Source: Myxococcales bacterium (lineage in GTDB: Bacteria > Myxococcota_A > UBA9042). Taken from it: a DNA stretch of 64,000 nucleotides. Position numbers and translations under genes: made by a program. Where the stretch lies: NCBI GenBank assembly GCA_037441385.1, contig JBBISH010000004.1, positions 1 to 64,000 of the forward strand, given 5' to 3'. This document shows positions 1 to 64,000 of this stretch, piece after piece (the first letter of the stretch is position 1; each line of letters starts with the position of its first letter). The notes under the pieces were generated by a model. The model had not been told where the DNA came from. It searched no databases and worked only from the letters and a program-made list of their open reading frames with translations.

Positions 1-696
1 GTCGCTGCCGGCGCCGGTCGTGGGCGGTTGAAAACCGCCGCGGCGATCGGCCTGCGCGTCGGCCGAATCGTCAATAAGTATAAGGTCGCCAAGCACTTCG
101 ATCTCACAATCGGCGAGAGCACGCTGCAGTTCGAGCGGCGGCAAGCCGCCATCGACGCCGAGGCCGCCCTGGATGGCATCTACGTGGTGCGCACGTCGCT
201 CCCCGTGGCGCAGCGGTCGACAGAAGAGACTGTCCGTGATTACAAGCGCTTGACTCAGGTCGAGCACGCGTTTCGCTCGATGAAAACCGTGGACCTCCAC
301 GTCCGGCCGCTCTGGCACCGGACTGAGAAGCGGGTCAAGGCGCATATCTTCTTGTGCAAGCTCGCTTATTACGTCCAGTGGTACTTGGAGAAGGCGCTCG
401 CGCCGCTGACTTTTGGCGACGAAACGCCCGAAGACCGGCTGACCCGCGACCCGGTGGCGCCGGCTCGTCCGAGTGAGGAAGCAAAGCAGAAGTGCCTGAC
501 CAAGCGCAATATTTCCGGCGAGCCGGTGACGCGCCTGACGAGGGTGCTCGGCCACATGGCGACCATCGTGCGCAACCGCTGTCGGACCAAGGGCAGCGAC
601 GAGACGTTTGACCTGGATACGCTGCCCAACCCGCTGCAGCGGCGGGCGCTGGAACTGGTGGAGGGGATGCTGATGTCACACGACGGCGATCGCTGA
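1..696 (+). mobile_element. IS1634-family (IS4-like DDE) transposase, C-terminal part; 5' end lies outside the window
   Basis: The frame is open from base 1. Motifs DGIYVVRTSL, YKRLTQVEHAFRSMK (Y-x2-R-x3-E signature with R shifted) and VRPLWHRTEKRVKAHIFLCKLAYY are typical of IS1634 transposases. Confidence 0.85.
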
Positions 697-854
697 AACC
701 GAGGCACCGTATTGTTATTACATGGAAATGCGTGATCTCGAAGCTGGAAGATCAGTTTAGATGGGATTTCAAGGTGCTCTGCCCGCCAAACCCTACTCTG
801 CAGCCCGCAACGCTACCCTGCCCCCAAACCCGGCGCTCGACGCGGCCGGGCGAC

Positions 855-3800
855 CTACACGGGGGGTTCGCTCTCGACTTGCAGCGGCAGCACAGACTCG
901 CCGCGGCCAAACACCCTGCCCCACAAGCGGCTGGCCCAGCCGGACAAGTCGTCGAAAAGCGAATACGCGACCGGTGTTGCGAGCAAGGTTAACAGCAACG
1001 AGAACGTCTGGCCGCCGATGATGACAAAGCCGGTCGCGCGGTTGGTGCCCGCGCCCGCACCCGACGACAGCACCAGCGGAATCATGCCGGCGACAAAGGC
1101 CGCGGTCGTCATCAAGATCGGTCGCAACCGGTCGCGGTTGGCCCGCATCATCGCCTCGTGTCTCGGTAATCCGGCGCGTCGCAAAGCCAAAGTATGGTCG
1201 ATCTGCAAGATCGAGTTCTTCTTGACCACGCCGAACAACACCAAGATGCCCAGCATCGAGAAGATGTTCAGGCTTTGGTCGAACAAGATCACCGACAGGA
1301 TGGCGAACGGCACCGTCAGCGGCAGCGACAACAAGATGGTGATCGGGTGCAACCAGCTCTCGAACTGGGCGGCGAGCACCAAGTACATGAAGATGAACGA
1401 CATGGCGAAAGCCAAGCCGAAATTCTTGGCGGCGCGCCCCAGTTCGCGCGACTGGCCGGCGGCAGCGGCGGTGTAGCCAGGGGCCAGATTCATCTTGGTC
1501 ACGGCGCCGTCCAAAGCTTCGACGATGGTCCGCGTCGAGGCCCCTTTGGCCACGTTGCACATGACCATGGCGCTGCGGCGACGGTTGTAGCGGTCGATTT
1601 TGGACGGGCCTTCGCCTGGGCTGAAGCTGACCAAGTTGTCCAAGGTGACGGCGCCCAACTTGGTCGACGGCACCGACAGCCGCGATAGACCCTGCAAGTC
1701 CGCGCGATGGCTGGCCTCTGCCCGGGCGTGGACCTCGTACTGTTCGGCATTCTCGTTGAACGTCGTCACTTCGTAGCCGCCCACCAACAGCCGCAGGGCA
1801 CTGGCCACATCGGCTACGCTGACGCCCAACTCGGCGGCCTTGGCGCGGTCGATGTGAGCCCGCAGCTCGGGCTTGCCCACGATGAGCGACGTGTCCGGGT
1901 CGACCACGCCGGGCTGGGCCTTGAGCGTGGTCAGTAATTTCTCCACGGTCTCGCTGATTTTCACCATGTCGGGCCCGGTGACCTGGTACATCACAGGGAA
2001 GTTCTGCTGGCCGCCCGAAAAGGGCGAAACTTGCGACACCGAGACGCGGTAGCCCGGCTTGGCGTGGCGCGGCACCACCTCGTCGCGGATCTTGGCGATC
2101 GTCTCGATTTGGCTGAGCTTGCGCTCGGCGACCGGCACCAGCTTGACGTAGATCGACGCGAGGTTCGGGGTCTTTTGCGGATCGTCGCCGATGGTCGTCA
2201 CGGCGTAGCGCACGCCGTCCACAGCTTCGGCGTCGTGCGCCAAACGTGTCGCCAATACGCGGGTCTGGTCCAAACTGGTCCCCTCCGGGGTACGGAGCGA
2301 GATCTGCAGCTGCGACTCGTCTTCGTCGGGCAGAAAGTTGGCGCGGGCACTCTTGCCCAAGAGCGGAATGGACACCAACGCCCCCACACAGGCCACCACC
2401 ACCACCCAGCGGTGGCGCAGCGACCAGCCCAGGATGACCAGATAACCGCGCTCAAGCCAACCGTAAATCCCGCCGGACTCGCCGCCGTGGGCGTGACTGG
2501 CCGCGGGCTTGCCGTCTTTGCCCAGTTTGCGGCGCAGCCAGCGCGAACACATCATGGGCGTCAGGCTGAACGAGACGAGCAGCGAGACCATGATCGAAAA
2601 ACTCATGGTCAGGCCAAATGAATTCATGAAGCGGCCGACGATGCCGCCCATGAACGCCACCGGCAAGAACACCGCCACCAAGGACAACGTGGTGGCCAAC
2701 ACCGCCAGACCGATCTCTTGCGTGCCGTGCAAAGCGGCCTGCACCGGGTCCATGCCGCGTTCGTCGATGTCGCGCCAGATGATCTCTAGGACCACGATGG
2801 CGTCGTCGATCACGATGCCCACCGCAAGCGTCAGGGCGAGCAAGGTGATGGCATTCAAGGTGAAGCCGGCGGCCTGCATCACGCCAAAGGTCGAGATGAT
2901 CGAAATCGGAATCGCGACGGCCGAGATGATGGTCGAGCGGGCATTGCCCAAGAACACGAACACGATGATGGCGGCGCACAGTGCACCCAAGACCAAGTGC
3001 TCTTTGACCGCACCGATGGCGTTCTCGATGAATTCGCTTTGATCGCGGGCCACTTCGACCGAAAAGCCGGGCGGCAGGCGCGTGCGCAGGTCCTCCAAGC
3101 GTTCTTTGACGTTCTTGACCACCTGGACCGTATTGGTGCCGGACTGCTTGCGGATATTCAACAAGATCGTCGACTTGCCAGCTTTGAAACCGACCGACTC
3201 GGGATCGGCGATGCCGTCTTCGACGCGCGCCACGTCGCTCAGCTTGATCTGCACGCCGTCGCGCGTGGCGACATAGACGTTCGCGAAATCGGCGACTTGC
3301 TCCACACGGCCCTGGGTGCGCAGCGTGAACTGCCGCTGCCCTTGCTCGACGCGGCCGCTGGGCAACTCGATGTTTTGGCTGCGCAACGCGCGCTCGACCT
3401 CCGAAGCGGTGACACCGAACCGCAAGAGCTTGGTGGGATCAATGGTGACGTTGACCTGGCGCGGCCGGGCGCCGATCAGCAGCACCTGGCCAACCCCGCC
3501 CAGCGACTCCAGCTCGCGGCGCAGCTTCTTGTCGGCAAATTCGCTGGTTTCGCGGGCATTGCCGCTGCCCGTGACCGCGAGCGTCAGGACCGGCGAGGCG
3601 TCGGGGTCCATCTTGCTGACGACCGGTGGGTCGATCCCGGCAGGCAATTCACGTTGAGCAGCTGCCACTTTCTCGCGTACTTCCTGCGCAGCGACGTCCA
3701 CGTCCTTTTCCAGCACGAACGTCACGATGACTTGGCTCACGCCCTCGGCCGAGCTGGAGCGCAGCTCGTCGATACCGCTGATGGTGTTGATGGCTGCTTC

Positions 3801-4004
3801 CAACTTGTCCGAAATCTCGGACTCGACTTCTTCGGGCGCGGCGCCGGGCAGCGTGGTGATCACGGTCACGACTGGGAAATCGATCTTGGGGAAGCGATCG
3901 ACGCCCAGCTTGCCGTAGGCGAAGACGCCGACCACCGACAAAATGAGCATGAGCACGGTGGCAAAAACGGGGCGGCGCACACAGACCGCTGCAAGCCATT
4001 GCAT
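855..4004 (-). CDS. RND efflux transporter permease (AcrB/MdtBC-like)
   Basis: 1049 aa; N-terminal RRPVFA; GIVIDDAIVV and RLRPILMTT motifs; two large periplasmic loops. Confidence 0.95.
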   Translation of the reverse strand: MQWLAAVCVRRPVFATVLMLILSVVGVFAYGKLGVDRFPKIDFPVVTVITTLPGAAPEEVESEISDKLEAAINTISGIDELRSSSAEGVSQVIVTFVLEKDVDVAAQEVREKVAAAQRELPAGIDPPVVSKMDPDASPVLTLAVTGSGNARETSEFADKKLRRELESLGGVGQVLLIGARPRQVNVTIDPTKLLRFGVTASEVERALRSQNIELPSGRVEQGQRQFTLRTQGRVEQVADFANVYVATRDGVQIKLSDVARVEDGIADPESVGFKAGKSTILLNIRKQSGTNTVQVVKNVKERLEDLRTRLPPGFSVEVARDQSEFIENAIGAVKEHLVLGALCAAIIVFVFLGNARSTIISAVAIPISIISTFGVMQAAGFTLNAITLLALTLAVGIVIDDAIVVLEIIWRDIDERGMDPVQAALHGTQEIGLAVLATTLSLVAVFLPVAFMGGIVGRFMNSFGLTMSFSIMVSLLVSFSLTPMMCSRWLRRKLGKDGKPAASHAHGGESGGIYGWLERGYLVILGWSLRHRWVVVVACVGALVSIPLLGKSARANFLPDEDESQLQISLRTPEGTSLDQTRVLATRLAHDAEAVDGVRYAVTTIGDDPQKTPNLASIYVKLVPVAERKLSQIETIAKIRDEVVPRHAKPGYRVSVSQVSPFSGGQQNFPVMYQVTGPDMVKISETVEKLLTTLKAQPGVVDPDTSLIVGKPELRAHIDRAKAAELGVSVADVASALRLLVGGYEVTTFNENAEQYEVHARAEASHRADLQGLSRLSVPSTKLGAVTLDNLVSFSPGEGPSKIDRYNRRRSAMVMCNVAKGASTRTIVEALDGAVTKMNLAPGYTAAAAGQSRELGRAAKNFGLAFAMSFIFMYLVLAAQFESWLHPITILLSLPLTVPFAILSVILFDQSLNIFSMLGILVLFGVVKKNSILQIDHTLALRRAGLPRHEAMMRANRDRLRPILMTTAAFVAGMIPLVLSSGAGAGTNRATGFVIIGGQTFSLLLTLLATPVAYSLFDDLSGWASRLWGRVFGRGESVLPLQVESEPPV

Positions 4005-4046
4005 GGGTTCCTCCGCAGAACTACTGGCGGAAAATGGGGCGTTGCC

Positions 4047-5312
4047 CTACTTCTTGACGGCAACCTTGGCGCCGTCGGTCAGCTTGTCGACACCGCTGAT
4101 GGCGACGACCTCGCCGGCCTTGACCGAGCCGCGCACTTCGACCAAGCCATCCCAACTCCGGCCCACGGCCACCACGTGCTCGACCGCGCGGCCGCCGTCG
4201 ATGACAAAAACGCGCTCGGCGCTGCCGCTGGAGCCGATGGCTGACTTGGGGACCAGCACCGCCGGTTGCGGCTCGCCGCCCAATAGCAGCAGCAGGGTCG
4301 CAAAGAACCCTGGCTTCAGGCGTCCGTCGCTGTTGTCGAGCTCCGCTTCGACCGGCAAAGTGCGCGCCGCCGGTTTGAGCGCCCCGGCGATCCGCTTGAC
4401 CGTGCCGGCGAACCGCACCTCGGGATAGGCGGCGACCGTGACCAGCACCTGCGCGTCGGGCTGAACGCGTGCGGCATGTTGCTCGGGCACGTCAAATTTG
4501 AGGCGCAGCGGCCGGTCGCGCACCAGCACCGCCACCACCCGACCAGCTTGAGCATATTCGCCAGGATTGATGCGGCGTTCCGTGACCACGCCTTCAAAGG
4601 GCGCGCGCACCTCGGTGTCGCCGGCAGCCTTTTCGCTCAGATCCTGGGCCGCTTTGGCCGCTTGCAGCCCTGCCCAAGCCTGCTGAGCGCCGTTGACGGC
4701 CGCATCGACCTGAGCACGCGCTTGCTCCAAACGGGTCTTGGCCGCGTCTAGCTGGGCCTGTGGCGCACTGCCGCCCTCGACTAAAGCTTTGGCGCGTTTG
4801 GCTTCAGTCTCGGCCAGTTGCAGGGCCTCGCGGGCCAACTGCACTTCGGGCACCTTGCTCGCCGCGAACCCTTCGCCCGGATGCATGCCCAGGCGAGCGT
4901 AGGCCTGCTGCGTGGCTGCCGAGGCCTGCGAGAGCCGCATCACCGCGTCGCGCTTGTCGATTCTTACCAAGACGTCGCCCTTCTGCACGCGCGTGCCCAC
5001 GTCGATCAGCACCTCGCTGACGATGCCCGGCGTGGGCGCGGCCACTTCGCTGGTTTCGTCGGCCGCCAAGGCTCCGGCAAATTCCAAAGCCCTGGGCAGC
5101 AGTTGGCTGGTCGCTGCGCTGACATCCACCGCAAGGACCACCTCCGCCGCGCTGGGCGTGGCAGGTCGCGCGTCTTGGGCGGCCTTGGCGGGCGCGCCCT
5201 TGTCCCCAGCGCCGCCCTTGCCTTGGCAGCCGGCCAGCGCGGCCAGCGCCAGACCACTGGCCAACAGCGCACGGCTGCGCCCAAACATCCTTTCGTTCCG
5301 TAGCAATTGCAT
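4047..5312 (-). CDS. RND efflux periplasmic adaptor (membrane fusion) lipoprotein
   Basis: Lipobox LAGC; lipoyl halves (VDVGTRVQKGDVL-like, VRAPFEG); coiled coil; LKPGFF. AGGAG Shine-Dalgarno before the ATG at 5312. Confidence 0.93.
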   Translation of the reverse strand: MQLLRNERMFGRSRALLASGLALAALAGCQGKGGAGDKGAPAKAAQDARPATPSAAEVVLAVDVSAATSQLLPRALEFAGALAADETSEVAAPTPGIVSEVLIDVGTRVQKGDVLVRIDKRDAVMRLSQASAATQQAYARLGMHPGEGFAASKVPEVQLAREALQLAETEAKRAKALVEGGSAPQAQLDAAKTRLEQARAQVDAAVNGAQQAWAGLQAAKAAQDLSEKAAGDTEVRAPFEGVVTERRINPGEYAQAGRVVAVLVRDRPLRLKFDVPEQHAARVQPDAQVLVTVAAYPEVRFAGTVKRIAGALKPAARTLPVEAELDNSDGRLKPGFFATLLLLLGGEPQPAVLVPKSAIGSSGSAERVFVIDGGRAVEHVVAVGRSWDGLVEVRGSVKAGEVVAISGVDKLTDGAKVAVKK

Positions 5313-5321
5313 CGTCAACTC

Positions 5322-6716
5322 CTACTCCTTGGCGTCGGGCTGCGGCGCCCGCACGGCGCCGGTCAAATGGCGCACTTTCAAGATGGTAAGGTCCAGCGCT
5401 AGGCGCTCGCGTTCCACGTTGGCCTCGCTCACGCGCAGGTTGGTGTCGGCCTCGGCCTGTTCCAGCGAGGTAGAGGCACCGTTGGCCAGCGCGTTGGCCA
5501 CGATCTCGGCCGTGCGCTTGGCGCGGGTCTGCTGCTGCTCGGCCAGGCTCAGGGACTGCTGGGCAGTGGCCAAGTCCAACTCGGCTTGGTCCAAAGCCGC
5601 GTTCAAGTCGCGCTCGGCTTTGTCGAATTCGCGCTGCATCCGGATGCGGCTGGCGTTGCGCTCGCGAGCATCGGCATAGCGCACGCCGCGGTCGAACACC
5701 GGCACGACCAGATTCACCGTGGCCGCCCAAAGCCAGTTCTTGCCCACAAAACCGGGCGTATCCGTGTACCGGCCGTTGGCCTGCAGGTTCAGCATCGGCA
5801 ACCAGCGCAGCTGCGCTTCGCGCACTTGGGCCTCGGCCGCTTGCAGCGAGAGTCGCCGCGCCTGCAGGTCGGGCCGCTCGTGGTGGGCGCTGGCGCGGTG
5901 CTCGTCGGCCGAGCCGGTGGGCAACGTAAGGCTGGGCGGAACCTGGAGATCCGTAGGCGGCGCCTCGCCCAGCAGGGCCCCCAGCATGACCAGGAGTTGG
6001 CGGCGCGCGGCCTCGGCCCGGAGCAGATCCCCGCGGGCCCGGTCGCGCTCGCTCTCTGCACGCAGCACCGCTACGTCGGCCTCCGAGCCGCCAGCGCGCC
6101 GATTTTGCGCCACCGCAACCCGCTGATCGGCCAGTACGATGGCACGTTGAGCCGAGTCGATGAGCCGCAACACCCCGGCGTGGTTGTAGAAAATCTGGTT
6201 GACCTGGTACACCAGCTCGCGCCGCGCGGCCTCTTGGCCGGCCTGTTGGGCTTCGACCGCCTTGTCCGCGGCCCCAGCCAGCAGGATCGGCGCCAGAGCA
6301 AACAGCGTCTGGTCCAGGCTCAGCACCCCGCCGATCGTGTCCTGCTTTTGAATGATCGACGGCGCCGGCAGCTTGTCGGGCGGGATGGTGACGCCAACCA
6401 TCTGGCCGATTCCGCCGATCATCTTGCCCAGATCCATCTTTGCTTCCACGGAGTTATGCGTGTAGCTGCCCACCGCCTGGACGTTGGGAAGGTACGCCGT
6501 GGTCACCTTGGCGCGAGCCGCGCGAGCTTCTTCCAAGCGTGCTGAGGCCACGGCCAGATCGCTGCTATTTTGCAGGGCGCGCTCTACGGCCTGCTCCAAG
6601 GTCAGGGCGGGCGCGGCGGCTTGAGCTGGCAGGGCCACCAACGCCACGCTGACGGTGGCAAGGCACGCCAACCACGCCGCGCTCGCGCGACGTGGCCGAC
6701 AAAGATGGACTCTCAC
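5322..6716 (-). CDS. TolC-family outer membrane efflux protein
   Basis: Signal peptide (AQA); LTLEQAVERAL; two OEP-like repeats (YLP / WLP...PVFDRG); lies in the RND operon. Confidence 0.9.
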   Translation of the reverse strand: MRVHLCRPRRASAAWLACLATVSVALVALPAQAAAPALTLEQAVERALQNSSDLAVASARLEEARAARAKVTTAYLPNVQAVGSYTHNSVEAKMDLGKMIGGIGQMVGVTIPPDKLPAPSIIQKQDTIGGVLSLDQTLFALAPILLAGAADKAVEAQQAGQEAARRELVYQVNQIFYNHAGVLRLIDSAQRAIVLADQRVAVAQNRRAGGSEADVAVLRAESERDRARGDLLRAEAARRQLLVMLGALLGEAPPTDLQVPPSLTLPTGSADEHRASAHHERPDLQARRLSLQAAEAQVREAQLRWLPMLNLQANGRYTDTPGFVGKNWLWAATVNLVVPVFDRGVRYADARERNASRIRMQREFDKAERDLNAALDQAELDLATAQQSLSLAEQQQTRAKRTAEIVANALANGASTSLEQAEADTNLRVSEANVERERLALDLTILKVRHLTGAVRAPQPDAKE

Positions 6717-6779
6717 GGTGGGCTCCTTTGGGCGGCAGGCCAGGCGTGGCCCGCGCAGGGAGGTAGGGTCAGCGAGGGG

Positions 6780-7442
6780 TTACGACAGGGGAGCCGCGGC
6801 GGCCCCGTGCAAGAAAAGGTCGATGGCGGCGGGCATCGGGTCGGCGGTTTCGCCGTTGATGAGCGTGCGAGCCAGGATGCCCCACAGCATCCCCAGCAGC
6901 AGGTCTGCTTGCGCGTCGCCCACATCGGGGCGCAAATGCCCGGCCGCGACGCCGCGGGCCACAATCAGCCGCACCCGCTCGCGAATCGAGTGCGCCATGG
7001 CGCGGCGGTCGCAGTGCGTCAGCTTGGGCGGATTGGGCGCCTGCATGACCAGCGCGAGCAGCGGACCGTGGCGACGCCAATGCTCGGTAAAGACGCGCAC
7101 GAAGCTACGGAAATCCGTCGGCCAATCCGCGCTGTGCTGCTCGATCGCAGCGTCCAAGTTGTCCAGCAGATCGGCGCGGCCCTTGGCCAGGACCGCCGCC
7201 ACTACGCCGTCGCGGTCGCCAAAGTGGTTGTAGATCGTCCCCACCGCCACGCCGGCACGGGCGGCGATCGCTTGGATGCGGGCGTCTAGTCCTTCTAGCA
7301 GCAGGACTTGCTCGGCCGCCGCCACGATGGCTGCCTGCGTCTGGTCGCGCAAGACTTCGCGCAGCCGACGCGGGGTCGTCGACCACTCGGCATTTTCGCC
7401 GCTTGGCCCTGCATGCGCTTCGCTGTCTTCGCCGTTTCGCAC
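6780..7442 (-). CDS. TetR/AcrR-family transcriptional regulator
   Basis: HTH motif IAARAGVAVGTIYNHFGD; first gene of the efflux operon. Confidence 0.93.
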   Translation of the reverse strand: MRNGEDSEAHAGPSGENAEWSTTPRRLREVLRDQTQAAIVAAAEQVLLLEGLDARIQAIAARAGVAVGTIYNHFGDRDGVVAAVLAKGRADLLDNLDAAIEQHSADWPTDFRSFVRVFTEHWRRHGPLLALVMQAPNPPKLTHCDRRAMAHSIRERVRLIVARGVAAGHLRPDVGDAQADLLLGMLWGILARTLINGETADPMPAAIDLFLHGAAAAPLS

Positions 7443-7505
7443 TTTATCTCCGCCGTAGTATTGTTTATCTCCGCCGTAGTATTGATTATCTCCGCCGTTA
7501 TATTA
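7443..7505. repeat. 21-bp tandem repeat x3 (TTTATCTCCGCCGTAGTATTG) directly upstream of tetR
   Basis: Two exact units at 7443-7463 and 7464-7484, then a degenerate third at 7485-7505. Confidence 0.92.
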
Positions 7506-7507
7506 CT

Positions 7508-7522
7508 TGAAATGATCGTTCA
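7508..7522. promoter_or_regulatory. Imperfect palindrome TGAAATGATCGTTCA, candidate TetR operator in a divergent promoter region
   Basis: TGAA-N7-TTCA dyad in an AT-rich patch upstream of tetR. TetR autoregulation is inferred from family behaviour. Confidence 0.45.
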
Positions 7523-7696
7523 TATTTTGTGAACTTACTCACCCCGATCGAGAACGTCAAGAGGGCCGCCAGGCAAGGCAATGAAACGCAATATTTCTTT
7601 GGATTGCGACGGTGTGATGACGCGGCGAGGGCGCGGTCGCCTTGCCGGGCCAGGGCCGCGGCCTACTCTGATGGTGAATCGAGCGCGGAGGGAGCG

Positions 7697-8401
7697 ATGG
7701 CTACGAAGATGCTGCAAAACATCGTCGAGAAGTGGACCATTTGGGCGCTGCTGGTGGCCGTGGCCGGGCTGGCGGCCTGCTCGGGCGCGGACCGCTTGGG
7801 GCAGCCGCGGACCATTGCCGGGACCACCGATCGCAGCGGTCGCACGATCGGCGTCCTGCCACCCGGCGTTGGCATCGCCGCCGGCCAGCCCGCGCCGCGC
7901 AGCCACGCACACGACGCGGCGGACCAACAGGTTGAGCTGGGGCCGATCTTTGACGCCGGGCCGACCCTGCTCGTGTTCTACCGCGGCGGCTGGTGCCCCT
8001 TCTGCCAGGTGCAGATCCGCAGCCTGCTCGCGGCCCAAGACGAACTGAAGCACCGCGGCGTCCGAGTGGTGGTGGTGAGCGTCGATCCGCCGGCCGACGG
8101 CGAGAAGAAGACCCTGGCGATGGCCGACTCGATGCTCGTCTTGCACGACGCGGACTTGGCGGCCCACACCGCCTTTGGCGTCGTGCATGTGGCCGACGAA
8201 GCAGAGGTAAAAAGCCTGCGCGACCGCGGTGTTGCTGTAGACGGGACGCTGCCCGGAGATCGGCGTTTTGCCGTTCCGGCCGTGTTCCTGGTGCAAAAGG
8301 GTCAGATCACCTGGGCCCACGCCGAGCCGGAGTACCGGAATCCGCCGGTCTTTGACGACCTGCGACCCGTATTGGAAGCAGCGGGCCTGAGAATTCGCTA
8401 G
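7697..8401 (+). CDS. Peroxiredoxin-like AhpC/TSA (redoxin) lipoprotein
   Basis: FYRGGWCPFC motif; lipobox LAAC; GGAG before the ATG at 7697. Confidence 0.85.
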   Translation: MATKMLQNIVEKWTIWALLVAVAGLAACSGADRLGQPRTIAGTTDRSGRTIGVLPPGVGIAAGQPAPRSHAHDAADQQVELGPIFDAGPTLLVFYRGGWCPFCQVQIRSLLAAQDELKHRGVRVVVVSVDPPADGEKKTLAMADSMLVLHDADLAAHTAFGVVHVADEAEVKSLRDRGVAVDGTLPGDRRFAVPAVFLVQKGQITWAHAEPEYRNPPVFDDLRPVLEAAGLRIR

Positions 8402-8404
8402 TCG

Positions 8405-8560
8405 GCGGATCAACTTGGAATTTCTGCGCGTTTCGGGGCCGTCTAAGTCGGCGCGGCGAGTCGCTTATGGCGCCAGCTTGCGACCCACTGAGCATCAACG
8501 TGTTTTCGTCAGCGAGTGGTTGCTTTGCTCTGGACCTCGGAGATTTGTGATTGGTGTTCT
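8405..8560. repeat. Degenerate copy of the intergenic repeat family between convergent genes
   Basis: GCGGATCAA...GCGGCGAGTC...AGCTTGCGACCCAC matches 24950-25032. TGATTGGTGTTCT is the reverse complement of 24708-24720. Confidence 0.65.
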
Positions 8561-9353
8561 AGTCGTCCAACCCGTCTGCAAAGACGCGGACCATGTGGCC
8601 TCGCGCCCGCACCAGATCGGCGACCTGGGCCATGGCGTGCGCACTGGCGGGCCGCAACGCCTTCTCGATAGGCGGTCGCGCCAGAGTGTACAAGTCGACC
8701 CGGCGGGGACGCATGAGGTCGATCAAGTCCAGCCACGCCGCGACTTCGGCCGGGGTGGTGTTGTCGACGCTGCCCTGAACGAGAAGGGTTTGCGCAATCG
8801 CATTAGGCAGTTGTGCCGCCGCCTGAGGTACCGCCGCAACGGGCAGCGCCTGCCAGGGCATGTCCAAGCGTTCGTACATGGACTGTGTGCCCGCGTCGAG
8901 CTTGACGGCTACCTCGTCCAGGCCGCAGCACGCCTGCAAAATAGCCGGCCGCAGCAGCTCAGTGCCAGCCGTCAACAGCACCAGGGGCGTGGTCGGCGCA
9001 AGCTGGGCCCGCAGCTCGCGCAGCACCGCGACGGCCTGGGGGAACTGCGGGTGCAAAGTCGACTCGCCGTTGCCCGAAAGTACCCAAGCATCAATCGGCA
9101 CTTGAGCGTGAAGCACCGCATCAGTGACTTCGCGCCGCAGTCGGTCCAGGTCGGCATAGGCCGCATCGCGATCGGGGTTGCGCTCGGGGCCGATCTGGCA
9201 GTAGGTGCAGCGCAACGAGCAACGCTTCTCGCCGATCGGCAGCAGATTGATCCCCAAGGTGACGCCATAACGCCGCGAGGGCACTGGTCCGTAGATGGTC
9301 TCGGCCGCCAGCTCGGAGTGGACGCGCTGCTCGGGTTGGTCGTTCAGAATCAT
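8559..9353 (-). CDS. Radical SAM protein (COG0731-like Fe-S oxidoreductase)
   Basis: CSLRCTYC (CxxxCxxC); IYGPVPSRRYGVTLGINL; SGNGESTLHP; VKLDAG. Confidence 0.88.
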   Translation of the reverse strand: MILNDQPEQRVHSELAAETIYGPVPSRRYGVTLGINLLPIGEKRCSLRCTYCQIGPERNPDRDAAYADLDRLRREVTDAVLHAQVPIDAWVLSGNGESTLHPQFPQAVAVLRELRAQLAPTTPLVLLTAGTELLRPAILQACCGLDEVAVKLDAGTQSMYERLDMPWQALPVAAVPQAAAQLPNAIAQTLLVQGSVDNTTPAEVAAWLDLIDLMRPRRVDLYTLARPPIEKALRPASAHAMAQVADLVRARGHMVRVFADGLDD

Positions 9354-9539
9354 GGTGTTCCGTGGCCGATGGCGGCCTGACTCGCCAAGGGTGCGCCTTC
9401 CGCCCAGCCGGTGCAAGCGATGGCCCCCAGGCCTGCCCCACGCCAAGCGATTGACGTGACCCCGGCGTTTCGCTATTGCACGGGTCGGCACGCGGCGGGC
9501 TGGCCAACTTGGCACCACCAGCGTGCAGGAGGAACGGTT

Positions 9540-10133
9540 ATGGGCCAATTCATGCGCAAGATGTCAAACTACTTCAAGATCTGGGCGAAGCCAACGCTCG
9601 CCGTGGCCGCGGCGGCGGGCTGCCTGCTGGCGGTGCCCCACCAGGCGCAGGCCGAGGTAGCTCCCCGCGTGCTGGGCGTGGACGCGGGCGTGCTGATTCC
9701 CGTGAGCAATTTGGCTGACGTGGTCGGCATGTCGTACGGCGTTTTGGTGCGCTTCGAGCAAAAGACGGCGCCGAACATGTCGGTCACGGGACGGGTCGGC
9801 GGTTTCCGCGGCTCGGCCAAGGACACCAACCTGGGCAGTCTGGCGCTAGACGGCTATGCCCTGTGGGTCGGCGGCGTGTACCGGCTGCAACCGTCGTCGG
9901 ACGGGCTGTTCCTGTCGGGCGAAGTGGGCGCCAACTTTGTGCAATTTCGTGCGCCCAATACCACGCAGAATAACACGGGCGCGATGGCGACCAAGTTCGG
10001 CGCCGTGGTCGGTGCGGGCTATCGCGCGGATGTGCTGACGGTGAGGGCCGCGCTGGACATGTACGACCTGACCAAAGCCGCAGAGACAATGGGACTTTTC
10101 TTGTCGGTTGGCTGGGATTTCAAGGGGCTGTAG
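9540..10133 (+). CDS. Small outer-membrane beta-barrel protein
   Basis: Signal peptide ending AQA; alternating amphipathic strands; C-terminal VGWDF; GGAGG Shine-Dalgarno. Confidence 0.7.
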   Translation: MGQFMRKMSNYFKIWAKPTLAVAAAAGCLLAVPHQAQAEVAPRVLGVDAGVLIPVSNLADVVGMSYGVLVRFEQKTAPNMSVTGRVGGFRGSAKDTNLGSLALDGYALWVGGVYRLQPSSDGLFLSGEVGANFVQFRAPNTTQNNTGAMATKFGAVVGAGYRADVLTVRAALDMYDLTKAAETMGLFLSVGWDFKGL

Positions 10134-10249
10134 CCCGGCAAGAATCCAAGGTCGAATCGTGCAGCGAGCGTCGGTAGCCCTGGCATTGGGCGCCGCGCGG
10201 CCTACCTTTTTGGGCAGCACTCGCCCGTCGGCGGCCACAGGCCCAAGGC

Positions 10250-11560
10250 ATGAGGCTCGACGTCCCAACGCTGGTGGCATGCAACGTTGCGACCCTTTGG
10301 ACGTTGGCGGCCGTAGTGGCGCTGGTGCTGGGACGGCGGCTCCCCAAGGGCGCAGCCCTGTATCTGCTCGCGCTGGTGCTGCAGGGACTTGTCGCCGAAC
10401 TGGCGCTGCTCAATGGCCACATCATCGCGCGGCCCGGCAGCATCGCGGGCGATCTTGGCTTGACCATTGCTTTTGCGATCAGCTACGTAGGCGTCGCGCG
10501 CCTGGTGGCCGCGCCGGTGTTTTGGCCCGCTGCGGTGGCGCCGCCCCTGCTGGTCGCGCTGCTGTGGGCGCTTGCCAGCCCCGCGGCGCACCCTGGCTGG
10601 GAGTGTGCGCTTCTGCAGGCGGCCCAGCACGCGGCGGCCCTGGATGCGCTTTGGTCGCGCCTAAGAAACCAGCGCGACCGGCCCACTTGGCTGCTGGCCA
10701 TGACCGAGGCCGGCGTGGTCACCCTGCTCTCTGTCCGCGCCGTGGCGCTGGTCCTGGCCGGTCTGGCCGGCCTGACGGGCGATCTGATGGAGATGTCCGG
10801 TTTCTTGCTCGCAGCGCAAGTGTTGATGGCGATGCACGTGGTGTCCGTGTTGCTGATGGTGCAGAACCGCGCCCTGGATCGGGCCCAAGAGCAGGTCGCG
10901 CACGATGCCTTGACCGGTGTGGCCAGTCGCGCATGCCTCTTTGGACTGGGGCCGGAAATGCTGCGGCGGGCAACGGCGGGCGGGCGCCCGTGCTCGCTAC
11001 TGATGGTCGACCTGGACCTGTTCAAGCAGGTCAACGATCGCTATGGACACTTGGCCGGCGACGAGGTGCTGTTGGCGGTGGCGCAGTCGATGCGCAGAAG
11101 TCTGCGGCCTTCGGATGTCATTGCGCGCTACGGGGGCGAGGAGTTTTGCGTCGTGCTGTTTGGCGCGGGAGCCGTTCAGGCCGTAGAAGTGGCTGAACGT
11201 ATTCGTGAAAATTTGAGGTCGGTGCGACCACTGGCGACAGCGCCCGAGCTTCGGGTCACGGTGAGCATCGGCGTTGCTGAGTCGCAGCCGCAGGATCGTT
11301 GTCGTTTTGACGAATTGCTGAGGCGCGCGGACGCCGCCATGTACCGGGTCAAGGTGAGCGGGCGCAACGGTGTGGCGATCGACGGCATTTCGGCCGTGGC
11401 CCACGGCAGGCCGAGCGCACCCGATCTTCAAGCGGCGTCAAGTGGGCTCGCGGCGTTGCCGCAAGGACCCGAATCACACCCAGGGGATGCCGTTGCGCCT
11501 TGCCTGCCCCGCTTGGCAACCGGCGAGGATCGGGCCGGGCCCCCGACACGGGCCCCTTGA
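10250..11560 (+). CDS. Membrane-bound diguanylate cyclase (GGDEF)
   Basis: Multiple N-terminal TM segments; DALTG, DLDLFKQVNDRYGHLAGD, RPSD I-site, RYGGEEF. Confidence 0.93.
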   Translation: MRLDVPTLVACNVATLWTLAAVVALVLGRRLPKGAALYLLALVLQGLVAELALLNGHIIARPGSIAGDLGLTIAFAISYVGVARLVAAPVFWPAAVAPPLLVALLWALASPAAHPGWECALLQAAQHAAALDALWSRLRNQRDRPTWLLAMTEAGVVTLLSVRAVALVLAGLAGLTGDLMEMSGFLLAAQVLMAMHVVSVLLMVQNRALDRAQEQVAHDALTGVASRACLFGLGPEMLRRATAGGRPCSLLMVDLDLFKQVNDRYGHLAGDEVLLAVAQSMRRSLRPSDVIARYGGEEFCVVLFGAGAVQAVEVAERIRENLRSVRPLATAPELRVTVSIGVAESQPQDRCRFDELLRRADAAMYRVKVSGRNGVAIDGISAVAHGRPSAPDLQAASSGLAALPQGPESHPGDAVAPCLPRLATGEDRAGPPTRAP

Positions 11561-11589
11561 TCCGGACCTTGATCCGGACCCTGCCCAAC

Positions 11590-11720
11590 TCACGCCTGCA
11601 CGGGCTTTCTGGTCCGGCCCACATCCAGCGAGAATCAGGCGAGGACCCCGGTTCGGGCCCGAAGAAGTGCCCGAAGAATTGCCGGAGTTTTCGAGCCGGA
11701 TTGGGCGGATTCCGCGTGAG
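11590..11720 (+). repeat. Intergenic palindromic repeat, module A copy
   Basis: GCGAGAATCAGGCGAGGACCCCGGTTCGGGCCCGAAGAA...GTTTTCGAGCCG matches 24776-24835; contains an internal 12-bp duplication GCCCGAAGAA(G/T)T. Confidence 0.8.
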
Positions 11721-12002
11721 CCGGGCAGGCTTTCGCTCCGGATCGCTCGGATTGCGCACTAGGTGGCGACAACACCAGGGACGCGAGCCCCCAATGCGGA
11801 GGCCGCCGTCGCTCGCGTGTCTAGGAATGCGGTGCGAGATCCGCTAAAGTATTGCGCTGTCTGCCCGCGCCGGACCCCTGGGACCGCGCGCAGCTCGATG
11901 GCCCGGCGCCCGACCCCGCGGGCGGCGCCCCTTGTGCATAGAGACGACCCTGAGGCGGCCCGGCAGCCGGGCCCTGGGGCACGATCGCTGCGGAGCTGGA
12001 AG

Positions 12003-15000
12003 ATGAAGCAATTTTGGCGCTACCCCCTGACCTTTCCGGCCGTCGCAGCCGTCGCCGTGCTGGCGGCCTGCGGCGCGACACCTGGCCACAACGGCGCCAC
12101 GATCACCGCGGTGATCGATACGGGCAGCGATCTCGGCAGCGATCTGAGCTCTGCCAGCGACAGCGAGGGCGACGCGGCTGGGTCCGACGCCACGCCAGGC
12201 GAAGACGCGGACTTTGCGGACAACAGCACCCCCAATGCCGACGCCGGGGACGATACCAGCGCAGACGCGGCCGCCGACGATGGCGCGGAACCTGCAGATG
12301 GGTCTGGCGATACCGCTCAGGGGGACAGCGAGGCCGGGGATGCGGTCGCCACGGACGCCAACGTGAGCGACGCCGTCGCGACCGATGCCACTACGGGCGA
12401 CACGGCCACCGGCGACGCGGCCGCCGATGCTGTGCCCCAAGCGGACAGCCAGGGCGATGCCGCAGGCGATACGACCACCAGCCCGGGCCTGTCGGCGCCC
12501 TGCGACAGCGACGACGACTGCCAGGGCAGCGGCACCGGCAAAGTCTGCAACGTGACCACGCACGCTTGCGCCCTGTGCATGGCCAGCAAGGACTGCCCGG
12601 CCGGCGAACTGTGCCAAGGCAACGCCTGCAAGCCGGCGGTGGCGTGCAAGTCCGACACCAACTGCAAGGCGACCAGCCAGGTTTGCGACAAGGCAGAGGG
12701 ACTGTGCGTCAACTGCGCCAGCGACCTGGACTGCGCTGGCGGCAAGTGCGTCGACCACGCATGCCAAGCCGTCAAGACGTGCAAGAGCAGCCTGGACTGC
12801 CCAGCCGTGTGCGACCAAACCGCTGGCGTGTGCGTCCAGTGCAAAGAAAGCGTGGACTGCCCGACCGATCAGGCCTGCTTCTCGGGCACCTGCAAGCCGA
12901 TTCTGTGCAAGGGGCCGCTCTGCTCGGGCGGCAAGTCGTTCTTGTGCAAGGCAGACGGCAGCGGCTACGAGGCCGGCAAGAACTGCGACGACAAGAACGC
13001 GTGCACCGATGGCGACAGCTGCGACACCGGCCTGTGCAAGCCCGGCCCGGCCAAGGTCTGCGACGACCAAAACCCTTGCACAACTGACAGTTGCGACCCA
13101 TTGCTGGGCTGCCAGTTCAAGGCCAACACCGCCGCGTGCGACGACTTGGCGCCATGCACCGAAAACGACGTGTGCAGCGGCGGCGCCTGCGCTGGCAAAC
13201 CCATGGTCTGCGAGGATGGCAAGGTCTGCACCGCCGACGCCTGCAAGGACGGCAACTGCGTCTTTGTGGCCCAAGGCGGCACCTGCGACGACGGCAACGC
13301 TTGCACCACGGGCGACGCTTGCACCGGCGGCGCATGCAAGGGCCCCAACGCCCTGGTCTGCAGTGACGACAACCCCTGCACCATCGACAGCTGCGACACC
13401 GTCAAAGGCTGTACGTTCACGGCCACCAACGGCGCCACCTGCGACGACGGCAACGGCTGCACCACCGGCGACGTGTGCGTCGGCCCGGTCTGCCAGGGCG
13501 TGGGCAAGCAGTGCGGCGATAGCAACCCGTGCACCGACGACGGGTGCAGCGGTGGCGTCTGCTCGTACAAGGCGAACACCAAGGCCTGCGACGACGGCAA
13601 TCCGTGCACGTCCGGCGATGTCTGCACCAACGGTTCGTGCGCAGGGATGCTGGGCGGCTGCGACGACAAGAATCCTTGCACCACCGACGCTTGCCTATCG
13701 GTCGGCTGCCAGCACACGTCCAACACCGAGCCCTGCGACGACGGCGACGCCTGCACCACCCCCGACGTGTGCAGCGGCGGCGTCTGCGCCAGCAAGCCCA
13801 AGAACTGCGACGACGCCAACGAGTGTACCAGCGACTCGTGCAAAGCCGGCGTCTGCCAGTACGCACCCGTCGACGGGTCCTGCGGCGGCCCCGGCGCGTG
13901 CTCGGTGTGCCAGGCGGGCAAGTGCGCCGCCAGCGCCAAAGGCTTCGAGGACACGTATGGCGGCGCCAACACCGACAAATTCTACGGCGTGGCCGCCACC
14001 GCCGACGGCGGCTTCCTGGCCGCGGGCTCTACCGCCTCCAAGGGCGCGGGCAACGACGACGGCTGGCTGGTCAAGCTGGATGCGACCGGCAGCCTCTTGT
14101 GGGAGAAGACGTTCGGTGGCACGGGCTCGGACTCGTTCGCCGGCATCACGCCCATGGGCAACGGCAACTTCGCGCTGGTCGGCACCAACTCGTCCAAGGG
14201 CAACGGCAACCAGGTTTGGCTGGTCGTCGTGGATGCATCGGGCGGTCTAGTCAACGGCATCGACAAGGTATTCGGCAGCTCGTACAGCGACATGGGCCGG
14301 GCGGTCGCCGTCAATTCGGCGGGCCTGCTGATCGCGGGGCAGAAACAAGTCTACGCGTCGCAAAACTACTACCCCAACTACGGCTGGTTGCTGCAGGTCG
14401 ACCCCACGGGCAACCTATTGTGGGACAAGGACTTGACCAACATGATCGACACCGCAGGGGTGGTGGCGATCGGCGACCAGAGCGTGGTCCTGGGCCATGG
14501 CAACACGACGGCCACCAATACGCAGGACATCATCCTGCAGCGGTTGAAGTCGGGAGGGGCGCAGGTATGGACGGTGACGATCGGCAGCACGCCCACGGAC
14601 TCCGGGCGCGAGCTCGCACTGCTGAGCGACGGCAGCCTGCTGGTCAGCGGCCGCCTGGGCTACAACTACACCGAGGCGACCTTTGTCGGCCGCTACGACG
14701 GCACCGGCAAACAGCTGTGGAAGTCGAACGACGCCAACCTGACGGGCGACCTGAACGCAGTGATCGAGTCGGGCAAATCGCTGATTTTGGCTGGCAATGT
14801 GCGCTCGAACTCGCAGTGGGATGGCCGCTTGGTCGGCCTGGATCTGGCCACCGGCTCGACGCTATGGACCCAGACCTTGGCCTTCAGTGCCACCTACGAC
14901 GACCAGTTCTTTGGCGCCATCCCCTTTGGCGGCGGCGCAGCCGTGGTGGGCGCGGCCTATGTGGGCAACGGTTCGAGCCACGACGGCTGGCTGATGGTCG

Positions 15001-15401
15001 TCAACGACCAGGGCAAGATGGCGTGCGAGTGCGACACCAAATGCGACGACGGCAACTCCTGCACCCTAGACACCTGCTACGCCGGGACGTGCAAGTCCAA
15101 GCCCGCCGCCAGCGGCACGTTCTGCCTGACCACCAGCGCCGCCCCGGGGACCTGCAACAGCAGCCAGCAGTGCGTGTCGACGTGCGGCAACGGCACGTGC
15201 ACCAGCGGCGAGACGATCTACAACTGCCCACAGGACTGCAAAGTGACGGTCGCGCATCCCTGCGACAACTTCTGCGGCGCGAAAAACACGACCTACGGCT
15301 GCTACTGCGATGCCTTGTGCAAAACCCAGGGCGATTGCTGCCAGGCCAGCGGCGCCAAGGGCTACAGCTGCGCCGGGTCGACCTGCTCGATCTGCAAGTA
15401 G
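12003..15401 (+). CDS. Large Cys-rich surface lipoprotein: acidic linker, CDDGNxCT repeats, beta-propeller-like region, C-terminal somatomedin-B-like domain
   Basis: Lipobox LAAC; Asp/Ala-rich spacer; more than 10 CDDxNxCTxDxC repeats; WEKTFGG-type propeller repeats; CDNFCG...CYCDALCKTQGDCC. Confidence 0.85.
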   Translation: MKQFWRYPLTFPAVAAVAVLAACGATPGHNGATITAVIDTGSDLGSDLSSASDSEGDAAGSDATPGEDADFADNSTPNADAGDDTSADAAADDGAEPADGSGDTAQGDSEAGDAVATDANVSDAVATDATTGDTATGDAAADAVPQADSQGDAAGDTTTSPGLSAPCDSDDDCQGSGTGKVCNVTTHACALCMASKDCPAGELCQGNACKPAVACKSDTNCKATSQVCDKAEGLCVNCASDLDCAGGKCVDHACQAVKTCKSSLDCPAVCDQTAGVCVQCKESVDCPTDQACFSGTCKPILCKGPLCSGGKSFLCKADGSGYEAGKNCDDKNACTDGDSCDTGLCKPGPAKVCDDQNPCTTDSCDPLLGCQFKANTAACDDLAPCTENDVCSGGACAGKPMVCEDGKVCTADACKDGNCVFVAQGGTCDDGNACTTGDACTGGACKGPNALVCSDDNPCTIDSCDTVKGCTFTATNGATCDDGNGCTTGDVCVGPVCQGVGKQCGDSNPCTDDGCSGGVCSYKANTKACDDGNPCTSGDVCTNGSCAGMLGGCDDKNPCTTDACLSVGCQHTSNTEPCDDGDACTTPDVCSGGVCASKPKNCDDANECTSDSCKAGVCQYAPVDGSCGGPGACSVCQAGKCAASAKGFEDTYGGANTDKFYGVAATADGGFLAAGSTASKGAGNDDGWLVKLDATGSLLWEKTFGGTGSDSFAGITPMGNGNFALVGTNSSKGNGNQVWLVVVDASGGLVNGIDKVFGSSYSDMGRAVAVNSAGLLIAGQKQVYASQNYYPNYGWLLQVDPTGNLLWDKDLTNMIDTAGVVAIGDQSVVLGHGNTTATNTQDIILQRLKSGGAQVWTVTIGSTPTDSGRELALLSDGSLLVSGRLGYNYTEATFVGRYDGTGKQLWKSNDANLTGDLNAVIESGKSLILAGNVRSNSQWDGRLVGLDLATGSTLWTQTLAFSATYDDQFFGAIPFGGGAAVVGAAYVGNGSSHDGWLMVVNDQGKMACECDTKCDDGNSCTLDTCYAGTCKSKPAASGTFCLTTSAAPGTCNSSQQCVSTCGNGTCTSGETIYNCPQDCKVTVAHPCDNFCGAKNTTYGCYCDALCKTQGDCCQASGAKGYSCAGSTCSICK

Positions 15402-15407
15402 TGCGAG

Positions 15408-15470
15408 CCCCAGGTCTGGCCCGAAGATTGGCGAAGTTTTCGCGCCGATTCGGGCGCGATCCGCATCAGG
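15408..15470 (+). repeat. Partial module A repeat between convergent genes
   Basis: GGCCCGAAGATTGGCGAAGTTTTCGCGCCGATT resembles GGCCCGAAGAATTGCCGAAGTTTTCGAGCCGATT at about 24804. Confidence 0.7.
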
Positions 15471-16485
15471 TCGCCGCTGGCGGCAGCTGATCCCGCAGCA
15501 CCCGCAGCGCCGCGGTCAGCGCCGCGTCGGCGATCTGGGCCTGACGCGGCAAGTCCTCGATCCAATAGACCAGCCGCATCTTGACGTCCTGGTCGACCAC
15601 CTCGGCCAGCAGCACCTGCGGCGCCGGTTCCGCCACGACCCCGGCGGTGGCCAGCAACGCCTGCTGCAACTTCGCGCGGACGGTCTCTAGCTCGCAAGTC
15701 AGCGGAACGGGGAGGTGAAATTCGCGGGCAACCGGACGCGATCGCTGCGAAAAATTGACCACTTGCCCTTGACCGACCACGCGATTGGGGATGCTGATCA
15801 GCTCGCCGCCCACACCGGTCAGCACGGTGGCGCGCCAGGTCACTTCCCAGACCTGACCGGACCACTTGTACAGGCCTGCGGTCACGTCGATCCAGTCGCC
15901 GATCTCGTACGGTTTGTCGAACTGCATCGCGATGCCGGCGAAAAGATTGCCCAAGGTGTCTTGCATGGCCAAGCCCAGCACGACCGACGCCGCGGCCGAA
16001 GTGGCAAGCAACGGGCCAATCTGCAAGTCGAACACATTGGCGGCCAACCACGAATACGCCAAGAGCGCCACCAGCGCCGTCATCGTGTTGATCAGCAGCG
16101 CCGGCACAAACTCGCGCATATGACTCAAGAAAAGCAGTTCCATCGCCAGAGTCTTGGCGGCTTTGGTGAACACGACGCAGCCCTGAACCAACACCACCAG
16201 CCCCAGCCACGGCTGCATGCGCACCAGCTTGGACTGCTCGATGGCGTCGAGGTCAAAGCCGAAGTAGGTGATCGCCAGCCCCGCAAAGAAGGCCGCGTGT
16301 AGGCTCAGGTTGCCCAGCGCGCCGCGCAACATGCGGTGGCGTTCGGCAGACGCTTGGCGCATGGCCAAGAGGTAGATGGCCCACAAAACCACCAGGGCCA
16401 GGCCCATTAGCAGGATCGGCTCGGGCTGCACCAAGGGGTCGATACGCTGCAGCGGGATCCAGGGTGGGCGGGAGGTGGTCTTCAT
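15466..16485 (-). CDS. Small-conductance mechanosensitive channel (MscS family)
   Basis: GLAMQDTLGNLFAG; KPYEIGDWI; WRAT; IPN. Confidence 0.92.
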   Translation of the reverse strand: MKTTSRPPWIPLQRIDPLVQPEPILLMGLALVVLWAIYLLAMRQASAERHRMLRGALGNLSLHAAFFAGLAITYFGFDLDAIEQSKLVRMQPWLGLVVLVQGCVVFTKAAKTLAMELLFLSHMREFVPALLINTMTALVALLAYSWLAANVFDLQIGPLLATSAAASVVLGLAMQDTLGNLFAGIAMQFDKPYEIGDWIDVTAGLYKWSGQVWEVTWRATVLTGVGGELISIPNRVVGQGQVVNFSQRSRPVAREFHLPVPLTCELETVRAKLQQALLATAGVVAEPAPQVLLAEVVDQDVKMRLVYWIEDLPRQAQIADAALTAALRVLRDQLPPAAT

Positions 16486-16537
16486 GGGCGATCTCGCAGC
16501 AATGATACGGAAACCGTATCAGTCGGACCGGCAGCGC

Positions 16538-16570
16538 GGCGGGCAAGTGGCGGGCAAGCGGCGGGTAAGC
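16538..16570. repeat. 11-bp tandem repeat x3 (GGCGGGYAAGY), preceded by the hairpin TGATACGG-AAA-CCGTATCA at 16503-16521
   Basis: Read directly from the sequence. The hairpin shares ACGGAAACCGTATCAGT with the right end of module A at 24841-24857. Confidence 0.7.
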
Positions 16571-16584
16571 GGCGGCGTGCAGGT

Positions 16585-16995
16585 CTACGGGACGTGGCCG
16601 AGCAGGTTCCGCAGCGCGAGGTCGGTAAGGGCAAATAGTGCAAGCAACTCATCGACTTGGCCAGCCAGGTCCGACGTCTCGTGGCGATGCACGGCAACCT
16701 CGACCTGCTGGCAAGTGTGCGCCAAATCGCGCGCGCCGAACAGGGCACTGGACGACTTGAGCGTATGCGAGGCCCGGCCCAGCGTGTCCCAATCCGCACT
16801 GGCAAAAGCGCGCCGCACTTCGTCGGCCAGGCGAGCGCCGTTGACCAACTGCGTGTTGACCAGCTCGTCCCAGGCGCTACCGTCGTGATCCAACAGGTCG
16901 GCCAGCGCATCGAGCGCGCCCTTGTCCAGAGCAATCGAATTGGCGGACGAGCGATCCGACTTGGCAGGCATCGACATTCCTGGGCTCGCAGACAT
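16585..16995 (-). CDS. Stand-alone Hpt (histidine phosphotransfer) protein
   Basis: ASHTLKSSSALFGA motif; about 130 aa, predicted helical. Start codon uncertain. Confidence 0.85.
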   Translation of the reverse strand: MSASPGMSMPAKSDRSSANSIALDKGALDALADLLDHDGSAWDELVNTQLVNGARLADEVRRAFASADWDTLGRASHTLKSSSALFGARDLAHTCQQVEVAVHRHETSDLAGQVDELLALFALTDLALRNLLGHVP

Positions 16996-17177
16996 ACGCC
17001 ACGATTCTAGCCCGACATCCCACTGGATGCCAGCCCTTCGCCCCAGCCACCGCAGCGTAGTCCTGCGGATTCGCGCCCGCGCGGCATCCGGAGCCCGACC
17101 TGTAACTGACTAAACTTCATCATGGATCCCGGCGAAGGCCGGCGCGACCGCTGGAGTCTTCGAGTCGATTCAGCCGA

Positions 17178-17242
17178 ACCCCGATTCGGGCCCGAAGAAA
17201 TGCCGGAGTTATTAAGCCGAAATAGACGGATTCCGTATCAGG
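17178..17242 (+). repeat. Partial module A repeat
   Basis: ACCCCGATTCGGGCCCGAAGAAATGCCGGAGTT...AGCCGAAATAGACGGATTCCGTATCAG. Confidence 0.75.
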
Positions 17243-17339
17243 CAGATTGCGGCTGGGGCGAGAGCCGACCGCCAAAAACGCCACCGCGCGAACACCTGAC
17301 TGGCAGGGTCCGCGCGGCGGGGGGAGGGAGCGTTGGGGG

Positions 17340-17702
17340 CTACTTCTTGGGCGCGCTCACCAGGCCGGTCAGGAGCGCGGTATTGACCTTCTGCCCCACC
17401 ATGCCGGCGACTTTGGGCGCGGCCGGGGCGATGAAGCCCGAGAGGCCCTTGGTGTCCGGCTTGATGCCGGTGCTGTGCGCGGCGGGCTTGCCGTATTCGT
17501 TCAGCAGCTTGGCCGACACGGCGCCCGAGACGGCCGAGGCGGGGCGGGCGCCCTTTTGCTGCGTGAAGCCGGCGAAGGCCGAGGCGCCGAAGGACGGGGC
17601 CGCGCTGGCGGTGCTGAAGCTGTCGGCCGGGCCGGCAAAGACGGCGGTCGAGAAAGCGAGGCTGGCGATGAGGGTCAGGGCGATGGTCAGGGTGCTCTTC
17701 AT
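17340..17702 (-). CDS. Small secreted hypothetical protein (Ala/Lys/Gly-rich)
   Basis: Clear Sec signal MKSTLTIALTLIASLAFSTAVFA; GGAG Shine-Dalgarno; GC3-rich codons. Confidence 0.75.
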   Translation of the reverse strand: MKSTLTIALTLIASLAFSTAVFAGPADSFSTASAAPSFGASAFAGFTQQKGARPASAVSGAVSAKLLNEYGKPAAHSTGIKPDTKGLSGFIAPAAPKVAGMVGQKVNTALLTGLVSAPKK

Positions 17703-17909
17703 GATGGCTCTCCGTGGTCCCTATGGGACCGGCTGTCTCGAGGTCGGGCGGACTCTGCGGGCAACACCTTGCTGCCTGGGTCCGATTCCTTCCTTCGTTT
17801 GGCGGGGTTCCGTTCCCCTTGCCCTTCAGACGCCCCATCGGCGAGCTTCGATCTGTGCGGTTCAAACTTTTTTCGCGCACGCAGCGTTTTTCTGACGTAC
17901 ATAAGACTT

Positions 17910-20360
17910 TCAGCCAGTTGCAACCCATCCCCAGCCGGTGCAGCGGCTGCACCGCCACAACCAGACGCGCTTCTGACTGCTCCAGATGGGCATCGCCGGG
18001 GCTTGGCAGCGGTCGCACGGCAAAACAGCTGGCTCTTGGCCGACTTGACTGGCCTGCGGCGGGTCTACCCAGCTGTTGCACGGCCCGCAGCGCAGCAGCC
18101 ATTGTCCCTGCTTGACGGACCAGATCGCCCGCAGAAGTTGCCGACACTGCGGGCAATTCATCAGGGGCGGCGGCGGTGGCTTTTGCGGGTCGGGCTGGTC
18201 GGGCCGACCGCAGCGCAGGCAGACCACTGCGCCCTGCCGATCCTGGCGGCGCGGCCCCTGGCAAGAACGGCAGCGTCCGGCGCTGGGTTCGCCGTGCGCG
18301 TCGCATTCGTAGCCGTAGCCGCAGTCTGGCTTGGCCAGCGCGCTGCACGAGATGCGGCTGCGCTCGCCAAAACTCCTAGAAATCAGATTCGATCCGCACT
18401 CGGGACACAGCCCCAGGGGCGATGCGTGGCCCTTGGCGCTGCGCTGCCCTTCGCCGCGGATGCCGGTGACCAGCTGCGTCACGAACGCGCGAATTTGCGC
18501 CATGAACGCGCTGCGCTCGGCTTTGCCGCGGCGGATTTGCTCCATCGCCGCTTCCCAACTCCCCGTCAGTTCGGGCGATTTGAGCGCCGCCACCTGGATC
18601 GAGGCGATCAGATCGATGCCGCGCTGCGTCGCCACCATGGCGCGACCGCGGCGCTCGACGTAGCCGCGCTTGAGCAGGGTCTCGATGATGCCGGCGCGCG
18701 TCGCGGGCGTGCCCAGCCCCGAATCCTTCATGGCGCCGCGGAGTTCCTCGTCGTCCAGCAGCTTGCCCGCACCCTGCATGGCAGCCAACAGGTCCGCCTC
18801 GCTCATCGGCCGTGGCGGCGTGGTCTTGCCCGCTTTGACCGTCACCTCGTCGGTGATGGCCTTTTGACCGCGTGCCAGCACAGGCAATTCGCCCGCATCG
18901 TCGTCGCCCTCGTCGGCTTGGCTATCGTCCTTGCCCTTCTTCTTCTCGCGCTTGGGCGCCGCGTCGACTTTGGACCACCCCAGATCGACCACCACCGTGC
19001 CGCGGGTGCGGAAATGTTCCGTGGTGGTTACATCCACCAACACTCCGGTAATAATCGTAGTTTTCTGCTCGATGCGGTCGGGAAACCACGCAGCGAGCAA
19101 GCGCCGGGCGATCAGGTCGTAGATGCGTGCTTGATCTTGCGGCAAATCCAGGGCCCCGTCGCGGATCCGCACGGCCTTGTTGGTCACTACCAGGGCCGAG
19201 TGGTCCTCGACTTGGGCATCGTCGACAAAACGCGGCCCCAGCGCAGGCACGTTTCCTTTGCCAAATACCTTAATTTCATCCACATAGGACGCATAGGCCC
19301 CGCGATCGAGCGCCGCCACCCAACTGGGCGCTTTGGCTGCGTCTTCTTTGGTCAGGTGGCGCGACGAGGTACGCGGGTACGAGATGAGCTGCGCCTCGTA
19401 CAATTGCTGCGCGATCTCCAGGGTCTGCTCGGCGGTGTAGCCAAAGCGGCGGTTGGCCTCGCGCTGCAGCGCGGTCAGGTCGTAGAGCAGCTCGGGCCGG
19501 CGCTTTTCCTTCTTGCTCTCGGTCGACAAAACCTTGGCCGGCTTGCCGATTAGGCGGTTGCGCAGCTCTTCAGCTTCTTGCGGGGTCGCCAGGCGCTCGC
19601 CACTGCCCGCTTCGCCCGCCTCGCCCTCCTTCTGCTCGGGCCGAAACCAGCGCCCAATCCAGGTCTTGTCGTCCTCGCTGCGGAACTTGGCCTGCAACGT
19701 CCAGAAATCCTTGGGGACAAAGTTGCGGATCTCGAGCTCGCGCCCCACCAGCATGGCCAGAGTGGGCGTTTGTACCCGCCCCACCGAGAACACGCCGTCT
19801 TGCTGCCGGGCCCGCGCCACCAACGTCTGGGCCCGCGTGCAGTTGATGCCGACCAGCCAGTCGGCTTCTTGGCGGCAGCGCGCGGCGTCGGTCAGCCCCT
19901 GGTAGTCGCTTTCGGGCCGCATCTTGCCCCAAGCGTCGCGGATCGCGTCGTCCGTAAGGCTGGAAGTCCACAAGCGGACCACATTCTTCGTGCAACCTGC
20001 CAGGTCATAGGTCAGATGGAAGATCAACTGCCCTTCGCGGCCGGCGTCGGTGGCGTTCACGATCTCGGTGACATCGTCGCGCAGCAGCAACCCGCGCACG
20101 GCAGCGAACTGGTCAGCGGTCTGCTGGTTGACCCGGAACTGGAACTGCTCGGGCAAGATCGGCAAGTTGGCGAACGACCACTGCTTGGCGCCATAGCTCT
20201 CTGGTTCGGCCGCCTCGACCAAGTGGCCCACGCACCAAGTAATCAGTAGTTTCTGGCCGCCCGACTCGCCCTGCAAGTAGCTGCGGCCCCTGCCCGTCAC
20301 GCCCAGGGCATCAGCAATTGCGCGTGCCATCGATGGTTTTTCGGCTACGACTAGGCGCAT
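17910..20360 (-). CDS. topB: DNA topoisomerase III (type IA) with C-terminal zinc-ribbon repeats
   Basis: AEKPS; ATDAGREG (TOPRIM); GRVQTPTL; ISYPRT; GLGTPATRAGIIE; LKSPELTGSWE. Confidence 0.93.
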   Translation of the reverse strand: MRLVVAEKPSMARAIADALGVTGRGRSYLQGESGGQKLLITWCVGHLVEAAEPESYGAKQWSFANLPILPEQFQFRVNQQTADQFAAVRGLLLRDDVTEIVNATDAGREGQLIFHLTYDLAGCTKNVVRLWTSSLTDDAIRDAWGKMRPESDYQGLTDAARCRQEADWLVGINCTRAQTLVARARQQDGVFSVGRVQTPTLAMLVGRELEIRNFVPKDFWTLQAKFRSEDDKTWIGRWFRPEQKEGEAGEAGSGERLATPQEAEELRNRLIGKPAKVLSTESKKEKRRPELLYDLTALQREANRRFGYTAEQTLEIAQQLYEAQLISYPRTSSRHLTKEDAAKAPSWVAALDRGAYASYVDEIKVFGKGNVPALGPRFVDDAQVEDHSALVVTNKAVRIRDGALDLPQDQARIYDLIARRLLAAWFPDRIEQKTTIITGVLVDVTTTEHFRTRGTVVVDLGWSKVDAAPKREKKKGKDDSQADEGDDDAGELPVLARGQKAITDEVTVKAGKTTPPRPMSEADLLAAMQGAGKLLDDEELRGAMKDSGLGTPATRAGIIETLLKRGYVERRGRAMVATQRGIDLIASIQVAALKSPELTGSWEAAMEQIRRGKAERSAFMAQIRAFVTQLVTGIRGEGQRSAKGHASPLGLCPECGSNLISRSFGERSRISCSALAKPDCGYGYECDAHGEPSAGRCRSCQGPRRQDRQGAVVCLRCGRPDQPDPQKPPPPPLMNCPQCRQLLRAIWSVKQGQWLLRCGPCNSWVDPPQASQVGQEPAVLPCDRCQAPAMPIWSSQKRVWLWRCSRCTGWGWVATG

Positions 20361-20396
20361 CGGCGGCTCGACCCACGCTCGCGGGGGCGCCGAAGG

Positions 20397-22169
20397 CTAG
20401 AAGCTTTTCTCGAGCATGTCGATCTGCTCGGGCATCGAACGCTTGGCGGGCGACGGCTCGTAGGCGCGCTGGGACCGCGGGCTGCGATGGACATAGTCCG
20501 AGGGATAATCCAGTGTATAACCAATACGGAATGTCACTTTACTGCGCGGTGGCAACGTCTCGGTCCAGCGGACCACGCCCTGCCCGTCGGGCTTGGTCTT
20601 GCGCGGCGTCTCGACGTCGTCGACTTCGATCTCCTCGGTTTGCGCGACGGGAATGCGCTCCGACAGCTCGATCGCGACCGGCTGATCGGACAGATTCTCG
20701 GCGGTGACGGCAAAGGCCAGCTTCATTTGGGTGCGCCGACCGCCGCGGTGCAACGAACTGAGCTTCTTGTCCAGCGCGCGCTCGAGCTTGATGCGATCGT
20801 GCACGCCTAAGAACACGCTGAACGCCTCGCCCACCGCGGCAAATTCGACCTGCCCCGATCCGATGAAAGCCCCGTCCGAGAACAGCGCCACATTGCCGGG
20901 CAGGATAGGGGCCTTGCCTTGGTTGATCACCTCGGCGACGCGGACCGCATTCAGCGACACCTCGGGCACCGCGATGATCTTGGTCTTGGCCGCAAATTCA
21001 CCCGCGGCAATGGGCACGCGCACGGGCTTGGCGTCGCTGCGTACCTGACGATCGGCCAAGGCGGCAAAGTGCGCGGTCGTGCCTCGTTGCGTCAACCGCG
21101 CAAAACTCTCGATGGCGCGCTGTTGCACGTCGCGCTGGTGCGCCAGCGAGTCGTCCCAGTGCAAGCGGTTCTTGGCCATGGCCTCGTTTTGCTGGGAATA
21201 GACGGTCTGGGCCCGCGAAAACGACTCGGTCATGCGGCCGACCACATCGCTAAGGCCCGCACCGCCGCGGTCGAGCATGAGCCCGTGCGCCTGCGGCACA
21301 TCCAGCACATCGCCAGGCCTCTGGGTCGAGAAGGTGAGCGCTGCGCCGCTCCAATCCTCGCCCGTGGTCTGCACCACGTTGGCATACTGCAGCACCTCGA
21401 CCTTGCTGGCATCCTTGGACACGCGCAGTTCGCCGGTGGGTTCCCAAGAGGCCCCCGGCGTCAGGTAGGTGAGCCGCATCTGCAGCTTGCCCGAGCCGCC
21501 ATCGATGCGCCGCAGCTCAACGACCACGGTGCTGCTCTGAAGCTGAGCCCGTACCTGCACTTCGGCCAGCTCGGCCTGACGCTGCTCCAGAACGGGCTGC
21601 AGCTCGCGCTTGCGTTTGGCCAGGCTCCGCAGCGCCTTGCGGTCGTTGCGCACCGACTCGGTCACAAAGGCCATGGCATCGCTCAGGCTTTTGACCTTGA
21701 CGTCGCCCACCGCCAGCTCCCGCGGCAGCTTGTCGACCGCGATCGAGCGCAGGGCTTCGAGCCGGGCGATCTCGTCGGTCAAGGTGCGCTCTTCGTCGGT
21801 CAATTCGCCGAGTTCGTCAGCGATTTGCGCCAACGCCTGTTTGGCCGTGCGGACGGCCTCTTCGGGCGACTCGGCGGCAAACGCAGCTTGGGTGCTCACG
21901 TCCAGGATTTGTACGGCGCCGGCGGGTTCCACGGCCACCCGCAACGACTCGACATCGATCCAACCAGGCAAGCGGGTCACAGCCACCCGGCTGGCTTCGG
22001 CACGGGCCTCGATGGTCGCCACTCGGCTCACTTCGGCGCGGTCGGCAAACACGGTCACTGCCCGAATCTTGCTGGGCACTACCTCGGGTTCAACGGCCCG
22101 GCTTGATGTGGGTGCAAAACAGCTGGCGGCAAGGGCTGCCGCGGTCAAGAAAAGTCCAAAGCTTCGCAT
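20397..22169 (-). CDS. MuiA / TIGR02231-like DUF4140-DUF4139 secreted protein
   Basis: IRAVTVFADRAEVSR; long coiled coil; QTTGEDW; ILPG...DG.FIG; signal peptide. Confidence 0.85.
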   Translation of the reverse strand: MRSFGLFLTAAALAASCFAPTSSRAVEPEVVPSKIRAVTVFADRAEVSRVATIEARAEASRVAVTRLPGWIDVESLRVAVEPAGAVQILDVSTQAAFAAESPEEAVRTAKQALAQIADELGELTDEERTLTDEIARLEALRSIAVDKLPRELAVGDVKVKSLSDAMAFVTESVRNDRKALRSLAKRKRELQPVLEQRQAELAEVQVRAQLQSSTVVVELRRIDGGSGKLQMRLTYLTPGASWEPTGELRVSKDASKVEVLQYANVVQTTGEDWSGAALTFSTQRPGDVLDVPQAHGLMLDRGGAGLSDVVGRMTESFSRAQTVYSQQNEAMAKNRLHWDDSLAHQRDVQQRAIESFARLTQRGTTAHFAALADRQVRSDAKPVRVPIAAGEFAAKTKIIAVPEVSLNAVRVAEVINQGKAPILPGNVALFSDGAFIGSGQVEFAAVGEAFSVFLGVHDRIKLERALDKKLSSLHRGGRRTQMKLAFAVTAENLSDQPVAIELSERIPVAQTEEIEVDDVETPRKTKPDGQGVVRWTETLPPRSKVTFRIGYTLDYPSDYVHRSPRSQRAYEPSPAKRSMPEQIDMLEKSF

Positions 22170-22430
22170 GTTGCCTCTCGCTGGGCCGCGGGGCCGGAGT
22201 TCGGGCGAGCGCACGCCAACGCCGAAGGCCGCGACGGCAACCCAAATGGGCGACCGCGCAGGCGATCGGGCAAACAACTAGGCTTGGGAACAGAAGATTC
22301 CCTGAGCGCGCTCTGGGCCCGTGGCGTGCACGGTACGCCGCCAATGGGCTTGGACGCACAGGACAGGGCCCGGATCTATTGGTCGTCCTGGGCGGCCGCA
22401 GCGCGGGTGGTCGGCGCGACGTGCGCGCGG

Positions 22431-23084
22431 TCAGGTCAGCAAGCTCTGGATCATCACGAAGTGGCAGATGGCAGCAGCCACCACCAGCGTATGGAAAATC
22501 TCGTGATAGCCAAAGACCTTGGGCACGGGGTCGGGTCGCTTGAGCGAGTAGATGACCGCGCCCAGGGTGTACAGCACGCCCCCGGCAAATAGCAGCGCCA
22601 GGTCGCGCGTGCTCAGCACCGCCCGCAAGGTCGGCCATTCGCTGACGACCAGCCAGCCCAAGCCCACGTAGAGGAGCGCGCTCAATGGTTTGGGCGCGTG
22701 CACCCAGAGCAGCGACTTGACCACACCGGCGGCCGCTCCCAGCCAGACCAGCCAGAGCAGTCGCCGCCCGGTCTCGCCGCCGATGGCCAGCAGGCACATG
22801 GGCGTGTAGGTGCCAGCGATCTGCAGGTAGATGCCGGCGTGATCCAACCGCCGCATCCGCGCACGCGCCGCCGGCTGCCACGTGGGGCGGTGATAGGCGG
22901 CGCTGATGCCAAAAAGCGCTGTCAGGCAGCCTGTGTACACGCCAATGGCCCAGGTGCGCACGCCCGGTGGCTGCTGCAGCGTCAGAATGGGCGCCGCCAC
23001 CAGGCAAATCAGAAAAGTGACTTGGTGCATCACGCCCCGCAGGGACGGCTTGACGCGGACGGCGGGTGGAGCGGCGGTACTCAT
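22431..23084 (-). CDS. Hemolysin III / PAQR-family membrane protein
   Basis: KPSLRG; SAAYH; RRLDHAGIYLQIAGTYTP; FGYHEIFH. Confidence 0.92.
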   Translation of the reverse strand: MSTAAPPAVRVKPSLRGVMHQVTFLICLVAAPILTLQQPPGVRTWAIGVYTGCLTALFGISAAYHRPTWQPAARARMRRLDHAGIYLQIAGTYTPMCLLAIGGETGRRLLWLVWLGAAAGVVKSLLWVHAPKPLSALLYVGLGWLVVSEWPTLRAVLSTRDLALLFAGGVLYTLGAVIYSLKRPDPVPKVFGYHEIFHTLVVAAAICHFVMIQSLLT

Positions 23085-23252
23085 GGCAACGAGTATGTCT
23101 GGACGGGCAGGGGTGCACAATGTAGCAGCGCCAAAGCCGCGGCAATTGTGCCGTGCTTGCGCTCCAGCGGCCGGCCACCCTTTACCCACCGCCCGGCAAT
23201 GCGCACACTGCCCGCTCGCCGGCGACGCGACCGCCGAGCAGCAGGCCCGCCC

Positions 23253-24626
23253 ATGACCCGCCCCTTGGCCCTTTCTGCCCTCGCTTGCTTGGCTCTCGCC
23301 ACGGCGGCTTGCGCCAACACCGGCACGGCCGCGCAGACCGACGCGAGCGCCGACACCGCCATAGCCGACGCCAAGTCCGGGGTCTGTACGGCCTGCGTCA
23401 TCGACGAAGACTGCCCTGGCGGCCACTGCGCGCGGATCGGCGGCCAGTCGTGGTGCGCGGCACCTTGCCAAACGGCCACGCCCTGCCCGAGCGGCACCAC
23501 CTGCACGGCAGCCCAAGCGACCAACGGTGGCCCCTTGCAGGTCTGCGTGCCCAATCCGTGCAACGCGCCGGCCGCCAGCACCGAAACCGGCGTTTGCCCA
23601 GGCTATTCGCCGCCCACCACCGCCGATTGCTGCCACTGCACGGGCAAGAACTGCACGCCCAACGGCTGCTATGGTGGCTGGTATTGCCAGACCCAAGGCT
23701 GCCAGTGCCGGCCGCCCAGCGACGCAGAAAGTTGCAGCCCCACACCCGGCACCGAAGCCCTGGGCGATTTGGTCATCAACCCGAGCGGCGGCGATGTGGA
23801 CGGCGGTACCCTGGACACGTTGAGCTTTGCCATCGTCGGCGACACGCGGCCGCCCTTCAAAGACGCGACCGACACCTACCCCACCCCGATCATCACCGCG
23901 ATTTGGCAGCAAGTCGCGGCCAGCAAACCCGCCTTGCCCCTGGCTGTCACGACCGGCGATTACGTCTTTGCCAGCACCAGCGGCGTGCAGGGCGCCAAGC
24001 AGCTCGATCTGTACCTGCAAGCGCAGAAGGCCTTTGGCGGTCCCGTGTTGCATGCCATGGGCAATCACGAGTGCACGGGCTATACCGCTTCGAACTGCGG
24101 CGAGGGCCTGAGCGACGGCGTCACGGGCCTGTACGTGGCCTATCTGGACAAGATGGTCAAGCAGCCGCTGGGCCTCAAGCGCCCGTTCTTCTCGTATTGG
24201 GTGCACGGCAAGACCGGCACCTGGACCGCCAAGTTCGTGGTGGTCGCGCCCAACGCTTGGACCAAGCAGCAGGCCGCCTGGCTAGAGGCCGAGCTGAGCA
24301 AGCCCACCACCTATACCTTTGTGCTCCGCCACGAGCCGAGCTACTCGACCACCGCGCCGGGGCTGCTGCCCAGCCAGGCCATCGTGGGCAAGCACCCGCT
24401 GACCATGCTGCTGACCGGCCACTCGCACACCTACAGCCGCGACCTGTACAAGCGCGAGTTGGTGGTGGGCAATGGCGGCGCTCCGCTGACCTCTGAAGTG
24501 CCCTACGGCTACGTGAGCGTGCGGCAACAGGCCAATGGTAATCTCAAGTTCGACGCCATCGACTACCAGAAGGGCGCCGCCTTCGACACGTTCACCGTCG
24601 ACGCGGCCGGTCAGGTGGTCAAGTAG
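23253..24626 (+). CDS. Lipoprotein with Cys-rich N-terminus and calcineurin-like metallophosphoesterase domain
   Basis: Lipobox TAAC; motifs GDTR, TGDY, MGNHE, RHEP, TGHSH. Confidence 0.88.
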   Translation: MTRPLALSALACLALATAACANTGTAAQTDASADTAIADAKSGVCTACVIDEDCPGGHCARIGGQSWCAAPCQTATPCPSGTTCTAAQATNGGPLQVCVPNPCNAPAASTETGVCPGYSPPTTADCCHCTGKNCTPNGCYGGWYCQTQGCQCRPPSDAESCSPTPGTEALGDLVINPSGGDVDGGTLDTLSFAIVGDTRPPFKDATDTYPTPIITAIWQQVAASKPALPLAVTTGDYVFASTSGVQGAKQLDLYLQAQKAFGGPVLHAMGNHECTGYTASNCGEGLSDGVTGLYVAYLDKMVKQPLGLKRPFFSYWVHGKTGTWTAKFVVVAPNAWTKQQAAWLEAELSKPTTYTFVLRHEPSYSTTAPGLLPSQAIVGKHPLTMLLTGHSHTYSRDLYKRELVVGNGGAPLTSEVPYGYVSVRQQANGNLKFDAIDYQKGAAFDTFTVDAAGQVVK

Positions 24627-24699
24627 GCGCCGCGGCGGGGCTCGAACCGCAGCCCACGGCGTGTCGCGGGTCGGCCAGGCAACGCTGTCGCCGGAGCCG

Positions 24700-25103
24700 A
24701 TGCGGCAAGAACACCAATCATACGCACCCCACCTGATTCGCGCCTGTACAGCTTTTCTGACCCGTTCTGCAACCGGCGAGAATCAGGCGGGGACCCCGGT
24801 TCGGGCCCGAAGAATTGCCGAAGTTTTCGAGCCGATTTGGACGGAAACCGTATCAGTGGGTCGCAAGCGGGCCCACCAGCGCCCTGCACTGGCGCGACCC
24901 GCCGCGACGTTTGCCCCCAGGACGGGGTGTCTGATCGGTGCCCCAGCGAGCGGATCAATTTGAGTTGTTCGCCGCGCCGCACCCGCCGCAATTGGAGCGG
25001 CGAGTCCCCAACGGGGCGAGCTTGCGACCCACCTGGCAGCGAGAGACCTGACCAGAGCATCCAAGTACTGAACGAGTGTGCAGTAATTGGTCAGGTCTCT
25101 AGG
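24700..25103. repeat. Composite intergenic repeat cluster: module A (24700-24855), REPIN/MITE-like unit (24856-25032), hairpin module C (25040-25103)
   Basis: Perfect 13-bp inverted repeat GTGGGTCGCAAGC / GCTTGCGACCCAC. Stems CCCCACCTGATTC / GAATCAGGCGGGG and AGAGACCTGACCA / TGGTCAGGTCTCT. Homologous copies occur elsewhere in the window. Confidence 0.85.
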
Positions 25104-25112
25104 CGCAAGGAC

Positions 25113-26981
25113 CTACCGGCAGCACACGGCGCAAGCGCGCGGACTCTCAAAGTTGTCGGTCTGGTAGGCGGCCCACGTGGCGCCGATGCCGCCGTTGCCC
25201 GAGCAATTGGTGAGCGCGGTCTTGTCCATGCACATGGTGGCGCCCTGCTGGCCCCACGACTGCCATTCCAGGGCCGAGGTGATGTAGCCGTCGACCATGA
25301 GGGTCCAGCCGCTGGGGCAGGCGTTGCTGCCGAACTTGGTGAAGCACTGGCCGGCCGGGCGCCCAGGGCCCTGGTCGGGTGCGCACACGGCGCACGGCAT
25401 GGCGCTGTTCTGGTAGTGCGAGCAAGTGTGACGATAGCTCCACTCCACGCCGGTCCCTTGGTCGTTGGCCAAGCCGCCTTCCAGGCAGATCACGTCGTTG
25501 GCGCGGCCCCAGGTCTGCCGCTCGACCATCAGGGCCGAAGCACCGGTCGACACTGCCGACCAGCCCGTGCCGCAAGTGCTGCCGCCCCAGTGGATGTAGG
25601 TCTGGCCGCCGGTGAACTGGGCGGGGGTGTAGCCGTTCAGGGTGCCGTCGACGATCAGGTTGCCCTTGACCTGGATCTTCTTGCTCGACAGCGTCTGGAT
25701 GTTGACTGACCAGGTGAAGGTGCCGTCGAAGCCGCCCGAACCGCCGCCGGCCTTGACATCCTTGACGGTGATCGACCACGCGCCTTTGATGTTCTTGCCC
25801 ACCCAATCGCCGTTCATGTCGCCCGAGACGAGCGGCGTGTCCGTGTTGAAGTTGGTGACGAGCGAAGTGCCGGTCTTGCCGCCGTTGAACAGCACATAGG
25901 CGTTGGCCACGCCGGGGGCGTACAGCTCGACTTTGACCCCGGTGAGGTCCGAGTTGGCAATGTTCATGTTGATCCAGATCTTCTGGGCCAAACCGATGTC
26001 TGGGAAGGTCAGCGTGTCGGTCACGCCCGCGCCCAAGCCGTCGGGAATCTTGATGGTGCCGGTGCCCGCCTGCGAGTCGACAAACTGGTTGTTGATCAGG
26101 CCGTTGCTGACCTCGTCGATCCCATCGGCGGGCATATCGCCTTCGACCAGGTCCTGACACGCCAGCGAGCCGTCCGCGTTGTAGCCCTTCATGTACAGGC
26201 CGGTGCCGCACAGCTTGCCCACAGTGGGGATGCCGGGCTTGTTCGCCAAGTCGGCGTAGTCGCCCGTGGTCGCCACCTTGGCCAAGACGGGCTTGTTGGC
26301 CAGATCGGCATAGTCGCCACTGCCCGCGACCTTGGCCAGCGAGGCTGCCTTGACGTAGGCCGAAAGGTCCGTGGTTTTCGCGTAGGCCCCCAGATCAGAG
26401 GTCTTGGCGTAGGCGGCAAGGTCCGCGATCTTGGCGTAGGCGGCCAGGTCGGTGGCCTTGGCGTAGGCCGTCAGGTCGGTCGCCTTGGCGTAGGCCGCCA
26501 AATCCGTGGTCTTGGCATAGGGTTGCAGCACTGCGGCGTCGAGCGCATCGGCCTTGACACAGCCCGAGCACTCCAACGCTTCGGCCACCGCGGCGCGCAG
26601 GGCAAAGAAGGTGGCACCGGCCGGACGGCGCGGCAATTCCGGGTCCGTGGCCACTTGCACGCCGATCCACGCGTTCTGCAGGCTCAGGGCCGCTGGCGAC
26701 AACGGCGTCTTGCTGCCCAACATAATCGAGAATTCGCCGCTTTTGGCCGTGACCGCCAACGGACCTTCCGTCCAGACTGGGCTGCCGCCCACCTCGCTGG
26801 AGTAGATCGACACCGTCATGGCGTACGTCCCATCCGCCGCAGGCCCCCCGCCAGCGGAATAGAGCAGGCCTTCGATCGGCGTGGAAAGGGGCACGGCCGC
26901 CTGGGCCGGGGCCGCGGCGAGCGCGGCTCCCCCAGCCAACGCAAGCGCCGCCAGCCAGTTCGACATCCCGTGTACGCGCAT
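25113..26981 (-). CDS. Secreted fibre-like protein, paralog 1 (shaft repeats, proprotein-convertase P-like domain, C-terminal collagen-IV NC1-like double repeat)
   Basis: Signal peptide AQA; 7 nine-residue DLxAYAKxx units; LAKVAxxGDYADLANKP x2; P-domain-like KGAWSITVKD; C-terminal CAVC x2. GGAGG Shine-Dalgarno. Confidence 0.8.
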   Translation of the reverse strand: MRVHGMSNWLAALALAGGAALAAAPAQAAVPLSTPIEGLLYSAGGGPAADGTYAMTVSIYSSEVGGSPVWTEGPLAVTAKSGEFSIMLGSKTPLSPAALSLQNAWIGVQVATDPELPRRPAGATFFALRAAVAEALECSGCVKADALDAAVLQPYAKTTDLAAYAKATDLTAYAKATDLAAYAKIADLAAYAKTSDLGAYAKTTDLSAYVKAASLAKVAGSGDYADLANKPVLAKVATTGDYADLANKPGIPTVGKLCGTGLYMKGYNADGSLACQDLVEGDMPADGIDEVSNGLINNQFVDSQAGTGTIKIPDGLGAGVTDTLTFPDIGLAQKIWINMNIANSDLTGVKVELYAPGVANAYVLFNGGKTGTSLVTNFNTDTPLVSGDMNGDWVGKNIKGAWSITVKDVKAGGGSGGFDGTFTWSVNIQTLSSKKIQVKGNLIVDGTLNGYTPAQFTGGQTYIHWGGSTCGTGWSAVSTGASALMVERQTWGRANDVICLEGGLANDQGTGVEWSYRHTCSHYQNSAMPCAVCAPDQGPGRPAGQCFTKFGSNACPSGWTLMVDGYITSALEWQSWGQQGATMCMDKTALTNCSGNGGIGATWAAYQTDNFESPRACAVCCR

Positions 26982-27123
26982 GGTTCCTCCCAGATTTTAC
27001 TGCGAATCGGCGCCGCGGAATGCGCAGCCAAGGCAAGTGCGGCCAGCCCAGCATGCTCAGACTAGTGACGGCGATCGCGGCCGTCAATTTTCTTCGGATC
27101 GGCAGTGCTTTGGTGCAACTAGA

Positions 27124-27279
27124 GCACCGATCAGAAACCCAGTCCTGGGGGCAAACGTCGCGGCGGGTCGCGCCAGTGCAGCGCTCTGGGGGGCCCGCTT
27201 GCGACCCACGTGGGGCCAGCGACGCGACCGGCAGAACGATTTGCTGAACAAATGTCCAGTAATTGGTCGAGTCTCTAGG
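27124..27279. repeat. Inverted copy of module B (27124-27209) followed by a copy of module C
   Basis: The reverse complement of 27124-27209 matches 24856-24941 with only a handful of mismatches. CTGAAC..TGT.CAGTAATTGGTC..GTCTCTAGG matches 25068-25103. Confidence 0.88.
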
Positions 27280-27280
27280 G

Positions 27281-28153
27281 CTACGGCACAAACGGCGCGG
27301 TCCGCGCTGCGAGCTCGCTGGGCAAACCCGCCGCCACCCGCCGCTTGGCCTGCCAGGCTGGATAGATCTGGCTGATATGATAGGGGACGAACGTGCCCTC
27401 GAAGTCGCCCAGTTGCTGTGCCAGCACTGCCAAGTGGCTGTGCCCCTTGCCCTCTGCGTCGCACGGAGTCCGCAGACCATCCAGGAAGGTGGCTTCGTGC
27501 ATCAGGACCTCGGCCTTGCGGACCTCGGGCACCCGATCCCATAGCGTCGGCCGAGTGTCGCCCGTGATCGCCAGCAGTACCCGTTCCGAGGGCTCGGCGA
27601 CCTCGACTCCGGTCTGGGCCAGCGCGGCGATCTCAGTTTCGGGGCGATCGGCCAGGTCGGGGCGCAAGACTCGCGAGCGGGCGACCACCGCATAACCCCT
27701 TGTAGGCACGACGTGATCGGCATCAAAGGCCCGCAAAATGCGACCACCGCCCAAGTCGAACTCGTCGCCGGCGCGCACGGGCTGCAGGTGCCAGTCAAAC
27801 GCTCGCCCGTGTAGGCCTTCCCAAACGCGGACCAGCGCCATCAGCTCATCGCACGCTTCGGCAGGCGCGAGCACGCGTGCCGCCGGCAGGTGGTACATTC
27901 GCCGCAGCGCCAAAAAGCTGGGCAGCCCGCCGGCGTGGTCCATGTGGGCGTGGGTAATGGCCAAGGTCTTGCAGTGCACCATCGGTGCGGCGGCCCGCCC
28001 CACGTCAAAGCCGAGTGACCACTCGGGGATGCGGACCCAAGTCTCTACGCCCGCGACCGAAGCGCCCTCGATCGTCACGCCGATCGACTTGAGCGGCAGG
28101 CGGGCCAGTGCCAGCGCGTGAATTTCGGGTCGGTCGGCGTGCGGGCTGCCCAT
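27281..28153 (-). CDS. MBL-fold metallo-hydrolase, RNase Z-like phosphodiesterase
   Basis: GASVAGVET; THAHMDH; HVVP.RGY; TGDT; HEAT; GHSH; HISQIY. Confidence 0.85.
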   Translation of the reverse strand: MGSPHADRPEIHALALARLPLKSIGVTIEGASVAGVETWVRIPEWSLGFDVGRAAAPMVHCKTLAITHAHMDHAGGLPSFLALRRMYHLPAARVLAPAEACDELMALVRVWEGLHGRAFDWHLQPVRAGDEFDLGGGRILRAFDADHVVPTRGYAVVARSRVLRPDLADRPETEIAALAQTGVEVAEPSERVLLAITGDTRPTLWDRVPEVRKAEVLMHEATFLDGLRTPCDAEGKGHSHLAVLAQQLGDFEGTFVPYHISQIYPAWQAKRRVAAGLPSELAARTAPFVP

Positions 28154-28193
28154 GGTCGCCCTACCTGACTGGTGAGAAAGCTAGTTGCAATCC

Positions 28194-28913
28194 TTAGTTG
28201 CGCAGTCGATCTGGACGACGCGCAGCCTGCAAGGGACGTTCGGCCACCTCGACCACGGCCTCGGCGAACGCGGCCGCCGCCGCCTCGACCTCGGGCAGAC
28301 TGCCGGTCAAGTAGGCGCCGCCAAAGTTGGTCTCGGTCGGCGGCCCAAAGAACTGGCACAGGCGCACGTCGGCCGCCTTTAGGGCAGCGTCCAGGGCCAC
28401 CATCGCCTCGACCGGCGGCGCAATCAGGTAGGCGAGCGGCTCGCCACGGGAAATCCCGGCCAGACGGCTGAGGTAGCGCCCTGTCTCTGGGATGACGTGG
28501 GGAAAAAACGATACCGGCTGTGCGGCCTTGCCAGGCTTGTAGAAACAAGCGTGGCGGAGCAGGTAGTCGCGCAGCGCGCCCAGCCCTTCGGCCACTTCGT
28601 CGGGATCGGGACCGGCCAACACGCCCAGGATCTCGCCCGACAGCGGCCCCGACGAGTTGCCCGAGCCGGCGTAGAAGCTCCGCGCGTAGATCACTTCCAC
28701 ATCCGCAAACTTGGTCGCGTGATCCAAGGCGGCGTAGGTCGAATCATCTTGGTCCGCGGTCACCAATCCCAGCGACGCGTGACGGTCGCCCGCGCCCAGC
28801 TTGGCCGCCAAGGCTGGGTTGGCATTGGGAATCAGCCGGCAACTGAGCAGGGTCGGCAGGATGGGCGTCAGCCCCTGCGGCAACCACGCCGGTTCGATGC
28901 GGGAACTGTCCAT
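28194..28913 (-). CDS. eutL: Ethanolamine utilization microcompartment shell protein EutL (BMC-T)
   Basis: SLGLVTADQDD; YARSFYAG; GE; YLIAPP.EA..ALDAALKAADV; PPTETNFGG. Confidence 0.92.
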   Translation of the reverse strand: MDSSRIEPAWLPQGLTPILPTLLSCRLIPNANPALAAKLGAGDRHASLGLVTADQDDSTYAALDHATKFADVEVIYARSFYAGSGNSSGPLSGEILGVLAGPDPDEVAEGLGALRDYLLRHACFYKPGKAAQPVSFFPHVIPETGRYLSRLAGISRGEPLAYLIAPPVEAMVALDAALKAADVRLCQFFGPPTETNFGGAYLTGSLPEVEAAAAAFAEAVVEVAERPLQAARRPDRLRN

Positions 28914-28925
28914 GGCGACTCCTGC

Positions 28926-29885
28926 CTACCAGGTCCGCTGCGGGGCAGCCACGGCCAAGCCGCCCTGCCCCAACTCGCGCGCCTTCTTCAGAATCTCGGC
29001 CGCTTGCCGCGCCGCTTCGTCGACCGAGAGGCCCAGCGGCCGCACGTTGCTGATGCAGTTCTTCTCGGCATTGTCTTGGCCGATCTTGGGATTGTAGGCC
29101 AGGTACAGCGACAGCGAGTCGCCGGTGCCGAGCCCGGGCCTCTCGCCCAAGCCGATGACGGTGGCCTTGGCGCCCAGCTCCACGCCGATCTGGTCGGCGA
29201 CGGCAATGCGCGCGCGATGCACGTAGATGGGCCGGCCGGTGCTGAAACCCACCCGGGCCATTTCGCGCTGCAGGGCGGCGACCAGGCCGGGGTTGCGCTC
29301 GGCGGCCCAGGCGCTCAGGCCGTCGGCCAGGATGATCTGCACGTCCACGCCACGGGTGCCCTCTGTGCGGAGCCGCCCGAGCGAGGCGGCATCGAGGGTA
29401 CGCCCCAGGTTGGGTTGCAGCAAAAACGTCTCAAGATCGGCGGCTTGCGAATGGAGTTCGACGGCACCCAGCTGACTGACAAAGCCCTTGGTCGGGACAC
29501 TGGCCACCGCCTCTTTGGCCGTGCCGTGGTCGGCGCGCAGCGCCAAATAAGTCTTGGTGGGGTAGCGGAGGCCAGCACGGCCCACGCCGATCCGCGAAGG
29601 AGTCGCTTTGGTCAAGCGCGGCAGGGCGGCGCTGTCGGCCAGGCGATCCAAACCGGGCAGCGGTCGCCCGGGTGGCTGCGGCGCCTGAGCCCAAAGCTCG
29701 TGCGCGGCGTCGACGATCATCTGCTCGAGTGCGCGCGGTCGTATCGGCTCGTCATTGGCGTGGGGCGCCGTGGGAGAAACCGCGGAAAGCGCTGGATCTT
29801 CAAGCACCTGCCGCACGATCGCCGCAATCAGCCCGTGCAGTTCTTGGTCGGGCCCGCCCTGTTCCGTGGTCGGCTTGTGCGCCAT
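28926..29885 (-). CDS. eutC: Ethanolamine ammonia-lyase light chain with a predicted encapsulation peptide
   Basis: TPSRIGVGRAG; RADHG.AKEAV; PNLGR; DVQIILADGLS; GERPGL; CISN. Confidence 0.93.
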   Translation of the reverse strand: MAHKPTTEQGGPDQELHGLIAAIVRQVLEDPALSAVSPTAPHANDEPIRPRALEQMIVDAAHELWAQAPQPPGRPLPGLDRLADSAALPRLTKATPSRIGVGRAGLRYPTKTYLALRADHGTAKEAVASVPTKGFVSQLGAVELHSQAADLETFLLQPNLGRTLDAASLGRLRTEGTRGVDVQIILADGLSAWAAERNPGLVAALQREMARVGFSTGRPIYVHRARIAVADQIGVELGAKATVIGLGERPGLGTGDSLSLYLAYNPKIGQDNAEKNCISNVRPLGLSVDEAARQAAEILKKARELGQGGLAVAAPQRTW

Positions 29886-29945
29886 GATCGCCTTGCCCGC
29901 CGGCAGCTTGCCGGGCGCTCAGTGTGCCGCTGGGCCCAGCTAGGG

Positions 29946-31463
29946 TCAACCAGCATCCAGGGCGATGGTCATCGCGTGCAGCAGGTTGCCGTCGGGGTCG
30001 TAACTCTGGCAAATGACTTGGTGCTTGGGCTGGCTGAGGATTCGAACCACGCCGATGGTGTTCGGATCGGTGCCCAGTTGATACCACTCAGGCCACAAGT
30101 CCTTGGCAGGCATCGCGAATTTCTCGATCAAGTCCATGATCGGCGCCTGCGAGATGTCCAGGTTGGCCGCCATGTGGATCGGCGGGCAATCGGCGTCGCG
30201 GGCCTTCATGGCGCCCATGTGCGCGTCACCTGTAAGGAAAACGATGTTCTTGACTTGGCCAGTGCGGTGCAGCGCCAGGATCTGGTCGCGCTCGGTGGGA
30301 TAGCCGCACCAGCTGTCGCCCAGGGCCTCGATGACCGCGCCCACCGGCGTCTCGTGGATGGCCTTGTTCATCACGGCGTCGTAGCGCGGGTTGATCTCGA
30401 CCGGCATGAACACGAATTTCCACAGCGCCTTCGAGTTCTTCAGGCCCGTGATCAGCCAGTTCAGCTGCTCTGAGCCCAACATGGTATGGCCCGGCGGCTC
30501 GGCAAAGGTGTAGACCAGCTTGCCCTCGGCGCTCATCTGCGACGACAGCGCCTTTTTCAGGTCACTGCGCTGCGATCGCATGTCGACCAAGAAGAAATCG
30601 CAATGGCCCACGCTGAACTGCTGCCAGACTCCGGCCTTGGACTTGGGCAGGACGTGACACGGCAGATAGCGCTCAAAGGCCGCCATGCGGTCGCTCTGCT
30701 TGCCGGTGACGCCGCTCCAGGCGTTGTTTTCGGCAAAGTCATGGTCGTCCCAGACGTGGGCCACCGGCATGGTGGCCAGCAGGTCGCGCAGCGGGTAGCC
30801 GTCCATCAAACGGCGCCGCCACGACTTGGCGATCTCTTCTGGGTAGACCGTGTAGTTGTTGCCGGCAGCGTCGGTGCCCTTGGTCGCAAACGCGTAGTCC
30901 GGATAGGTCCAGTCGCCGATCTGCGCGAAAAACCACGGCTTGGGCGACAACTTGCGGACCACATCAAACACCTTGCCCATGCTCTTGGTGCCGACGCCCT
31001 TGTCGTCGTAGCGGCAGCACGAGCCAAAACTAAACAGGAAATCCGTGACTTGGCCCGGCTTGGCATAGGTGCGGGTCTGGATGGTGCGCGCGGCGACCGC
31101 GGCGTCGTCGATGACCGGTACGGCGCTATACTCGGTCGCGGGACTCAGCCCCGGCACATCCAAGACCACTGAGAAATCATCGGTTTGACTGGCTACGGCG
31201 CAAGTCGAGCGCAGCGTCTTGCCGCCAGCGGCCGTCACGTCGAAGGCGACCTTGGCTGGGCCGCTCAGGCGTACCGCCAAGCGCACGCTGGTGGCGCTGC
31301 AGCCGCCCGAGATCGGCCCGTGGGTGATGGTGGCGCCGCCGCCAACGGGACTGCAGACCTTGGGCGCCGGTGCGGCGGGCGTGGCCGTTTCGCTTTCGCA
31401 CGCGGCGACGGCACTGGAAGCGGCGAGCAATTGGAGCAGTTGCCGTCGTGAGAGCTGGGTCAT
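29946..31463 (-). CDS. phoD: PhoD-family alkaline phosphatase/phosphodiesterase, Tat lipoprotein
   Basis: SRRQLL twin-arginine signal plus VAAC lipobox; FGSC; GDWTYPD; WDDHDF; MLGSEQ..WL; DSW.GYP.ER; TGDAH. Confidence 0.9.
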   Translation of the reverse strand: MTQLSRRQLLQLLAASSAVAACESETATPAAPAPKVCSPVGGGATITHGPISGGCSATSVRLAVRLSGPAKVAFDVTAAGGKTLRSTCAVASQTDDFSVVLDVPGLSPATEYSAVPVIDDAAVAARTIQTRTYAKPGQVTDFLFSFGSCCRYDDKGVGTKSMGKVFDVVRKLSPKPWFFAQIGDWTYPDYAFATKGTDAAGNNYTVYPEEIAKSWRRRLMDGYPLRDLLATMPVAHVWDDHDFAENNAWSGVTGKQSDRMAAFERYLPCHVLPKSKAGVWQQFSVGHCDFFLVDMRSQRSDLKKALSSQMSAEGKLVYTFAEPPGHTMLGSEQLNWLITGLKNSKALWKFVFMPVEINPRYDAVMNKAIHETPVGAVIEALGDSWCGYPTERDQILALHRTGQVKNIVFLTGDAHMGAMKARDADCPPIHMAANLDISQAPIMDLIEKFAMPAKDLWPEWYQLGTDPNTIGVVRILSQPKHQVICQSYDPDGNLLHAMTIALDAG

Positions 31464-31603
31464 GCGGACCTTGCCGGGGCTGCGGCCTGTTTTGGTCGCG
31501 AACCCGGAATTTGCGCCCGCGCGGCCGACCTTGCAACTGGTTCCGATCCGTGGCAAAGGCTGCGACGCGCGGGTGGCAGTGCCTGCCCGGTTGGCCAAAG
31601 CCC

Positions 31604-31670
31604 GTGACAAGGTCTGTGACAAGGTCTGTGACAAGGTCTGTGACAAGATCTGTGAGAAGACTCGTGACAA
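31604..31670 (+). repeat. 12-bp tandem repeat (GTGACAAGGTCT) about 5.5 units
   Basis: Three exact units then degenerate units, in the divergent region between phoD and the Cys-rich lipoprotein gene. Confidence 0.92.
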
Positions 31671-33013
31671 TTCGCCACACACTGTGGAAATTTGCCACGT
31701 TCGGGCGACGGTTCCTGCCGTGGCTTTTTGCCACAGGGCTGTTGCACGGCTGCTTTGGCCGCGGCGAGATCGGCGACGCCTGCGCCAAGCGGTCGGATTG
31801 CCGGGGCGAGCTGGACTGCTACGCCGGCCTGTGCAGCGAACCGGATATGTGCCGGCGCACGCCCAGTTGCGCCAAGCGCGGCGTCTGCACCGCCCACGGG
31901 CACAACTGCATCGTGGCCCAGCGCCGCGATTGCGAGTACGCCGAGGTCTGCGCGCAAGCGGGCCTCTGCTCGGCCGTAGACGGTAGCTGCGCCGCCACCT
32001 CGGACAGCGACTGCGAAGGCTCGGCAGCGTGCCGCGGCGAGGGCCTGTGCCGCGCGGATCACGGCCGATGCGAGGTGGGCGGCACTTCGCGCAGCCGCTG
32101 CGGCGACGCATGCGACACGTGGGGGCGCTGCGCCGTGGACGCCAAGGGCCTGTGCGTGGTGGGCGCAGACACCTGCCGCTCGTCGTTCCGCTGCAGCGAG
32201 TTCGGCGAGTGCGGCCGAGCCCTTCTGCCCGGCGCCGCCAGCCCAACCTGCGCCGCAGAAGACGACGCCGGCTGCCAAGCCAGCAGCTTGTGCGCGCGCA
32301 CCGGGGCGTGCAAGGCCGTGGACCACCGCTGCCTGGCGGCGAGCGACGCCTGGTGCGCCCGCTCCAAGGGCTGCCGCGACCAGGGCGCCTGCACGGCGGT
32401 CGACGGCACCTGCGTGCCCGCAGGCGAGGACTGCCGCAAACGCAAGGAGTGCCGTGACTTTGGGGCCTGTTCGGCGCTGAATGGGCGCTGCCAGGCGGTG
32501 TCGTCGGGCGACTGCGAAGCGAGTCGCGTCTGCCGCGAGCAGGCCCGCTGCACCGCCCGCGATGGCGTGTGCCAAGTGTTCCGCGACACCGACTGCCGCA
32601 GTCACGCCGCCTGCCGCCGCGACGGCTGGTGCAGTGCCCGCGAAGGCAAGTGCACGGCTGCGAATCGCGACGACTGCCTGGGCAGCCAGGTGTGTCGCGA
32701 ACAGGGGCGTTGCACCGCCAAAGACGGCCGCTGCGTGGTAGAGACGCGCCAAGACTGCCTGCAGAGCCTGGCATGCGCGATCGAGGGCCGCTGCCGGCCG
32801 GTGAGCGCCCTGGCCGAAGAGCTGGCGGGCTGGCGGCCGGTCGGCTTGGCGGGCGACGCGAGCGAGACCACCTGCGGGGTGCGCGCCAACAGCGACTGCC
32901 GACGTTCGCAAGCCTGCAGCGAGGGCCGGCGCTGCTACGCCCGCCGAGGCGAGTGCGTGACGCGGCAAGAGCTGCAAGACCATGGGCAAAGTCCCGGTGC
33001 CGCGCTACCATAG
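31664..33013 (+). CDS. Cys-rich tandem-repeat lipoprotein (about 25-aa repeats, DC-xx-S-xx-C-xxx-G-x-C-x-A-x-DG-x-C)
   Basis: Lipobox LHGC; more than 10 four-Cys repeats. Start is ambiguous among the in-frame GTGs of the tandem repeat. Confidence 0.75.
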   Translation: MTIRHTLWKFATFGRRFLPWLFATGLLHGCFGRGEIGDACAKRSDCRGELDCYAGLCSEPDMCRRTPSCAKRGVCTAHGHNCIVAQRRDCEYAEVCAQAGLCSAVDGSCAATSDSDCEGSAACRGEGLCRADHGRCEVGGTSRSRCGDACDTWGRCAVDAKGLCVVGADTCRSSFRCSEFGECGRALLPGAASPTCAAEDDAGCQASSLCARTGACKAVDHRCLAASDAWCARSKGCRDQGACTAVDGTCVPAGEDCRKRKECRDFGACSALNGRCQAVSSGDCEASRVCREQARCTARDGVCQVFRDTDCRSHAACRRDGWCSAREGKCTAANRDDCLGSQVCREQGRCTAKDGRCVVETRQDCLQSLACAIEGRCRPVSALAEELAGWRPVGLAGDASETTCGVRANSDCRRSQACSEGRRCYARRGECVTRQELQDHGQSPGAALP

Positions 33014-33047
33014 GGCCCAGACGGCGAGCCGCGAACCCGGAGGCAGT

Positions 33048-33440
33048 ATGGAGATCCAAGGAGCAGGCGGAACCCCTGGCGGAATCGGCCATTTCGTGGT
33101 GGGCAGCGGACTGGCGGCGGGTGGCCTGTACTTGCTGTTTTCGCGGGTGGTCGTCTCGGCCGGCATGTGGCACGGCTACTTTGGCGCCCACTACGGCGCG
33201 GGCGGCTCGATTGGCACGGTCACGGTGCCGTTCATCGCTGGCGTGGGCCTGTTGTTCTTTGACGCCCGGTCGCGGCTCGGCTGGCTGATGCTGGCGGGCA
33301 GTCTGGTGCTGCTGGCGGTCGAGGTGATCACCAGCCTGCAAATCCACTTCATGCCCACCACGCTGCCGACTCTGCTGGTGATGCTGGGACTGATCGGGGG
33401 CGGGCTGGGGATGATTGCTCGCTCGTTCCGGGCGTCCTAA
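33048..33440 (+). CDS. Conserved small 4-TM membrane protein (GAGGT.GG N-terminus)
   Basis: GGAGG Shine-Dalgarno; four hydrophobic segments. Confidence 0.75.
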   Translation: MEIQGAGGTPGGIGHFVVGSGLAAGGLYLLFSRVVVSAGMWHGYFGAHYGAGGSIGTVTVPFIAGVGLLFFDARSRLGWLMLAGSLVLLAVEVITSLQIHFMPTTLPTLLVMLGLIGGGLGMIARSFRAS

Positions 33441-33459
33441 CGTGTCCCTAGAGGACGCC

Positions 33460-34251
33460 ATGACAAAAACGCCGACCATTTTGCTGGTGGGTGGGCTCGA
33501 TCCCGGCGGACAGGCCGGGCTTGCCGCAGATCTGGAAGTGTGCGCCCTGCGCGGCGCCCTGGGCCGGCCGGTGATCGCCGCCCGCACGGCCCAGACGGAC
33601 GGCCGCTGGCTGGGTGCCTGGCCCACCATGCCCGACGAGTTCCAACTGACCCTGACGGCTGCGCTGGCCGACGACCGCCCGCGGGTGGCCAAGACCGGCA
33701 TGCTCGCCACGCTGGAAAATGCCCGGCATTTGGCGCACGTGGCCCGCGAACGCGGCCTGGCGCTGGTGGTGGACCCGCTGCTGCGCACCACCTCGGGTGG
33801 CTGGGTGTGGCGCGAGCCGGATGGCGGGGAACTGGCTCAAACGGCGGTCCGCGCGCTGTTTTTGCGCGAACTGCTGCCCAACTGTGCGGTGGTGACGCCC
33901 AACTGGCCCGAGTTGGCCTGGCTGGTTGGCGCGGCGGAAGCGACCAGCCTAGAGGGGGCACTGCAGCAGGCCCACCAGTTGCCGTGTCCGGTGCTGCTGA
34001 AGGGCGGCCACGCCCCCAAGCCCTGGCTGGGTCAAGACGTTTTGGTCATGAAAGGCCAAGTGCTGCCCCTGCCGTCCAAGTTGGGCTGGCCACCGCGACC
34101 CGATGGAACGCCCAGCCATCTGCGCGGGACGGGCTGCCGACTCGCGACCGCCTTGGCGATCGAACTGGCCAAGGGGACGCCACTGCTCCCGGCCGCCGCC
34201 CATGCCAGCGAGTGGTTGGACCAGTGGGCGCTGGCGCGACTTTTGCCGTAG
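33460..34251 (+). CDS. thiD: Hydroxymethylpyrimidine/phosphomethylpyrimidine kinase
   Basis: GLDPGGQAGLAAD; KTGML; VVDP; VTPNWPE; LKGGH; RGTGC. Confidence 0.82.
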   Translation: MTKTPTILLVGGLDPGGQAGLAADLEVCALRGALGRPVIAARTAQTDGRWLGAWPTMPDEFQLTLTAALADDRPRVAKTGMLATLENARHLAHVARERGLALVVDPLLRTTSGGWVWREPDGGELAQTAVRALFLRELLPNCAVVTPNWPELAWLVGAAEATSLEGALQQAHQLPCPVLLKGGHAPKPWLGQDVLVMKGQVLPLPSKLGWPPRPDGTPSHLRGTGCRLATALAIELAKGTPLLPAAAHASEWLDQWALARLLP

Positions 34252-34355
34252 CAACTGCGACCCAAACCCACGAGTGGCCAAAAAGCGCCGCGCCCGCCGC
34301 AACCGACCAAAGTCGCGCTGCGACGGGCGCTGGCCCATTCATCCGCGAGCAGAGC

Positions 34356-34706
34356 CTACGGCTTGTAGTTCCACTTGGCGAAGTTGGCAGCGATCTGCTC
34401 GGCCGTGGGCGAGTGATCCTTGACCACCTTGGCGACATGGAAGTCGTCGATCGAGTCGGTGATCGCGCGGTTCTTCTCGACGTCGGCGGCGAACACGGCC
34501 GGCACTTGATCCTCTTCGAACACGGCCTTCCACGGGCAGGCGGGCTCGCAGTTGGTGCAATCGATGCATTCGTCGGGGTTGATGTACAGCTGGTTGGCGT
34601 AGCCACTGGCGCCGTCGTTGACTTCGTAGATGCACTCGACGGGGCAGACGTCGGCGCAGGCGGTGTCCTTGCAGTCGATGCACAAACTGGTAATCACATA
34701 GGGCAT
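34356..34706 (-). CDS. Dicluster ferredoxin (FdxA/7Fe type)
   Basis: CIDCKDTACADVCPVECI and LYINPDECIDCTNCEPACP. Confidence 0.93.
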   Translation of the reverse strand: MPYVITSLCIDCKDTACADVCPVECIYEVNDGASGYANQLYINPDECIDCTNCEPACPWKAVFEEDQVPAVFAADVEKNRAITDSIDDFHVAKVVKDHSPTAEQIAANFAKWNYKP

Positions 34707-34835
34707 TTGGATCCTCCGGGCTTGACTTTGGGCGCCTGCGTCGAGGCGCTACAGCAGCGCCATCATGGCGCGAAGGGACGCGATTGTCGAGATCGGTGGC
34801 CGTGATATCGCAACGACGTGACGCGATCCGCTGCG

Positions 34836-37259
34836 CTACTTCAAGAAGTCCTCGATAGCGCGGACGGTCTCGTCGGGTTGCTCGGCCAAGGGCATGGCGC
34901 CGCTGGCTTCTAGCTTGACCAGCTTCATCTGCTTGCGCACGTTGCCCGTCAGCGCCTGAATGGCTGCCGCGCTGGATTCAGCCCAGGGCGCCTTCTGCCC
35001 GGCCAGAACCAGCATCGGTATTTGCGCGCCGCCCAAATTCCAGGTGGCGGCGTCGGCAATGGCGCGGTCGTGCGCCTCGACCGAGAACCCGTCGTAGAAG
35101 TAGCTGGGCTGCGGCAAGTTGCGCGCGATTTCGGGGTTGGCGAGCAGTGTGCCGTACATGGCGCGGCTCAGCTGCCGCAGCGCCAAGTCGGGAACCAGCA
35201 GGCCTTTTTGCTCCAGCGCCCAGGCCATGTCCTCTTTCCACGGGGCCTGCATAGCCGCGGAGACCTGGCCCGGCAGCGCCCGCACCGCCGCTTGGGTGGG
35301 CCAGAAGCCGCCATGCAGCAGCACCGCCGCGATCGCCTTGGGGTGCTCGTTGGCGTAGCGCAGGGCAAAGTGGCTGGCTGTGGGGTCCGCCAGCAGCGCG
35401 ATCTGCGCCTTGCCCAGCTCTTGCTGCAGCTTGGTCAGTTCTTGCGCCAACACTTGCTCGGACAGCGTCGCCGCCGTGTGGGCGCTGATGCCGCGCAACG
35501 GCACGACAACATGGTAGCTTTTGGCCAGGCGCCACACCTGCGGCACCAAGTGCGAGGCGTCGCGCAGCGGCCCGGCCGCCAACACCACGATCGTCTTGTC
35601 GTCTGGGCTGCCGGCTTCCAGCCAGCCCATCTCGCGGCCGTCTACCGAAAAGCGGTGGCCGCTGGGCTGAACCTTCTCAAAGTCTTCGGGCTTGCGGTCG
35701 GCGTCCGCCGCCAGCCAAGCCAGCCACTCGGTTTCGCGCCGCGGCCCGCTGTGGAACGTCAACCGGCGCAAGCTCGCCAGGGCGGCGCGGAACACGGCGT
35801 CGTTGGGGTCGGCCAACTGCCGCGCCAGCACCGGCACGGCGGACACGTCGTCGACGCGGCCGATGAGCCGAATGACCTCCAGCCGCTCGTCCAACTCGTT
35901 GACCGTGATCAACTTGCGCAGATAATCCAACGCTTTGGGGTCGCCCAGGCCCACCATGGCGTGCAGCGCCTGCAGCCGCAGCCCCACGTCGGGGTCGCGC
36001 GCCGCCACGTTGCGCAGAGCCGGCCACGTCTCTGGATCGGCCAGGCGCCACAGGTGCTTCAGGGCCAACTTGCGCACAGAAGTGTCCTTGTCCGCGACCA
36101 TTTCAAGGAGTAGCTTGCGCACATCCTCGTCGTAGAGCGTCAACGCCAGCAACAAACCCTGCTCCAGCTCTGGGAATTTGCGCTCGCGCACCATCCGCAG
36201 CACTTCGGCGCGCACTTCGGGCACGGCCAAGTGGGCCAGCATGTCGACCACCAGACCGCGGGTCGTCTCGTCCTTGGAATTCACCAGCAGCGGCACCAGC
36301 TCCGGCGCGGCGGCCAAGCGCAAGTGCGACAGCACGATCAACGCCGTCTCGATGCGGCTGCGCTCCGCCGTCTGCAGCAGATAGATGGCGGCCTTGATCG
36401 CCGGCGCGCCCACAGTCTGCAGCCCTTCCAAGGCCGCTTCGCGCTGATCGGGTAGTTCCAGCGCCTCGAACAGGGGGGCCACTGGAGCGTCGTGGTCAGC
36501 GCCGATCTGGGCGATCGCATGGATGATTTTGGCGCGAAGACCCAGATTCTCGGGCGAGGCCTGCAGCCGCTCTTGGCCCAGCCGGCGCACCAGGGGCGCC
36601 ATCGCCGGCTCCCAGCGCTTGGCCACCAAGGTGTCGATCGCGTAGCTGCGCACACCTGGGCGCTGATCGTCGATGAGCGCGACCAGCCGCGGCATCGCGG
36701 CCGGGCGGTCGCGGGTCACCAGCTCGGGCAAGATGAGCAGCAGGATCTGCTCGTCGTTTCTTGGCAAAAGCGCTTCCAGCAGCGCGGTCTGGCGATCGTC
36801 TTTGGGGAAGCGCAGCACCTGCCGACACAGACGCAGTGCCGGGCCGTCGGCCAGTTTGGGACCCCACACCAAGATTTCGTCCAAGGCGAGCGGGCCAAAA
36901 CCAAGGAGCAAGTCGACGACCACATCGGCGCCGCCGTCGATGTTCGCCAGATTGGGCAGGGCCGCCTTGACCTCGGGCCACGCCGACTCACCGAATTCCA
37001 GCAGTTCGTCTACGGCGGCGTCGCGGTCCTTGCCGGGCGCCGAAGTGCTGATCTGCTTGAGCGCCGAGGCCGGCGTAGCGCCCTTTTGCCTCTTGGCGTA
37101 AGCGGTGGCCGCCAGGCTGAGGGGCCCCGGCAGCAAGCCGTCCACGGCCAGGACCGTGCCGGCCAGCGACGCAAACGTGGCCCATTTCAAAAGGGTGTGG
37201 TTCAAGTGCATCCCCGTCCGACCGTCCGGCCGCATCGGCGCGGCCACCCTGCCCGCCAT
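34836..37259 (-). CDS. Exported HEAT-repeat protein with a C-terminal degenerate alpha/beta-hydrolase fold
   Basis: N-terminal hydrophobic signal; many HEAT/PBS-like repeats (D..VR..A...L); C-terminal hydrolase topology (IPMLVLAG...P..EQP). Start uncertain. Confidence 0.75.
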   Translation of the reverse strand: MAGRVAAPMRPDGRTGMHLNHTLLKWATFASLAGTVLAVDGLLPGPLSLAATAYAKRQKGATPASALKQISTSAPGKDRDAAVDELLEFGESAWPEVKAALPNLANIDGGADVVVDLLLGFGPLALDEILVWGPKLADGPALRLCRQVLRFPKDDRQTALLEALLPRNDEQILLLILPELVTRDRPAAMPRLVALIDDQRPGVRSYAIDTLVAKRWEPAMAPLVRRLGQERLQASPENLGLRAKIIHAIAQIGADHDAPVAPLFEALELPDQREAALEGLQTVGAPAIKAAIYLLQTAERSRIETALIVLSHLRLAAAPELVPLLVNSKDETTRGLVVDMLAHLAVPEVRAEVLRMVRERKFPELEQGLLLALTLYDEDVRKLLLEMVADKDTSVRKLALKHLWRLADPETWPALRNVAARDPDVGLRLQALHAMVGLGDPKALDYLRKLITVNELDERLEVIRLIGRVDDVSAVPVLARQLADPNDAVFRAALASLRRLTFHSGPRRETEWLAWLAADADRKPEDFEKVQPSGHRFSVDGREMGWLEAGSPDDKTIVVLAAGPLRDASHLVPQVWRLAKSYHVVVPLRGISAHTAATLSEQVLAQELTKLQQELGKAQIALLADPTASHFALRYANEHPKAIAAVLLHGGFWPTQAAVRALPGQVSAAMQAPWKEDMAWALEQKGLLVPDLALRQLSRAMYGTLLANPEIARNLPQPSYFYDGFSVEAHDRAIADAATWNLGGAQIPMLVLAGQKAPWAESSAAAIQALTGNVRKQMKLVKLEASGAMPLAEQPDETVRAIEDFLK

Positions 37260-37306
37260 CCTAGCCTACCGACGCGCCGGGCACCATCCCAGGCGTTCAC
37301 CGGCGA

Positions 37307-37945
37307 TCACACCGCAGATTCGCGAGCAATTCTCCGGTCGTCGCGGGCCAGCCGGTAGCGCAGCACGTCTTCGCGCGACAGCACCCACAGCTTGCCATGC
37401 TGCTCGCCGCGAATTCGACCAGTTTTTACAGCATTGATCACGGCTTGGCGGGTAATGCTCAGCATCTCCATCGCTTCGCCCACCGTGACGATCGCCTCCG
37501 TGGTCAAGCCAGCACCCTGGCTCGGCCGTGACACCACCGAGGCACCGCCGCGCAGACCAGCAGGCAACGCCGTAAATTCGCTGGCACTTGCTTCGATCAC
37601 GCCCTCTGCCACTCCTGCCCGGTAGACCAGATCGCGGGCCGCCCGCAGGGCCGGCAGGTCGTCGCTGCTGGGCGCCAGCGGACTGCGCCCTTCGTACAGC
37701 GGTCCGTCGGGCCGCAACACCCGCGCCAGCAGCTCGGCGTAGCCCTGCCCTTGCGCCAGGCGCAAAGCCAAGTCGTTCAGGTAGTTGCGCGCCAGGTCCG
37801 ACGCTGGACGGAGGTCCACCGCTATCCCCGACATCAGTCGATAGGTATCAAGCAGATCGAGGTTGTTGTCCTTCACCCAATGCCTCTCTGGACCCGCAAG
37901 CCCTTGGACGCGCAACGCGTCTCTAGCTTGGGATCTAAACCCCAC
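37307..37945 (-). CDS. DNA-binding protein with a C-terminal excisionase-type (HTH_17) domain
   Basis: IVTVGEAMEMLSITRQAVINAVKTGRI.G...GKLWVLSREDV. Confidence 0.7.
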   Translation of the reverse strand: MGFRSQARDALRVQGLAGPERHWVKDNNLDLLDTYRLMSGIAVDLRPASDLARNYLNDLALRLAQGQGYAELLARVLRPDGPLYEGRSPLAPSSDDLPALRAARDLVYRAGVAEGVIEASASEFTALPAGLRGGASVVSRPSQGAGLTTEAIVTVGEAMEMLSITRQAVINAVKTGRIRGEQHGKLWVLSREDVLRYRLARDDRRIARESAV

Positions 37946-37961
37946 TTGACGCTTGTCAAGT
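37944..37961. promoter_or_regulatory. Inverted repeat ACTTGAC-N4-GTCAAGT overlapping the HTH gene start; candidate operator
   Basis: Perfect 7-bp dyad in a low-GC divergent promoter region. Confidence 0.55.
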
Positions 37962-38086
37962 CAATTCGTGGGTTACGAGTAATCATTTGTCATTCCCCAC
38001 CGTTGCCGGCCGCTCCCCTTGGCAGGCGACCGCTGCCGGCGCTACCCTGCCTGCCCCATCCGCATGCCGCGGCCCAGGTTCCGCTG

Positions 38087-39850
38087 ATGAGCAACCCAAG
38101 CGTTCCCAATGCCGTTTCTCAGCAACCCGACGCCATTTCGCAGGGCCGCGCCGACCTGGTCGCGTGGCGCCAAGCCGACGACGGCAACTGGTATGGCGGC
38201 AATGCTGCGTTGGGGGCGATGGTCGCGCACTTTGCGCCGCAGACCGGGCCGGCGACGCACCAACACCTGGAGCAAGTGGGCCGGCAGGTGGGCGCCAGCG
38301 AGGGGCTGGTTCACCGCTGCAGCCACGACCCATACCTGCCGGTGCTGGACCGCTTTGACTACCTGGGCCGCCGCCAAGAGCGGGTACGCTTTGACGCCAG
38401 CTACCACGAGTGGGGAAAGATCGTCTACGGATCTGGGGTGATGGGGCTCACTGGCCAGCACGGGCGCGCCGTAGAGCAGGCGACGCTGATGATGCTGGCG
38501 GCCCACCACGGCGAAGCCGGCCACACCTGCCCCCTGGCCTGCACCGCGGGCATGATCAAGGCGATTCAGCGCTGCGGCCACCCCGCCCTGAAGAAGGCTC
38601 TGCTGCCCGGACTGCTGAACCCCGACTACGACAAGCGCTTACACGGCGCGCAGTTCCTGACCGAGGTCCAAGGCGGCTCGGACGTGGGCGCCAACGCCAC
38701 CCGCGCCAATCTGATCGGGGAAGAGACGCCGGAGAGCCCGGCCCTGTGGGCCCTGACCGGCGAAAAATGGTTCTGCTCGGTCATCGATGCGCCGCTCTAT
38801 GTGCTGACGGCCCGCCCCGACGGCGCCGCGCAGGGCACCAAGGGACTTGGCCTGTTCCTGGTGCCCCACGATCGGCCGACCGGGCGCGAGGTGGGCCAAC
38901 AGCCTATGTCACATACACTTTTTCAGGTGCCGCGCGAGCCCAACCACCTGACCATCCGCCGCCTGAAACACAAGCTGGGCACGCGCGCCATGGCCTCGGG
39001 CGAGGTGGACTGGCAGGGCGCGTTGGGGTGGCAGTTGGGGCCGTTGGAACTCGGCTTTCACCACGTCGTCGACATCGTGCTCAACACGTCGCGGCTGTGG
39101 AACGCTATGGCCTGCTGCGGGATGTTGTGGCGCAGCTACCGCGAAGCCTCTGGTTTTGCGCGCTTCCGCCGCGCCTTTGGCCAGCCGATCGGCCGTTTTG
39201 CCAACACCGACGCGCTGGTCGCGCAAGTCTTTGCCGAGGCCTGTGCCGCGACCGCCAGCACCCTGGATCTGGTCGCCGTCGACGAGGCCGGCAGCGCGCC
39301 CGAGGCCGTGCGCCTGGGCCTGAACATGAACAAGTACTGGACCAGCGTGCGCACCACGCAAATGATCCGCAACGCCATGGAGGTCATCGGCGGCAACGCG
39401 GCCATCGAGGATTTTACCCCGCTCGGTCGCCTGTACCGCGATGCGCTGGTCACCGAGTCGTGGGAGGGGGCCCACAACGTGCTGATCGCCCAGTGCTGGC
39501 GCGACATGCAGCGCCTGGGCCTGCACAAGGCCTGGTTCGACTGGCTGCTGGGGCGGCTGAACGCGCTGCCGGCCGGGACCGCGCGCGACCTGCTGGCTGG
39601 GCGGCTCCGCGACTTGCAGGCCGACGCCCAGGCTCTGGTGGCCTCGCAGGACCCGGCCGATGCGCGCCAAGCGAGAGCTTTTGTAGAGAACGCGATGGTC
39701 GCCCACCAGGGCCTGTGTCTGGTCGAACTGGCCGAGCGGGCGCCGGCGGCCATCAACCCTGCGGTCGCCCTGCACTTCTTGGAGCTGCACCCGCAGCGGC
39801 GGCCGTCGGCAAGCATGGGCTGGTGGCCCGAGCGCGATCAACTTCGCTAG
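38087..39850 (+). CDS. Acyl-CoA dehydrogenase family protein (AidB-like)
   Basis: GEAGHTCPLACT; QFLTEVQGGSDVG; GEKWFCS; RLKHKLGTRAMASGE; WEGAHNV. Confidence 0.9.
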   Translation: MSNPSVPNAVSQQPDAISQGRADLVAWRQADDGNWYGGNAALGAMVAHFAPQTGPATHQHLEQVGRQVGASEGLVHRCSHDPYLPVLDRFDYLGRRQERVRFDASYHEWGKIVYGSGVMGLTGQHGRAVEQATLMMLAAHHGEAGHTCPLACTAGMIKAIQRCGHPALKKALLPGLLNPDYDKRLHGAQFLTEVQGGSDVGANATRANLIGEETPESPALWALTGEKWFCSVIDAPLYVLTARPDGAAQGTKGLGLFLVPHDRPTGREVGQQPMSHTLFQVPREPNHLTIRRLKHKLGTRAMASGEVDWQGALGWQLGPLELGFHHVVDIVLNTSRLWNAMACCGMLWRSYREASGFARFRRAFGQPIGRFANTDALVAQVFAEACAATASTLDLVAVDEAGSAPEAVRLGLNMNKYWTSVRTTQMIRNAMEVIGGNAAIEDFTPLGRLYRDALVTESWEGAHNVLIAQCWRDMQRLGLHKAWFDWLLGRLNALPAGTARDLLAGRLRDLQADAQALVASQDPADARQARAFVENAMVAHQGLCLVELAERAPAAINPAVALHFLELHPQRRPSASMGWWPERDQLR

Positions 39851-40058
39851 TTAATTCAGTCTGCTCAGTACTGTAGTCACGCGCCAGTCACCGTGGCAGC
39901 GGGCCGTCACATTTTCGGTTGCCGGGCCGCAGCGCCCTCGCTACTATCGGCGCATAGGGTTCAACGCGACCGGCCCAAATGGCCCACGCTGAGCCCAGCG
40001 GCGCCAACTCAGTGCGCCGCGCCAATCGCGGCTTGACTTCGCCGCAAGGAGGCAAGGC

Positions 40059-40271
40059 ATGGAACATGTTCCGGTCAATCAGGACGAGCGGTTCGAGCTG
40101 CTCGAGCAATTGAACGTTGAACACGCGGCCCTGGAGCGCCGCCTGCACGAGCTCGACGGCTACCACTCGCTGACCCACGAAGAAGAGCTCGAGCGCGCTC
40201 AGGTCAAGAAGCTCAAGCTCCAAAAGAAAGACAAAATCGACTACTTGACGCGCATCACCCTGCCGTCGTAG
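40059..40271 (+). CDS. DUF465/YdcH-family small coiled-coil protein
   Basis: EH..LE..L.EL...LT..EE...KKLKLQKKDKI; AAGGAGG Shine-Dalgarno. Confidence 0.85.
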   Translation: MEHVPVNQDERFELLEQLNVEHAALERRLHELDGYHSLTHEEELERAQVKKLKLQKKDKIDYLTRITLPS

Positions 40272-40291
40272 CTCGATTCCAACATTCGCGC

Positions 40292-40371
40292 AACGCGAAC
40301 TCGCCGGACTGGCCGCGGCCCATCGCCGCACCCTTCGCTCTGCCAGTTGCGAGTTCGCGTTTGCATTTTTC
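40292..40371 (+). terminator. Long stem-loop followed by a T tract downstream of the DUF465 gene
   Basis: AACGCGAACTCGC (40292-40304) pairs with GCGAGTTCGCGTT (40349-40361); inner ACTGGC/GCCAGT; then TTTTT. Confidence 0.45.
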
Positions 40372-40486
40372 GCCCGCAGGCAAGGGATCTGGGCGACGAG
40401 GCTGTGGCAGGACCGGCCCACGCCGCCCTGGCGCCCCTGCCCAAAACGCTTAACCTATAGGCGGGCGGCAAAGCGGAGGCGCAATC

Positions 40487-40945
40487 ATGGATCTGAAACA
40501 CATCCTGGTCCCTGTGGATTTTTCGGAACCCAGCAGGCAGGCGGTGCAATGGGCGTGCGAGCTGGCCCGGCGCTATGGCGCGGACTTGACGCTCCTCAAT
40601 GTTTACCCAGTGCCCGGCTACGTGCTGCCCGACGGCTTTGTGACCGCCGGCCCCGAGATCCTGGGCGAGGTAGAGGCCAAGACGCGCGATTCGCTGCAAG
40701 AGTGGGCGCAACTGTGCGCGGGCGAAGGTGCTCCTCGGACGGAAATCGCCACCGCGCTAGGCCAGTCGTCCAGCGAGATCGTGCGCTGGGCGGCGGAACA
40801 CAAGGCCGACCTGATCGTCATGGGCGCCCACGGACGTTCGGGCCTGGCGCTGCTGCTGCTTGGCTCGACGACCGACAAGGTGGTGCGGCAAGCGCACTGC
40901 CCGGTGCTGGTGGTGCCGCCTGCGCCGCGTGCCGTCGCTAAGTAA
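40487..40945 (+). CDS. Universal stress protein (UspA family)
   Basis: KHILVPVDFSE; ADLIVMGAHGRSG...LLGSTTDKVVRQAHCPVLVV. Confidence 0.95.
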   Translation: MDLKHILVPVDFSEPSRQAVQWACELARRYGADLTLLNVYPVPGYVLPDGFVTAGPEILGEVEAKTRDSLQEWAQLCAGEGAPRTEIATALGQSSSEIVRWAAEHKADLIVMGAHGRSGLALLLLGSTTDKVVRQAHCPVLVVPPAPRAVAK

Positions 40946-40980
40946 GTCCAATTGTAGCGAAGTCCGCCCCGACTACCGCC

Positions 40981-43029
40981 CTACGGCTTGTCGTTGGGGG
41001 CGCACAGGTACTTGGTGGTCGAGTAGCTGCAAGTGCCGTCGTTGAACTGGATGTTGTTCGGGTCCCAGTTGTACATCGACAGCCAGCAGTTGGCGCCGTA
41101 GTCGCCGTTGGGCTCGCTGTAGGTCGAGTCGCGCAACCACCACTTGCCGCCGTCTGCCACCTTCCAGTCCGCGCAGCCCGAGCCGTAGGCCTTGGGATCG
41201 CGCATGACGCAGCCGGTGTAGCTGCCCGAGCCAGAGTCGCGGTAGACGCCCGGGATGGTGGCGAAGTAGCTGGTGCCGTACTTGTTCAGCATGGCGGTCC
41301 ACTGGCCCTTGGTGCGCGGATAGACGATGTCCCAGCCGTAGTCCTTGCAGCTATTGTCGTCGGTGGACTTGTAGGTGGTCTTGCCCGAGTCGATGGGCAA
41401 GTAGGTGTAGCCGCCGCCGTCGGTGGTCATGTCGCAGAACACCTGGAATACCTGGCCCTTGGGCGCTTTGACCCAGAAGCTGCCGTCTTTGGCCGTGGCC
41501 CCGTCGTTGGTCCAGCTCTTCTGGATGTCCAGACACGAAATGCCGGGCTTGGCCTTGATGAGACCCAGCGAGGCGATGCACGTGGAGCTGCAGCCGTCGC
41601 CGTTGGCGTTGTTGCCGTCGTCGCATTCTTCGTTGACGTCCAAGATGCCGTTGCCGCAGCTGTCGGCCAAGGTTTTCCACACGGTGCCATCGCAATAGCG
41701 CAGGGTCTTGGCGGTCTTGTCGAAGTACATGGCGCCCATCGTAGAGGGCTGGCACGGCACGGGCGCCGAGGTGGCCGGCGTCATCACCAAGGCCCCCGAC
41801 ACGGAAACCTTCTTGCTGGACAGGGTGTTGACGGTGATGGTCCAGCTGTTCAGCGCGCCGTCCGTCTTGGGATTGCCCGTGGCGGCGGCCAAGTCGGCCA
41901 CGTTGATCGACCAACTGCCCTTGGGGTTTTTGCCCACCCAGGTGCTCAAGTCGCCCGACACCAGCTTGTCCGGCGTGGGGTAGGTGGCGACCAGCTTGGT
42001 GCCGGTGCCGCCCTGGTCGTAGAGCTTGTAGGCGGTGCCGGCCGGATCGTAAACGGTGACGCGCACTTTCGAGATGTCGGAGTTGGCCAGGTCGACCGAG
42101 ACGGTCAGGCTTTGGGCGGTGCCGAAATCGGGCACGGTGATGGCGTCGGAGATGCCGGCCGGGAGGTTGTCGGCAATGGCGATCGGCGTGGCCGTGCTGG
42201 GCGCGATTTCGGCGAATTCGGTCGAGAGCAGACCATTGGACACCTCGTTCAGGCCGTCGGGCGGCAGTCCGCCGGCGGTGCAGTCCAAGCTGCCGTCGGC
42301 CTTGATGCCCTTGACGACCAGACCGGTGCCGCAACTGCTGTTGACTTTGGCCATCACGGGTACGTCAAGCAGATCGAGGTAGCTACCCGACTTGGCCACA
42401 GTTGCATACGTAGGCGTATTCTTTAGGTCTTTGTAGTCGCCGGTGCCTGCAACGGCCGCCAGGGCGGCGGCCTTGACGTAGTCGGCCAGATCGGTCGTCT
42501 TGGCAAACCCACTCAAATCTGCGGACTTGGCATACGCCGCCAGATCGCTGGTCTTGGCGTAGCCCTGCAGCAGCGCCGGATCCAAGTGGCCGGCCTTGAT
42601 GCAGCCCGAGCACTCCAGGCCTTCGGCCATCGCGCTGCGAATGGCGAACAGCACGCCGCGGACGGGGATGGTGGGCAGGGGCGCGTCGGTGGCCACCTGG
42701 ACCTGCAACCACCGATCACCGGTGAGCAGCGCCGCGGTCAACGGCGTCTTGGCGCCCAGCACGTGCGAGAACGAGCCGCCCTTGACGGTGATGTTGGTCG
42801 GTCCTTCGGTCCAGACCGGCTGGCCAGCCGCGGCGTCGAGCAGCGAAAACGTCAGCGGGTAGATTCCGTCGCTCACCGGACCGCCGCCGGTCGAAGACAG
42901 CGCGCCCTCGATCGCAGTGGTGGTGGGCACCGCCGCGCGGGCCGGGGCCGCAAACAGGCCCACAGCCGACAGCAGCCCCAGGGAAGTGAGAACCTTGGCC
43001 GACAGCGACGAAAAGGTGGAGTTCTTCAT
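40981..43029 (-). CDS. Secreted fibre-like protein, paralog 2 (P-domain; myxobacterial Cys-rich repeat; fibrinogen-like and C-type-lectin-like C-terminus)
   Basis: N-terminal half aligns with paralog 1; CGNGILDVNEECDDGN; FCDMTTDGGGYT; SEPNG...C...FNDGTC....KYLC. Confidence 0.8.
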   Translation of the reverse strand: MKNSTFSSLSAKVLTSLGLLSAVGLFAAPARAAVPTTTAIEGALSSTGGGPVSDGIYPLTFSLLDAAAGQPVWTEGPTNITVKGGSFSHVLGAKTPLTAALLTGDRWLQVQVATDAPLPTIPVRGVLFAIRSAMAEGLECSGCIKAGHLDPALLQGYAKTSDLAAYAKSADLSGFAKTTDLADYVKAAALAAVAGTGDYKDLKNTPTYATVAKSGSYLDLLDVPVMAKVNSSCGTGLVVKGIKADGSLDCTAGGLPPDGLNEVSNGLLSTEFAEIAPSTATPIAIADNLPAGISDAITVPDFGTAQSLTVSVDLANSDISKVRVTVYDPAGTAYKLYDQGGTGTKLVATYPTPDKLVSGDLSTWVGKNPKGSWSINVADLAAATGNPKTDGALNSWTITVNTLSSKKVSVSGALVMTPATSAPVPCQPSTMGAMYFDKTAKTLRYCDGTVWKTLADSCGNGILDVNEECDDGNNANGDGCSSTCIASLGLIKAKPGISCLDIQKSWTNDGATAKDGSFWVKAPKGQVFQVFCDMTTDGGGYTYLPIDSGKTTYKSTDDNSCKDYGWDIVYPRTKGQWTAMLNKYGTSYFATIPGVYRDSGSGSYTGCVMRDPKAYGSGCADWKVADGGKWWLRDSTYSEPNGDYGANCWLSMYNWDPNNIQFNDGTCSYSTTKYLCAPNDKP

Positions 43030-43072
43030 GCCGCACAGCCTAGCGCGGCCGCCAGCATAGGACAAGGAAGGA

Positions 43073-44323
43073 CTACGAAATTCGCCGGCGGCCGTGCCGC
43101 GAGCGCAGCTCCCGCTCGACCTGATCCAAAGTCAGGCCCAGCGACACCAATTTGACCATGCTAAAGAACAGCACGTCCGCGGTCTCCCACACCACGTCGC
43201 GGTCGCTGTGGGCGCGGACCAGCTCGTCGGCCTCTTCGCGGATCTTGGCATGGAGCAGCTTGCGGTCGGCGAAAAGCCGCGAAGTGTAGGCGCCGGGCTC
43301 GGGGCGATCACGCCGCTCGCGCAACACCCGCTCGAGCTGGTGCAGATCGAAGCGCTGCGGCCCAAAGCAGGACCGCTGCGGCAAGTGGCAGGCCTCGCCC
43401 GTCTGTTCCACGCGGTACAGCAGGCAGTCACGGTCGCAATCCCACCGCACCGCTTGCACGTGCTGGACGTGTCCCGAAGTTTCGCCCTTTTTCCAAAGCT
43501 CTTGCCGCGAGCGCGAAAAGAACGTGCCGCGGCCGGTCTTGAGCGTCTCGATCACCGCCTCGCGGTTGGCCCAAGCAAACATCAGCACTTGCGAATCGTC
43601 TTCGACGACGACGGGCATGAGATCGCCGGTCTTGGCCCAATCGAGCAGACTGACATACGCCTCGGCCAGGTCGAGCTTGCCGGTGTACAGCGCCATGCCC
43701 AGCTGGCTGTTGGCCCCCAACTTGTCGATCGCCGCAATTTCTTGAACCGTGGTGATGCCGCCCGCGGCCGTGATGGTGTTGCGCGTACTGGCGCAAACCT
43801 CGGCAATGGCCGGCAGATCCGCGCCTTGCATCAGGCCCTCGCGGTCGACCACCGTAAAGAGGTATTCGCTGCAATAGGGGGCCAGGCGGCTACAACGCTC
43901 GAGCGCCGTCTCGCCCGCCGTGGCAGTCCAGCCGTGCGTGGCCACGCGACCGCCTTTTTGATCGATGGCGACGATCAACTGCTCGCGGGCGTAGCGCTGC
44001 AGGAATTCTGGAGTCGCCGCGGTGCCAATGATGATCTTGCGGGCGCCAGCGCGCAGAAGCCGGTCCGCGCGGCCATGGTCGCGAATGCCGCCGCCCACCC
44101 GCGCGTCGACCTTGGCCAGGATGCGCTCGATGGTGGCCAGATTGTCGCCGCGGCCCAGCGCCGCATCCAAATCGATGATGGCCACCTCGCCGTAGCGCGA
44201 AAACTCCTGCGCCAAGGCCACTGGATCGTCGACCACCACCGCGCAGTCGTCGGGGTTGCCCTGGCGCAACTGCACGGCCTTGCCGCCCATCAGATCGATC
44301 GAAGGAATCAACATCTCGCTCAC
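43073..44323 (-). CDS. hisA/hisIE: HisA-HisI-HisE fusion (isomerase, PR-AMP cyclohydrolase, PR-ATP pyrophosphatase)
   Basis: IPSIDLMGGKAVQL.QG, VGGGIR and AAGGI (HisA); FSRSRQELWKKGETSG, DCDRD and ACH (HisI); YTSRLF...KIREEA.E and ETADVLF (HisE). Confidence 0.92.
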   Translation of the reverse strand: MSEMLIPSIDLMGGKAVQLRQGNPDDCAVVVDDPVALAQEFSRYGEVAIIDLDAALGRGDNLATIERILAKVDARVGGGIRDHGRADRLLRAGARKIIIGTAATPEFLQRYAREQLIVAIDQKGGRVATHGWTATAGETALERCSRLAPYCSEYLFTVVDREGLMQGADLPAIAEVCASTRNTITAAGGITTVQEIAAIDKLGANSQLGMALYTGKLDLAEAYVSLLDWAKTGDLMPVVVEDDSQVLMFAWANREAVIETLKTGRGTFFSRSRQELWKKGETSGHVQHVQAVRWDCDRDCLLYRVEQTGEACHLPQRSCFGPQRFDLHQLERVLRERRDRPEPGAYTSRLFADRKLLHAKIREEADELVRAHSDRDVVWETADVLFFSMVKLVSLGLTLDQVERELRSRHGRRRIS

Positions 44324-44356
44324 CCACTGGCTGCGGACCAGGCCGCGGCGCCCCCG

Positions 44357-45112
44357 CTAGGTCCGGACAGGGATGCCGCGCGACCGCAGGCAGTCCTTGA
44401 CATCCCGAATCGAAAAATCGCCCTGATGGAACACGCTCGCGGCCAAAACGGCGTGCACACCGCCCTGCTCGACCGCTTCGGCAAAATGCTCGGGCCGTCC
44501 CGCGCCGCCGCTGGCGATGACGGGGATGGGCACGGCCTGCACGATGGCCCGGTTCAAGTCGTGGCCAAAGCCCTGGCGCGTGCCGTCGGCGTCCATGTCG
44601 TTGACGAGCAACTCGCCAGCGCCCAAATCCGCTACGCGCCGGGCGAATTCCACGGCATCCAGCCCCGTGTCGCGCCGTCCGCCGTGGCTGGTCAGCGCGT
44701 AGCGGCCGCCCATCCGCTTGACGTCGAGCGACACAACCAGGCACTGGCTGCCGAACTCACTGGCGATTTGCTGCACCAACTGCGGGTTCGCCACCGCCGC
44801 CGAACCCACCGTGACTTTGTCGGCGCCGGCCCGCAGCACCGCGCGCACATCGTCCAGCGTGCGGAGCCCACCGCCGACCGCAAAGGGAATGAACAGGACT
44901 TGGGCCACCTTCGCGACCAGATCGCGCAAGATATCGCGCCCCTGGTCCGAGGCGCGCACGTCCAAGAATGCCAATTCGTCGATGCCCTGGGCGTCGTAGC
45001 GAGCCGCCAGCTCGACGGGGTCGCCCTGGTCTTGCAGATCGGCAAAACGAACACCCTTGACCACGCGACCGTGCTCGATGTCCAGGCAGGCGATGAGGCG
45101 AACCGTGTGCAC
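44357..45112 (-). CDS. hisF: Imidazole glycerol phosphate synthase cyclase subunit
   Basis: RLIACLD...RVVKGV; GDPVELA; IPFAVGGG; GAGE; PVIASGGAG; LAASVFH. Confidence 0.96.
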   Translation of the reverse strand: MHTVRLIACLDIEHGRVVKGVRFADLQDQGDPVELAARYDAQGIDELAFLDVRASDQGRDILRDLVAKVAQVLFIPFAVGGGLRTLDDVRAVLRAGADKVTVGSAAVANPQLVQQIASEFGSQCLVVSLDVKRMGGRYALTSHGGRRDTGLDAVEFARRVADLGAGELLVNDMDADGTRQGFGHDLNRAIVQAVPIPVIASGGAGRPEHFAEAVEQGGVHAVLAASVFHQGDFSIRDVKDCLRSRGIPVRT

Positions 45113-45160
45113 AGAAATCCTTGATCCAGTGGGCAAAGGCCGTTGCTGGGCGGCGGGCGT

Positions 45161-45760
45161 CTAGGCCAACCGCAGCCAGGCCGCCAAGTAATCCAGCCCG
45201 GCTTGGCCAGACTTTTCGGGGTGGAATTGCACAGCACACAGGTTGTCTTGGCGCACCGCCGCGGCAAACGGCACGCCGTAGTCGGCCAGCGCCGTGACGG
45301 CGTCGCCCAGGGCTGGCGCGTAGTAGCTGTGGACGAAATAGTAAAATTGACCTGGACTTTCAAGGCCACATGGGTGTGGCTCGGCCGGCGCGCGCAGCTG
45401 TTGCCACCCCACGTGCGGCACCGGCAGCCCCGGCGCAAAGCGATGGCACTGGCCGGGCAGCAGGCCCAGGCCGGCCACACCCGGCGCCTCGTCGCTGGCC
45501 TGGTACAGCAACTGCAACCCCAGGCAGATGCCCAAGAACGGCTTGCCGCTCTGGAGCGATTGCCGCAGGGCCGGCAGCAGGCCACTGGCCTGAAGTTGCC
45601 GCATCGCCTGTGCAAAATGGCCCTGACCGGGGAAGACCACGTGGCTGGCTGTCCGCAATTGGTCGGGATCGCGGACGAGCTGGGCGTCGCCCCCCAAATG
45701 GCGCAGCGCGCGCACCACGCTCGCGACGTTGCCGGCACCGTAGTCGACCACAGCAATCAA
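45161..45760 (-). CDS. hisH: Imidazole glycerol phosphate synthase glutamine amidotransferase subunit
   Basis: DYGAGN; PGQG; GICLG; VPHVGW; YFVHSY; QFHPEKS. Confidence 0.96.
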
Positions 45761-45925
45761 CGTCCACTCCTTGCGTTGGCTGGGTCAAACTCCCGCCATC
45801 GGCGCTACCACGCGGCCGGCAAGCCTACGGGCAAGTACGGCGCTCGTAAAGGCCTTGGCCCCTTGCCGCGGCGCACCGCGTTGCCGGATGGGGGCGAAAC
45901 GGCTACCGTGCGGCCGGAGCGCGCC

Positions 45926-46675
45926 ATGACCGACGACAAGCAAGACAACCAGGACCTGCCCAGACTCAGCAAGCGGATGGCCGAGCTGGGCCTGTGTTCG
46001 CGGCGCGAGGCCGACGACTACATCGCCCGCGGCTGGGTCAAGATCGATGGCGTGGTGGCCACTTTGGGCACGCGCGTGCGGCGCGGTCAGAACATCGAGC
46101 TGGACAGGCGTGGCTCAGCCGTGCAGCAACAACGCGCGACCATTTTGCTCAACAAACCCATCGGCTTTGTCTCTACGCAGCCCGAGCATGGCTACCGCGC
46201 CGCCGTGGAGTTGGTGCTGCCCGAAAACCGCGATCCGCAGTACCTCGGTCCGCCGCTGCGCCGCGAGCACCTGCGCGATCTGTCGGTGGCGGGGCGACTG
46301 GACATCGACTCGACCGGGCTGCTGGTGCTGACCCAGGATGGCCGCGTCGCCCGCCAGCTCATTGGCGAAGACCGCACCATGGACAAGGAGTACTTGGTGC
46401 GCGTAGAGGGGCAATTGCCCCAGGGCGGCCTGGAGTTGCTGCGCCACGGCCTGTCGCTCGACGGCGAGCCGCTGCTGCGCGCAGAGGTCGAGTGGCTCAA
46501 CCGCGACCAGCTGCGCTTTGTGCTGCGCGAGGGCAAGAAACGCCAGATTCGCCGCATGTGCGAGGCCGTGGGCCTGCGCGTGGTGGGCCTAAAGCGGGTG
46601 CGGGTCGGGCGCGTCAAGCTGGGCAAGCTGCAGCTTGGAATGTGGCGATTCCTGGGCGACGACGAGGTCTTTTGA
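45926..46675 (+). CDS. rRNA pseudouridine synthase, RsuA/RluF family with an S4 domain
   Basis: [43 protein letters not shown]. Confidence 0.93.
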
Positions 46676-46686
46676 CCGCTACCCGC

Positions 46687-48492
46687 CTACTTGCCGACCA
46701 TCCACGCGTAGTAGCGGTCGTAGTCCCACTCTAGACCGGTGCCCGTCAAGTCCAAGCTGCCGCTGGCAAATCCGGCCCACAGGCGATGCATGTTGTAGGT
46801 CGACGCCAAGAAGTAGGGCGCGGTCTTGAGGACCAACGTGGACGACGTGTTGGCCGGGAACGTGACATTTTGACAATTGGTGTTGACCGTGTTGGTGGTC
46901 AGGGTCCAGACGGCCATGCCATTGAGGGCCAAGCTGGCGCCGTAAGTGGCGTTCATCGAAGAGTAATTGGCGCAGATGCTGCGCGTGACGGCGGCGGCGG
47001 TCGGATTCTTGATAAAGACCACCACATACTGCCGGCTGTGGTCGGTGCTGGACGAGGTGTAGCCAAGACCGCGATGAAACTGGATGTTGCCCTTGCTGTC
47101 GGCCCAGTGCAGTTCGCTCACGGCGTTGTGCAAGGCGGCATTGTCGCTGTAGGGCACGGCGGCGGCCGTGTCGTACTTGGTGCCCACCAGGGCGTTGCCG
47201 GCCATGGCGTCGATGTATTCGCCGTACAGGACCGGTCGCGAGCCGGCCGGGAACAGCAGCCGCGCCTGGGCCGAAGCGCCCACCGTTAAGTTGCCGGTCA
47301 CGCTCAGGTCGCCCGTGATGGTTTGATTGCCGGTCAGGTTGACCGCACCATTGACCGCCAGCTTGGACTTGGAGTTGGTCACGATCTTGAGCGACCAAGT
47401 GAACTTGCCATCGTCCGCGGTAGCGACATTGTCCAGGACATCGCGCACGACCAGCGACCAAGTGCCCTTGAGGTCCTTGCCCAGCCAATCCGCGTTGAGG
47501 TCGCCGCTGACCAGGCCCAAGTCCTGATTGAAATTGACGGTCATCGTCGTGCCGGTCTTGCTCCCGTCGTACAAAACGTACGGCGTGGCGTTGCCCGGCG
47601 CGTACAAGTCGACCTTGACCTTGGACACATCGCTATTGGTCGCGGTAAAGGCGATCCACAGCTGCTGCGTGTTGCCCGTAGAGGGTACGGTGATGGTGTC
47701 GGTCACGCCAGCGCCCAGGCCATCGGGGATGCCCTTGTTGGTCGAACCGGCAAAGCTGTCTGTGAATTGGGTCGAGAGGACGCCATTCGAGATCTCGTCC
47801 AAGCCGTCTGCGGGCAGGCCGCTGGCCGAGATGGCGCTGGTCGCGCACTCGTAGCTGCCGTCGGCCAAGATGCCTTTCATGACCAAGCCGGTGCCGCATG
47901 ACTTGCCCACTTTGGCCAAGACGGGAACGCCCTTGAGGTCGCCAAAGTTGCCGGTACTGGCCACGTCGGACAGCGTGGCCACCTTGGCGTACTGGGCGAG
48001 ATCGGTGGCCAGGGCAAAGCCGCTCGTCACCTCGGGAGCGAGTTGCTTGAGGCCAATGCAGCCCGAGCAGTCCACCGACTCGGACACAATGGTTCGGACT
48101 GAAAACGGCACGGATGTCAGTTGCTTGCGCGCCAGCTCCGGCTCTTGGCCCACGGCGATCCCTACCCAAGCCGCCGAGGCCATGACCGAGGGCGGCAAGG
48201 CCTTGGTCACGCCCAAGTTGGCAGAGAACATGCCGTTCTTGATGCCGACGGTCAGCGGCCCCTCGAACCAGAGCGGGGTGCCGCCCGACTGATCCTTGTA
48301 CAGCGCGAAGGTGAGGTCGTAGGCGCCGTCTGGGGCAGCGCCGCCCGACGAGGTGATGGCCCCGGTCACGCCAAGGACGCTGGGGGCCGAGGCCAGGGCT
48401 TCGCGGGAGCCGGCCAGGCTGGCGAAAGCGACGAGCGTCATTGTGAGCACCAGCGACCACGACGGGAAACGCTGCAGGATCTTGGACATCAT
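46687..48492 (-). CDS. Secreted fibre-like protein, paralog 3 (P-domain; beta-strand shaft repeats; unknown C-terminal domain)
   Basis: Same chassis (DGAYDLTFALY...GG.PLW.EGP; DCSGCI; CGTGLVMKG; LPADGLDEISNG); VNLTGNQTITGDLSVTGNLTVG repeats. Confidence 0.8.
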   Translation of the reverse strand: MMSKILQRFPSWSLVLTMTLVAFASLAGSREALASAPSVLGVTGAITSSGGAAPDGAYDLTFALYKDQSGGTPLWFEGPLTVGIKNGMFSANLGVTKALPPSVMASAAWVGIAVGQEPELARKQLTSVPFSVRTIVSESVDCSGCIGLKQLAPEVTSGFALATDLAQYAKVATLSDVASTGNFGDLKGVPVLAKVGKSCGTGLVMKGILADGSYECATSAISASGLPADGLDEISNGVLSTQFTDSFAGSTNKGIPDGLGAGVTDTITVPSTGNTQQLWIAFTATNSDVSKVKVDLYAPGNATPYVLYDGSKTGTTMTVNFNQDLGLVSGDLNADWLGKDLKGTWSLVVRDVLDNVATADDGKFTWSLKIVTNSKSKLAVNGAVNLTGNQTITGDLSVTGNLTVGASAQARLLFPAGSRPVLYGEYIDAMAGNALVGTKYDTAAAVPYSDNAALHNAVSELHWADSKGNIQFHRGLGYTSSSTDHSRQYVVVFIKNPTAAAVTRSICANYSSMNATYGASLALNGMAVWTLTTNTVNTNCQNVTFPANTSSTLVLKTAPYFLASTYNMHRLWAGFASGSLDLTGTGLEWDYDRYYAWMVGK

Positions 48493-48614
48493 CGATCTTC
48501 CTCCCCGATGGGTGGATGCTAGCATTCGCGGCTCCGCGATGCCAACGCCGGCTGACGCCGCGGCGCAGGCGCAAGAGCGATTGACCCCTTGGCGGCATAG
48601 CCTTAGTCTCGGCA

Positions 48615-49658
48615 GTGGCCCAGCGGCCAAATGGGACGGACGCCGTGTCAGGGACCGTGGTCGACAACCTTCAGCGATTGCAGGCCGTTGGACAATCCAT
48701 CGGGCACAACTTGGCGACGCAGCTGGCGCAATGGTCCGAGCCCGAACGCCGCCGGACGCTGGCCGAACTGGTGGCCCGCGAGTTCTCTGAGGCGTCGCAA
48801 GAAGTGGCGTCGTTGCTGCTGTCTGGCAGTTGGCGCACGCCCGACGACGAACTCGAGCGACGCATCAGCCACCTGTTGGCCTCCAAGAACCTGAGCCCGC
48901 ATGGCACCGATTCTTTTGGGTTCGCCCCGGCCGAGGTCCGCAGCGTGGTCCCCTACCTGGAGTTTCTCTACCGGGTGTGGTTCCGCGCCGAAGTCCACGA
49001 CATCCAGCGTGTACCCGAAGGCCGCTGCCTCCTTATCGCCAATCATTCTGGTCAGTTGCCCTTTGACGGCGTCGTCATCGGCACCTCGCTGCTGCTCGAC
49101 CGCGATCCGCCCAGAATGGCGCGGTCGATGGTCGAGAAGTTCGCCACCTCGCTGCCTTTTTTTGGCACGTTCTGCAACCGCATGGGCCAGGTCACCGGCC
49201 TGCCCGACAACTGCCGTCGCCTGCTAGAAAGCGAAGAGGCCGTGCTGGTGTTCCCAGAGGGCGCCCGCGGGATCAGCAAGCCCTATTCGCACCGCTACCG
49301 AATGACGGCATTTGGACATGGTTTCATGCGCTTGGCCCTGGAGAGTCAGGTTCCGATCGTGCCCATCGCGGTCGTGGGGGCCGAGGAGCAGACCGTCAAC
49401 TTGGTCAACGTGGCGCCGCTGGCCAAGCTGCTGAACATGCCGTCGGCGCCGCTGACCCCGCTGATGCCGCTGCTGGGTCCTGTGGCGATGCTGCCGGCGC
49501 CCGTGAAGTATCGCGTCTACTTTGGCGAACCCATGGAATTTACCGGCGATGCCAACGACGACGATGCGGTGGTGGCGGGCAAGGTCGCCAAGGTGCGGGC
49601 CGCTATCCAGGCGATGATGGACAAAGGGTTGGCCGAGCGACGCGGCATCTTCATCTAG
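48615..49658 (+). CDS. Lysophospholipid acyltransferase family (PlsC-like)
   Basis: NHSGQLPFD; VFPEG; GFMRLAL; PIVP. Start codon uncertain. Confidence 0.88.
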   Translation: MAQRPNGTDAVSGTVVDNLQRLQAVGQSIGHNLATQLAQWSEPERRRTLAELVAREFSEASQEVASLLLSGSWRTPDDELERRISHLLASKNLSPHGTDSFGFAPAEVRSVVPYLEFLYRVWFRAEVHDIQRVPEGRCLLIANHSGQLPFDGVVIGTSLLLDRDPPRMARSMVEKFATSLPFFGTFCNRMGQVTGLPDNCRRLLESEEAVLVFPEGARGISKPYSHRYRMTAFGHGFMRLALESQVPIVPIAVVGAEEQTVNLVNVAPLAKLLNMPSAPLTPLMPLLGPVAMLPAPVKYRVYFGEPMEFTGDANDDDAVVAGKVAKVRAAIQAMMDKGLAERRGIFI

Positions 49659-49700
49659 CGAATCCGGCGCGGGGCGGGCGGTAGGCCCAAGGGGAGCGAC

Positions 49701-50702
49701 ATGGCCAAACGCAAGACGTTGGCAGTGATTACGGGAATCGGCGGCCGCCTGGGTCAGCTGCTGGTGCGGCGCCTGCACCGCGAAGCCGAGACGCGGGTCA
49801 TCGGCATCGACCGGCGGCCGTTCTTGCGCAAACCGTCGGATGTTGAGCATTTGCGCATCGATATCCGCCGCAAGGCCTGCGAAGACCTGTTCCGCACCCG
49901 GCGTGTGGACGTCATCTATCACCTGGGCCTGATGCACGACCCGCGCCAGGGTCTGGGCGAGCACTACACCTGGAACCTGTTTGGAACCAAGCAGATTTTG
50001 GAGTTCGCTCAACGCTATAGCGTGCCCAAGGTGGTCATTCTGTCGACGGGCGACGTCTATGGGCCGCAGAGCGACAACCCCGCCTTCATCAGCGAAGACG
50101 CGCCCTTGCTAGGTGCCCAGCGTTTTGCCGGCATGCGCGACCTGATTGCGGTAGACATGTTCGCGCAGTCGTACTTCTGGAAATTCCCAGAGATCGAGAC
50201 GGTCGTGCTGCGTCCGGCGCACATCGTGGGCGGCGTGCGCAACGCGGTGTCGAACTACCTGCGCCTGCCGCGGTTGCCGCTGCTCCTGGGCTTTGACCCC
50301 ATGGTGCAGGTGCTGCACGAGGAGGACGCGGTTTCGGCGATTCTGGCGGCGGCGCGGCCCGGTGTGCGCGGCGTATTCAACGTGGTGGGTGCGGATGCCC
50401 TACCGTTGCGCACGCTGGTGGGCCTGACCGGCAAGCCGACTCTGGAGGTGCCGCACGTGCTGCTGCCCAGCCTGGCCAGACAACTTTTCCAGTTGCGGCT
50501 TGCCGACTTCCCAGCGGCCGAGCTGGACTACATTCGCTACTCGGCCACGCTGGACGGCGAGCGCCTGCGCACCGTTACCCGCTGGCATCCCCAGTATACG
50601 GTGGAGGAGGCCGTGCAAGCGGCGTTGCGGTCGACCATTTTTGACGGCGGCGCAGAGCGAACGGTCGCTGGGAGCGGTGCCGGTCATACGGAGTCCGTCT
50701 AA
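49701..50702 (+). CDS. NAD-dependent epimerase/dehydratase (extended SDR)
   Basis: ITGIGGRLG; N..GT; STGDVYG; GFDPMVQVLHEED. Adjacent to the acyltransferase, a common pairing. Confidence 0.88.
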   Translation: MAKRKTLAVITGIGGRLGQLLVRRLHREAETRVIGIDRRPFLRKPSDVEHLRIDIRRKACEDLFRTRRVDVIYHLGLMHDPRQGLGEHYTWNLFGTKQILEFAQRYSVPKVVILSTGDVYGPQSDNPAFISEDAPLLGAQRFAGMRDLIAVDMFAQSYFWKFPEIETVVLRPAHIVGGVRNAVSNYLRLPRLPLLLGFDPMVQVLHEEDAVSAILAAARPGVRGVFNVVGADALPLRTLVGLTGKPTLEVPHVLLPSLARQLFQLRLADFPAAELDYIRYSATLDGERLRTVTRWHPQYTVEEAVQAALRSTIFDGGAERTVAGSGAGHTESV

Positions 50703-50749
50703 TTCAAATGCCCGATTTTCATGCATATCCGGTGCCGGAGGCATTTGAA
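50703..50749. terminator. Inverted repeat TTCAAATGCC / GGCATTTGAA right after the SDR stop codon
   Basis: Perfect 10-bp stem between convergent genes. Confidence 0.45.
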
Positions 50750-50750
50750 C

Positions 50751-50880
50751 TATTTCGGCTCGAAAACGCCGACGATTCTTCGGGCCCGAATCGGGGTCCC
50801 CGCCTGATTCTCGCCAGTTGCAGAACGGGTCAGAGAAGCCGTATAGCCGCGAATCAGGTGGGGCGCGTATAGGTTGGGGT
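50751..50880 (-). repeat. Near-complete inverted copy of repeat module A
   Basis: The reverse complement aligns colinearly with 24710-24836 (CCCCACCTGATTCGCG...CTGACCCGTTCTGCAAC.GGCGAGAATCAGGCGGGGACCCCG.TTCGGGCCCGAAGAAT). Confidence 0.88.
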
Positions 50881-50885
50881 GCGCA

Positions 50886-52277
50886 TCAGATCGTCCGAAT
50901 CGGTAGCGCCGGTGCAGCCCCCGGCCGGAGCATGGGGCCGGCCATCGATGTCCCCGTGGGGGCCGCGCGGACCGCGGGCGAGGCTGGCTCGACCTCGTGG
51001 AACGCGCGCGCGCCAGCCACGACGAGCGCTGGCGCCACCCAGACCAAGTTGCGCACGATGTCCGTCAAGGACTGGCTAGAGACGATGACCGAGACCAGGT
51101 GGGCAAAGGCGGCCATCAGGTAGATGCGCTCTGGGCCTTGGACGCGGAAGTTGCGGACGAACTGAGCAATCCCGACGAGTTGCGCAATGACGTACGCCGC
51201 TACCGCTGGAATGCCAAAGGCGACCAGGCCCGAGAGGGGACCGTTGTGGATCGCGGTCACTGTTCCCGTTAGATACAGGTTGCGGAGCTGCCAGCCCGAC
51301 GCGCCCAGGCCAAACATGGGCGCCTCTGAAAACGTCTCGAAGGCCAGGCTGTTCAACGCCATGCGCCCCGACGTGATGTCGCCGTGATCTTCGTTGGCGA
51401 ACTCGCCGATACCGAAAGAGCCCAACACGCGGTAGGCGTAGGCTTCGGGGGCAAAATAGAACAGCGTCGCCGCCAGCGCGACGAGGAGCAGCATGCCGCG
51501 CATCGCGCTGCGGACATTGTTGCTGGTCGCCAAGCCAAAGGCGGCGGTCGCGGCCACCATCGCCAGCGTGCCGCCGCGCGATGCCGATGCGAATTCCGAG
51601 TACACGGCCGCAATTACGCCAAGCGTGCCCAAGGCCCGCAGCAACTTGGCATTGGTCTGGTCCAGGAACAAGGCCAAGCCAAACGGCAGAATCCGCGCCG
51701 CGGTCTCGCCGGTCCAGTTGGGCTCGGCACAGAAGCCTGCGGCACGCGCGGCCGCGAGGTCGCCGCTGCTCGACTGGTGCATGAGCGGGATCGACAGCGC
51801 CAAGGCCAACGACACCAAGGTGTAGCCAATCGCGACCCGGCGCAGGCCGCCCGGACGCGAGGCGGCGCGCCACACCATGAGGATCTGGATGAAGGACGCC
51901 GTCAGCGTCAGGATCAAGATCGCGGGCTCGATGGTCATCGCCATCGTCTCGCCCACCATGGCCCACACGGCAAAGAAGACGAAGGGGACGACGACCGACG
52001 CCGAAGGCAGCCGCCAGACGCCGGTGCGGAACGACTCGAGGATGGCGGCGGCCAAAGCCAAGGGCGCCCAGAACTTGACGGGCGTGATGCCACCGCCCAG
52101 GTCGATCTGGACCGGAGCGAGCGCCAGCGAGGTGATCGCCATGACGTCGGGTCGGCGAAACAGCGCGGGCCCGACCATGCCGGCCACCGCGACCAAGATC
52201 CCCTGCGCCCACAGGTCGGCCAGCATCAGCGACAAACCGATCGCCGTGGCGACCATGGCGATGGCCAGTTGGTTCAT
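50886..52277 (-). CDS. O-antigen ligase / Wzy_C-family membrane protein
   Basis: About 12 TM segments; R..G...EPN; SASRGG; SGR.......F...P.FG.G; AIHNG. Confidence 0.8.
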   Translation of the reverse strand: MNQLAIAMVATAIGLSLMLADLWAQGILVAVAGMVGPALFRRPDVMAITSLALAPVQIDLGGGITPVKFWAPLALAAAILESFRTGVWRLPSASVVVPFVFFAVWAMVGETMAMTIEPAILILTLTASFIQILMVWRAASRPGGLRRVAIGYTLVSLALALSIPLMHQSSSGDLAAARAAGFCAEPNWTGETAARILPFGLALFLDQTNAKLLRALGTLGVIAAVYSEFASASRGGTLAMVAATAAFGLATSNNVRSAMRGMLLLVALAATLFYFAPEAYAYRVLGSFGIGEFANEDHGDITSGRMALNSLAFETFSEAPMFGLGASGWQLRNLYLTGTVTAIHNGPLSGLVAFGIPAVAAYVIAQLVGIAQFVRNFRVQGPERIYLMAAFAHLVSVIVSSQSLTDIVRNLVWVAPALVVAGARAFHEVEPASPAVRAAPTGTSMAGPMLRPGAAPALPIRTI

Positions 52278-54481
52278 GCGCGCACGGCTCCGTTGGCGCC
52301 CGCGGCCGGGGTGGCTTGGGCATGCAGGTCGATATGCCGCAACAATTCGCGCATCTTCTCGCTCAGGGCAGCTAGCTTGACCTGGTCCTCGACGATGCGC
52401 TTGGCCACCTCGGCCGCGCGCCGCGAGGCGTCTTCTAGTTGCGCCACCAGCTTCTTGCGCAAATCGGCGGCGACGGTGCCCGGCGGCAGCGAGTCCAGGT
52501 TGCCTTGGATGCGCCGCTGCTCTTGATCCAGCGTGTCGCGCTGCTGGGTCAGGTTCTGCATGTCGAGCTGCAGCTTGGCAATTTCTTCTTGAGTCGCCAA
52601 CACGTCGCGAATCGGCCCCGCGATGGCGTCTTGTGGTTTGGCGTTCTCCAAGTAGAACTTGAGCGCGGCGATGACGGGGCCGGTCAGTCCGGCCTCGACC
52701 ACCGAAATCGGCGTCTCTTCTACAAAAGTGACCTCAGCCTTGGCCTTGGCAGCCACTGCAACGGGCAGGTACACATCGTCGCCGGTCTGCACCAAATCCT
52801 TGGGCGGCGCCACGATTTGCGTGCCGCGAATGCGGGGCAACCGCACATAGGCGACGCTGGGCTCGTCGCGATTGGACTGCAGGCGCACCGTCCGCGTGTG
52901 GCGCTGCTTGCCCTGCAGGGTGATGCGGCTGTCGACGATGCGGACCAGGCGCAGTTCGTCCGTTTTGCTGCTGTAGTCCAGGTTCAACGCCAGGCCGGCT
53001 TCGCGCGCATAGGGCACAAACGTCACTTCGTCCTTGCCCAGGCGGGCGATGAAGCCCTCGCCAGCAAAAGTGCCGTCGACGTAAAGGGTAATCGGCCCCG
53101 CCTCTAGGGCGCTCTGCTTGCCGTTGCGCAGCAGCACGGCGCGGTACGGCGACTGGCCCGACTGCGGATCGCGGAACAAGAACACGTCTTGGCCGTCGAT
53201 TTTGCGCGACACGATGTTGATGAGCGCCGCCGAGCGATCGGGGACCGTGACCGGGCGCTGCGCGCGATAGGTGTACAGAGCGCCGACCTCGCGGCCCGTC
53301 ACCAGGGCCTGCGCCTGCTGCATAGCGGCCTCGCGGCGGGCGGTCTCTTGCTGGGCGCGGGCGCGCTCGTACTGGCTTTCGCGGGGCATGTCGTCGTCGG
53401 CCGCGGCTGGGGCCGGCGCATGGTCGGCCTTGGGCTTCTTGTATGCAGCGGCCGGGCGACCACCGCCACCCTTGGCACTTTCGCGGTAGGCGGGCGAAGG
53501 CGGGGGAGGCGGCGCCGGAGCCTCGTCGGCTGGGGCCACGTAACCAGCCTCGGCTTCTGGCGGGGCTTCGGCGGCCTGGGGCAACCGATTGGACAGATCC
53601 GGGCGAGGCACCTTGTGCGGCGTGTGCAAGTCGTAGCGGAACGACAGCGGCGAGCCCACAACTAGAGTCAGATCCACGTCTTTCCAGGTCTCGCCCGAGA
53701 CGTTGTCGACGATCGCCCAGCCTTGCAGCGTCACGCCCTTGCCCTGCTCGACCCACGCGCGGTAGGCGGGCCGCCACACCGGCACTTCGTGGATGTAGCT
53801 GACCAGCAAGTCGTGACTGCCGTCGTCGGCCAGGCGGATCTGCACGGCCACGGGCTTCCAGCTGCCGTCGCGGCGCGCCAGATCCAGGCTCTGCTCGACG
53901 CCCAGCGCCAATGCGCGGTCGCCGATGACGACCTTGTTGATCCCCGACAGCGGCACCGACTGCAGCGTTTCACCAGCAGAAAGCAGCGTCAGCATCGCGA
54001 CTTGTTCGGTCTTGCCGTCGCCCTGCGCTTCGCCCCGCTCGACGCCGACCACCTTGCCGGAGAAGCTGCCGGCCGAACCCTCGACCTGGACTTGCGCGCC
54101 ACGCAGCGCCGTGAGCAGGCCCTGCAAGCCCCCGACGTTGCGGACCTGCGCCGGCAACTGCGCGGCCAATTCGTCGCCACTGCGCTCGACCGGCAGGCTG
54201 ACCGAAGCGGCGACACTCCCAGACAAGTCGAGCACGGTCAAAGACTTCAAGACGTCGTTGATCTGGTCTGGCCGCACGCGCAGCTCGATATCGCGGCCGC
54301 GCACGCTGCCGTGGCGCTCGAAGTAGCCCACGCCATTTTGGTACAGCACCACCTTGGTGACGGGAAGGTCGGCACCTTGCGTTTCAACGACTTGCGGGGC
54401 CGAGCACGCGCTGAGTAGCGCCGCCGACAGTACGCAACTGGGCGCGAGCGCGCGAACTGCGGCCGGGAAAGAAATCGACAT
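52274..54481 (-). CDS. DUF4139-family lipoprotein with a C-terminal coiled coil
   Basis: Lipobox LSAC; VVLYQNGVGYFER; NDVLKSL; WRPAYR; LQGWAIVDN.SGETW. Confidence 0.82.
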   Translation of the reverse strand: MSISFPAAVRALAPSCVLSAALLSACSAPQVVETQGADLPVTKVVLYQNGVGYFERHGSVRGRDIELRVRPDQINDVLKSLTVLDLSGSVAASVSLPVERSGDELAAQLPAQVRNVGGLQGLLTALRGAQVQVEGSAGSFSGKVVGVERGEAQGDGKTEQVAMLTLLSAGETLQSVPLSGINKVVIGDRALALGVEQSLDLARRDGSWKPVAVQIRLADDGSHDLLVSYIHEVPVWRPAYRAWVEQGKGVTLQGWAIVDNVSGETWKDVDLTLVVGSPLSFRYDLHTPHKVPRPDLSNRLPQAAEAPPEAEAGYVAPADEAPAPPPPPSPAYRESAKGGGGRPAAAYKKPKADHAPAPAAADDDMPRESQYERARAQQETARREAAMQQAQALVTGREVGALYTYRAQRPVTVPDRSAALINIVSRKIDGQDVFLFRDPQSGQSPYRAVLLRNGKQSALEAGPITLYVDGTFAGEGFIARLGKDEVTFVPYAREAGLALNLDYSSKTDELRLVRIVDSRITLQGKQRHTRTVRLQSNRDEPSVAYVRLPRIRGTQIVAPPKDLVQTGDDVYLPVAVAAKAKAEVTFVEETPISVVEAGLTGPVIAALKFYLENAKPQDAIAGPIRDVLATQEEIAKLQLDMQNLTQQRDTLDQEQRRIQGNLDSLPPGTVAADLRKKLVAQLEDASRRAAEVAKRIVEDQVKLAALSEKMRELLRHIDLHAQATPAAGANGAVRA

Positions 54482-54510
54482 CCTCGCTCCTTGGAACTGC
54501 GCCGCACCCC

Positions 54511-54526
54511 GCAGCCATTGTGCCAA
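54511..54526 (-). promoter_or_regulatory. Candidate sigma-54 promoter TTGGCACAATGGCTGC
   Basis: TGGCAC with GG-N10-GC spacing, 30 bp upstream of the DUF4139 start codon. Confidence 0.55.
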
Positions 54527-54701
54527 CGCCTTGGGCCATTCGCAATTGGCTGAAAACCTACTAGTACGCAAAATCTCAAGTTCGTTCGGGGTTGCAGTCG
54601 TTAGCGTACTAGGCGGCGTGAGCCACACGCGGGAGTCGCAGGGGGCGGTTGTCCAAGAGTGCGCGGCGCGCTCCCTTGGCATTTTCTACCTAGCTTTCTA
54701 C

Positions 54702-56153
54702 CTAGCGCGGCCACTCGGTCAAAGCGCCGGCCACGCCGGTGTCGAGCCAGACCCAATCGAGCTGGCCGCGCTGGCCATTGGTCCACGCCGTCCACCCTTG
54801 CGTATCACGCGCAAGCCGGCTCAGGTCCGCATCCGCTCCGCGCAGCTGCTGTGCGGGATCGACGAGCCAGGCTGCCGCGCGGTCCAAATCGCCTTGGGTG
54901 CCCACCGCCGCCACAGAGCCAAGGACCCGCCGCTGCAGCGGGCAATTCGAGTCGCCCTGCGGCGTTGGCGCGTCTGTCGGCAGGGTGGCACCGGCGCGGA
55001 GCGGCGCCAAGGCCAGCAAGCACGGCCCCGTCTTGACCCATGCGACGGGCCCGACCAGCCACTGCTGCCAGTCGCGCCGGTCGGAAAAATCGGGAAAGGC
55101 CGCTTGGAGTTGGGTAGAGGGGGCCAGCGTGGCGGTCAGCATCGGCCAGCTTCGGCGCGGCAAGCGCACGACCCCAGCCTGCCCCGCTTGAGCGACGACG
55201 GCAGGCAGCAAGGGTGCCATGTCTTGGTCGGCTTGGATATCCAAGTGATCCTTTAGGAAAATCACGCCCTTTTGCCCTGTCCCCAGGTGGGTCTGCACGC
55301 GCACGAGCTCGCCGTCGTCGCGCAACGCGGCGGCCACCCAGGTCAGGTGCGGCAGGCCTTCGCGCCACGGCGCCAGCGACCCCTGTTCGGGCAGTTGCGC
55401 GGCCAGCCAAGCGCGAGCCACGCTGCCCCGCACGAATACGCGTGCCTGGCCGCCGCCCACCCGCTCGATCGACTCACGAAACTCTTTGTCTTTACCAAGG
55501 TTAGCCGGCACACCCGCGACCGCCAACCCAGCCAGCGCGGCGATGGGATCGGCGGGGGTCCCCGTTGCGGTGGGCGCGTCAGCCAGGAACGCCGCCACCC
55601 ACAGACCGGGCACCGACTTGGCCGCCGCCAGCACGGTGCCGTCGCTGGCCGTCTGCACTTGCACGCCCAAGCGTTCTGCCCACTTGCCGTCGCCCGGCAG
55701 CCCCAACCCGGTTTGCCAGGCGGGCAGCCACTTGGTCAGGGGCTGCGGCGCGCCGGTCGCCGCGGGAATGGCCGCCAGCCAAAGCGCTCCGCGGCGACAC
55801 ACCGCCCATGCTTGCCCAGAGTCCAGCCCAGCCAGTGAACCGGACTGCTGCAGCGGCGCGGCCCAAGTCCGAGCCAAGGTCGCCAACGCGTTGGGTGTTG
55901 CAGGGTGCTGCGCCAGCCGTTGCAGCGCGGGGCCCGCTTCAGATGGGCGGTCGAGCAAGACCACCGCGTCGCAATCCCCGGGCAACGCGCCAAACACCGG
56001 GTCGGTGTCCTCGCCGTGCATCAGCATCCAGCCGCTCCAGATGGCGCCGGTGGCCGAAACCAAGAACATGACGATGAAAATGGCCGCCGCTGTGGTGGTG
56101 CGGCGGGCGCTGGCGGGCGGAGACGGTGGAGCAGCAGGCGGGGGCGTCGACAT
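54702..56153 (-). CDS. Hypothetical membrane-anchored periplasmic protein
   Basis: Pro-rich N-terminus, one TM segment, long open frame filling the gap; no recognised motif. Confidence 0.65.
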   Translation of the reverse strand: MSTPPPAAPPSPPASARRTTTAAAIFIVMFLVSATGAIWSGWMLMHGEDTDPVFGALPGDCDAVVLLDRPSEAGPALQRLAQHPATPNALATLARTWAAPLQQSGSLAGLDSGQAWAVCRRGALWLAAIPAATGAPQPLTKWLPAWQTGLGLPGDGKWAERLGVQVQTASDGTVLAAAKSVPGLWVAAFLADAPTATGTPADPIAALAGLAVAGVPANLGKDKEFRESIERVGGGQARVFVRGSVARAWLAAQLPEQGSLAPWREGLPHLTWVAAALRDDGELVRVQTHLGTGQKGVIFLKDHLDIQADQDMAPLLPAVVAQAGQAGVVRLPRRSWPMLTATLAPSTQLQAAFPDFSDRRDWQQWLVGPVAWVKTGPCLLALAPLRAGATLPTDAPTPQGDSNCPLQRRVLGSVAAVGTQGDLDRAAAWLVDPAQQLRGADADLSRLARDTQGWTAWTNGQRGQLDWVWLDTGVAGALTEWPR

Positions 56154-56196
56154 GCGCAAGAGGATCGCAAACCGCCGCGACGGCCGCAAGCGCCGG

Positions 56197-56760
56197 CTAC
56201 AGGGCCCCGCGCATGCGCCTGGCCACGCGCACCAATTCTTTGCCCTGCGTCTCCAGGGTAGTCCTCAGGGCGGCGTCGAGCGGTTGCCCTTGCGCGTCAA
56301 AGGCTTGCCAAGCGCGTTCCACCGGCGCCACCAAGGGCAACGTCAGTCCGCGCAGCGAGCGGACCATCGGCTCCATCGCGTTGATGCCCTGCATGGCCTG
56401 CACGCCGCCCGCACAGCAGCCGAGGGCGATGACTTTGTCGGTCAGGTAGGCCGACGGGGCCGTTCGGAGCAATTCGAGCCAATCGATCGCGTTCTTGAAC
56501 AAGCCGCTGACTGAACCGTGGTACAGGGGCGTGATCCACACCATCGCGTCGGCTGCGCCAGCGGCCTCGACCCAACGCAATACATCGGGCGTTGGCGTCA
56601 GGCGATGTTCGTACAGAGGGATGTCCAGGGCGCCAAGGTCAAACACCTGAGTCTCGGCCCCCGCCTCGCGTGCCGCCGCCAAGACCAAATCCAGGGCGGT
56701 TCGCGTGGACTTACCGCCGTCTTTTGCGCCGGCCAGGCCGACAATTCGCACCCCCTGCAT
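56197..56760 (-). CDS. NADPH-dependent FMN reductase (SsuE-like)
   Basis: TPLYHGSVSGLFKNAIDW; flavodoxin-like N-terminus. Confidence 0.9.
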   Translation of the reverse strand: MQGVRIVGLAGAKDGGKSTRTALDLVLAAAREAGAETQVFDLGALDIPLYEHRLTPTPDVLRWVEAAGAADAMVWITPLYHGSVSGLFKNAIDWLELLRTAPSAYLTDKVIALGCCAGGVQAMQGINAMEPMVRSLRGLTLPLVAPVERAWQAFDAQGQPLDAALRTTLETQGKELVRVARRMRGAL

Positions 56761-56932
56761 CGCCAGGCCCCCACAGCTACCCAAGCGGGCAGCGCGGCGG
56801 CAAATCTAGCGAGTCGCGGCGGTGGCGACAAGCGAGGCAGACGGTTCGCCAAGGGTTGGCGCGAGCTTGGCGATACTGCGGGCCTATGTCACACTCGCAG
56901 CATTGCCTGCCCCGACAGGACTTGGAGGCCCC

Positions 56933-58156
56933 GTGCACGTCATCCTCATTGCCCCGCACTTCCCAGCAAATCAACGGCAATTCGCCAGGGCTCTGCGGCA
57001 AGTCGGCGCCTACGTGACCGGCATCGGCGAGTGGCCGGTCAGCAGCCTGGGCGACGACCTGCGCGGCTGGCTGGATGCCTACGAACAGGTGGGCAACGTG
57101 TGCAACGACGACATGCTGCTCGCGGCCGTACGCAAGATTCAGCAGCGCGGTCCTTGGGTTCACCGGCTAGAGGCCACGGTCGAGTCGCACATCCTGGCGG
57201 CGGCGCGCGTGCGCGAGCTGACCGGCATCCCGGGCCTGTCGGTGCGCAACGCCATCTTGTGCCGCGACAAGCCGACGATGAAAGAGTTCTTGCGCGACAA
57301 CGGTGTGGCGTGCGCGCAGTCGACCGGCGCGGACTCGGTGGATGAGGCTGTGGCCTTTGCCAACCGCGTGGGCTACCCGCTGATCTTGAAGCCGCGCGCC
57401 GGAGCTGGCGCCTCGGGGACCAGCAAGGTGGGTAACGAGGCGCAACTGCGCGCCGCGTGTCAGGAATTCAACCTGGGCCACGGCGGCTCGTGCGCGGTGG
57501 AAGAGTTCATCGAGGGCCACGAGGGCTTCTATGACACGCTGTCGATCGACAGCAAGCCGGCGCTCGAATTCGTCACACACTACTTCCCCGGCGTGCTCGA
57601 GTCGATGCGCGAGCGCTGGATCACCCCGTACTTCATCACTACCAACCGCTTGAACGCGCCCGGCTACGACGAGGTCAAGCAGATGGGCCGCCGCGTCGTT
57701 GCCGCGATGGATTTGGGGACCACACCCACGCACATGGAGTGGTTCTACGGCCCCAAGGGCTTGAAGTTCAGCGAGATTGGCGCACGGCCGCCGGGCGTGG
57801 GCACCTGGGATCTATACTGCGCCGCCAACGGCTTTGACCTGTACCGGCAGTGGGCGATGGCGGTGGTGCACGGCCGCCTGGACCAGCAGCCGTCGCGGCA
57901 GTTCTCGGCGGCGATGATCTCGCTCCGTCCCGACAAAGACGGCATCATCGCGGGTTACAGCGGCTTTGACCAAGTGCAGCGCGAGGTGGGGCACTGCTTG
58001 ATCGATGCGCACCTGCCGCCGCCCGGAACACCGACCCAGCCGGTCGAGGCCGGCTATATGGCCAACGCGTGGGTGCGGTTGAAGCACCCCGACTACGACG
58101 CGCTGCGCCAGATCTGCGAGTGGATCGGCCGGACGGTGCACGTGTACGCGCGCTAG
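56933..58156 (+). CDS. ATP-grasp domain protein 1
   Basis: APHFP; RDKPTMK; GYPLILKP..GAG; EEFIEG; HMEWF; FSEIGARPPG. GGAGG before the GTG. Confidence 0.9.
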   Translation: MHVILIAPHFPANQRQFARALRQVGAYVTGIGEWPVSSLGDDLRGWLDAYEQVGNVCNDDMLLAAVRKIQQRGPWVHRLEATVESHILAAARVRELTGIPGLSVRNAILCRDKPTMKEFLRDNGVACAQSTGADSVDEAVAFANRVGYPLILKPRAGAGASGTSKVGNEAQLRAACQEFNLGHGGSCAVEEFIEGHEGFYDTLSIDSKPALEFVTHYFPGVLESMRERWITPYFITTNRLNAPGYDEVKQMGRRVVAAMDLGTTPTHMEWFYGPKGLKFSEIGARPPGVGTWDLYCAANGFDLYRQWAMAVVHGRLDQQPSRQFSAAMISLRPDKDGIIAGYSGFDQVQREVGHCLIDAHLPPPGTPTQPVEAGYMANAWVRLKHPDYDALRQICEWIGRTVHVYAR

Positions 58157-58201
58157 CCGGCCCCAGCCCACGATCCCCTTCCAAGTCAGCGAGGTGCGCG
58201 C

Positions 58202-59419
58202 ATGCGCGTGGTGTTTCTGTCGCCGAACTACCCACCCGAGATGCCCGAGTTTACCCGCGGCCTGGCCGAAGTGGGCGCCGAGGTGTGGGGCCTGGGCCAC
58301 GACCCGGTCGAGTCGCTGCACCCGCAGGTGCGCCGCTATCTGAGCGGCTACATTCGGGTTCCCAACCTGCTGGACCTTGAAAACGCCGTGCGCCATGCGG
58401 TGCCGCAGCTCGAGCGGTTGCGCCCGGACCGCATCGAGTGCTTGTGGGAAGTAGGCGTTGAGTTGGCGGCGCGGTTGCGGCAAGAGCTGGACGTGTGGGG
58501 CCAAAGGCCAGACGACGCCAAGGCTTTCCGCGACAAGGACACGATGAAGCTGCGGCTGGAGGCGGCGGGGCTGCGTGTGCCCAAACACGCGCGCGTTCGC
58601 AGCGCGACGGAGGTCCGCGCGGCCGCCGAGCGGATCGGCTACCCGCTGATCCTCAAGCCAATCGACGGCGCCGGCACCCGCGATACGCACCGCGTGGACA
58701 ATGCCACCGAGCTGGAGTCGGTGCTGCGCCAAGTGGCCCACGTGCCCGAGATGAGCTTGGAAGAGTTCATCGACGGCGAGGAATTTACCTACGACACGGT
58801 GTGCATCGGCGGCGAGGTGGCGTTCGACTCGATCGCCCAGTACCACCCGCGGCCGCTGATCTCGCGCAGCACCGAGTGGATCAGTCCGGCGCAGATCGTG
58901 TTTGCAAATCCGCATGTTCCGCAGTTGGAGGCGGGGGTCAAGTTTGGCCGCGACGTGCTCAAGGCCATGGGCATGGGCACCGGCTTTACCCACATGGAGT
59001 GGTACCGCACCAGCAAGGGCGAGATCGTTTTTGGCGAGATTGCCGCGCGCGCCCCCGGCGGTCGGCTCGTAGACCAGATGAACTATGCCAACGACTTCGA
59101 CGTGTACCGCGAGTGGGCGCGCGCCGTTTGCTGGGGCAGCTTTGAGGCCAAGGCTCAGCGCCGCTATCACGTGGCCTGCGTCTTCAAGCGCGCCCAGGGC
59201 GAGGGTCGGATTGCGGCCGTCCGCGGGTTGCAGGCGGCGCGTCAGCAGTTGGGCAACTACTTGGTGGTCGAGGACTTGCTGCCCATCGGCGCCCATCGTC
59301 GCGACTGGAAGCAGACCCTGCTGTCAGACGGTTGCCTGATCGCCCGCCACCCGGACTACGACACGGCGCAGCGCATGATGAAGCTGCTGGTCGAGCAAGT
59401 GCACCTGTACGCGCGCTAG
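58202..59419 (+). CDS. ATP-grasp domain protein 2 (paralog)
   Basis: SPNYP; RDKDTMK; GYPLILKP.DGAG; EEFIDG; HMEWY; FGEIAARAPG. Confidence 0.9.
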   Translation: MRVVFLSPNYPPEMPEFTRGLAEVGAEVWGLGHDPVESLHPQVRRYLSGYIRVPNLLDLENAVRHAVPQLERLRPDRIECLWEVGVELAARLRQELDVWGQRPDDAKAFRDKDTMKLRLEAAGLRVPKHARVRSATEVRAAAERIGYPLILKPIDGAGTRDTHRVDNATELESVLRQVAHVPEMSLEEFIDGEEFTYDTVCIGGEVAFDSIAQYHPRPLISRSTEWISPAQIVFANPHVPQLEAGVKFGRDVLKAMGMGTGFTHMEWYRTSKGEIVFGEIAARAPGGRLVDQMNYANDFDVYREWARAVCWGSFEAKAQRRYHVACVFKRAQGEGRIAAVRGLQAARQQLGNYLVVEDLLPIGAHRRDWKQTLLSDGCLIARHPDYDTAQRMMKLLVEQVHLYAR

Positions 59420-59434
59420 CCATGGGAGCCGGAC

Positions 59435-59941
59435 GTGACGCCGGAATTCGCCGAATACCAAGCTGTTCTGGCCAAGGTCGACGCCAAGTTCGCGGAGATC
59501 GTGGGCCTGCGCCCCGCCCACTACGCCTGTACGGCCGGTTGCCACAGCTGCTGCCTGCCCGACCTGAGTGTGGCACGGATCGAGGCCGCGCATATCCGCG
59601 CCTGGCTTGCGGAAAACCCAGAGGCCTTGGCTCGGGTCCGGGCCGCGCTGGCCGAGCGCCCCCACGGCCACACGCGCTGCGCCCTACTTGATACATCGGG
59701 TCAGTGCACCATCTACCCGGTGCGGCCCATGCTGTGTCGCGCCCACGGCGTGCCGGTGCGCGTGCGCGAAGGCGAGCGGCTGGACGTGTGCCCCAAGAAC
59801 TTGGTGAATGTGCCGCTCGAGTCGCTGGCGGCCGGAGAATGCATCGACCAGAACCTGTTGGCCACGCTCCTGTTCGTGGTCGGTCGCCGCCGCGATCCCG
59901 GCGACGACGGCAGTCGCATTCCGTTGGCCGAGCTGGTCTAG
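59435..59941 (+). CDS. YkgJ-family cysteine-cluster protein
   Basis: CTAGCHSCC; CALL...G.CTIYPVRPMLCR. Confidence 0.88.
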   Translation: MTPEFAEYQAVLAKVDAKFAEIVGLRPAHYACTAGCHSCCLPDLSVARIEAAHIRAWLAENPEALARVRAALAERPHGHTRCALLDTSGQCTIYPVRPMLCRAHGVPVRVREGERLDVCPKNLVNVPLESLAAGECIDQNLLATLLFVVGRRRDPGDDGSRIPLAELV

Positions 59942-59944
59942 TCG

Positions 59945-61831
59945 ATGCCGGAGCCGCACGCAGCGCTGGTCCAGCCGGCTGACCCAGGCAAACCGCAGTG
60001 GCGGCGCCTGTTTTGGCTGCCGGCATGCGCGGCCGCAGTCGCCCTGTACGCGGGCACGCTGCGGTACGACCTGGTGGCCGATGCGCGCTTCCTGATACGC
60101 GACAACCTGTTCCTGCGCCATTGGAGCGACCTGTGGCCCAACGTAAGCCATGATTACTTTTGGTCCTCGTCGGGCAATACCCTGCCCTATTGGCGGCCGC
60201 TGACCAAGGCCAGCTGGCTGGTGGAGTACCTGGCAGCCGGCGGCCAGGCCTGGATGTTCCACGCCGTGCAAGTCGGCTGGTTCGCAGCGCTTTGTGGCGG
60301 TGCAGCCGTCCTGGCGCAGCGGCTGGGTGCGCGGCCGATTTGGGCGGCCTTGGCCGGCGTGGCCGTGGCGCTGCATCCCGTAGCGCAAGAGCCGGTGGCG
60401 CTGGTGATGGCCCGCTCGGATGTGGCGGCGGCTGCGGCAGCCGTGTGGGCGCTGGCTCTGCAAGTTGGCTCGCAGCCTGGCGATCGCGGCGCCCGCTGGG
60501 GCAGCCTGGCCTGCCTGGCGGCGGCGCTGGCCAGCAAAGAGGCCGGGGTAGCGCTGCTGCCGGCGCTGGCGACCCTGGCTTGGCTGCGTGCGCCGCGGCC
60601 GGTGGCCTGGACCGCTCTGGGCCGCGAACTGGCGCCGCATACGCTGATCACAGGAGCCTACCTGCTGGCGCGGCACGCGGTCTTGAGCCCAACGGCTCCG
60701 GCGCCCCTGGCCCTGGATCCGCTGCGCTGGGTGGCCGGGTTGGGGCGCTACGCCCAGAGCGCCTTGCCGGGCCTGCTGGAAAGCGGCGTGACCAACTTGC
60801 CGCGGGCCTACGCCGCTGACTGGAGCCAGTGGCTGCCGGGTGCGGCGGCCGCGCTGGCGCTCGCCACGCTGGTGGGCATCGGGCTGTGGCGCCGGGCGGC
60901 ATGGACGGTGTTGCCGGTGCTGGCCATGGCCTCGTTGGCGCCGGTCTTGTTGGTCGAGCAGCTCAACGTGCCGGGCGTGGCAGGCAAGATTCCGTTGGCG
61001 GATCGCTGGCTTCTGCCGGCCATGATCACGGCCCAGGTGGGGGCGGCGCTGGCGGCGAGCCGATGGCACTGGCAGCGGGCGCAGCGCTTGACCCTGCTGG
61101 GCGTGGCGGCGTGGGTGGTGGTCCGCGCGGGTTTGGTGGCCGCCGAGCCGGCCTGGTACCAAAGCGAGGTAGCGCTTTTGGACCTGGAAGACCGCAACGA
61201 GGCGCTGATTCCCCAAGACTTCTGGACGCACGAGGACCTTTGCCGGCATCACATGCGCGCGGTCGTCCGGGCCGGTCAGACGGGCCATCCCGAGCAAGTC
61301 GAGCCAGCGGTGGCCGCGATGCCAGCCGATTGCCGCCACCATCCAGAGACGCAGTTCAACTTGTTGGCCGCGCAGGTGACGCTGGGGCGCTTTGCGGCCG
61401 CGGTCGAGACGGGCAGCGCCTTGCTGGCCCACCCGCCGGCCGATCGGCGCTTTGCCGGGCCGATGCGGGCGCTGTATGGGCGGGCGCTGGTGGAAATGGG
61501 CCGCGGCAGCGAGGCCGTGCAGCCGCTGCAGCAGGCGCTGGCGCTGGGGGCCGGTGGTTGCGACGTGGTGATGGCGCTGGGCCGGGCGCAGATCGACGCA
61601 GGTCAGCCGGCGGCCGGCGGCGATCGGCTGGCCGAGGCGGCGCGCTGTCTGGAGCAACAGGGCCAGCCAGCTGTGCCCTTGTGGCTTTTTGCGGCGCAGG
61701 CGCACCTGCAGGCCGGGCAACGCGACAAGGCTCGCGGCGAACTGGGGCGCGTCGATGGCCATTTGCGGTTGCCAAAGGCGTTGCGCGACGTGTATGACCA
61801 AGTTCAGCGGACGCTGGCGGCGCCGCCATGA
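59945..61831 (+). CDS. TMTC-like GT-C membrane glycosyltransferase with C-terminal TPR repeats
   Basis: YWRPL; LHPV.QEPV....ARSD; ASKE; ADRWL; TPR-like tail. Confidence 0.75.
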   Translation: MPEPHAALVQPADPGKPQWRRLFWLPACAAAVALYAGTLRYDLVADARFLIRDNLFLRHWSDLWPNVSHDYFWSSSGNTLPYWRPLTKASWLVEYLAAGGQAWMFHAVQVGWFAALCGGAAVLAQRLGARPIWAALAGVAVALHPVAQEPVALVMARSDVAAAAAAVWALALQVGSQPGDRGARWGSLACLAAALASKEAGVALLPALATLAWLRAPRPVAWTALGRELAPHTLITGAYLLARHAVLSPTAPAPLALDPLRWVAGLGRYAQSALPGLLESGVTNLPRAYAADWSQWLPGAAAALALATLVGIGLWRRAAWTVLPVLAMASLAPVLLVEQLNVPGVAGKIPLADRWLLPAMITAQVGAALAASRWHWQRAQRLTLLGVAAWVVVRAGLVAAEPAWYQSEVALLDLEDRNEALIPQDFWTHEDLCRHHMRAVVRAGQTGHPEQVEPAVAAMPADCRHHPETQFNLLAAQVTLGRFAAAVETGSALLAHPPADRRFAGPMRALYGRALVEMGRGSEAVQPLQQALALGAGGCDVVMALGRAQIDAGQPAAGGDRLAEAARCLEQQGQPAVPLWLFAAQAHLQAGQRDKARGELGRVDGHLRLPKALRDVYDQVQRTLAAPP

Positions 61832-62361
61832 CGAACGGAGGCGCAATGCAGCGCATGCGATGGGGAGCCTGGCTGACCCTTTGGGCCCTGGCCGGGTCGG
61901 CGTGCTCGTCGGCGTATACGCCGCGGCGCTCCGCGGCGCTCAAGCTCATGATGGAAAGTGGGCAACCGGTCTTGGCCAAGAACGGCATGTATGTGCCGAT
62001 GGGCATGTTCGGCAGCGGTTTGGTCGAGGCGGTGGCCGAGCACCCGCAGGCCCTGGAATATGCCGAGGCCTACCGCGATGGCACGGTCTGGGGGTTCGGC
62101 ACAGCCATCGCGGGCGCCGTGGTGATGGGTTTGAGCCCGCTGGCGCTGGCGACGGACGGCAATTCGTCGAACCGCGGACCCAGCGACCGCGCCGTGAACA
62201 CGACCCTGGCGGTCGCCGGAATCGGCCTGGTGGCCTACTGCGTGGGTCTGGCGATGGTGGTCGACGCGCAGCCCCACATGTTCGACGCCATCAACCGCTA
62301 CAACGACGCCGTGGAAGAGGGCTGGCGGCCCCCGGCGCCGGCGACGGCGGCGACCGAGTAG
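61828..62361 (+). CDS. Hypothetical lipoprotein / membrane protein
   Basis: Lipobox-like GSAC; two TM segments; DAINRYN. ATGA overlap with the upstream gene. Confidence 0.7.
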   Translation: MTNGGAMQRMRWGAWLTLWALAGSACSSAYTPRRSAALKLMMESGQPVLAKNGMYVPMGMFGSGLVEAVAEHPQALEYAEAYRDGTVWGFGTAIAGAVVMGLSPLALATDGNSSNRGPSDRAVNTTLAVAGIGLVAYCVGLAMVVDAQPHMFDAINRYNDAVEEGWRPPAPATAATE

Positions 62362-62416
62362 TTTGCCACCGCTGGGCGGCGCGCGTATCTTGTGGGCAGC
62401 GCGCACGCGCAAAGGC

Positions 62417-63973
62417 ATGGCCATGGTATCCTGGGCCCGTCGCATCCGCCGTTCCACGACTCCCCTGCAGCTGCTAGCGATCGCGGCCGTATTTGGCCTG
62501 AGTCCGGCCTGCGACTTGGGGGGCAGCGGCGCGGCTAGCTGTCCGCCGCAATTCGCCAGCACCACCGGCACGGTGGTCTACGTCAGCGCCGCTTGCGGGT
62601 CCGACACGGGCGACGGCACGCTGGGAGCACCCTTGCGCAGCATCGGCGCCGCCGTGGCCCGCGCCCAGACCGGCACCACCATCCTGCTGGCCGCCGGGAA
62701 CTACAGCGAAGACATCAAGTTGCCGGGGGGCGTCCACATGGTGGGCCAGGGGGCCGTGCGCATCACCCCCAACCTGGGCGGGCTGACGATCTGGGGCGAG
62801 GGGCAAAGCACGCTGTCTGGACTGACGATTCGCGGCGCCAAAGGCGACGGCATCCTGGTGCAGAATACGGCGGTGCGACTCGAGCGGGTCACCGTAGAGC
62901 AGACCTCCGCGACCGCCAGCGCGCCGGGCAACGGCGTCGCGGTAGAGGGGTCGCCCAGCGTGGAGCTGTCGGCCTGCCAGATCCGCGACAACGCCGGTTT
63001 TGGCGTTCGGGTGCAGGCTTCGGGCCCCACCAGCATCATCGACCCGCTGTTCCACGGCGATCCGCGCAGCGCGGGCGGCACCGGCGCGATCATCGATCCG
63101 CTGTTCATGCCGTCGAGCGTCATCGGTCACAACTTGCTGGGCGGAGTGGCCATCATCGACCCGCTGTTCGCCCCCAACCCCGTGGCGACCGACCTGCTGC
63201 TGCACGCGACGCTGGTGCACGACAACAGCCAATACGGCGTATTGTTGCAGGGAGCGAGCGGCAAGCTGGCGCACTCCGCCGTGGCCGGCACGCTGTTTGC
63301 GGGCGACGTGGCTGATGGCGTGTCCGTCCAGACGCGCGGCGACGGTCAGAGCGCGCCCAATCCTACACTCGCCATCGACAAGGGCTCGCTCGTCCTGGGA
63401 AGCGGCCGCGTGGGGGTCAACGTCGCCACCTACGCCAGCGCAACCATTGACGGCGAAGTCAGCCTGTCGGGCCGCGGCGGCGTGTGGGGCCTGGGCTACC
63501 AGACTACGATTACATTGAGCAAGACCGCGTCTTTCCTCAAGAACACCATGGTCGGCGTGGCGGTCACCAACGGCGCGCACTTGGTGTGCGAGGGCGCCCA
63601 CATCGCGGGCACCATGCCGCGCGCCGTCACGGCTGGCAGCAAGTCCGACACGATGGCCGACGGCATTGGCATCTACGGCGCAGCCCACGGCGCCATCAGC
63701 GGCGCGACGTTGGCGGACAATCCGCGCGCCGGCCTGGTCGCGAGCAAGTGCGGCATCAACAGCGAAGGCGAGCCCGACGTCAGCGTGACCGGCACTCAGA
63801 TCACCGGCAGCAAGTACGATGTGGTGATCCAGTGCCCGCCCATGAACCAGCGAGCGACGGGCGCGCCCAAGGATCCCTCTGCATCGGCCGATTTTGGCGA
63901 AGACGGCAACGGGCTGGTCGTGCCCAACTCGTTCTGCGACAACGGCTCGCTCGACCCCAGCTGCACCCAGTAG
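62417..63973 (+). CDS. Lipoprotein with a right-handed parallel beta-helix (DUF1565/pectin-lyase-like) domain
   Basis: Lipobox SPAC; VYVS....DTGDGT...PLRSIGAA...G.Y.E; repeated N...GV strands. Confidence 0.78.
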   Translation: MAMVSWARRIRRSTTPLQLLAIAAVFGLSPACDLGGSGAASCPPQFASTTGTVVYVSAACGSDTGDGTLGAPLRSIGAAVARAQTGTTILLAAGNYSEDIKLPGGVHMVGQGAVRITPNLGGLTIWGEGQSTLSGLTIRGAKGDGILVQNTAVRLERVTVEQTSATASAPGNGVAVEGSPSVELSACQIRDNAGFGVRVQASGPTSIIDPLFHGDPRSAGGTGAIIDPLFMPSSVIGHNLLGGVAIIDPLFAPNPVATDLLLHATLVHDNSQYGVLLQGASGKLAHSAVAGTLFAGDVADGVSVQTRGDGQSAPNPTLAIDKGSLVLGSGRVGVNVATYASATIDGEVSLSGRGGVWGLGYQTTITLSKTASFLKNTMVGVAVTNGAHLVCEGAHIAGTMPRAVTAGSKSDTMADGIGIYGAAHGAISGATLADNPRAGLVASKCGINSEGEPDVSVTGTQITGSKYDVVIQCPPMNQRATGAPKDPSASADFGEDGNGLVVPNSFCDNGSLDPSCTQ

Positions 63974-64000
63974 CCAGGGCCCGATCGTTCAATCCAGCCT

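Follow-up and report, generated by a model that had tools for sequence, protein, structure and literature searches.

Bdellovibrio bacteriovorus encodes a superfamily of mosaic adhesive trimers (MATs), including the NS74 subgroup (Caulton et al. 2024, PMC10769870). As described there, these proteins combine a signal peptide and a conserved beta-rich N-terminal domain of ~130 amino acids with an elongated, phage-fibre-like middle part and diverse C-terminal tips, lectin folds included. The 21 paralogues of HD100 are encoded by scattered genes, and similar N-terminal parts can bear exchanged tips, as in Bd2133 and Bd1334. MAT fibres are homotrimeric from end to end and have beta-helix stalks with a capping-loop motif, although Bd2734 and Bd2740 are without beta-helix domains; in the S74 subgroup, the C terminus is a peptidase S74 chaperone with SDxxxK. 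The Discussion of the same paper proposes that the N-terminal domain keeps the fibre on the cell, a role that is itself unproven. Table S3 of PMC10769870 also enters a protein from a Myxococcales MAG as MAT-like.

Stalks that carry a globular head of the fibrinogen/intelectin or NC1 type at the C terminus are likewise found in animal ficolins, intelectins, collagen IV (NC1), and fibrillar collagens (C-propeptide). The NC1 domain of collagen IV is a head-to-head assembly domain. Phage tail fibres also exchange their tips via recombination at conserved junctions and are not known to carry signal peptides.

Within a window of 64,000 nucleotides from a Myxococcales bacterium (GCA_037441385.1 JBBISH010000004.1:1-64000), three genes, here named A, B, and C, encode proteins with a common N-terminal chassis and different C-terminal tips (Table 1). 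All three ORFs are present on the minus strand. The ATG starts at 43029 (B) and 48492 (C) lead to signal-peptide-like N termini, and the start of B is further supported because the syntenic L064 orthologue (685 aa) agrees with it. A tblastn search of the window with A residues 1 to 440 retrieved B with 47.6% identity over 450 aa (E = 3e-110) and C with 40.6% identity over 431 aa (E = 5e-89), and no fourth chassis copy was found in the window. Judged from these alignments, the likeness of the three chassis lies far above chance level, and A, B, and C can be regarded as paralogues scattered in the genome of an uncultured myxobacterium.

Table 1. Features of genes A, B, and C in the analysed window
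Feature	Position	Strand	Properties and basis
Gene A	25113..26981	-	622 aa; chassis and NC1-like tip (ORF, translation, alignment, family search)
A, signal peptide, residues 1-28, ending ...APAQA before AVP	26898..26981	-	Putative, read from the sequence by eye
A, N-terminal beta-rich domain, residues 29-135	26577..26897	-	AF2 pLDDT 93-98 over residues 30-125, all strands
A, C-S-G-C at the stalk base, residues 138-141	26559..26570	-	C138 and C141 invariant in 81 sequences
A, stalk, six 9-residue DLxxYAK and two 18-residue LAxVAxxGDYADLxxKP repeats	26211..26558	-	TRF, regex counts
A, Cys-bracketed hairpin CGTGL..KG..ADGS..C, residues 258-275	26157..26210	-	C258 and C275 invariant; strands at 262-267 and 273-277
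A, P-domain-like jelly roll, residues 283-437	25671..26135	-	AF2 pLDDT >90; Foldseek; Pfam weak (0.061)
A, conserved junction QTLSSKKIQVKGNLIVDG, residues 429-446, tip-exchange boundary	25644..25697	-	Identity drop in near-identical chassis pairs; in family consensus
Tip A, tandem-duplicated, Cys-rich, collagen IV NC1-like	25116..25643	-	Carried by six family members; profile matches to collagen IV NC1 chains
Gene B	40981..43029	-	682 aa; chassis and fibrinogen/intelectin-like tip; syntenic orthologue in L064, 80% identity
B, P-domain, residues 307-399	41833..42111	-	Pfam PF01483, E 3e-6, 27.7 bits vs cut-off 21
B, cysteine-rich acidic repeat (DUF4215/myxo_disulf_rpt), residues 456-484	41578..41664	-	Pfam 8.5e-6; NCBIfam TIGR02232 1e-10
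Tip B, fibrinogen-like/X-type-lectin-like globular domain, residues 498-681	40987..41538	-	NCBIfam, PDB, PHROG matches
Gene C	46687..48492	-	601 aa; chassis with shortest stalk and beta-sandwich tip (ORF, alignment, repeat counts)
Tip C, class T1, CBM/PA14-like beta-sandwich	46690..47346	-	AF2 pLDDT 87.6, pTM 0.82; Foldseek PDB matches

Of the 622, 682, and 601 residues of A, B, and C, the chassis takes up 440, about 412, and about 383, respectively, i.e., 60 to 71% of each protein, in line with the first-pass annotation of this DNA, which had described the N-terminal ~60 to 70% as alignable in all three genes. The alignment of A, B, and C also reproduced the motif order given there: a signal peptide is followed by the beta-rich N-domain, CSGC, the 9- and 18-residue repeats, the Cys-bracketed hairpin, and the P-domain jelly roll. 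The common part stops after QTLSSKK..KGNLIVDG, consistent with the proposed end of homology after TLSSKK/TNSKSK. Beyond this point, the three tails are unrelated, as had been stated (E ≥ 0.14 in blastp comparisons with each other).

Signal peptides ending in A-x-A before AVP were seen in A, B, and C by sequence reading, and among 81 family members, A28 and P31 (A numbering) are nearly invariant, while C138, C141, C258, and C275 are invariant. Strict conservation across family members was also seen for the N-domain. Searches of Pfam, PHROG, and phage sequences with the N-domain of A yielded no match, so that its supposed kinship with phage tail fibres did not hold up; the likeness is restricted to the stalk repeats. 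For these, the same supposition was correct: a tblastn search with A residues 196 to 280 retrieved 17 records of phage tail-fibre or tail proteins (E = 5e-7 to 9e-4), the 18-residue ..SGxYxDLxxKP repeats aligning with such proteins from PA5oct-like Pseudomonas phages and Ralstonia phiRSL1. Accompanying PHROG matches to the chassis of A and B are confined to residues 153 to 260, and the chassis of C gave a single weak PHROG match (E = 0.0018) at N-terminal residues 31 to 60. In contrast to phage fibres, the three proteins are encoded by chromosomal genes with signal peptides amid housekeeping genes.

The number of 9-residue repeats varies from six in A to three in B and one in C (regex). At the DNA level, TRF detected a 27-bp unit in 6.4 copies (26349-26521) and a 54-bp unit in 1.9 copies (26234-26338) in A, and a 27-bp unit in 2.8 copies (42485-42558) in B. 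The AF2 monomer model of A shows pLDDT values of 46 to 67 in the stalk and neither indicates nor excludes a fibre; no beta-helix is predicted in it. The proteins may form trimers or fibres.

A proprotein-convertase P-like domain had been assigned to all three proteins. This proved right for B, which passes the Pfam cut-off, and for A by fold, but the Pfam scores of A (13.9 bits) and C (14.2 bits) stay below the PF01483 cut-off of 21. With the AF2 model of the A domain as query, Foldseek retrieved the P-domains of Aeromonas ASP, Kex2, and furin (E = 1.7e-5 to 1e-3). While the jelly-roll P-domain fold, and PF01483 in B, is shared with subtilisin-like proprotein convertases (kexin, furin, Aeromonas ASP), A, B, and C are without a peptidase S8 catalytic domain (Pfam), and the P-domain is here a stand-alone structural module. 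Some sources call family members "proprotein convertase P-domain-containing protein."

The family, which is large and has not been named, comprises proteins from uncultured Myxococcota. Family searches returned 403 proteins at E ≤ 1e-3 among 8,000 scored candidates. Among representatives of 50%-identity clusters, 1,212 were found at E ≤ 1e-30 and 47,734 at E ≤ 1e-3, many of the latter probably matching single domains only. Family proteins are about 550 to 1,000 aa long. Relatives are encoded at 498 of 527 pattern matches in genome contigs; the best 80 of these 498 represent 75 loci in 14 MAG assemblies, the richest four of which hold at least 12, 11, 11, and 9 loci. The genome-wide count of paralogues proposed earlier thus gives at least 9 to 12 loci per genome in four Myxococcota MAGs, and the accompanying catalogue of C termini comprises 18 tail classes in 120 members. 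At least two chassis ORFs are present in 17 of the 75 loci.

These classes are distributed across the chassis in a way that bears on tip exchange. Among near-identical chassis pairs, identity drops directly after the junction from 95 to 100% to ≤20%, and unrelated tails are found on chassis that are 95 to 97% identical (95.3% and 96.6%). Therefore, tips have been exchanged on a conserved chassis, as the first-pass annotation had proposed. Only 58 of 139 pairs with a chassis identity of ≥80% carry the same tail class, and the nearest chassis neighbour has the same class in 81 of 119 cases. On the chassis tree, 41 tail-class changes are needed, compared with a minimum of 17 and with 59 to 76 in 200 shuffles. 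Between B and its syntenic L064 orthologue, the tip has been kept (identity of 81.9% in the tail and 77.1% in the chassis). With tip and chassis equally conserved at this orthologous locus, nothing points to rapid arms-race variation, and "swapped" describes the history of the family, with no implication of ongoing fast variation.

The tips had been taken for binding heads, and such a resemblance was found for all three, which may bind ligands. Tip B exceeds the cut-off of NCBIfam NF040941 (GGGWT_bact; 42 bits versus 30), and Pfam Fibrinogen_C scores below its own (17.4 versus 22). In the PDB, it matches intelectin-1 (E = 4e-7, covering tail residues 96 to 185 only), XEEL, and tenascin. It is also akin to cyanophage (cyanomyovirus) virion structural proteins and matches PHROG 15727 (E = 1.8e-39). 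Tip C falls into T1, which with 44 of 120 members is the most frequent tail class; it has no Pfam match, and its Foldseek matches to CBM35/36/6 and PA14 are weak (E = 1e-4 to 2e-3, TM 0.2 to 0.4). Among 21 other members searched with Pfam, tips include TLDc, ALK/LTK-GRD, and full Fibrinogen_C domains and, in one member, phage Collar. The absence of an S74 chaperone was corroborated: Pfam S74 was found neither in the three window proteins nor in the 21 members, and A, B, and C contain no SDxxxK.

No membrane anchor, lipobox, or sorting tag was seen in A, B, and C, and no conserved partner gene was found next to them, their neighbours being unrelated housekeeping genes, which speaks against retention at the surface. 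The proteins might accordingly be freely secreted, soluble lectins or agglutinins analogous to ficolins and intelectins, with an N-domain serving, e.g., a second ligand or cross-linking. The signal peptide without a visible anchor, the lack of a partner gene, and the kinship of tip B with the soluble lectins intelectin-1 and XEEL would fit such proteins. We nevertheless regard this as unlikely, given that the strict conservation of the N-domain in every member suggests a common docking site, although the MAT parallel is itself unproven (PMC10769870, Discussion). As proteins held at the cell surface, they would be exported across the outer membrane and anchored by the N-domain.

Tip A could hint at a different role. 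Collagen IV NC1 chains account for the top 6 of 13 matches to a profile of the six tip A tails, with E values of 4.5e-5 and 1.3e-4 for triple-NC1 fusion constructs and of only 0.045 to 0.55 for single chains, and Pfam gave no collagen IV C4 (PF01413) match. The two halves of the tip are homologous (hhalign, 98.6%) and each ends in CAVC, a tandem two-subdomain build reminiscent of animal collagen NC1; the window copy contains 12 cysteines and the other five contain 8 to 10. In the AF2 model, its pLDDT stays below 50, too low to define a fold. The ESM Atlas gives a lead for this tip. Such heads drive assembly in animal collagens, and further matches were found to COLFI in class T2 (P0016, 4.1e-9; P0109, 1.6e-7) and, weakly, to CTHRC1_C in class T6 (0.0035). 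The family might hence consist of secreted, self-assembling extracellular-matrix proteins whose heads link fibres into a social or biofilm matrix and recognize no foreign surface; the stability of tips between orthologues would be expected of such structural proteins. This appears rather improbable to us: 18 unrelated and repeatedly replaced head classes are more readily explained by a range of specificities than by a single matrix, tips B and C have matches among lectins, CBMs, and adhesin domains, and no more than about 48 of the 233 profile positions are covered by the COLFI matches. Unlike animal collagens, the proteins contain no G-x-y stalk (regex), and single NC1 chains show only marginal similarity.

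The family might also consist of polymorphic toxins, in which variable toxin domains at the C terminus follow a constant delivery part, or of prophage tail-fibre remnants. Its conserved N-terminal part and sharply delimited variable C terminus formally resemble those of polymorphic toxins, and the stalk repeats and tip B have phage relatives, but both readings are very improbable, as no toxin or enzyme family occurs in the three tips or 21 representatives, no conserved small downstream ORF or immunity gene is present (convergent housekeeping genes lie downstream of A and C), the window contains no phage genes, A, B, and C carry signal peptides, and locus B is syntenic and chromosomal in two genomes.

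The analogy to the Bdellovibrio MATs, already drawn in the first-pass annotation, is apt, with a Myxococcales MAG protein itself entered in Table S3 of PMC10769870. The family resembles them in the signal peptide followed by a conserved beta-rich domain, the phage-fibre-like middle part, scattered genes, and many paralogues per genome with diverse, exchanged tips on a conserved N-terminal part. It differs in its shorter proteins, in stalks of 9- and 18-residue repeats instead of a beta-helix, in a chassis that includes two invariant Cys pairs and a jelly-roll P-domain, and in its fibrinogen/intelectin-like, NC1-like, CBM/PA14-like, TLDc, and ALK-GRD tips. The MAT capping-loop motif V-G-G/N-pi-x-x-P-x-x-x-L has no match in A, B, and C (regex VG[GN]xxxPxxxL). 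Homology of the N-domain to MATs was not detected: the ESM Atlas gave leads only (0.77 to 0.80), and N-domain relatives were not found among proteins of 1,090 to 3,110 aa, which is weak evidence. The Foldseek matches listed for the A model and tip C include no solved MAT tip named in Table S2 (PMC10769870).

With moderate confidence, we favour the interpretation that A, B, and C are Sec-exported and form extracellular, probably cell-surface-held, and probably oligomeric fibres in which the chassis stays constant and carries variable binding heads at its C terminus, as a myxobacterial counterpart of the MAT adhesins. The beta-rich N-terminal domain would be the base, followed by the CSGC pair, the repeat stalk, the Cys-bracketed hairpin, and the P-domain jelly roll; repeat copy number would set the length of the stalk, and the head would be attached at the conserved linker QTLSSKK-IQVKGNLIVDG. 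Duplication and subsequent recombination at this linker may have placed many unrelated heads on close chassis over evolutionary time and would therefore equip each genome with at least a dozen specificities, by which the fibres may attach to prey, particles, or kin through glycans or other epitopes on their surfaces.

The three genes A, B, and C are ORFs with GC3 values of 0.81 to 0.88, matching the real genes of the window, which has a G+C content of ~66% (see table for coordinates). In tblastn searches of the window, A residues 1 to 440, i.e., the shared N-terminal part (here named the chassis; residue numbers refer to A), showed 47.6% identity to B over 450 aa (E 3e-110) and 40.6% to C over 431 aa (E 5e-89), and no fourth copy was found beyond these two. 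A three-way alignment reproduced the motif order claimed in the first-pass annotation, from the signal peptide through an N-terminal domain (N-domain), a CSGC motif, stalk repeats, and a Cys-bracketed hairpin to a proprotein-convertase P-like domain (P-domain). As also claimed there, homology stops after TLSSKK/TNSKSK; the C-terminal tails of the three proteins are mutually unrelated (best blastp E 0.14). The other genes of the window are chromosomal, with housekeeping and envelope functions, i.e., AcrB/OEP efflux, topoisomerase, hisA/hisF-hisIE, pseudouridine synthase, acyl-CoA dehydrogenase, EutC plus a bacterial microcompartment (BMC) shell protein, and O-antigen-type genes. A scan of the window revealed no clear EutB partner for the EutC-like gene.

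Coordinates of the putative fibre genes A, B, and C and of further features in the window and in two related loci
Feature	Sequence	Position	Strand	Remarks
A	window	25113-26981	-	ORF, 622 aa
B	window	40981-43029	-	ORF, 682 aa
C	window	46687-48492	-	ORF, 601 aa
Transposase fragment	window	28-696	+	DDE type (PF01609, C-terminal part of model only); left edge of window
Dicty_CTDC/PQQ_2 protein	window	11763-15401	+	1212 aa, secreted-looking; Dictyostelium-type Cys-rich repeats (Dicty_CTDC, 2.6e-14) and PQQ_2 beta-propeller; ~10 kb from A
EutC-like and BMC shell genes	window	28194-29885	-	ethanolamine ammonia-lyase light chain adjoining BMC shell protein
Long ORF	window	29946-33791		upstream of EutC/BMC genes; ambiguous: sole match PhoD-like, C-terminal part; GC3 signals mixed
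12-bp tandem repeat	window	31604-31670		GTGACAAGGTCT x 4.7-5.6, 91-95% matches; within the long ORF region
HisF-HisI-HisE fusion	window	43073-44323	-	His_biosynth (HisF-like), PRA-CH, and PRA-PH in one ORF
Gap between fusion gene and B	window	43030-43072		43 bp
Corresponding gap	L064	2885-2928		44 bp
Dicty_CTDC and RCC1 protein	L007	4-2739	-	flanks a fibre gene

The proposal that the tips are exchangeable was borne out across the family. The tails of 120 members were cut at the chassis end and grouped by single linkage of blastp matches (E ≤ 1e-5, coverage of at least 50%), with two truncated proteins that lack a tail excluded. This yielded 18 tail classes: T1 (44 members, including C), T2 (30, including B), T3 (14), T4 (7), T5 and T6 (4 each), T7 and T8 (3 each), T9 (A and one other), and nine singletons. 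The closest chassis neighbor belonged to the same tail class in 81 of 119 cases. Among chassis pairs with at least 80% identity, 58 of 139 shared a tail class, and two of the nine pairs with at least 90% identity carried unrelated tails, namely, P0032/P0036 (chassis 96.6%) and P0031/P0035 (95.3%). In such near-identical pairs, identity is 95 to 100% up to ...QTLSSKKIQ[IV]KGNLIVDG and 20% or less thereafter (20-column windows). On a FastTree phylogeny of 119 chassis, tail class changed 41 times, a count that tree errors could inflate, compared to a possible minimum of 17 and to 59 to 76 changes (mean, 67.4) in 200 shuffles; the class is therefore partly inherited, yet was replaced many times. 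Within T1, chassis pairs of 85 to 96% identity bear tails of just 35 to 46% identity, pointing either to exchange among T1 variants or to a tail that diverges faster than the chassis.

One locus, L064, is syntenic with B. HisA (91% identity), HisF-HisIE (93%), and acyl-CoA dehydrogenase (79%) are found in conserved order, and full-length identity between its fibre gene and B is 80%, with 77.1% in the chassis and 81.9% in the tail. Over this evolutionary distance, the tip has been conserved as well as the chassis. The mosaic reflects earlier duplication and replacement events, with no sign of ongoing hypervariation. In the window, B begins 43 bp downstream of the hisF-hisIE fusion gene, both being encoded on one strand, and L064 retains this layout with a gap of 44 bp. 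Judging by this spacing, the fibre gene may be co-transcribed with the histidine-biosynthesis genes.

Tip B consists of a cysteine-rich acidic repeat (DUF4215/TIGR02232) followed by a fibrinogen-like domain, identified by NCBIfam GGGWT_bact (42 bits, cut-off 30), with Pfam Fibrinogen_C and COLFI both below cut-off. Part of the tail matched PDB sequences of intelectin-1 (phmmer, E 4e-7), XEEL, a serum lectin, and fibrinogen-like domains of tenascin. Tip B also matched PHROG 15727 (E 1.8e-39) and virion structural proteins of S-PM2-, S-CAM4-, and P-RSM6-type cyanophages (tblastn, E 4e-22 to 2e-26). Tip C, representing the commonest class, was modelled from 38 sequences as a beta-sandwich (pLDDT 87.6, pTM 0.82). 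Its top PDB fold matches, at modest scores (E 1e-4 to 2e-3, TM 0.2 to 0.4), were CBM35/36/6 modules, PA14 sugar-binding domains of RTX/flocculin adhesins, and the lambda gpJ tip.

A word-seeded search with tail A returned only the query itself, and a local jackhmmer search over the collected family proteins found this tip in six members. In this tip, a ~90-aa subdomain is duplicated in tandem (hhalign 98.6%, E 1.4e-15), with C-A-V-C at the end of each half, and the window copy contains 12 cysteines. With a profile of the six tails, collagen IV NC1 chains were the top 6 of 13 PDB matches (E 4.5e-5 and 1.3e-4 for engineered triple-NC1 constructs, 0.045 to 0.55 for single chains), and the alignments pass through CPxG..LYxG and CAVC. 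Independently, the nearest ESM Atlas cluster bears a C4 domain (0.76, rated a lead only); Pfam C4 did not match tip A, and the model of tail A had no confident fold. True NC1 homology of tip A is plausible but not established. Heads of other members matched TLDc (5e-20), phage Collar (6e-13), ALK/LTK-GRD (1.6e-7), full-length Fibrinogen_C (2.6e-15), and, weakly, CTHRC1_C. Representatives of T3, T4, and T6 matched no PDB sequence; T3 and T4 also had no Pfam match, and that of T6 was weak and below cut-off.

The N termini of A, B, and C, read by eye, are signal peptide-like (basic-hydrophobic-AxA). In an alignment of 81 family members, the four cysteines C138, C141, C258, and C275 are invariant, and residues A28 and P31 nearly so. 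An AlphaFold2 model of A built with this alignment showed an all-beta N-domain (residues 30 to 125, pLDDT 93 to 98) and a second confident region (residues 290 to 435, pLDDT >90), with pLDDT values of 46 to 67 in the stalk (residues 135 to 260) and below 50 in the tail. The assignment of a P-domain held, as residues ~290 to 435 match the P-domains of Aeromonas ASP, Kex2, and furin (Foldseek against PDB, E 1.7e-5 to 1e-3), with Pfam PF01483 above cut-off in B only. A peptidase S8 domain is absent from all three proteins; they are therefore not convertases, and a protease reading was rejected.

The first-pass annotation had likened both the N-domain and the repeats to phage tail fibres, of which only the latter proved correct. 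The N-domains of A and B had no match in phage DNA (tblastn) or PHROGs, and the sole PHROG match to this region was a weak one to C residues 31 to 60. Searches of Pfam, NCBIfam, phage DNA, the PDB fold library, and long proteins revealed no N-domain relatives, and ESM Atlas returned the family's own clusters (0.93 to 0.94), with all named leads below threshold. Alignments of the whole A model to BFVD (Foldseek) were long, with high rmsd and low TM, and were judged uninformative; the whole A sequence gave one chance-level PDB match (arginine deiminase, E 0.06).

In the stalk, by comparison, A residues 196 to 280 matched 17 phage records (tblastn, E 5e-7 to 9e-4) annotated as tail fibre, long tail fibre, or tail or structural protein, from Ralstonia phiRSL1, PA5oct-like Pseudomonas phages, and a Synechococcus phage. 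These 18-residue repeats are the sole phage similarity of the A chassis, and PDB sequences gave chance-level stalk matches only (E ≥ 0.57). At the DNA level, repeats of 27 bp x 6.4 and 54 bp x 1.9 were found in A and of 27 bp x 2.8 in B. A, B, and C contain six, three, and one DLxxYAK units and two, two, and one SGxYxDL units, respectively, so stalk length varies between paralogues. In the very long relatives P0126 (1,749 aa), P0180 (2,495 aa), P0207, and P0217, the SGxYxDL repeat region was matched 11 to 21 times; the same 18-residue repeat can therefore form much longer stalks. The two Cys pairs that bracket the stalk could staple chains together.

A word-seeded search with A residues 30 to 440 yielded 403 proteins with E ≤ 1e-3 among 8,000 scored candidates. 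Those among the 120 matches listed are 45 to 74% identical to A and almost all unnamed, with rare relatives labelled "hypothetical" or "proprotein convertase P-domain-containing." Among 1.84 billion cluster representatives, a profile search identified 1,212 with E ≤ 1e-30; looser cut-offs gave 26,010 (E ≤ 1e-10) and 47,734 (E ≤ 1e-3), which probably include proteins sharing just a repeat or a single domain. In genome_contigs (one genome per species), 527 pattern matches were obtained, 498 of which encode relatives. Identity to A reached 73% at most, so the window's own genome is absent from that collection. The best 80 of the 498 represent 75 loci in 14 assemblies (at least 12, 11, 11, 9, 5, 5, 4, 4, 3, 3, 3, 2, 2, and 1 loci, all lower bounds), and 17 of these loci contain between two and four chassis ORFs. 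Eleven assemblies are labelled Myxococcota, Myxococcales, or Deltaproteobacteria MAGs, one Proteobacteria, and two "uncultured Enterobacteriaceae." The fibre loci of the latter two (L052, L058, L067, and L072; contigs CAYURO01... and CAYHHL01...) include L052 and L058, whose match statistics are nearly identical to those of L053 and of L056/L059, respectively, from Myxococcota MAGs. The Enterobacteriaceae label of both assemblies is probably wrong.

With antisense artefacts set aside, only two flanking families recurred at the 75 loci, a Dicty_CTDC-repeat protein (14 loci, there combined with RCC1 and related to the Dicty_CTDC/PQQ_2 protein of the window) and a Ser/Thr kinase (5 loci), and neither was judged an obligatory partner. 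The Dicty_CTDC proteins may be a second expanded Cys-rich extracellular family of the clade, and their linkage to fibre genes may be due to chance.

A, B, and C are most likely Sec-exported modular proteins forming a repertoire system of the kind of the Bdellovibrio mosaic adhesive trimers (MATs): after export by Sec, a constant presenting part would bear one of many binding heads. The MAT study (PMC10769870) describes 21 paralogues, in each of which the signal peptide is followed by a conserved beta-rich N-domain, as trimeric, surface-displayed fibres with S74 or non-S74 tips, including TNF-like and C-type-lectin folds. According to the same study, Bd2133 and Bd1334 have exchanged tips, and GlcNAc and Proteus glycans are bound by one tip; its Table S3 includes a Myxococcales MAG protein of 559 aa under "diverse MAT proteins." Unlike MATs, the myxobacterial proteins have a stalk of repeats instead of a beta-helix, bracketed by a P-domain and two invariant Cys pairs, and a different set of heads; the capping-loop motif was not found in A, B, and C. 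A C-terminal S74 chaperone is absent from A, B, and C, as stated in the first-pass annotation, and no S74 domain was seen in 21 further members (Pfam). As rival readings, the proteins would be self-assembling matrix proteins or soluble lectins. Prophage tail fibres and polymorphic toxins were rejected because the window holds no phage genes, the proteins carry signal peptides, the B locus is syntenic and chromosomal, no toxin families were found in the three tips or in 21 representatives, and no shared downstream ORF was found.

Collagen IV NC1 and fibrinogen/intelectin-type heads, among others, count as hallmark domains of the extracellular matrix and innate immunity of animals. We consider it a tentative and rather unlikely possibility that an uncultured freshwater/groundwater Myxococcota clade evolved its own fibre chassis, composed of the N-domain, a disulfide-bracketed phage-like stalk, and a P-domain platform, with heads that are counterparts of such animal domains, i.e., a true collagen IV NC1 (C4) homologue together with fibrillar-collagen-propeptide/fibrinogen/intelectin-like, CTHRC1-like, and ALK-GRD-like heads. 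If true, a prokaryotic pool would exist both for the NC1 domain and for the design of a stalk plus a C-terminal oligomerising or lectin head known from collagens, ficolins, and intelectins, with implications for how basement-membrane collagen arose. A pre-animal origin of collagen IV NC1 is discussed in a preprint (10.1101/2021.10.08.463732).

Literature searches on Myxococcota tail-fibre adhesins in predation and on fibrinogen-like proteins in myxobacteria found no description of the family, and a search for intelectin and cyanophage gave nothing relevant. The seven papers found to mention mosaic adhesive trimers are all on Bdellovibrio and similar organisms. The mosaic-adhesin concept and MAT-like proteins in Myxococcales MAGs are known already; this chassis and its head repertoire are undescribed in the literature found. 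Mosaic adhesive fibres have so far been characterised in Bdellovibrio alone. The present family, with more than 1,000 sequence clusters, a dozen or more copies per genome, and no informative name, would be a second such system with its own architecture, in which a conserved junction cleanly divides the presenting from the binding part, so that heads are easy to catalogue and to test singly. One tip class may be a bacterial relative of collagen IV NC1, and the heads represent a reservoir of unexplored lectin-like folds.

What the first reader, a model, noticed from the sequence alone, without database searches (positions are those of the whole stretch)
25113..25610. Collagen-IV NC1 / spongin short-chain collagen-like double domain in a bacterial protein
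Seen in sequence: two internal repeats, TYIHWGGSTCGTGWSAVSTG...ICL...PCAVC and CFTKFGSNACPSGWTLMVDGY...MCM...RACAVC. Established knowledge: animal collagen IV C4/NC1 subdomains come as tandem pairs with CP.GW..L..GY and a terminal C.VC, and spongin short-chain collagens have Y.RWG...C and PCAVC. Inference: this is a bacterial homolog of a domain usually regarded as an animal extracellular-matrix hallmark, here used as a fibre tip or trimerisation cap.
Basis: partly seen in the sequence, partly recalled or inferred. Interest (0 to 1): 0.75.

Follow-up and report, generated by a model that had tools for sequence, protein, structure and literature searches.

The report
Bacterial collagen-IV-like NC1 head domain
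A secreted protein of a myxobacteria-like bacterium ends in a compact, duplicated, cysteine-rich domain related to the end-cap of animal spongin and basement-membrane collagens, a domain thought to be an invention of animals and their closest relatives.

Summary
Window 25113-25610 (minus strand) encodes the last 165 aa of a 622-aa secreted protein (25113-26981). Its two ~80-aa halves are related (BLASTP E=1e-8).

- Pfam C4 does not match.
- A four-member bacterial subfamily profile matches animal 'short-chain collagen C4-like' (spongin-type) proteins (hhalign 97.3%, E=2e-11).
- Bacterial profiles put collagen IV NC1 chains first in PDB, but weakly (3.7e-6 to 0.08).
- An AlphaFold model from 124 sequences hits only collagen IV NC1 chains (Foldseek E=2.5e-4, TM ~0.5). 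A 19-sequence model gave nothing significant.

New context: the domain is one of about 18 interchangeable C-terminal heads on a constant ~450-aa N-terminal part, in a Myxococcota family of at least 363 proteins. Two paralogs with other heads lie in this window. One relative carries a collagen triple helix before the same head. High-GC myxobacterial MAGs encode lipoprotein-collagen-NC1-like proteins.

A homotrimer is predicted (0.79 against 0.00 for controls), possibly from memory of solved NC1 trimers.

Most likely it is a trimerising, possibly ligand-binding, fibre head. I rate it a new variant of a known kind.

The parts
25113..26981 (-). Whole gene: 622-aa secreted modular protein (P0002); stop codon at 25113-25115
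   Evidence: ORF list and translation. 363 homologues of the N-terminal part.
26898..26981 (-). Residues 1-28: Sec-type signal peptide (hydrophobic core, AQA before AVP)
   Evidence: Read from the translation. Inference; no predictor was run.
26535..26897 (-). Residues 29-149: conserved N-terminal domain ending in LECSGC
   Evidence: 37% identical to the N-terminus of the collagen-bearing relative P0009, E=1e-17. Conserved across the family. No significant PDB match.
26334..26521 (-). Residues ~154-216: tandem 9-aa repeats (AYAKxTDLx; 27-nt period)
   Evidence: the repeat finder family D1. Residues 156-248 match phage family phrog_30808 of unknown function, E=1.4e-9.
26219..26326 (-). Residues ~219-255: two 18-aa repeats (GDYADLANKP)
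   Evidence: the repeat finder family D2.
25728..25979 (-). Residues 335-418: P-domain-like beta-sandwich (sub-threshold here)
   Evidence: Pfam P_proprotein E=0.061 here, 3.1e-6 in paralog P0144 and 1.4e-7 in P0123.
25635..25679 (-). Residues ~435-449: conserved junction (KKIQVKGNLIVDG..), where family homology stops
   Evidence: BLASTP of P0002 against the family members ends at query residue 444-450 in most listed rows. Consensus.
25362..25610 (-). Residues 458-540: NC1/spongin-like subdomain 1 (YIHWGGSTC ... ICL ... PCAVC)
25116..25361 (-). Residues 541-622: NC1/spongin-like subdomain 2 (CFTKFGSNACPSGW ... MCM ... CAVCCR)
40981..43065 (-). Paralog P0144 (694 aa): same N-terminal ~450 aa (47% identity), different head (DUF4215 plus fibrinogen_C-like / phage virion-protein-like)
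   Evidence: tblastn; Pfam; phrog_15727 2e-39.
46687..48630 (-). Paralog P0145 (647 aa): same N-terminal part (40% identity), a third head with no Pfam match
   Evidence: tblastn; Pfam.
24856..24946 (.). Downstream arm of a 91-nt inverted repeat that brackets the gene
   Evidence: the repeat finder I1, 92% complementary. blastn found only these two copies in the window.
27119..27209 (.). Upstream arm of the same inverted repeat

Best explanation
The gene encodes a secreted, fibre-like protein of a Myxococcota-type bacterium.

Its first ~450 residues are a scaffold shared by a large paralogous family: signal peptide, N-terminal domain, 9-aa repeat stalk and a P-domain-like sandwich. The last ~170 residues are an exchangeable head.

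In this copy the head is a compact (165 aa), divergent member of the duplicated C4-C4 domain superfamily that caps spongin short-chain collagens and collagen IV (NC1).

Inferred mechanism: three chains associate through the head. Subdomain 2 of one chain packs on subdomain 1 of the next to give a six-lobed ring, as in the NC1 trimer. This registers and caps a trimeric stalk and presents a disulfide-stabilised surface for binding an extracellular target.

Shown: homology and fold, family architecture, head swapping. Inferred: secretion, trimerisation, binding role.
For: Homology to the spongin type:
- phmmer of the 165 aa against 1.84 billion representatives gave 18 hits at E<=1e-3. All 17 hits other than the query's own protein carry the same repeated motif set.
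- hhalign of the bacterial subfamily (P0003, P0004, P0009, P0017) against 13 named animal short-chain collagen C4-like proteins gave 97.3%, E=2.2e-11 over 132 columns.
- With P0046 and P0123 added it gave 99.8%, E=1.6e-27.
- By features, the protein-atlas nearest clusters carry C4 in 17% and 14% of members, or are named short-chain collagen C4-like (scores 0.92-0.93).

Link to collagen IV NC1:
- 6 of 7 PDB hits of profile A1 are collagen IV NC1 (3.7e-6 for a triple-NC1 fusion, 0.012 for alpha1).
- 6 of 9 hits of profile A7 are NC1 (best 0.0028).
- Foldseek of the 124-sequence model (pLDDT 74.6, pTM 0.75) gave 11 hits at E<=1e-3. Every listed hit down to rank 40 is collagen IV NC1 (TMq 0.45-0.53). 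The first other protein appears at E=0.061, TMq 0.23.
- Passages of Fidler 2017 (PMC5395295) state that spongin NC1 is homologous to collagen IV NC1, with 7 shared cysteines.

Head on a fibre:
- Family homology ends at residue ~445-449.
- 120 tails fall into 18 BLAST clusters.
- Relative P0009 has the same N-terminal domain, then 18 Gly-X-Y triplets, then the same head.
- L003 (Myxococcales MAG, GC 0.68) encodes a lipoprotein signal, 12 Gly-X-Y triplets and a canonical spongin-like head.

Trimer: three copies scored ipSAE 0.79 in 3 of 3 runs, against 0.00 for the best of 3 controls. Contacts agreed in at least 82% and partner pLDDT was 67. The mark was reached by 20 of 30 solved pairs of one chain and 1 of 23 single chains in the tool's calibration, which holds only roughly here. 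The interface joins residues 86-126 of one copy to residues 1-4, 20-45 and 75-80 of another.

Bacterial setting: AcrB, TetR, GGDEF, topoisomerase, HisF/IE, EutC and BMC neighbours. GC of the head is 0.687 against 0.666 for the window.
Against: - Pfam C4 finds nothing in the domain at E<=10, nor in 0 of 7 relatives at E<=10, nor in 0 of 17 at E<=0.01.
- phmmer of the single sequence against PDB found only arginine deiminase (0.0075, spurious) and no NC1.
- The animal spongin-type profile A6 found nothing in PDB at E<=1. Profile A5 gave NC1 first, but only at E=0.083.
- The first AlphaFold model (19 sequences, pLDDT 73) gave 0 Foldseek hits at E<=1e-3. NC1 chains stood out only by TM (0.35-0.39 against 0.25 or less).
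- In the better model, rmsd to NC1 is about 9 A, and 27 residues have pLDDT below 50.
- The domain is 165 aa against ~225 for NC1. It has no HSQ motif and lacks 2 of the 10 spongin-type cysteines.
- This protein has no collagen repeats.
- The trimer pass may reflect the model's memory of solved NC1 trimers, and the calibration used two copies, not three.
- No experiment bears on secretion, oligomer state or ligand.
Confidence: 0.72

Rival explanations
1. The head is mainly a recognition module. It is a lectin-like or protein-binding specificity determinant that the cell swaps between paralogs to bind different targets (prey, kin, surfaces). Oligomerisation is provided by the stalk, not by the head.
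For: - 18 tail clusters sit on one scaffold.
- Other heads include fibrinogen_C-like, TLDc, phage tail Collar and a phage virion structural protein family, most of which are binding domains elsewhere (established knowledge).
- There are three paralogs with three different heads within 23 kb of this window.
- The NC1-like head is rare: 3 of 120 tails.
Against: - This is not exclusive of the best explanation.
- A homotrimer of the head alone is predicted.
- In P0009 and L003 the head directly follows a collagen helix, which needs a trimerising nucleus (established for collagen IV NC1).
- No ligand is predicted by any search.
Confidence: 0.3
2. The bacterial domain was acquired from animals (for instance by symbionts of sponges or other invertebrates) and later diverged. 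It therefore says nothing about the origin of NC1.
For: - Spongin-type proteins are abundant in invertebrates.
- 8 of the 12 'prokaryotic' loci found in genome contigs look eukaryote-like. The 7 loci on one 'Nitrospirales' contig and the 1 'Dehalococcoidia' locus have GC 0.41-0.49; 6 of these 8 have low ORF density, and the match in L010 is split over 1078 nt. Host DNA and bacterial bins therefore do mix.
- Leclere 2020 (PMC7058181, passages) favours lateral transfer for another collagen-associated domain found in bacteria.
Against: - The head has the GC content of its genome (0.687 against 0.666).
- The 21 named animal sequences form one side of a single branch (support 91).
- Prokaryote-like sequences occupy several deep branches: a 70-row group holding the 4 named prokaryotes, P0123, P0046, and the long-branch clade of the query.
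- High-GC loci from Eisenbacteria, Myxococcales and Myxococcaceae, and a 760-aa archaeal protein, carry the domain.
- The tree is unrooted and lacks collagen IV, so direction is not shown either way.
Confidence: 0.2
3. The resemblance is convergent. An unrelated, internally duplicated, disulfide-rich domain happens to share CxxC and CPxGW-like motifs with NC1 and spongin.
For: - Pfam C4 does not match.
- HMMER E-values to NC1 are weak.
- Motif-rich, cysteine-rich sequences inflate profile scores.
- Half-to-half orthology with spongin halves is mixed. It is colinear in 2 of 5 bacterial members (P0003, P0046). In 2 of 5 (P0009, P0017) the second half scores better on spongin half 1. It is ambiguous in 1 of 5.
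Against: - hhalign E=2.2e-11 over 132 columns covers both halves colinearly.
- 8 cysteine columns are conserved in 122-124 of 124 sequences.
- Family member P0123 carries a canonical spongin-type head on the same scaffold.
- The fold search returns only NC1.
Confidence: 0.05
4. The variable C-termini are polymorphic toxin domains with cognate immunity genes, as in Rhs/CdiA-type systems.
For: A constant N-terminal part with a sharp junction and many alternative C-termini is the layout of polymorphic toxins (established knowledge).
Against: - The heads that can be named are extracellular binding or assembly domains: NC1-like, fibrinogen_C/COLFI-like, TLDc, Collar.
- Downstream of this gene lie ~490 bp of repeat-rich intergenic DNA and a convergent phosphoesterase gene, with no convincing small immunity ORF.
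- The head is disulfide-rich, which suits an extracellular structural role.
Confidence: 0.03

Closest known systems
C-terminal non-collagenous domain of spongin short-chain collagens ('short-chain collagen C4-like' proteins of sponges, cnidarians, molluscs, brachiopods, echinoderms, amphioxus)
   Same: - Duplicated ~80-90-aa subdomains.
- Y.(R/H)WG...C start and (P)CAVC end in each half.
- 8 shared cysteine columns and no HSQ motif.
- Significant profile-profile match.
- C-terminal position after a stalk. In relatives P0009 and L003 it follows a short collagen helix, exactly as in spongins.
   Different: - 165 aa against ~180.
- Lacks the ECGSLPC cysteine pair, which is present in 113-117 of 124 sequences.
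- Has four lineage-specific cysteines (63, 89, 136, 164).
- Only ~22-28% identical to almost all other aligned members; the close relative P0004 is 53%.
- Sits on a long branch.
- The stalk here is not collagen.
- The host is a bacterium.

That 'C4' in these protein names refers to the sponge clone and not to the Pfam C4 domain is my recollection; no call shows it.
Collagen IV NC1 domain (Pfam C4, PF01413; PDB 1LI1, 1M3D, 5NAX)
   Same: - Tandem C4-C4 arrangement.
- Only significant fold match and top PDB sequence hits.
- Aligned CP.G...Y.GY, C-L, CAVC and CPSGW motifs.
- Predicted head-to-tail trimer interface.
   Different: - Not matched by the Pfam model.
- About 60 residues shorter.
- 4 rather than 6 conserved cysteines per half, and no HSQ motif.
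- No long collagen helix.
- Hexamer formation and sulfilimine cross-link were not assessed.
- Fidler 2017 (passages) says spongins lack the domain-swap region by modelling; whether this head does too was not tested.
Bacterial proteins with the Cthrc1 C-terminal domain behind collagen repeats (Leclere et al. 2020, PMC7058181)
   Same: This is a precedent for an 'animal' collagen-associated C-terminal domain turning up in bacterial metagenomes, sometimes fused to collagen repeats (passages).
   Different: A different domain. That paper models it as C1q-like, and it does not mention spongin (0 occurrences).
Phage tail-fibre / receptor-binding proteins with exchangeable C-terminal tips
   Same: - Constant N-terminal part, repeat stalk and swapped C-terminal heads.
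- The stalk repeats match phage family phrog_30808.
- A paralog's head matches a phage virion structural protein family.
- One family member ends in a phage tail Collar domain.
   Different: - The window's Pfam scan of 41 ORFs found no phage family.
- The protein has a Sec signal.
- The NC1-like head has no match in BFVD viral structures (0 at E<=1e-3).

Membership tests
Collagen IV NC1 / Pfam C4 (PF01413) | Match to the curated Pfam C4 model | tested here: not met
   No C4 hit at E<=10 for P0003 or P0002. 0 of 7 relatives at E<=10. 0 of 17 at E<=0.01.
Collagen IV NC1 / Pfam C4 (PF01413) | Two homologous subdomains in tandem (C4-C4) | tested here: met
   The halves align at E=1e-8. Cysteine spacing is symmetric.
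Collagen IV NC1 / Pfam C4 (PF01413) | NC1 fold | tested here: met
   Foldseek of model 2: 11 hits at E<=1e-3, all NC1, TMq 0.45-0.53, probability 1.00. Model 1 was inconclusive. Model confidence is only moderate (pLDDT 74.6).
Collagen IV NC1 / Pfam C4 (PF01413) | Sequence-profile similarity to solved NC1 chains | tested here: inconclusive
   NC1 is always top-ranked but weak: 3.7e-6 (triple fusion) and 0.012; 0.0028-0.08; 0.083. There was no hit with the single sequence.
Collagen IV NC1 / Pfam C4 (PF01413) | Six conserved cysteines per subdomain and the HSQ motif | tested here: not met
   Only 4 family-conserved cysteines per half, and no HSQ in P0003. The HSQ criterion comes from passages of PMC5395295 and bioRxiv 10.1101/2021.10.08.463732. 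The figure of six per subdomain is recalled.
Collagen IV NC1 / Pfam C4 (PF01413) | Follows a long interrupted collagen triple helix | tested here: not met
   The script did not list P0002 among proteins with a run of 6 or more Gly-X-Y triplets. Pfam finds no Collagen repeat.
Collagen IV NC1 / Pfam C4 (PF01413) | Trimer, then head-to-head hexamer with sulfilimine cross-link | tested here: inconclusive
   A trimer is predicted (0.79 against 0.00 for controls), but a like complex is solved. The hexamer and cross-link are not testable with these tools.
Spongin short-chain collagen C-terminal domain | Profile similarity to named animal members | tested here: met
   hhalign 97.3%, E=2.2e-11 and 99.8%, E=1.6e-27. 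phmmer E=1.6e-9 to 9e-4 to members, over a 1.84-billion library.
Spongin short-chain collagen C-terminal domain | Ten-cysteine pattern (7 shared with collagen IV plus 3 spongin-specific, per Fidler 2017) | tested here: inconclusive
   8 of the 10 well-conserved cysteine columns are present. The ECGSLPC pair is absent. Four extra cysteines are present.
Spongin short-chain collagen C-terminal domain | Absence of the HSQ motif | tested here: met
Spongin short-chain collagen C-terminal domain | Short collagen helix immediately upstream | tested here: not met
   Absent in P0002. Present in relatives P0009 (18 triplets) and L003 (12 triplets).
Myxococcota modular-head family (P-domain-containing secreted proteins) | Shared N-terminal ~450 aa up to the KGxLIVDG junction | tested here: met
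   363 proteins at E<=1e-3; the listed ones are 34-73% identical over 48-97% of the query. The atlas cluster is Bacteria 100%, commonest Myxococcota.

The most novel reading that the evidence does not exclude
The duplicated C4-C4 (NC1) domain did not arise in the filozoan lineage. It is an old bacterial trimerising head for surface fibres.

Myxococcota and other bacteria already combined it with collagen helices. They also used the same 'stalk plus interchangeable C-terminal head' logic (NC1-like, fibrinogen/COLFI-like) that animals later used for collagen IV, spongins, fibrillar collagens and ficolins.

On this reading the animal domain descends from a bacterial one by transfer into a pre-metazoan ancestor.
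Probability: 0.2. Interest if true: 0.9.

Novelty: new variant of a known kind. Interest (0 to 1): 0.66.

Why it matters
The papers I read treat the NC1/C4 domain as follows:
- It defines collagen IV and spongins, and they are called 'primordial components' of animal tissues, absent from unicellular sister groups (abstract and passages of PMC5395295).
- The C4-C4 arrangement is 'of filozoan origin', and spongins are 'specific of invertebrate metazoans' (passages of PMC5560861).
- Canonical collagen IVs and spongins are restricted to metazoans, and the NC1 domain was detected outside them only in one Ministeria protein (passages of bioRxiv 10.1101/2021.10.08.463732).

Here a bona fide bacterial chromosome carries the duplicated domain. 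Relatives show the full signal-collagen-NC1-like architecture in high-GC myxobacterial genomes.

This makes the origin of the basement-membrane collagen end-cap directly testable: bacterial invention, transfer in either direction, or deep ancestry.

It also offers small, intron-free bacterial versions for structural work on NC1-type trimerisation. And it exposes a large bacterial family with about 18 swappable heads whose biology is unknown.

Five literature searches found no paper describing bacterial NC1 or spongin-type domains. A UniRef entry already names one bacterial protein 'Short-chain collagen C4', so the resemblance is visible to automatic annotation.

Tried and rejected
- Pfam and NCBIfam on the domain and on the whole protein: no family for the head.
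- phmmer against PDB with the single sequence: only a spurious arginine deiminase match.
- Word-indexed homologue search of residues 455-622: only the query itself, 1 of 252 candidates.
- Genome-contig scan with alignment A1: error, no conserved stretch. With A2: 26 pattern matches, 0 confirmed. The window's own genome is apparently not in that collection.
- First AlphaFold model from 19 sequences: no significant Foldseek hit.
- Animal spongin profile against PDB: 0 hits at E<=1. Pfam C4 on 13 animal spongin-type proteins: 0 of 13.
- BFVD viral structures: 0 hits at E<=1e-3. There is therefore no support for a phage-derived NC1-like tip.
- N-terminal family profile against PDB: nothing significant, best 0.012.
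- Half-by-half orthology to spongin halves: mixed, so it does not settle whether the duplication is ancestral.
- Promoter and terminator scan and Rfam on the flanks: 0 promoter-like sites; 3 terminator-like sites against 2.0 expected; 0 Rfam matches at E<=0.1.
- Polymorphic-toxin reading: rejected for lack of an immunity-like ORF and because the heads are structural or binding domains.

- AlphaFold DB fold search, which was not on hand.
- The metagenome contigs and viral contigs collections, which were closed.
- bioRxiv supplements, which were closed (Fig. S3 of the 2021 preprint was not seen).
- Aouacheria et al. 2006, which was seen only as a citation in other papers.
Full report
**1. What is at the coordinates**

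The finding lies on the minus strand. ORF 25113-26981 (-) encodes 622 aa (P0002). Window 25116-25610 (-) gives its last 165 aa (P0003), with the quoted strings. The plus-strand translation of the same stretch is noise.

The two halves (25362-25610 and 25116-25361) align with 23/79 identities, E=1e-8.

P0003 has 12 cysteines. Eight of them (13, 42, 73, 76 and 98, 127, 160, 163) sit at nearly the same spacing in each half and are cysteine in 122-124 of 124 aligned homologues.

**2. First-line annotation fails**

- Pfam and NCBIfam give nothing for the head, even at E<=10.
- phmmer against PDB gives only a spurious arginine deiminase match.
- A word-indexed search of residues 455-622 returns only the query.

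**3. Relatives of the head**

An exhaustive phmmer of P0003 against 1.84 billion representatives gave 18 hits at E<=1e-3:
- the query's own protein, P0002;
- a 54%-identical partial protein (P0004);
- P0009, which has a signal peptide, an N-terminal domain 37% identical to that of P0002 (E=1e-17), 18 Gly-X-Y triplets with a Pfam Collagen match at 7e-9, and then the same double domain;
- P0017, which looks like a lipoprotein;
- three prokaryote-like single-unit proteins;
- eleven multi-unit proteins of unknown origin.

None of the 17 hits other than P0002 matches Pfam C4 at E<=0.01.

A profile of the prokaryote-like subgroup (A3) found 349 proteins.
- Named animal 'short-chain collagen C4-like' proteins score E~1e-50 to 1e-56: the sponge Dysidea, Lingula, Octopus, Anneissia, Dendronephthya and Branchiostoma.
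- Named prokaryotic records also appear: Candidatus Venteria ishoeyi (which UniRef names 'Short-chain collagen C4'), Candidatus Parabeggiatoa and a Myxococcaceae MAG.
- From, there is also a Candidatus Parvarchaeota MAG.

**4. Is the query's domain of that family?**

- hhalign of P0003+P0004+P0009+P0017 (A2) against 13 named animal proteins (A6): 97.3%, E=2.2e-11, 132 columns spanning both halves.
- Adding P0046 and P0123 (A5): 99.8%, E=1.6e-27.
- The protein-atlas feature search independently put clusters with C4 (in 17% and 14% of members) or named short-chain collagen C4-like at the top (0.92-0.93).

**5. Link to collagen IV NC1**

*Sequence evidence is weak but consistent.*
- Profile A1 against PDB: 6 of 7 hits are collagen IV NC1 (3.7e-6 for a triple-NC1 fusion, 0.012 for alpha1(IV)). 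The alignment pairs C-P-x-G, C-L, CAVC and CPSGW.
- Profile A7 (124 sequences): 6 of 9 hits are NC1, best 0.0028.
- Profile A5: NC1 is first, at 0.083.
- Against this, the animal profile A6 finds nothing in PDB at E<=1, and 0 of 13 animal members match Pfam C4.

*Structure evidence depends on alignment depth.*
- The 19-sequence AlphaFold model (pLDDT 73.1) gave no hit at E<=1e-3. NC1 chains stood out only by TM (0.35-0.39 against 0.25 or less).
- The 124-sequence model (pLDDT 74.6, pTM 0.75) gave 11 hits at E<=1e-3.
- Every listed hit down to rank 40 is a collagen IV NC1 chain (E from 2.5e-4, probability 1.00, TMq 0.45-0.53, rmsd about 9 A).
- The next protein is at E=0.061, TMq 0.23.

*Literature.* Passages of Fidler et al. 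2017 (PMC5395295) state that spongins carry an NC1 domain homologous to that of collagen IV. They share seven cysteines, have three spongin-specific ones, and have no HSQ motif. P0003 likewise lacks HSQ. It keeps 8 of the 10 well-conserved cysteine columns and lacks the ECGSLPC pair.

**6. The whole protein and its family**

The full-length search found 363 proteins at E<=1e-3; the best 120, including the query itself, were listed. The listed relatives are 34-73% identical to P0002, in most cases only over the first two thirds of the query.

BLASTP ends at query residue 444-450 in most rows, just after a conserved ..SSKKIQ(V/I)KGxLIVDG junction.

Tails of 60 aa or more (120 of 122 proteins) fall into 18 BLAST clusters. 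Precomputed Pfam labels on the 119 listed relatives are:

| Pfam label | Proteins |
|---|---|
| COLFI | 18 |
| Fibrinogen_C | 7 |
| TLDc | 4 |
| DUF4215 | 4 |
| Collar | 1 |
| P_proprotein | 13 |

The COLFI and fibrinogen matches that I rescanned cover only a short N-terminal part of those models: COLFI profile positions 19-70 of 233, and fibrinogen 15-49 of 221.

Only P0046 and P0123 share the NC1-like head, so 3 of 120 tails carry it. The head of P0123 is of the canonical spongin type.

Several listed members come from single 'Deltaproteobacteria' MAGs (locus tags HY902_*, FJ100_*). The atlas places the scaffold in a cluster that is 100% Bacteria, commonest Myxococcota.

The window holds two more paralogs:
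- 40981-43065 (-), 47% identical, with a DUF4215/fibrinogen-like head that also matches a phage virion structural family at 2e-39;
- 46687-48630 (-), 40% identical, with a head that has no Pfam match.

The scaffold itself has no significant PDB relative. Its repeat stalk matches phage family phrog_30808, of unknown function (1.4e-9).

**7. Setting**

The 64-kb window is ordinary bacterial chromosome: AcrB/MFP/OMF efflux, TetR, GGDEF, topoisomerase, HisF/HisIE, EutC, BMC, O-antigen ligase and ATP-grasp genes. GC is 0.666 for the window, 0.663 for the gene and 0.687 for the head.

No phage gene families were seen in the 41 ORFs scanned. No promoter-like sites, no excess of terminator-like sites and no Rfam match flank the gene.

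**8. Other prokaryotic genomes**

The A3 scan of GTDB species representatives found 12 loci.

Four look truly prokaryotic:
- L001, Candidatus Eisenbacteria, GC 0.70.
- L003, Myxococcales, GC 0.68. It encodes 283 aa: a lipoprotein-type signal, 12 Gly-X-Y triplets and a canonical spongin-like head.
- L011, Myxococcaceae, GC 0.71, 481 aa.
- L002, Nanoarchaeia, GC 0.40, a 760-aa ORF.

Eight are doubtful:
- Seven tandem short collagens lie on one 705-kb 'Nitrospirales' contig (GC 0.43-0.49). Five of the seven have low six-frame ORF density (0.27-0.68; L008 and L009 are at 1.16 and 1.00).
- One 'Dehalococcoidia' locus (GC 0.41, ORF density 0.56) has its match spread over 1078 nt.

These features fit eukaryotic host DNA in a bin.

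The scan uses two exact peptide patterns, so 12 is a lower bound.

**9. Tree**

The tree covers 135 domain rows (one best unit per protein; 4 duplicate cluster members and P0003 were left out beforehand, and one protein with no near-complete unit was dropped). It was built with IQ-TREE in quick mode and is unrooted.
- The 21 named animals lie on one side of a branch (support 91), in a 39-row group.
- The 4 named prokaryotes lie in a 70-row group (support 83).
- The query joins P0004 (97*), and then P0009 and P0017 (95*), on long branches.
- P0046 and P0123 branch separately.

Long-branch warnings apply, and collagen IV is not in the tree.

Half-by-half scoring against animal spongin halves is colinear for P0003 and P0046, reversed for the second halves of P0009 and P0017, and ambiguous for P0004.

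**10. Mechanism**

Three copies of the head are predicted to bind, with ipSAE 0.79 in 3 of 3 runs.
- The best of 3 controls scored 0.00.
- Contacts agreed in at least 82%, and partner pLDDT was 67.
- The mark was reached by 20 of 30 solved one-chain pairs and 1 of 23 single chains in a calibration that used two copies and other alignments.
- The interface joins subdomain 2 of one chain (residues 86-126, 158, 163) to subdomain 1 of a neighbour (residues 1-4, 20-45, 75-80), a head-to-tail ring as in NC1 trimers.
- NC1 trimers are solved, so the pass shows likeness. It does not show that this copy binds.

With the collagen-bearing relatives, this makes a trimerising cap the most economical reading. 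The variety of alternative heads argues that the head also, or instead, sets binding specificity. Secretion is inferred from the N-terminal sequence only.

**11. Literature and novelty**

- Grau-Bove 2017 (passages) calls the C4-C4 arrangement 'of filozoan origin' and spongins 'specific of invertebrate metazoans'.
- The 2021 bioRxiv preprint (passages) finds NC1 only in Metazoa plus one Ministeria protein, and places COLF1 on the choanozoan stem.
- Leclere 2020 (passages) reports a different collagen-associated domain (Cthrc1 C-terminal) in bacterial metagenomes.

Five full-text searches returned no paper describing bacterial NC1 or spongin-type domains. Subscription-only papers are not covered, and the preprint's supplements could not be opened.

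I therefore rate the domain a new variant of a known kind: a divergent bacterial branch of the spongin/NC1 superfamily on a novel non-collagen scaffold. The broader implication, that prokaryotes hold a sizeable and partly collagen-fused repertoire of this 'animal' domain, is what gives it interest.

Noticed in passing
window 40981-43065 (-) and 46687-48630 (-): Two paralogs of the gene lie among housekeeping genes. They share the ~450-aa N-terminal scaffold but carry different C-terminal heads. One is DUF4215 plus fibrinogen_C-like and matches a phage virion structural protein family at 2e-39. The other has no Pfam match.
   Followed up: partly
window 24856-24946 and 27119-27209: A 91-nt inverted repeat (92% complementary; 86 nt at 94% by blastn) brackets the gene exactly, and these are its only two copies in the window. 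A weaker direct repeat (75%) lies at 25013-25103 and 27190-27279. There is no Rfam match. Whether this marks a mobile or recombining cassette is unknown.
   Followed up: partly
window 24781-24856; similar copies at 50755-50809, 11633-11709, 17178-17241, 15408-15469: A dispersed intergenic repeat of about 55-77 nt (78-91% identity) occurs at several gene boundaries in the window.
   Followed up: no
L004-L009 and L012 (one 705-kb contig titled Nitrospirales MAG); L010 (Dehalococcoidia MAG): Seven short collagen plus spongin-type genes lie within about 130 kb (GC 0.43-0.49, 15-35 Gly-X-Y triplets, no signal peptide at the ORF start; low six-frame ORF density in five of the seven). L010 has a match split over 1078 nt. 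Both look like eukaryotic (host) DNA binned into prokaryotic MAGs.
   Followed up: partly
L003 1493-2344 (+) (Myxococcales MAG, GC 0.68): A 283-aa protein with a lipoprotein-type signal, 12 Gly-X-Y triplets and a canonical spongin-type double domain. It is effectively a bacterial 'spongin-like short-chain collagen'.
   Followed up: partly
family members P0027, P0037, P0040 and others: 18 of the 119 listed relatives carry a precomputed Pfam COLFI label (fibrillar collagen C-propeptide), and 7 carry Fibrinogen_C. The matches I rescanned cover only the first ~50 positions of those models. Whether these heads are true COLFI/FReD folds was not tested.
   Followed up: partly
window 11763-15401 (+): A 1212-aa protein combines Dictyostelium-type CTDC repeats (2.6e-14) with a PQQ/BamB-like beta-propeller. 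This is another 'eukaryote-flavoured' extracellular repeat in the same genome.
   Followed up: no
window 28194-29885 (-): A BMC shell protein gene and an ethanolamine ammonia-lyase light chain (EutC) gene lie just upstream of the MBL-fold gene that neighbours the finding.
   Followed up: no
window 1-696 (+): A DDE transposase fragment runs off the window start.
   Followed up: no
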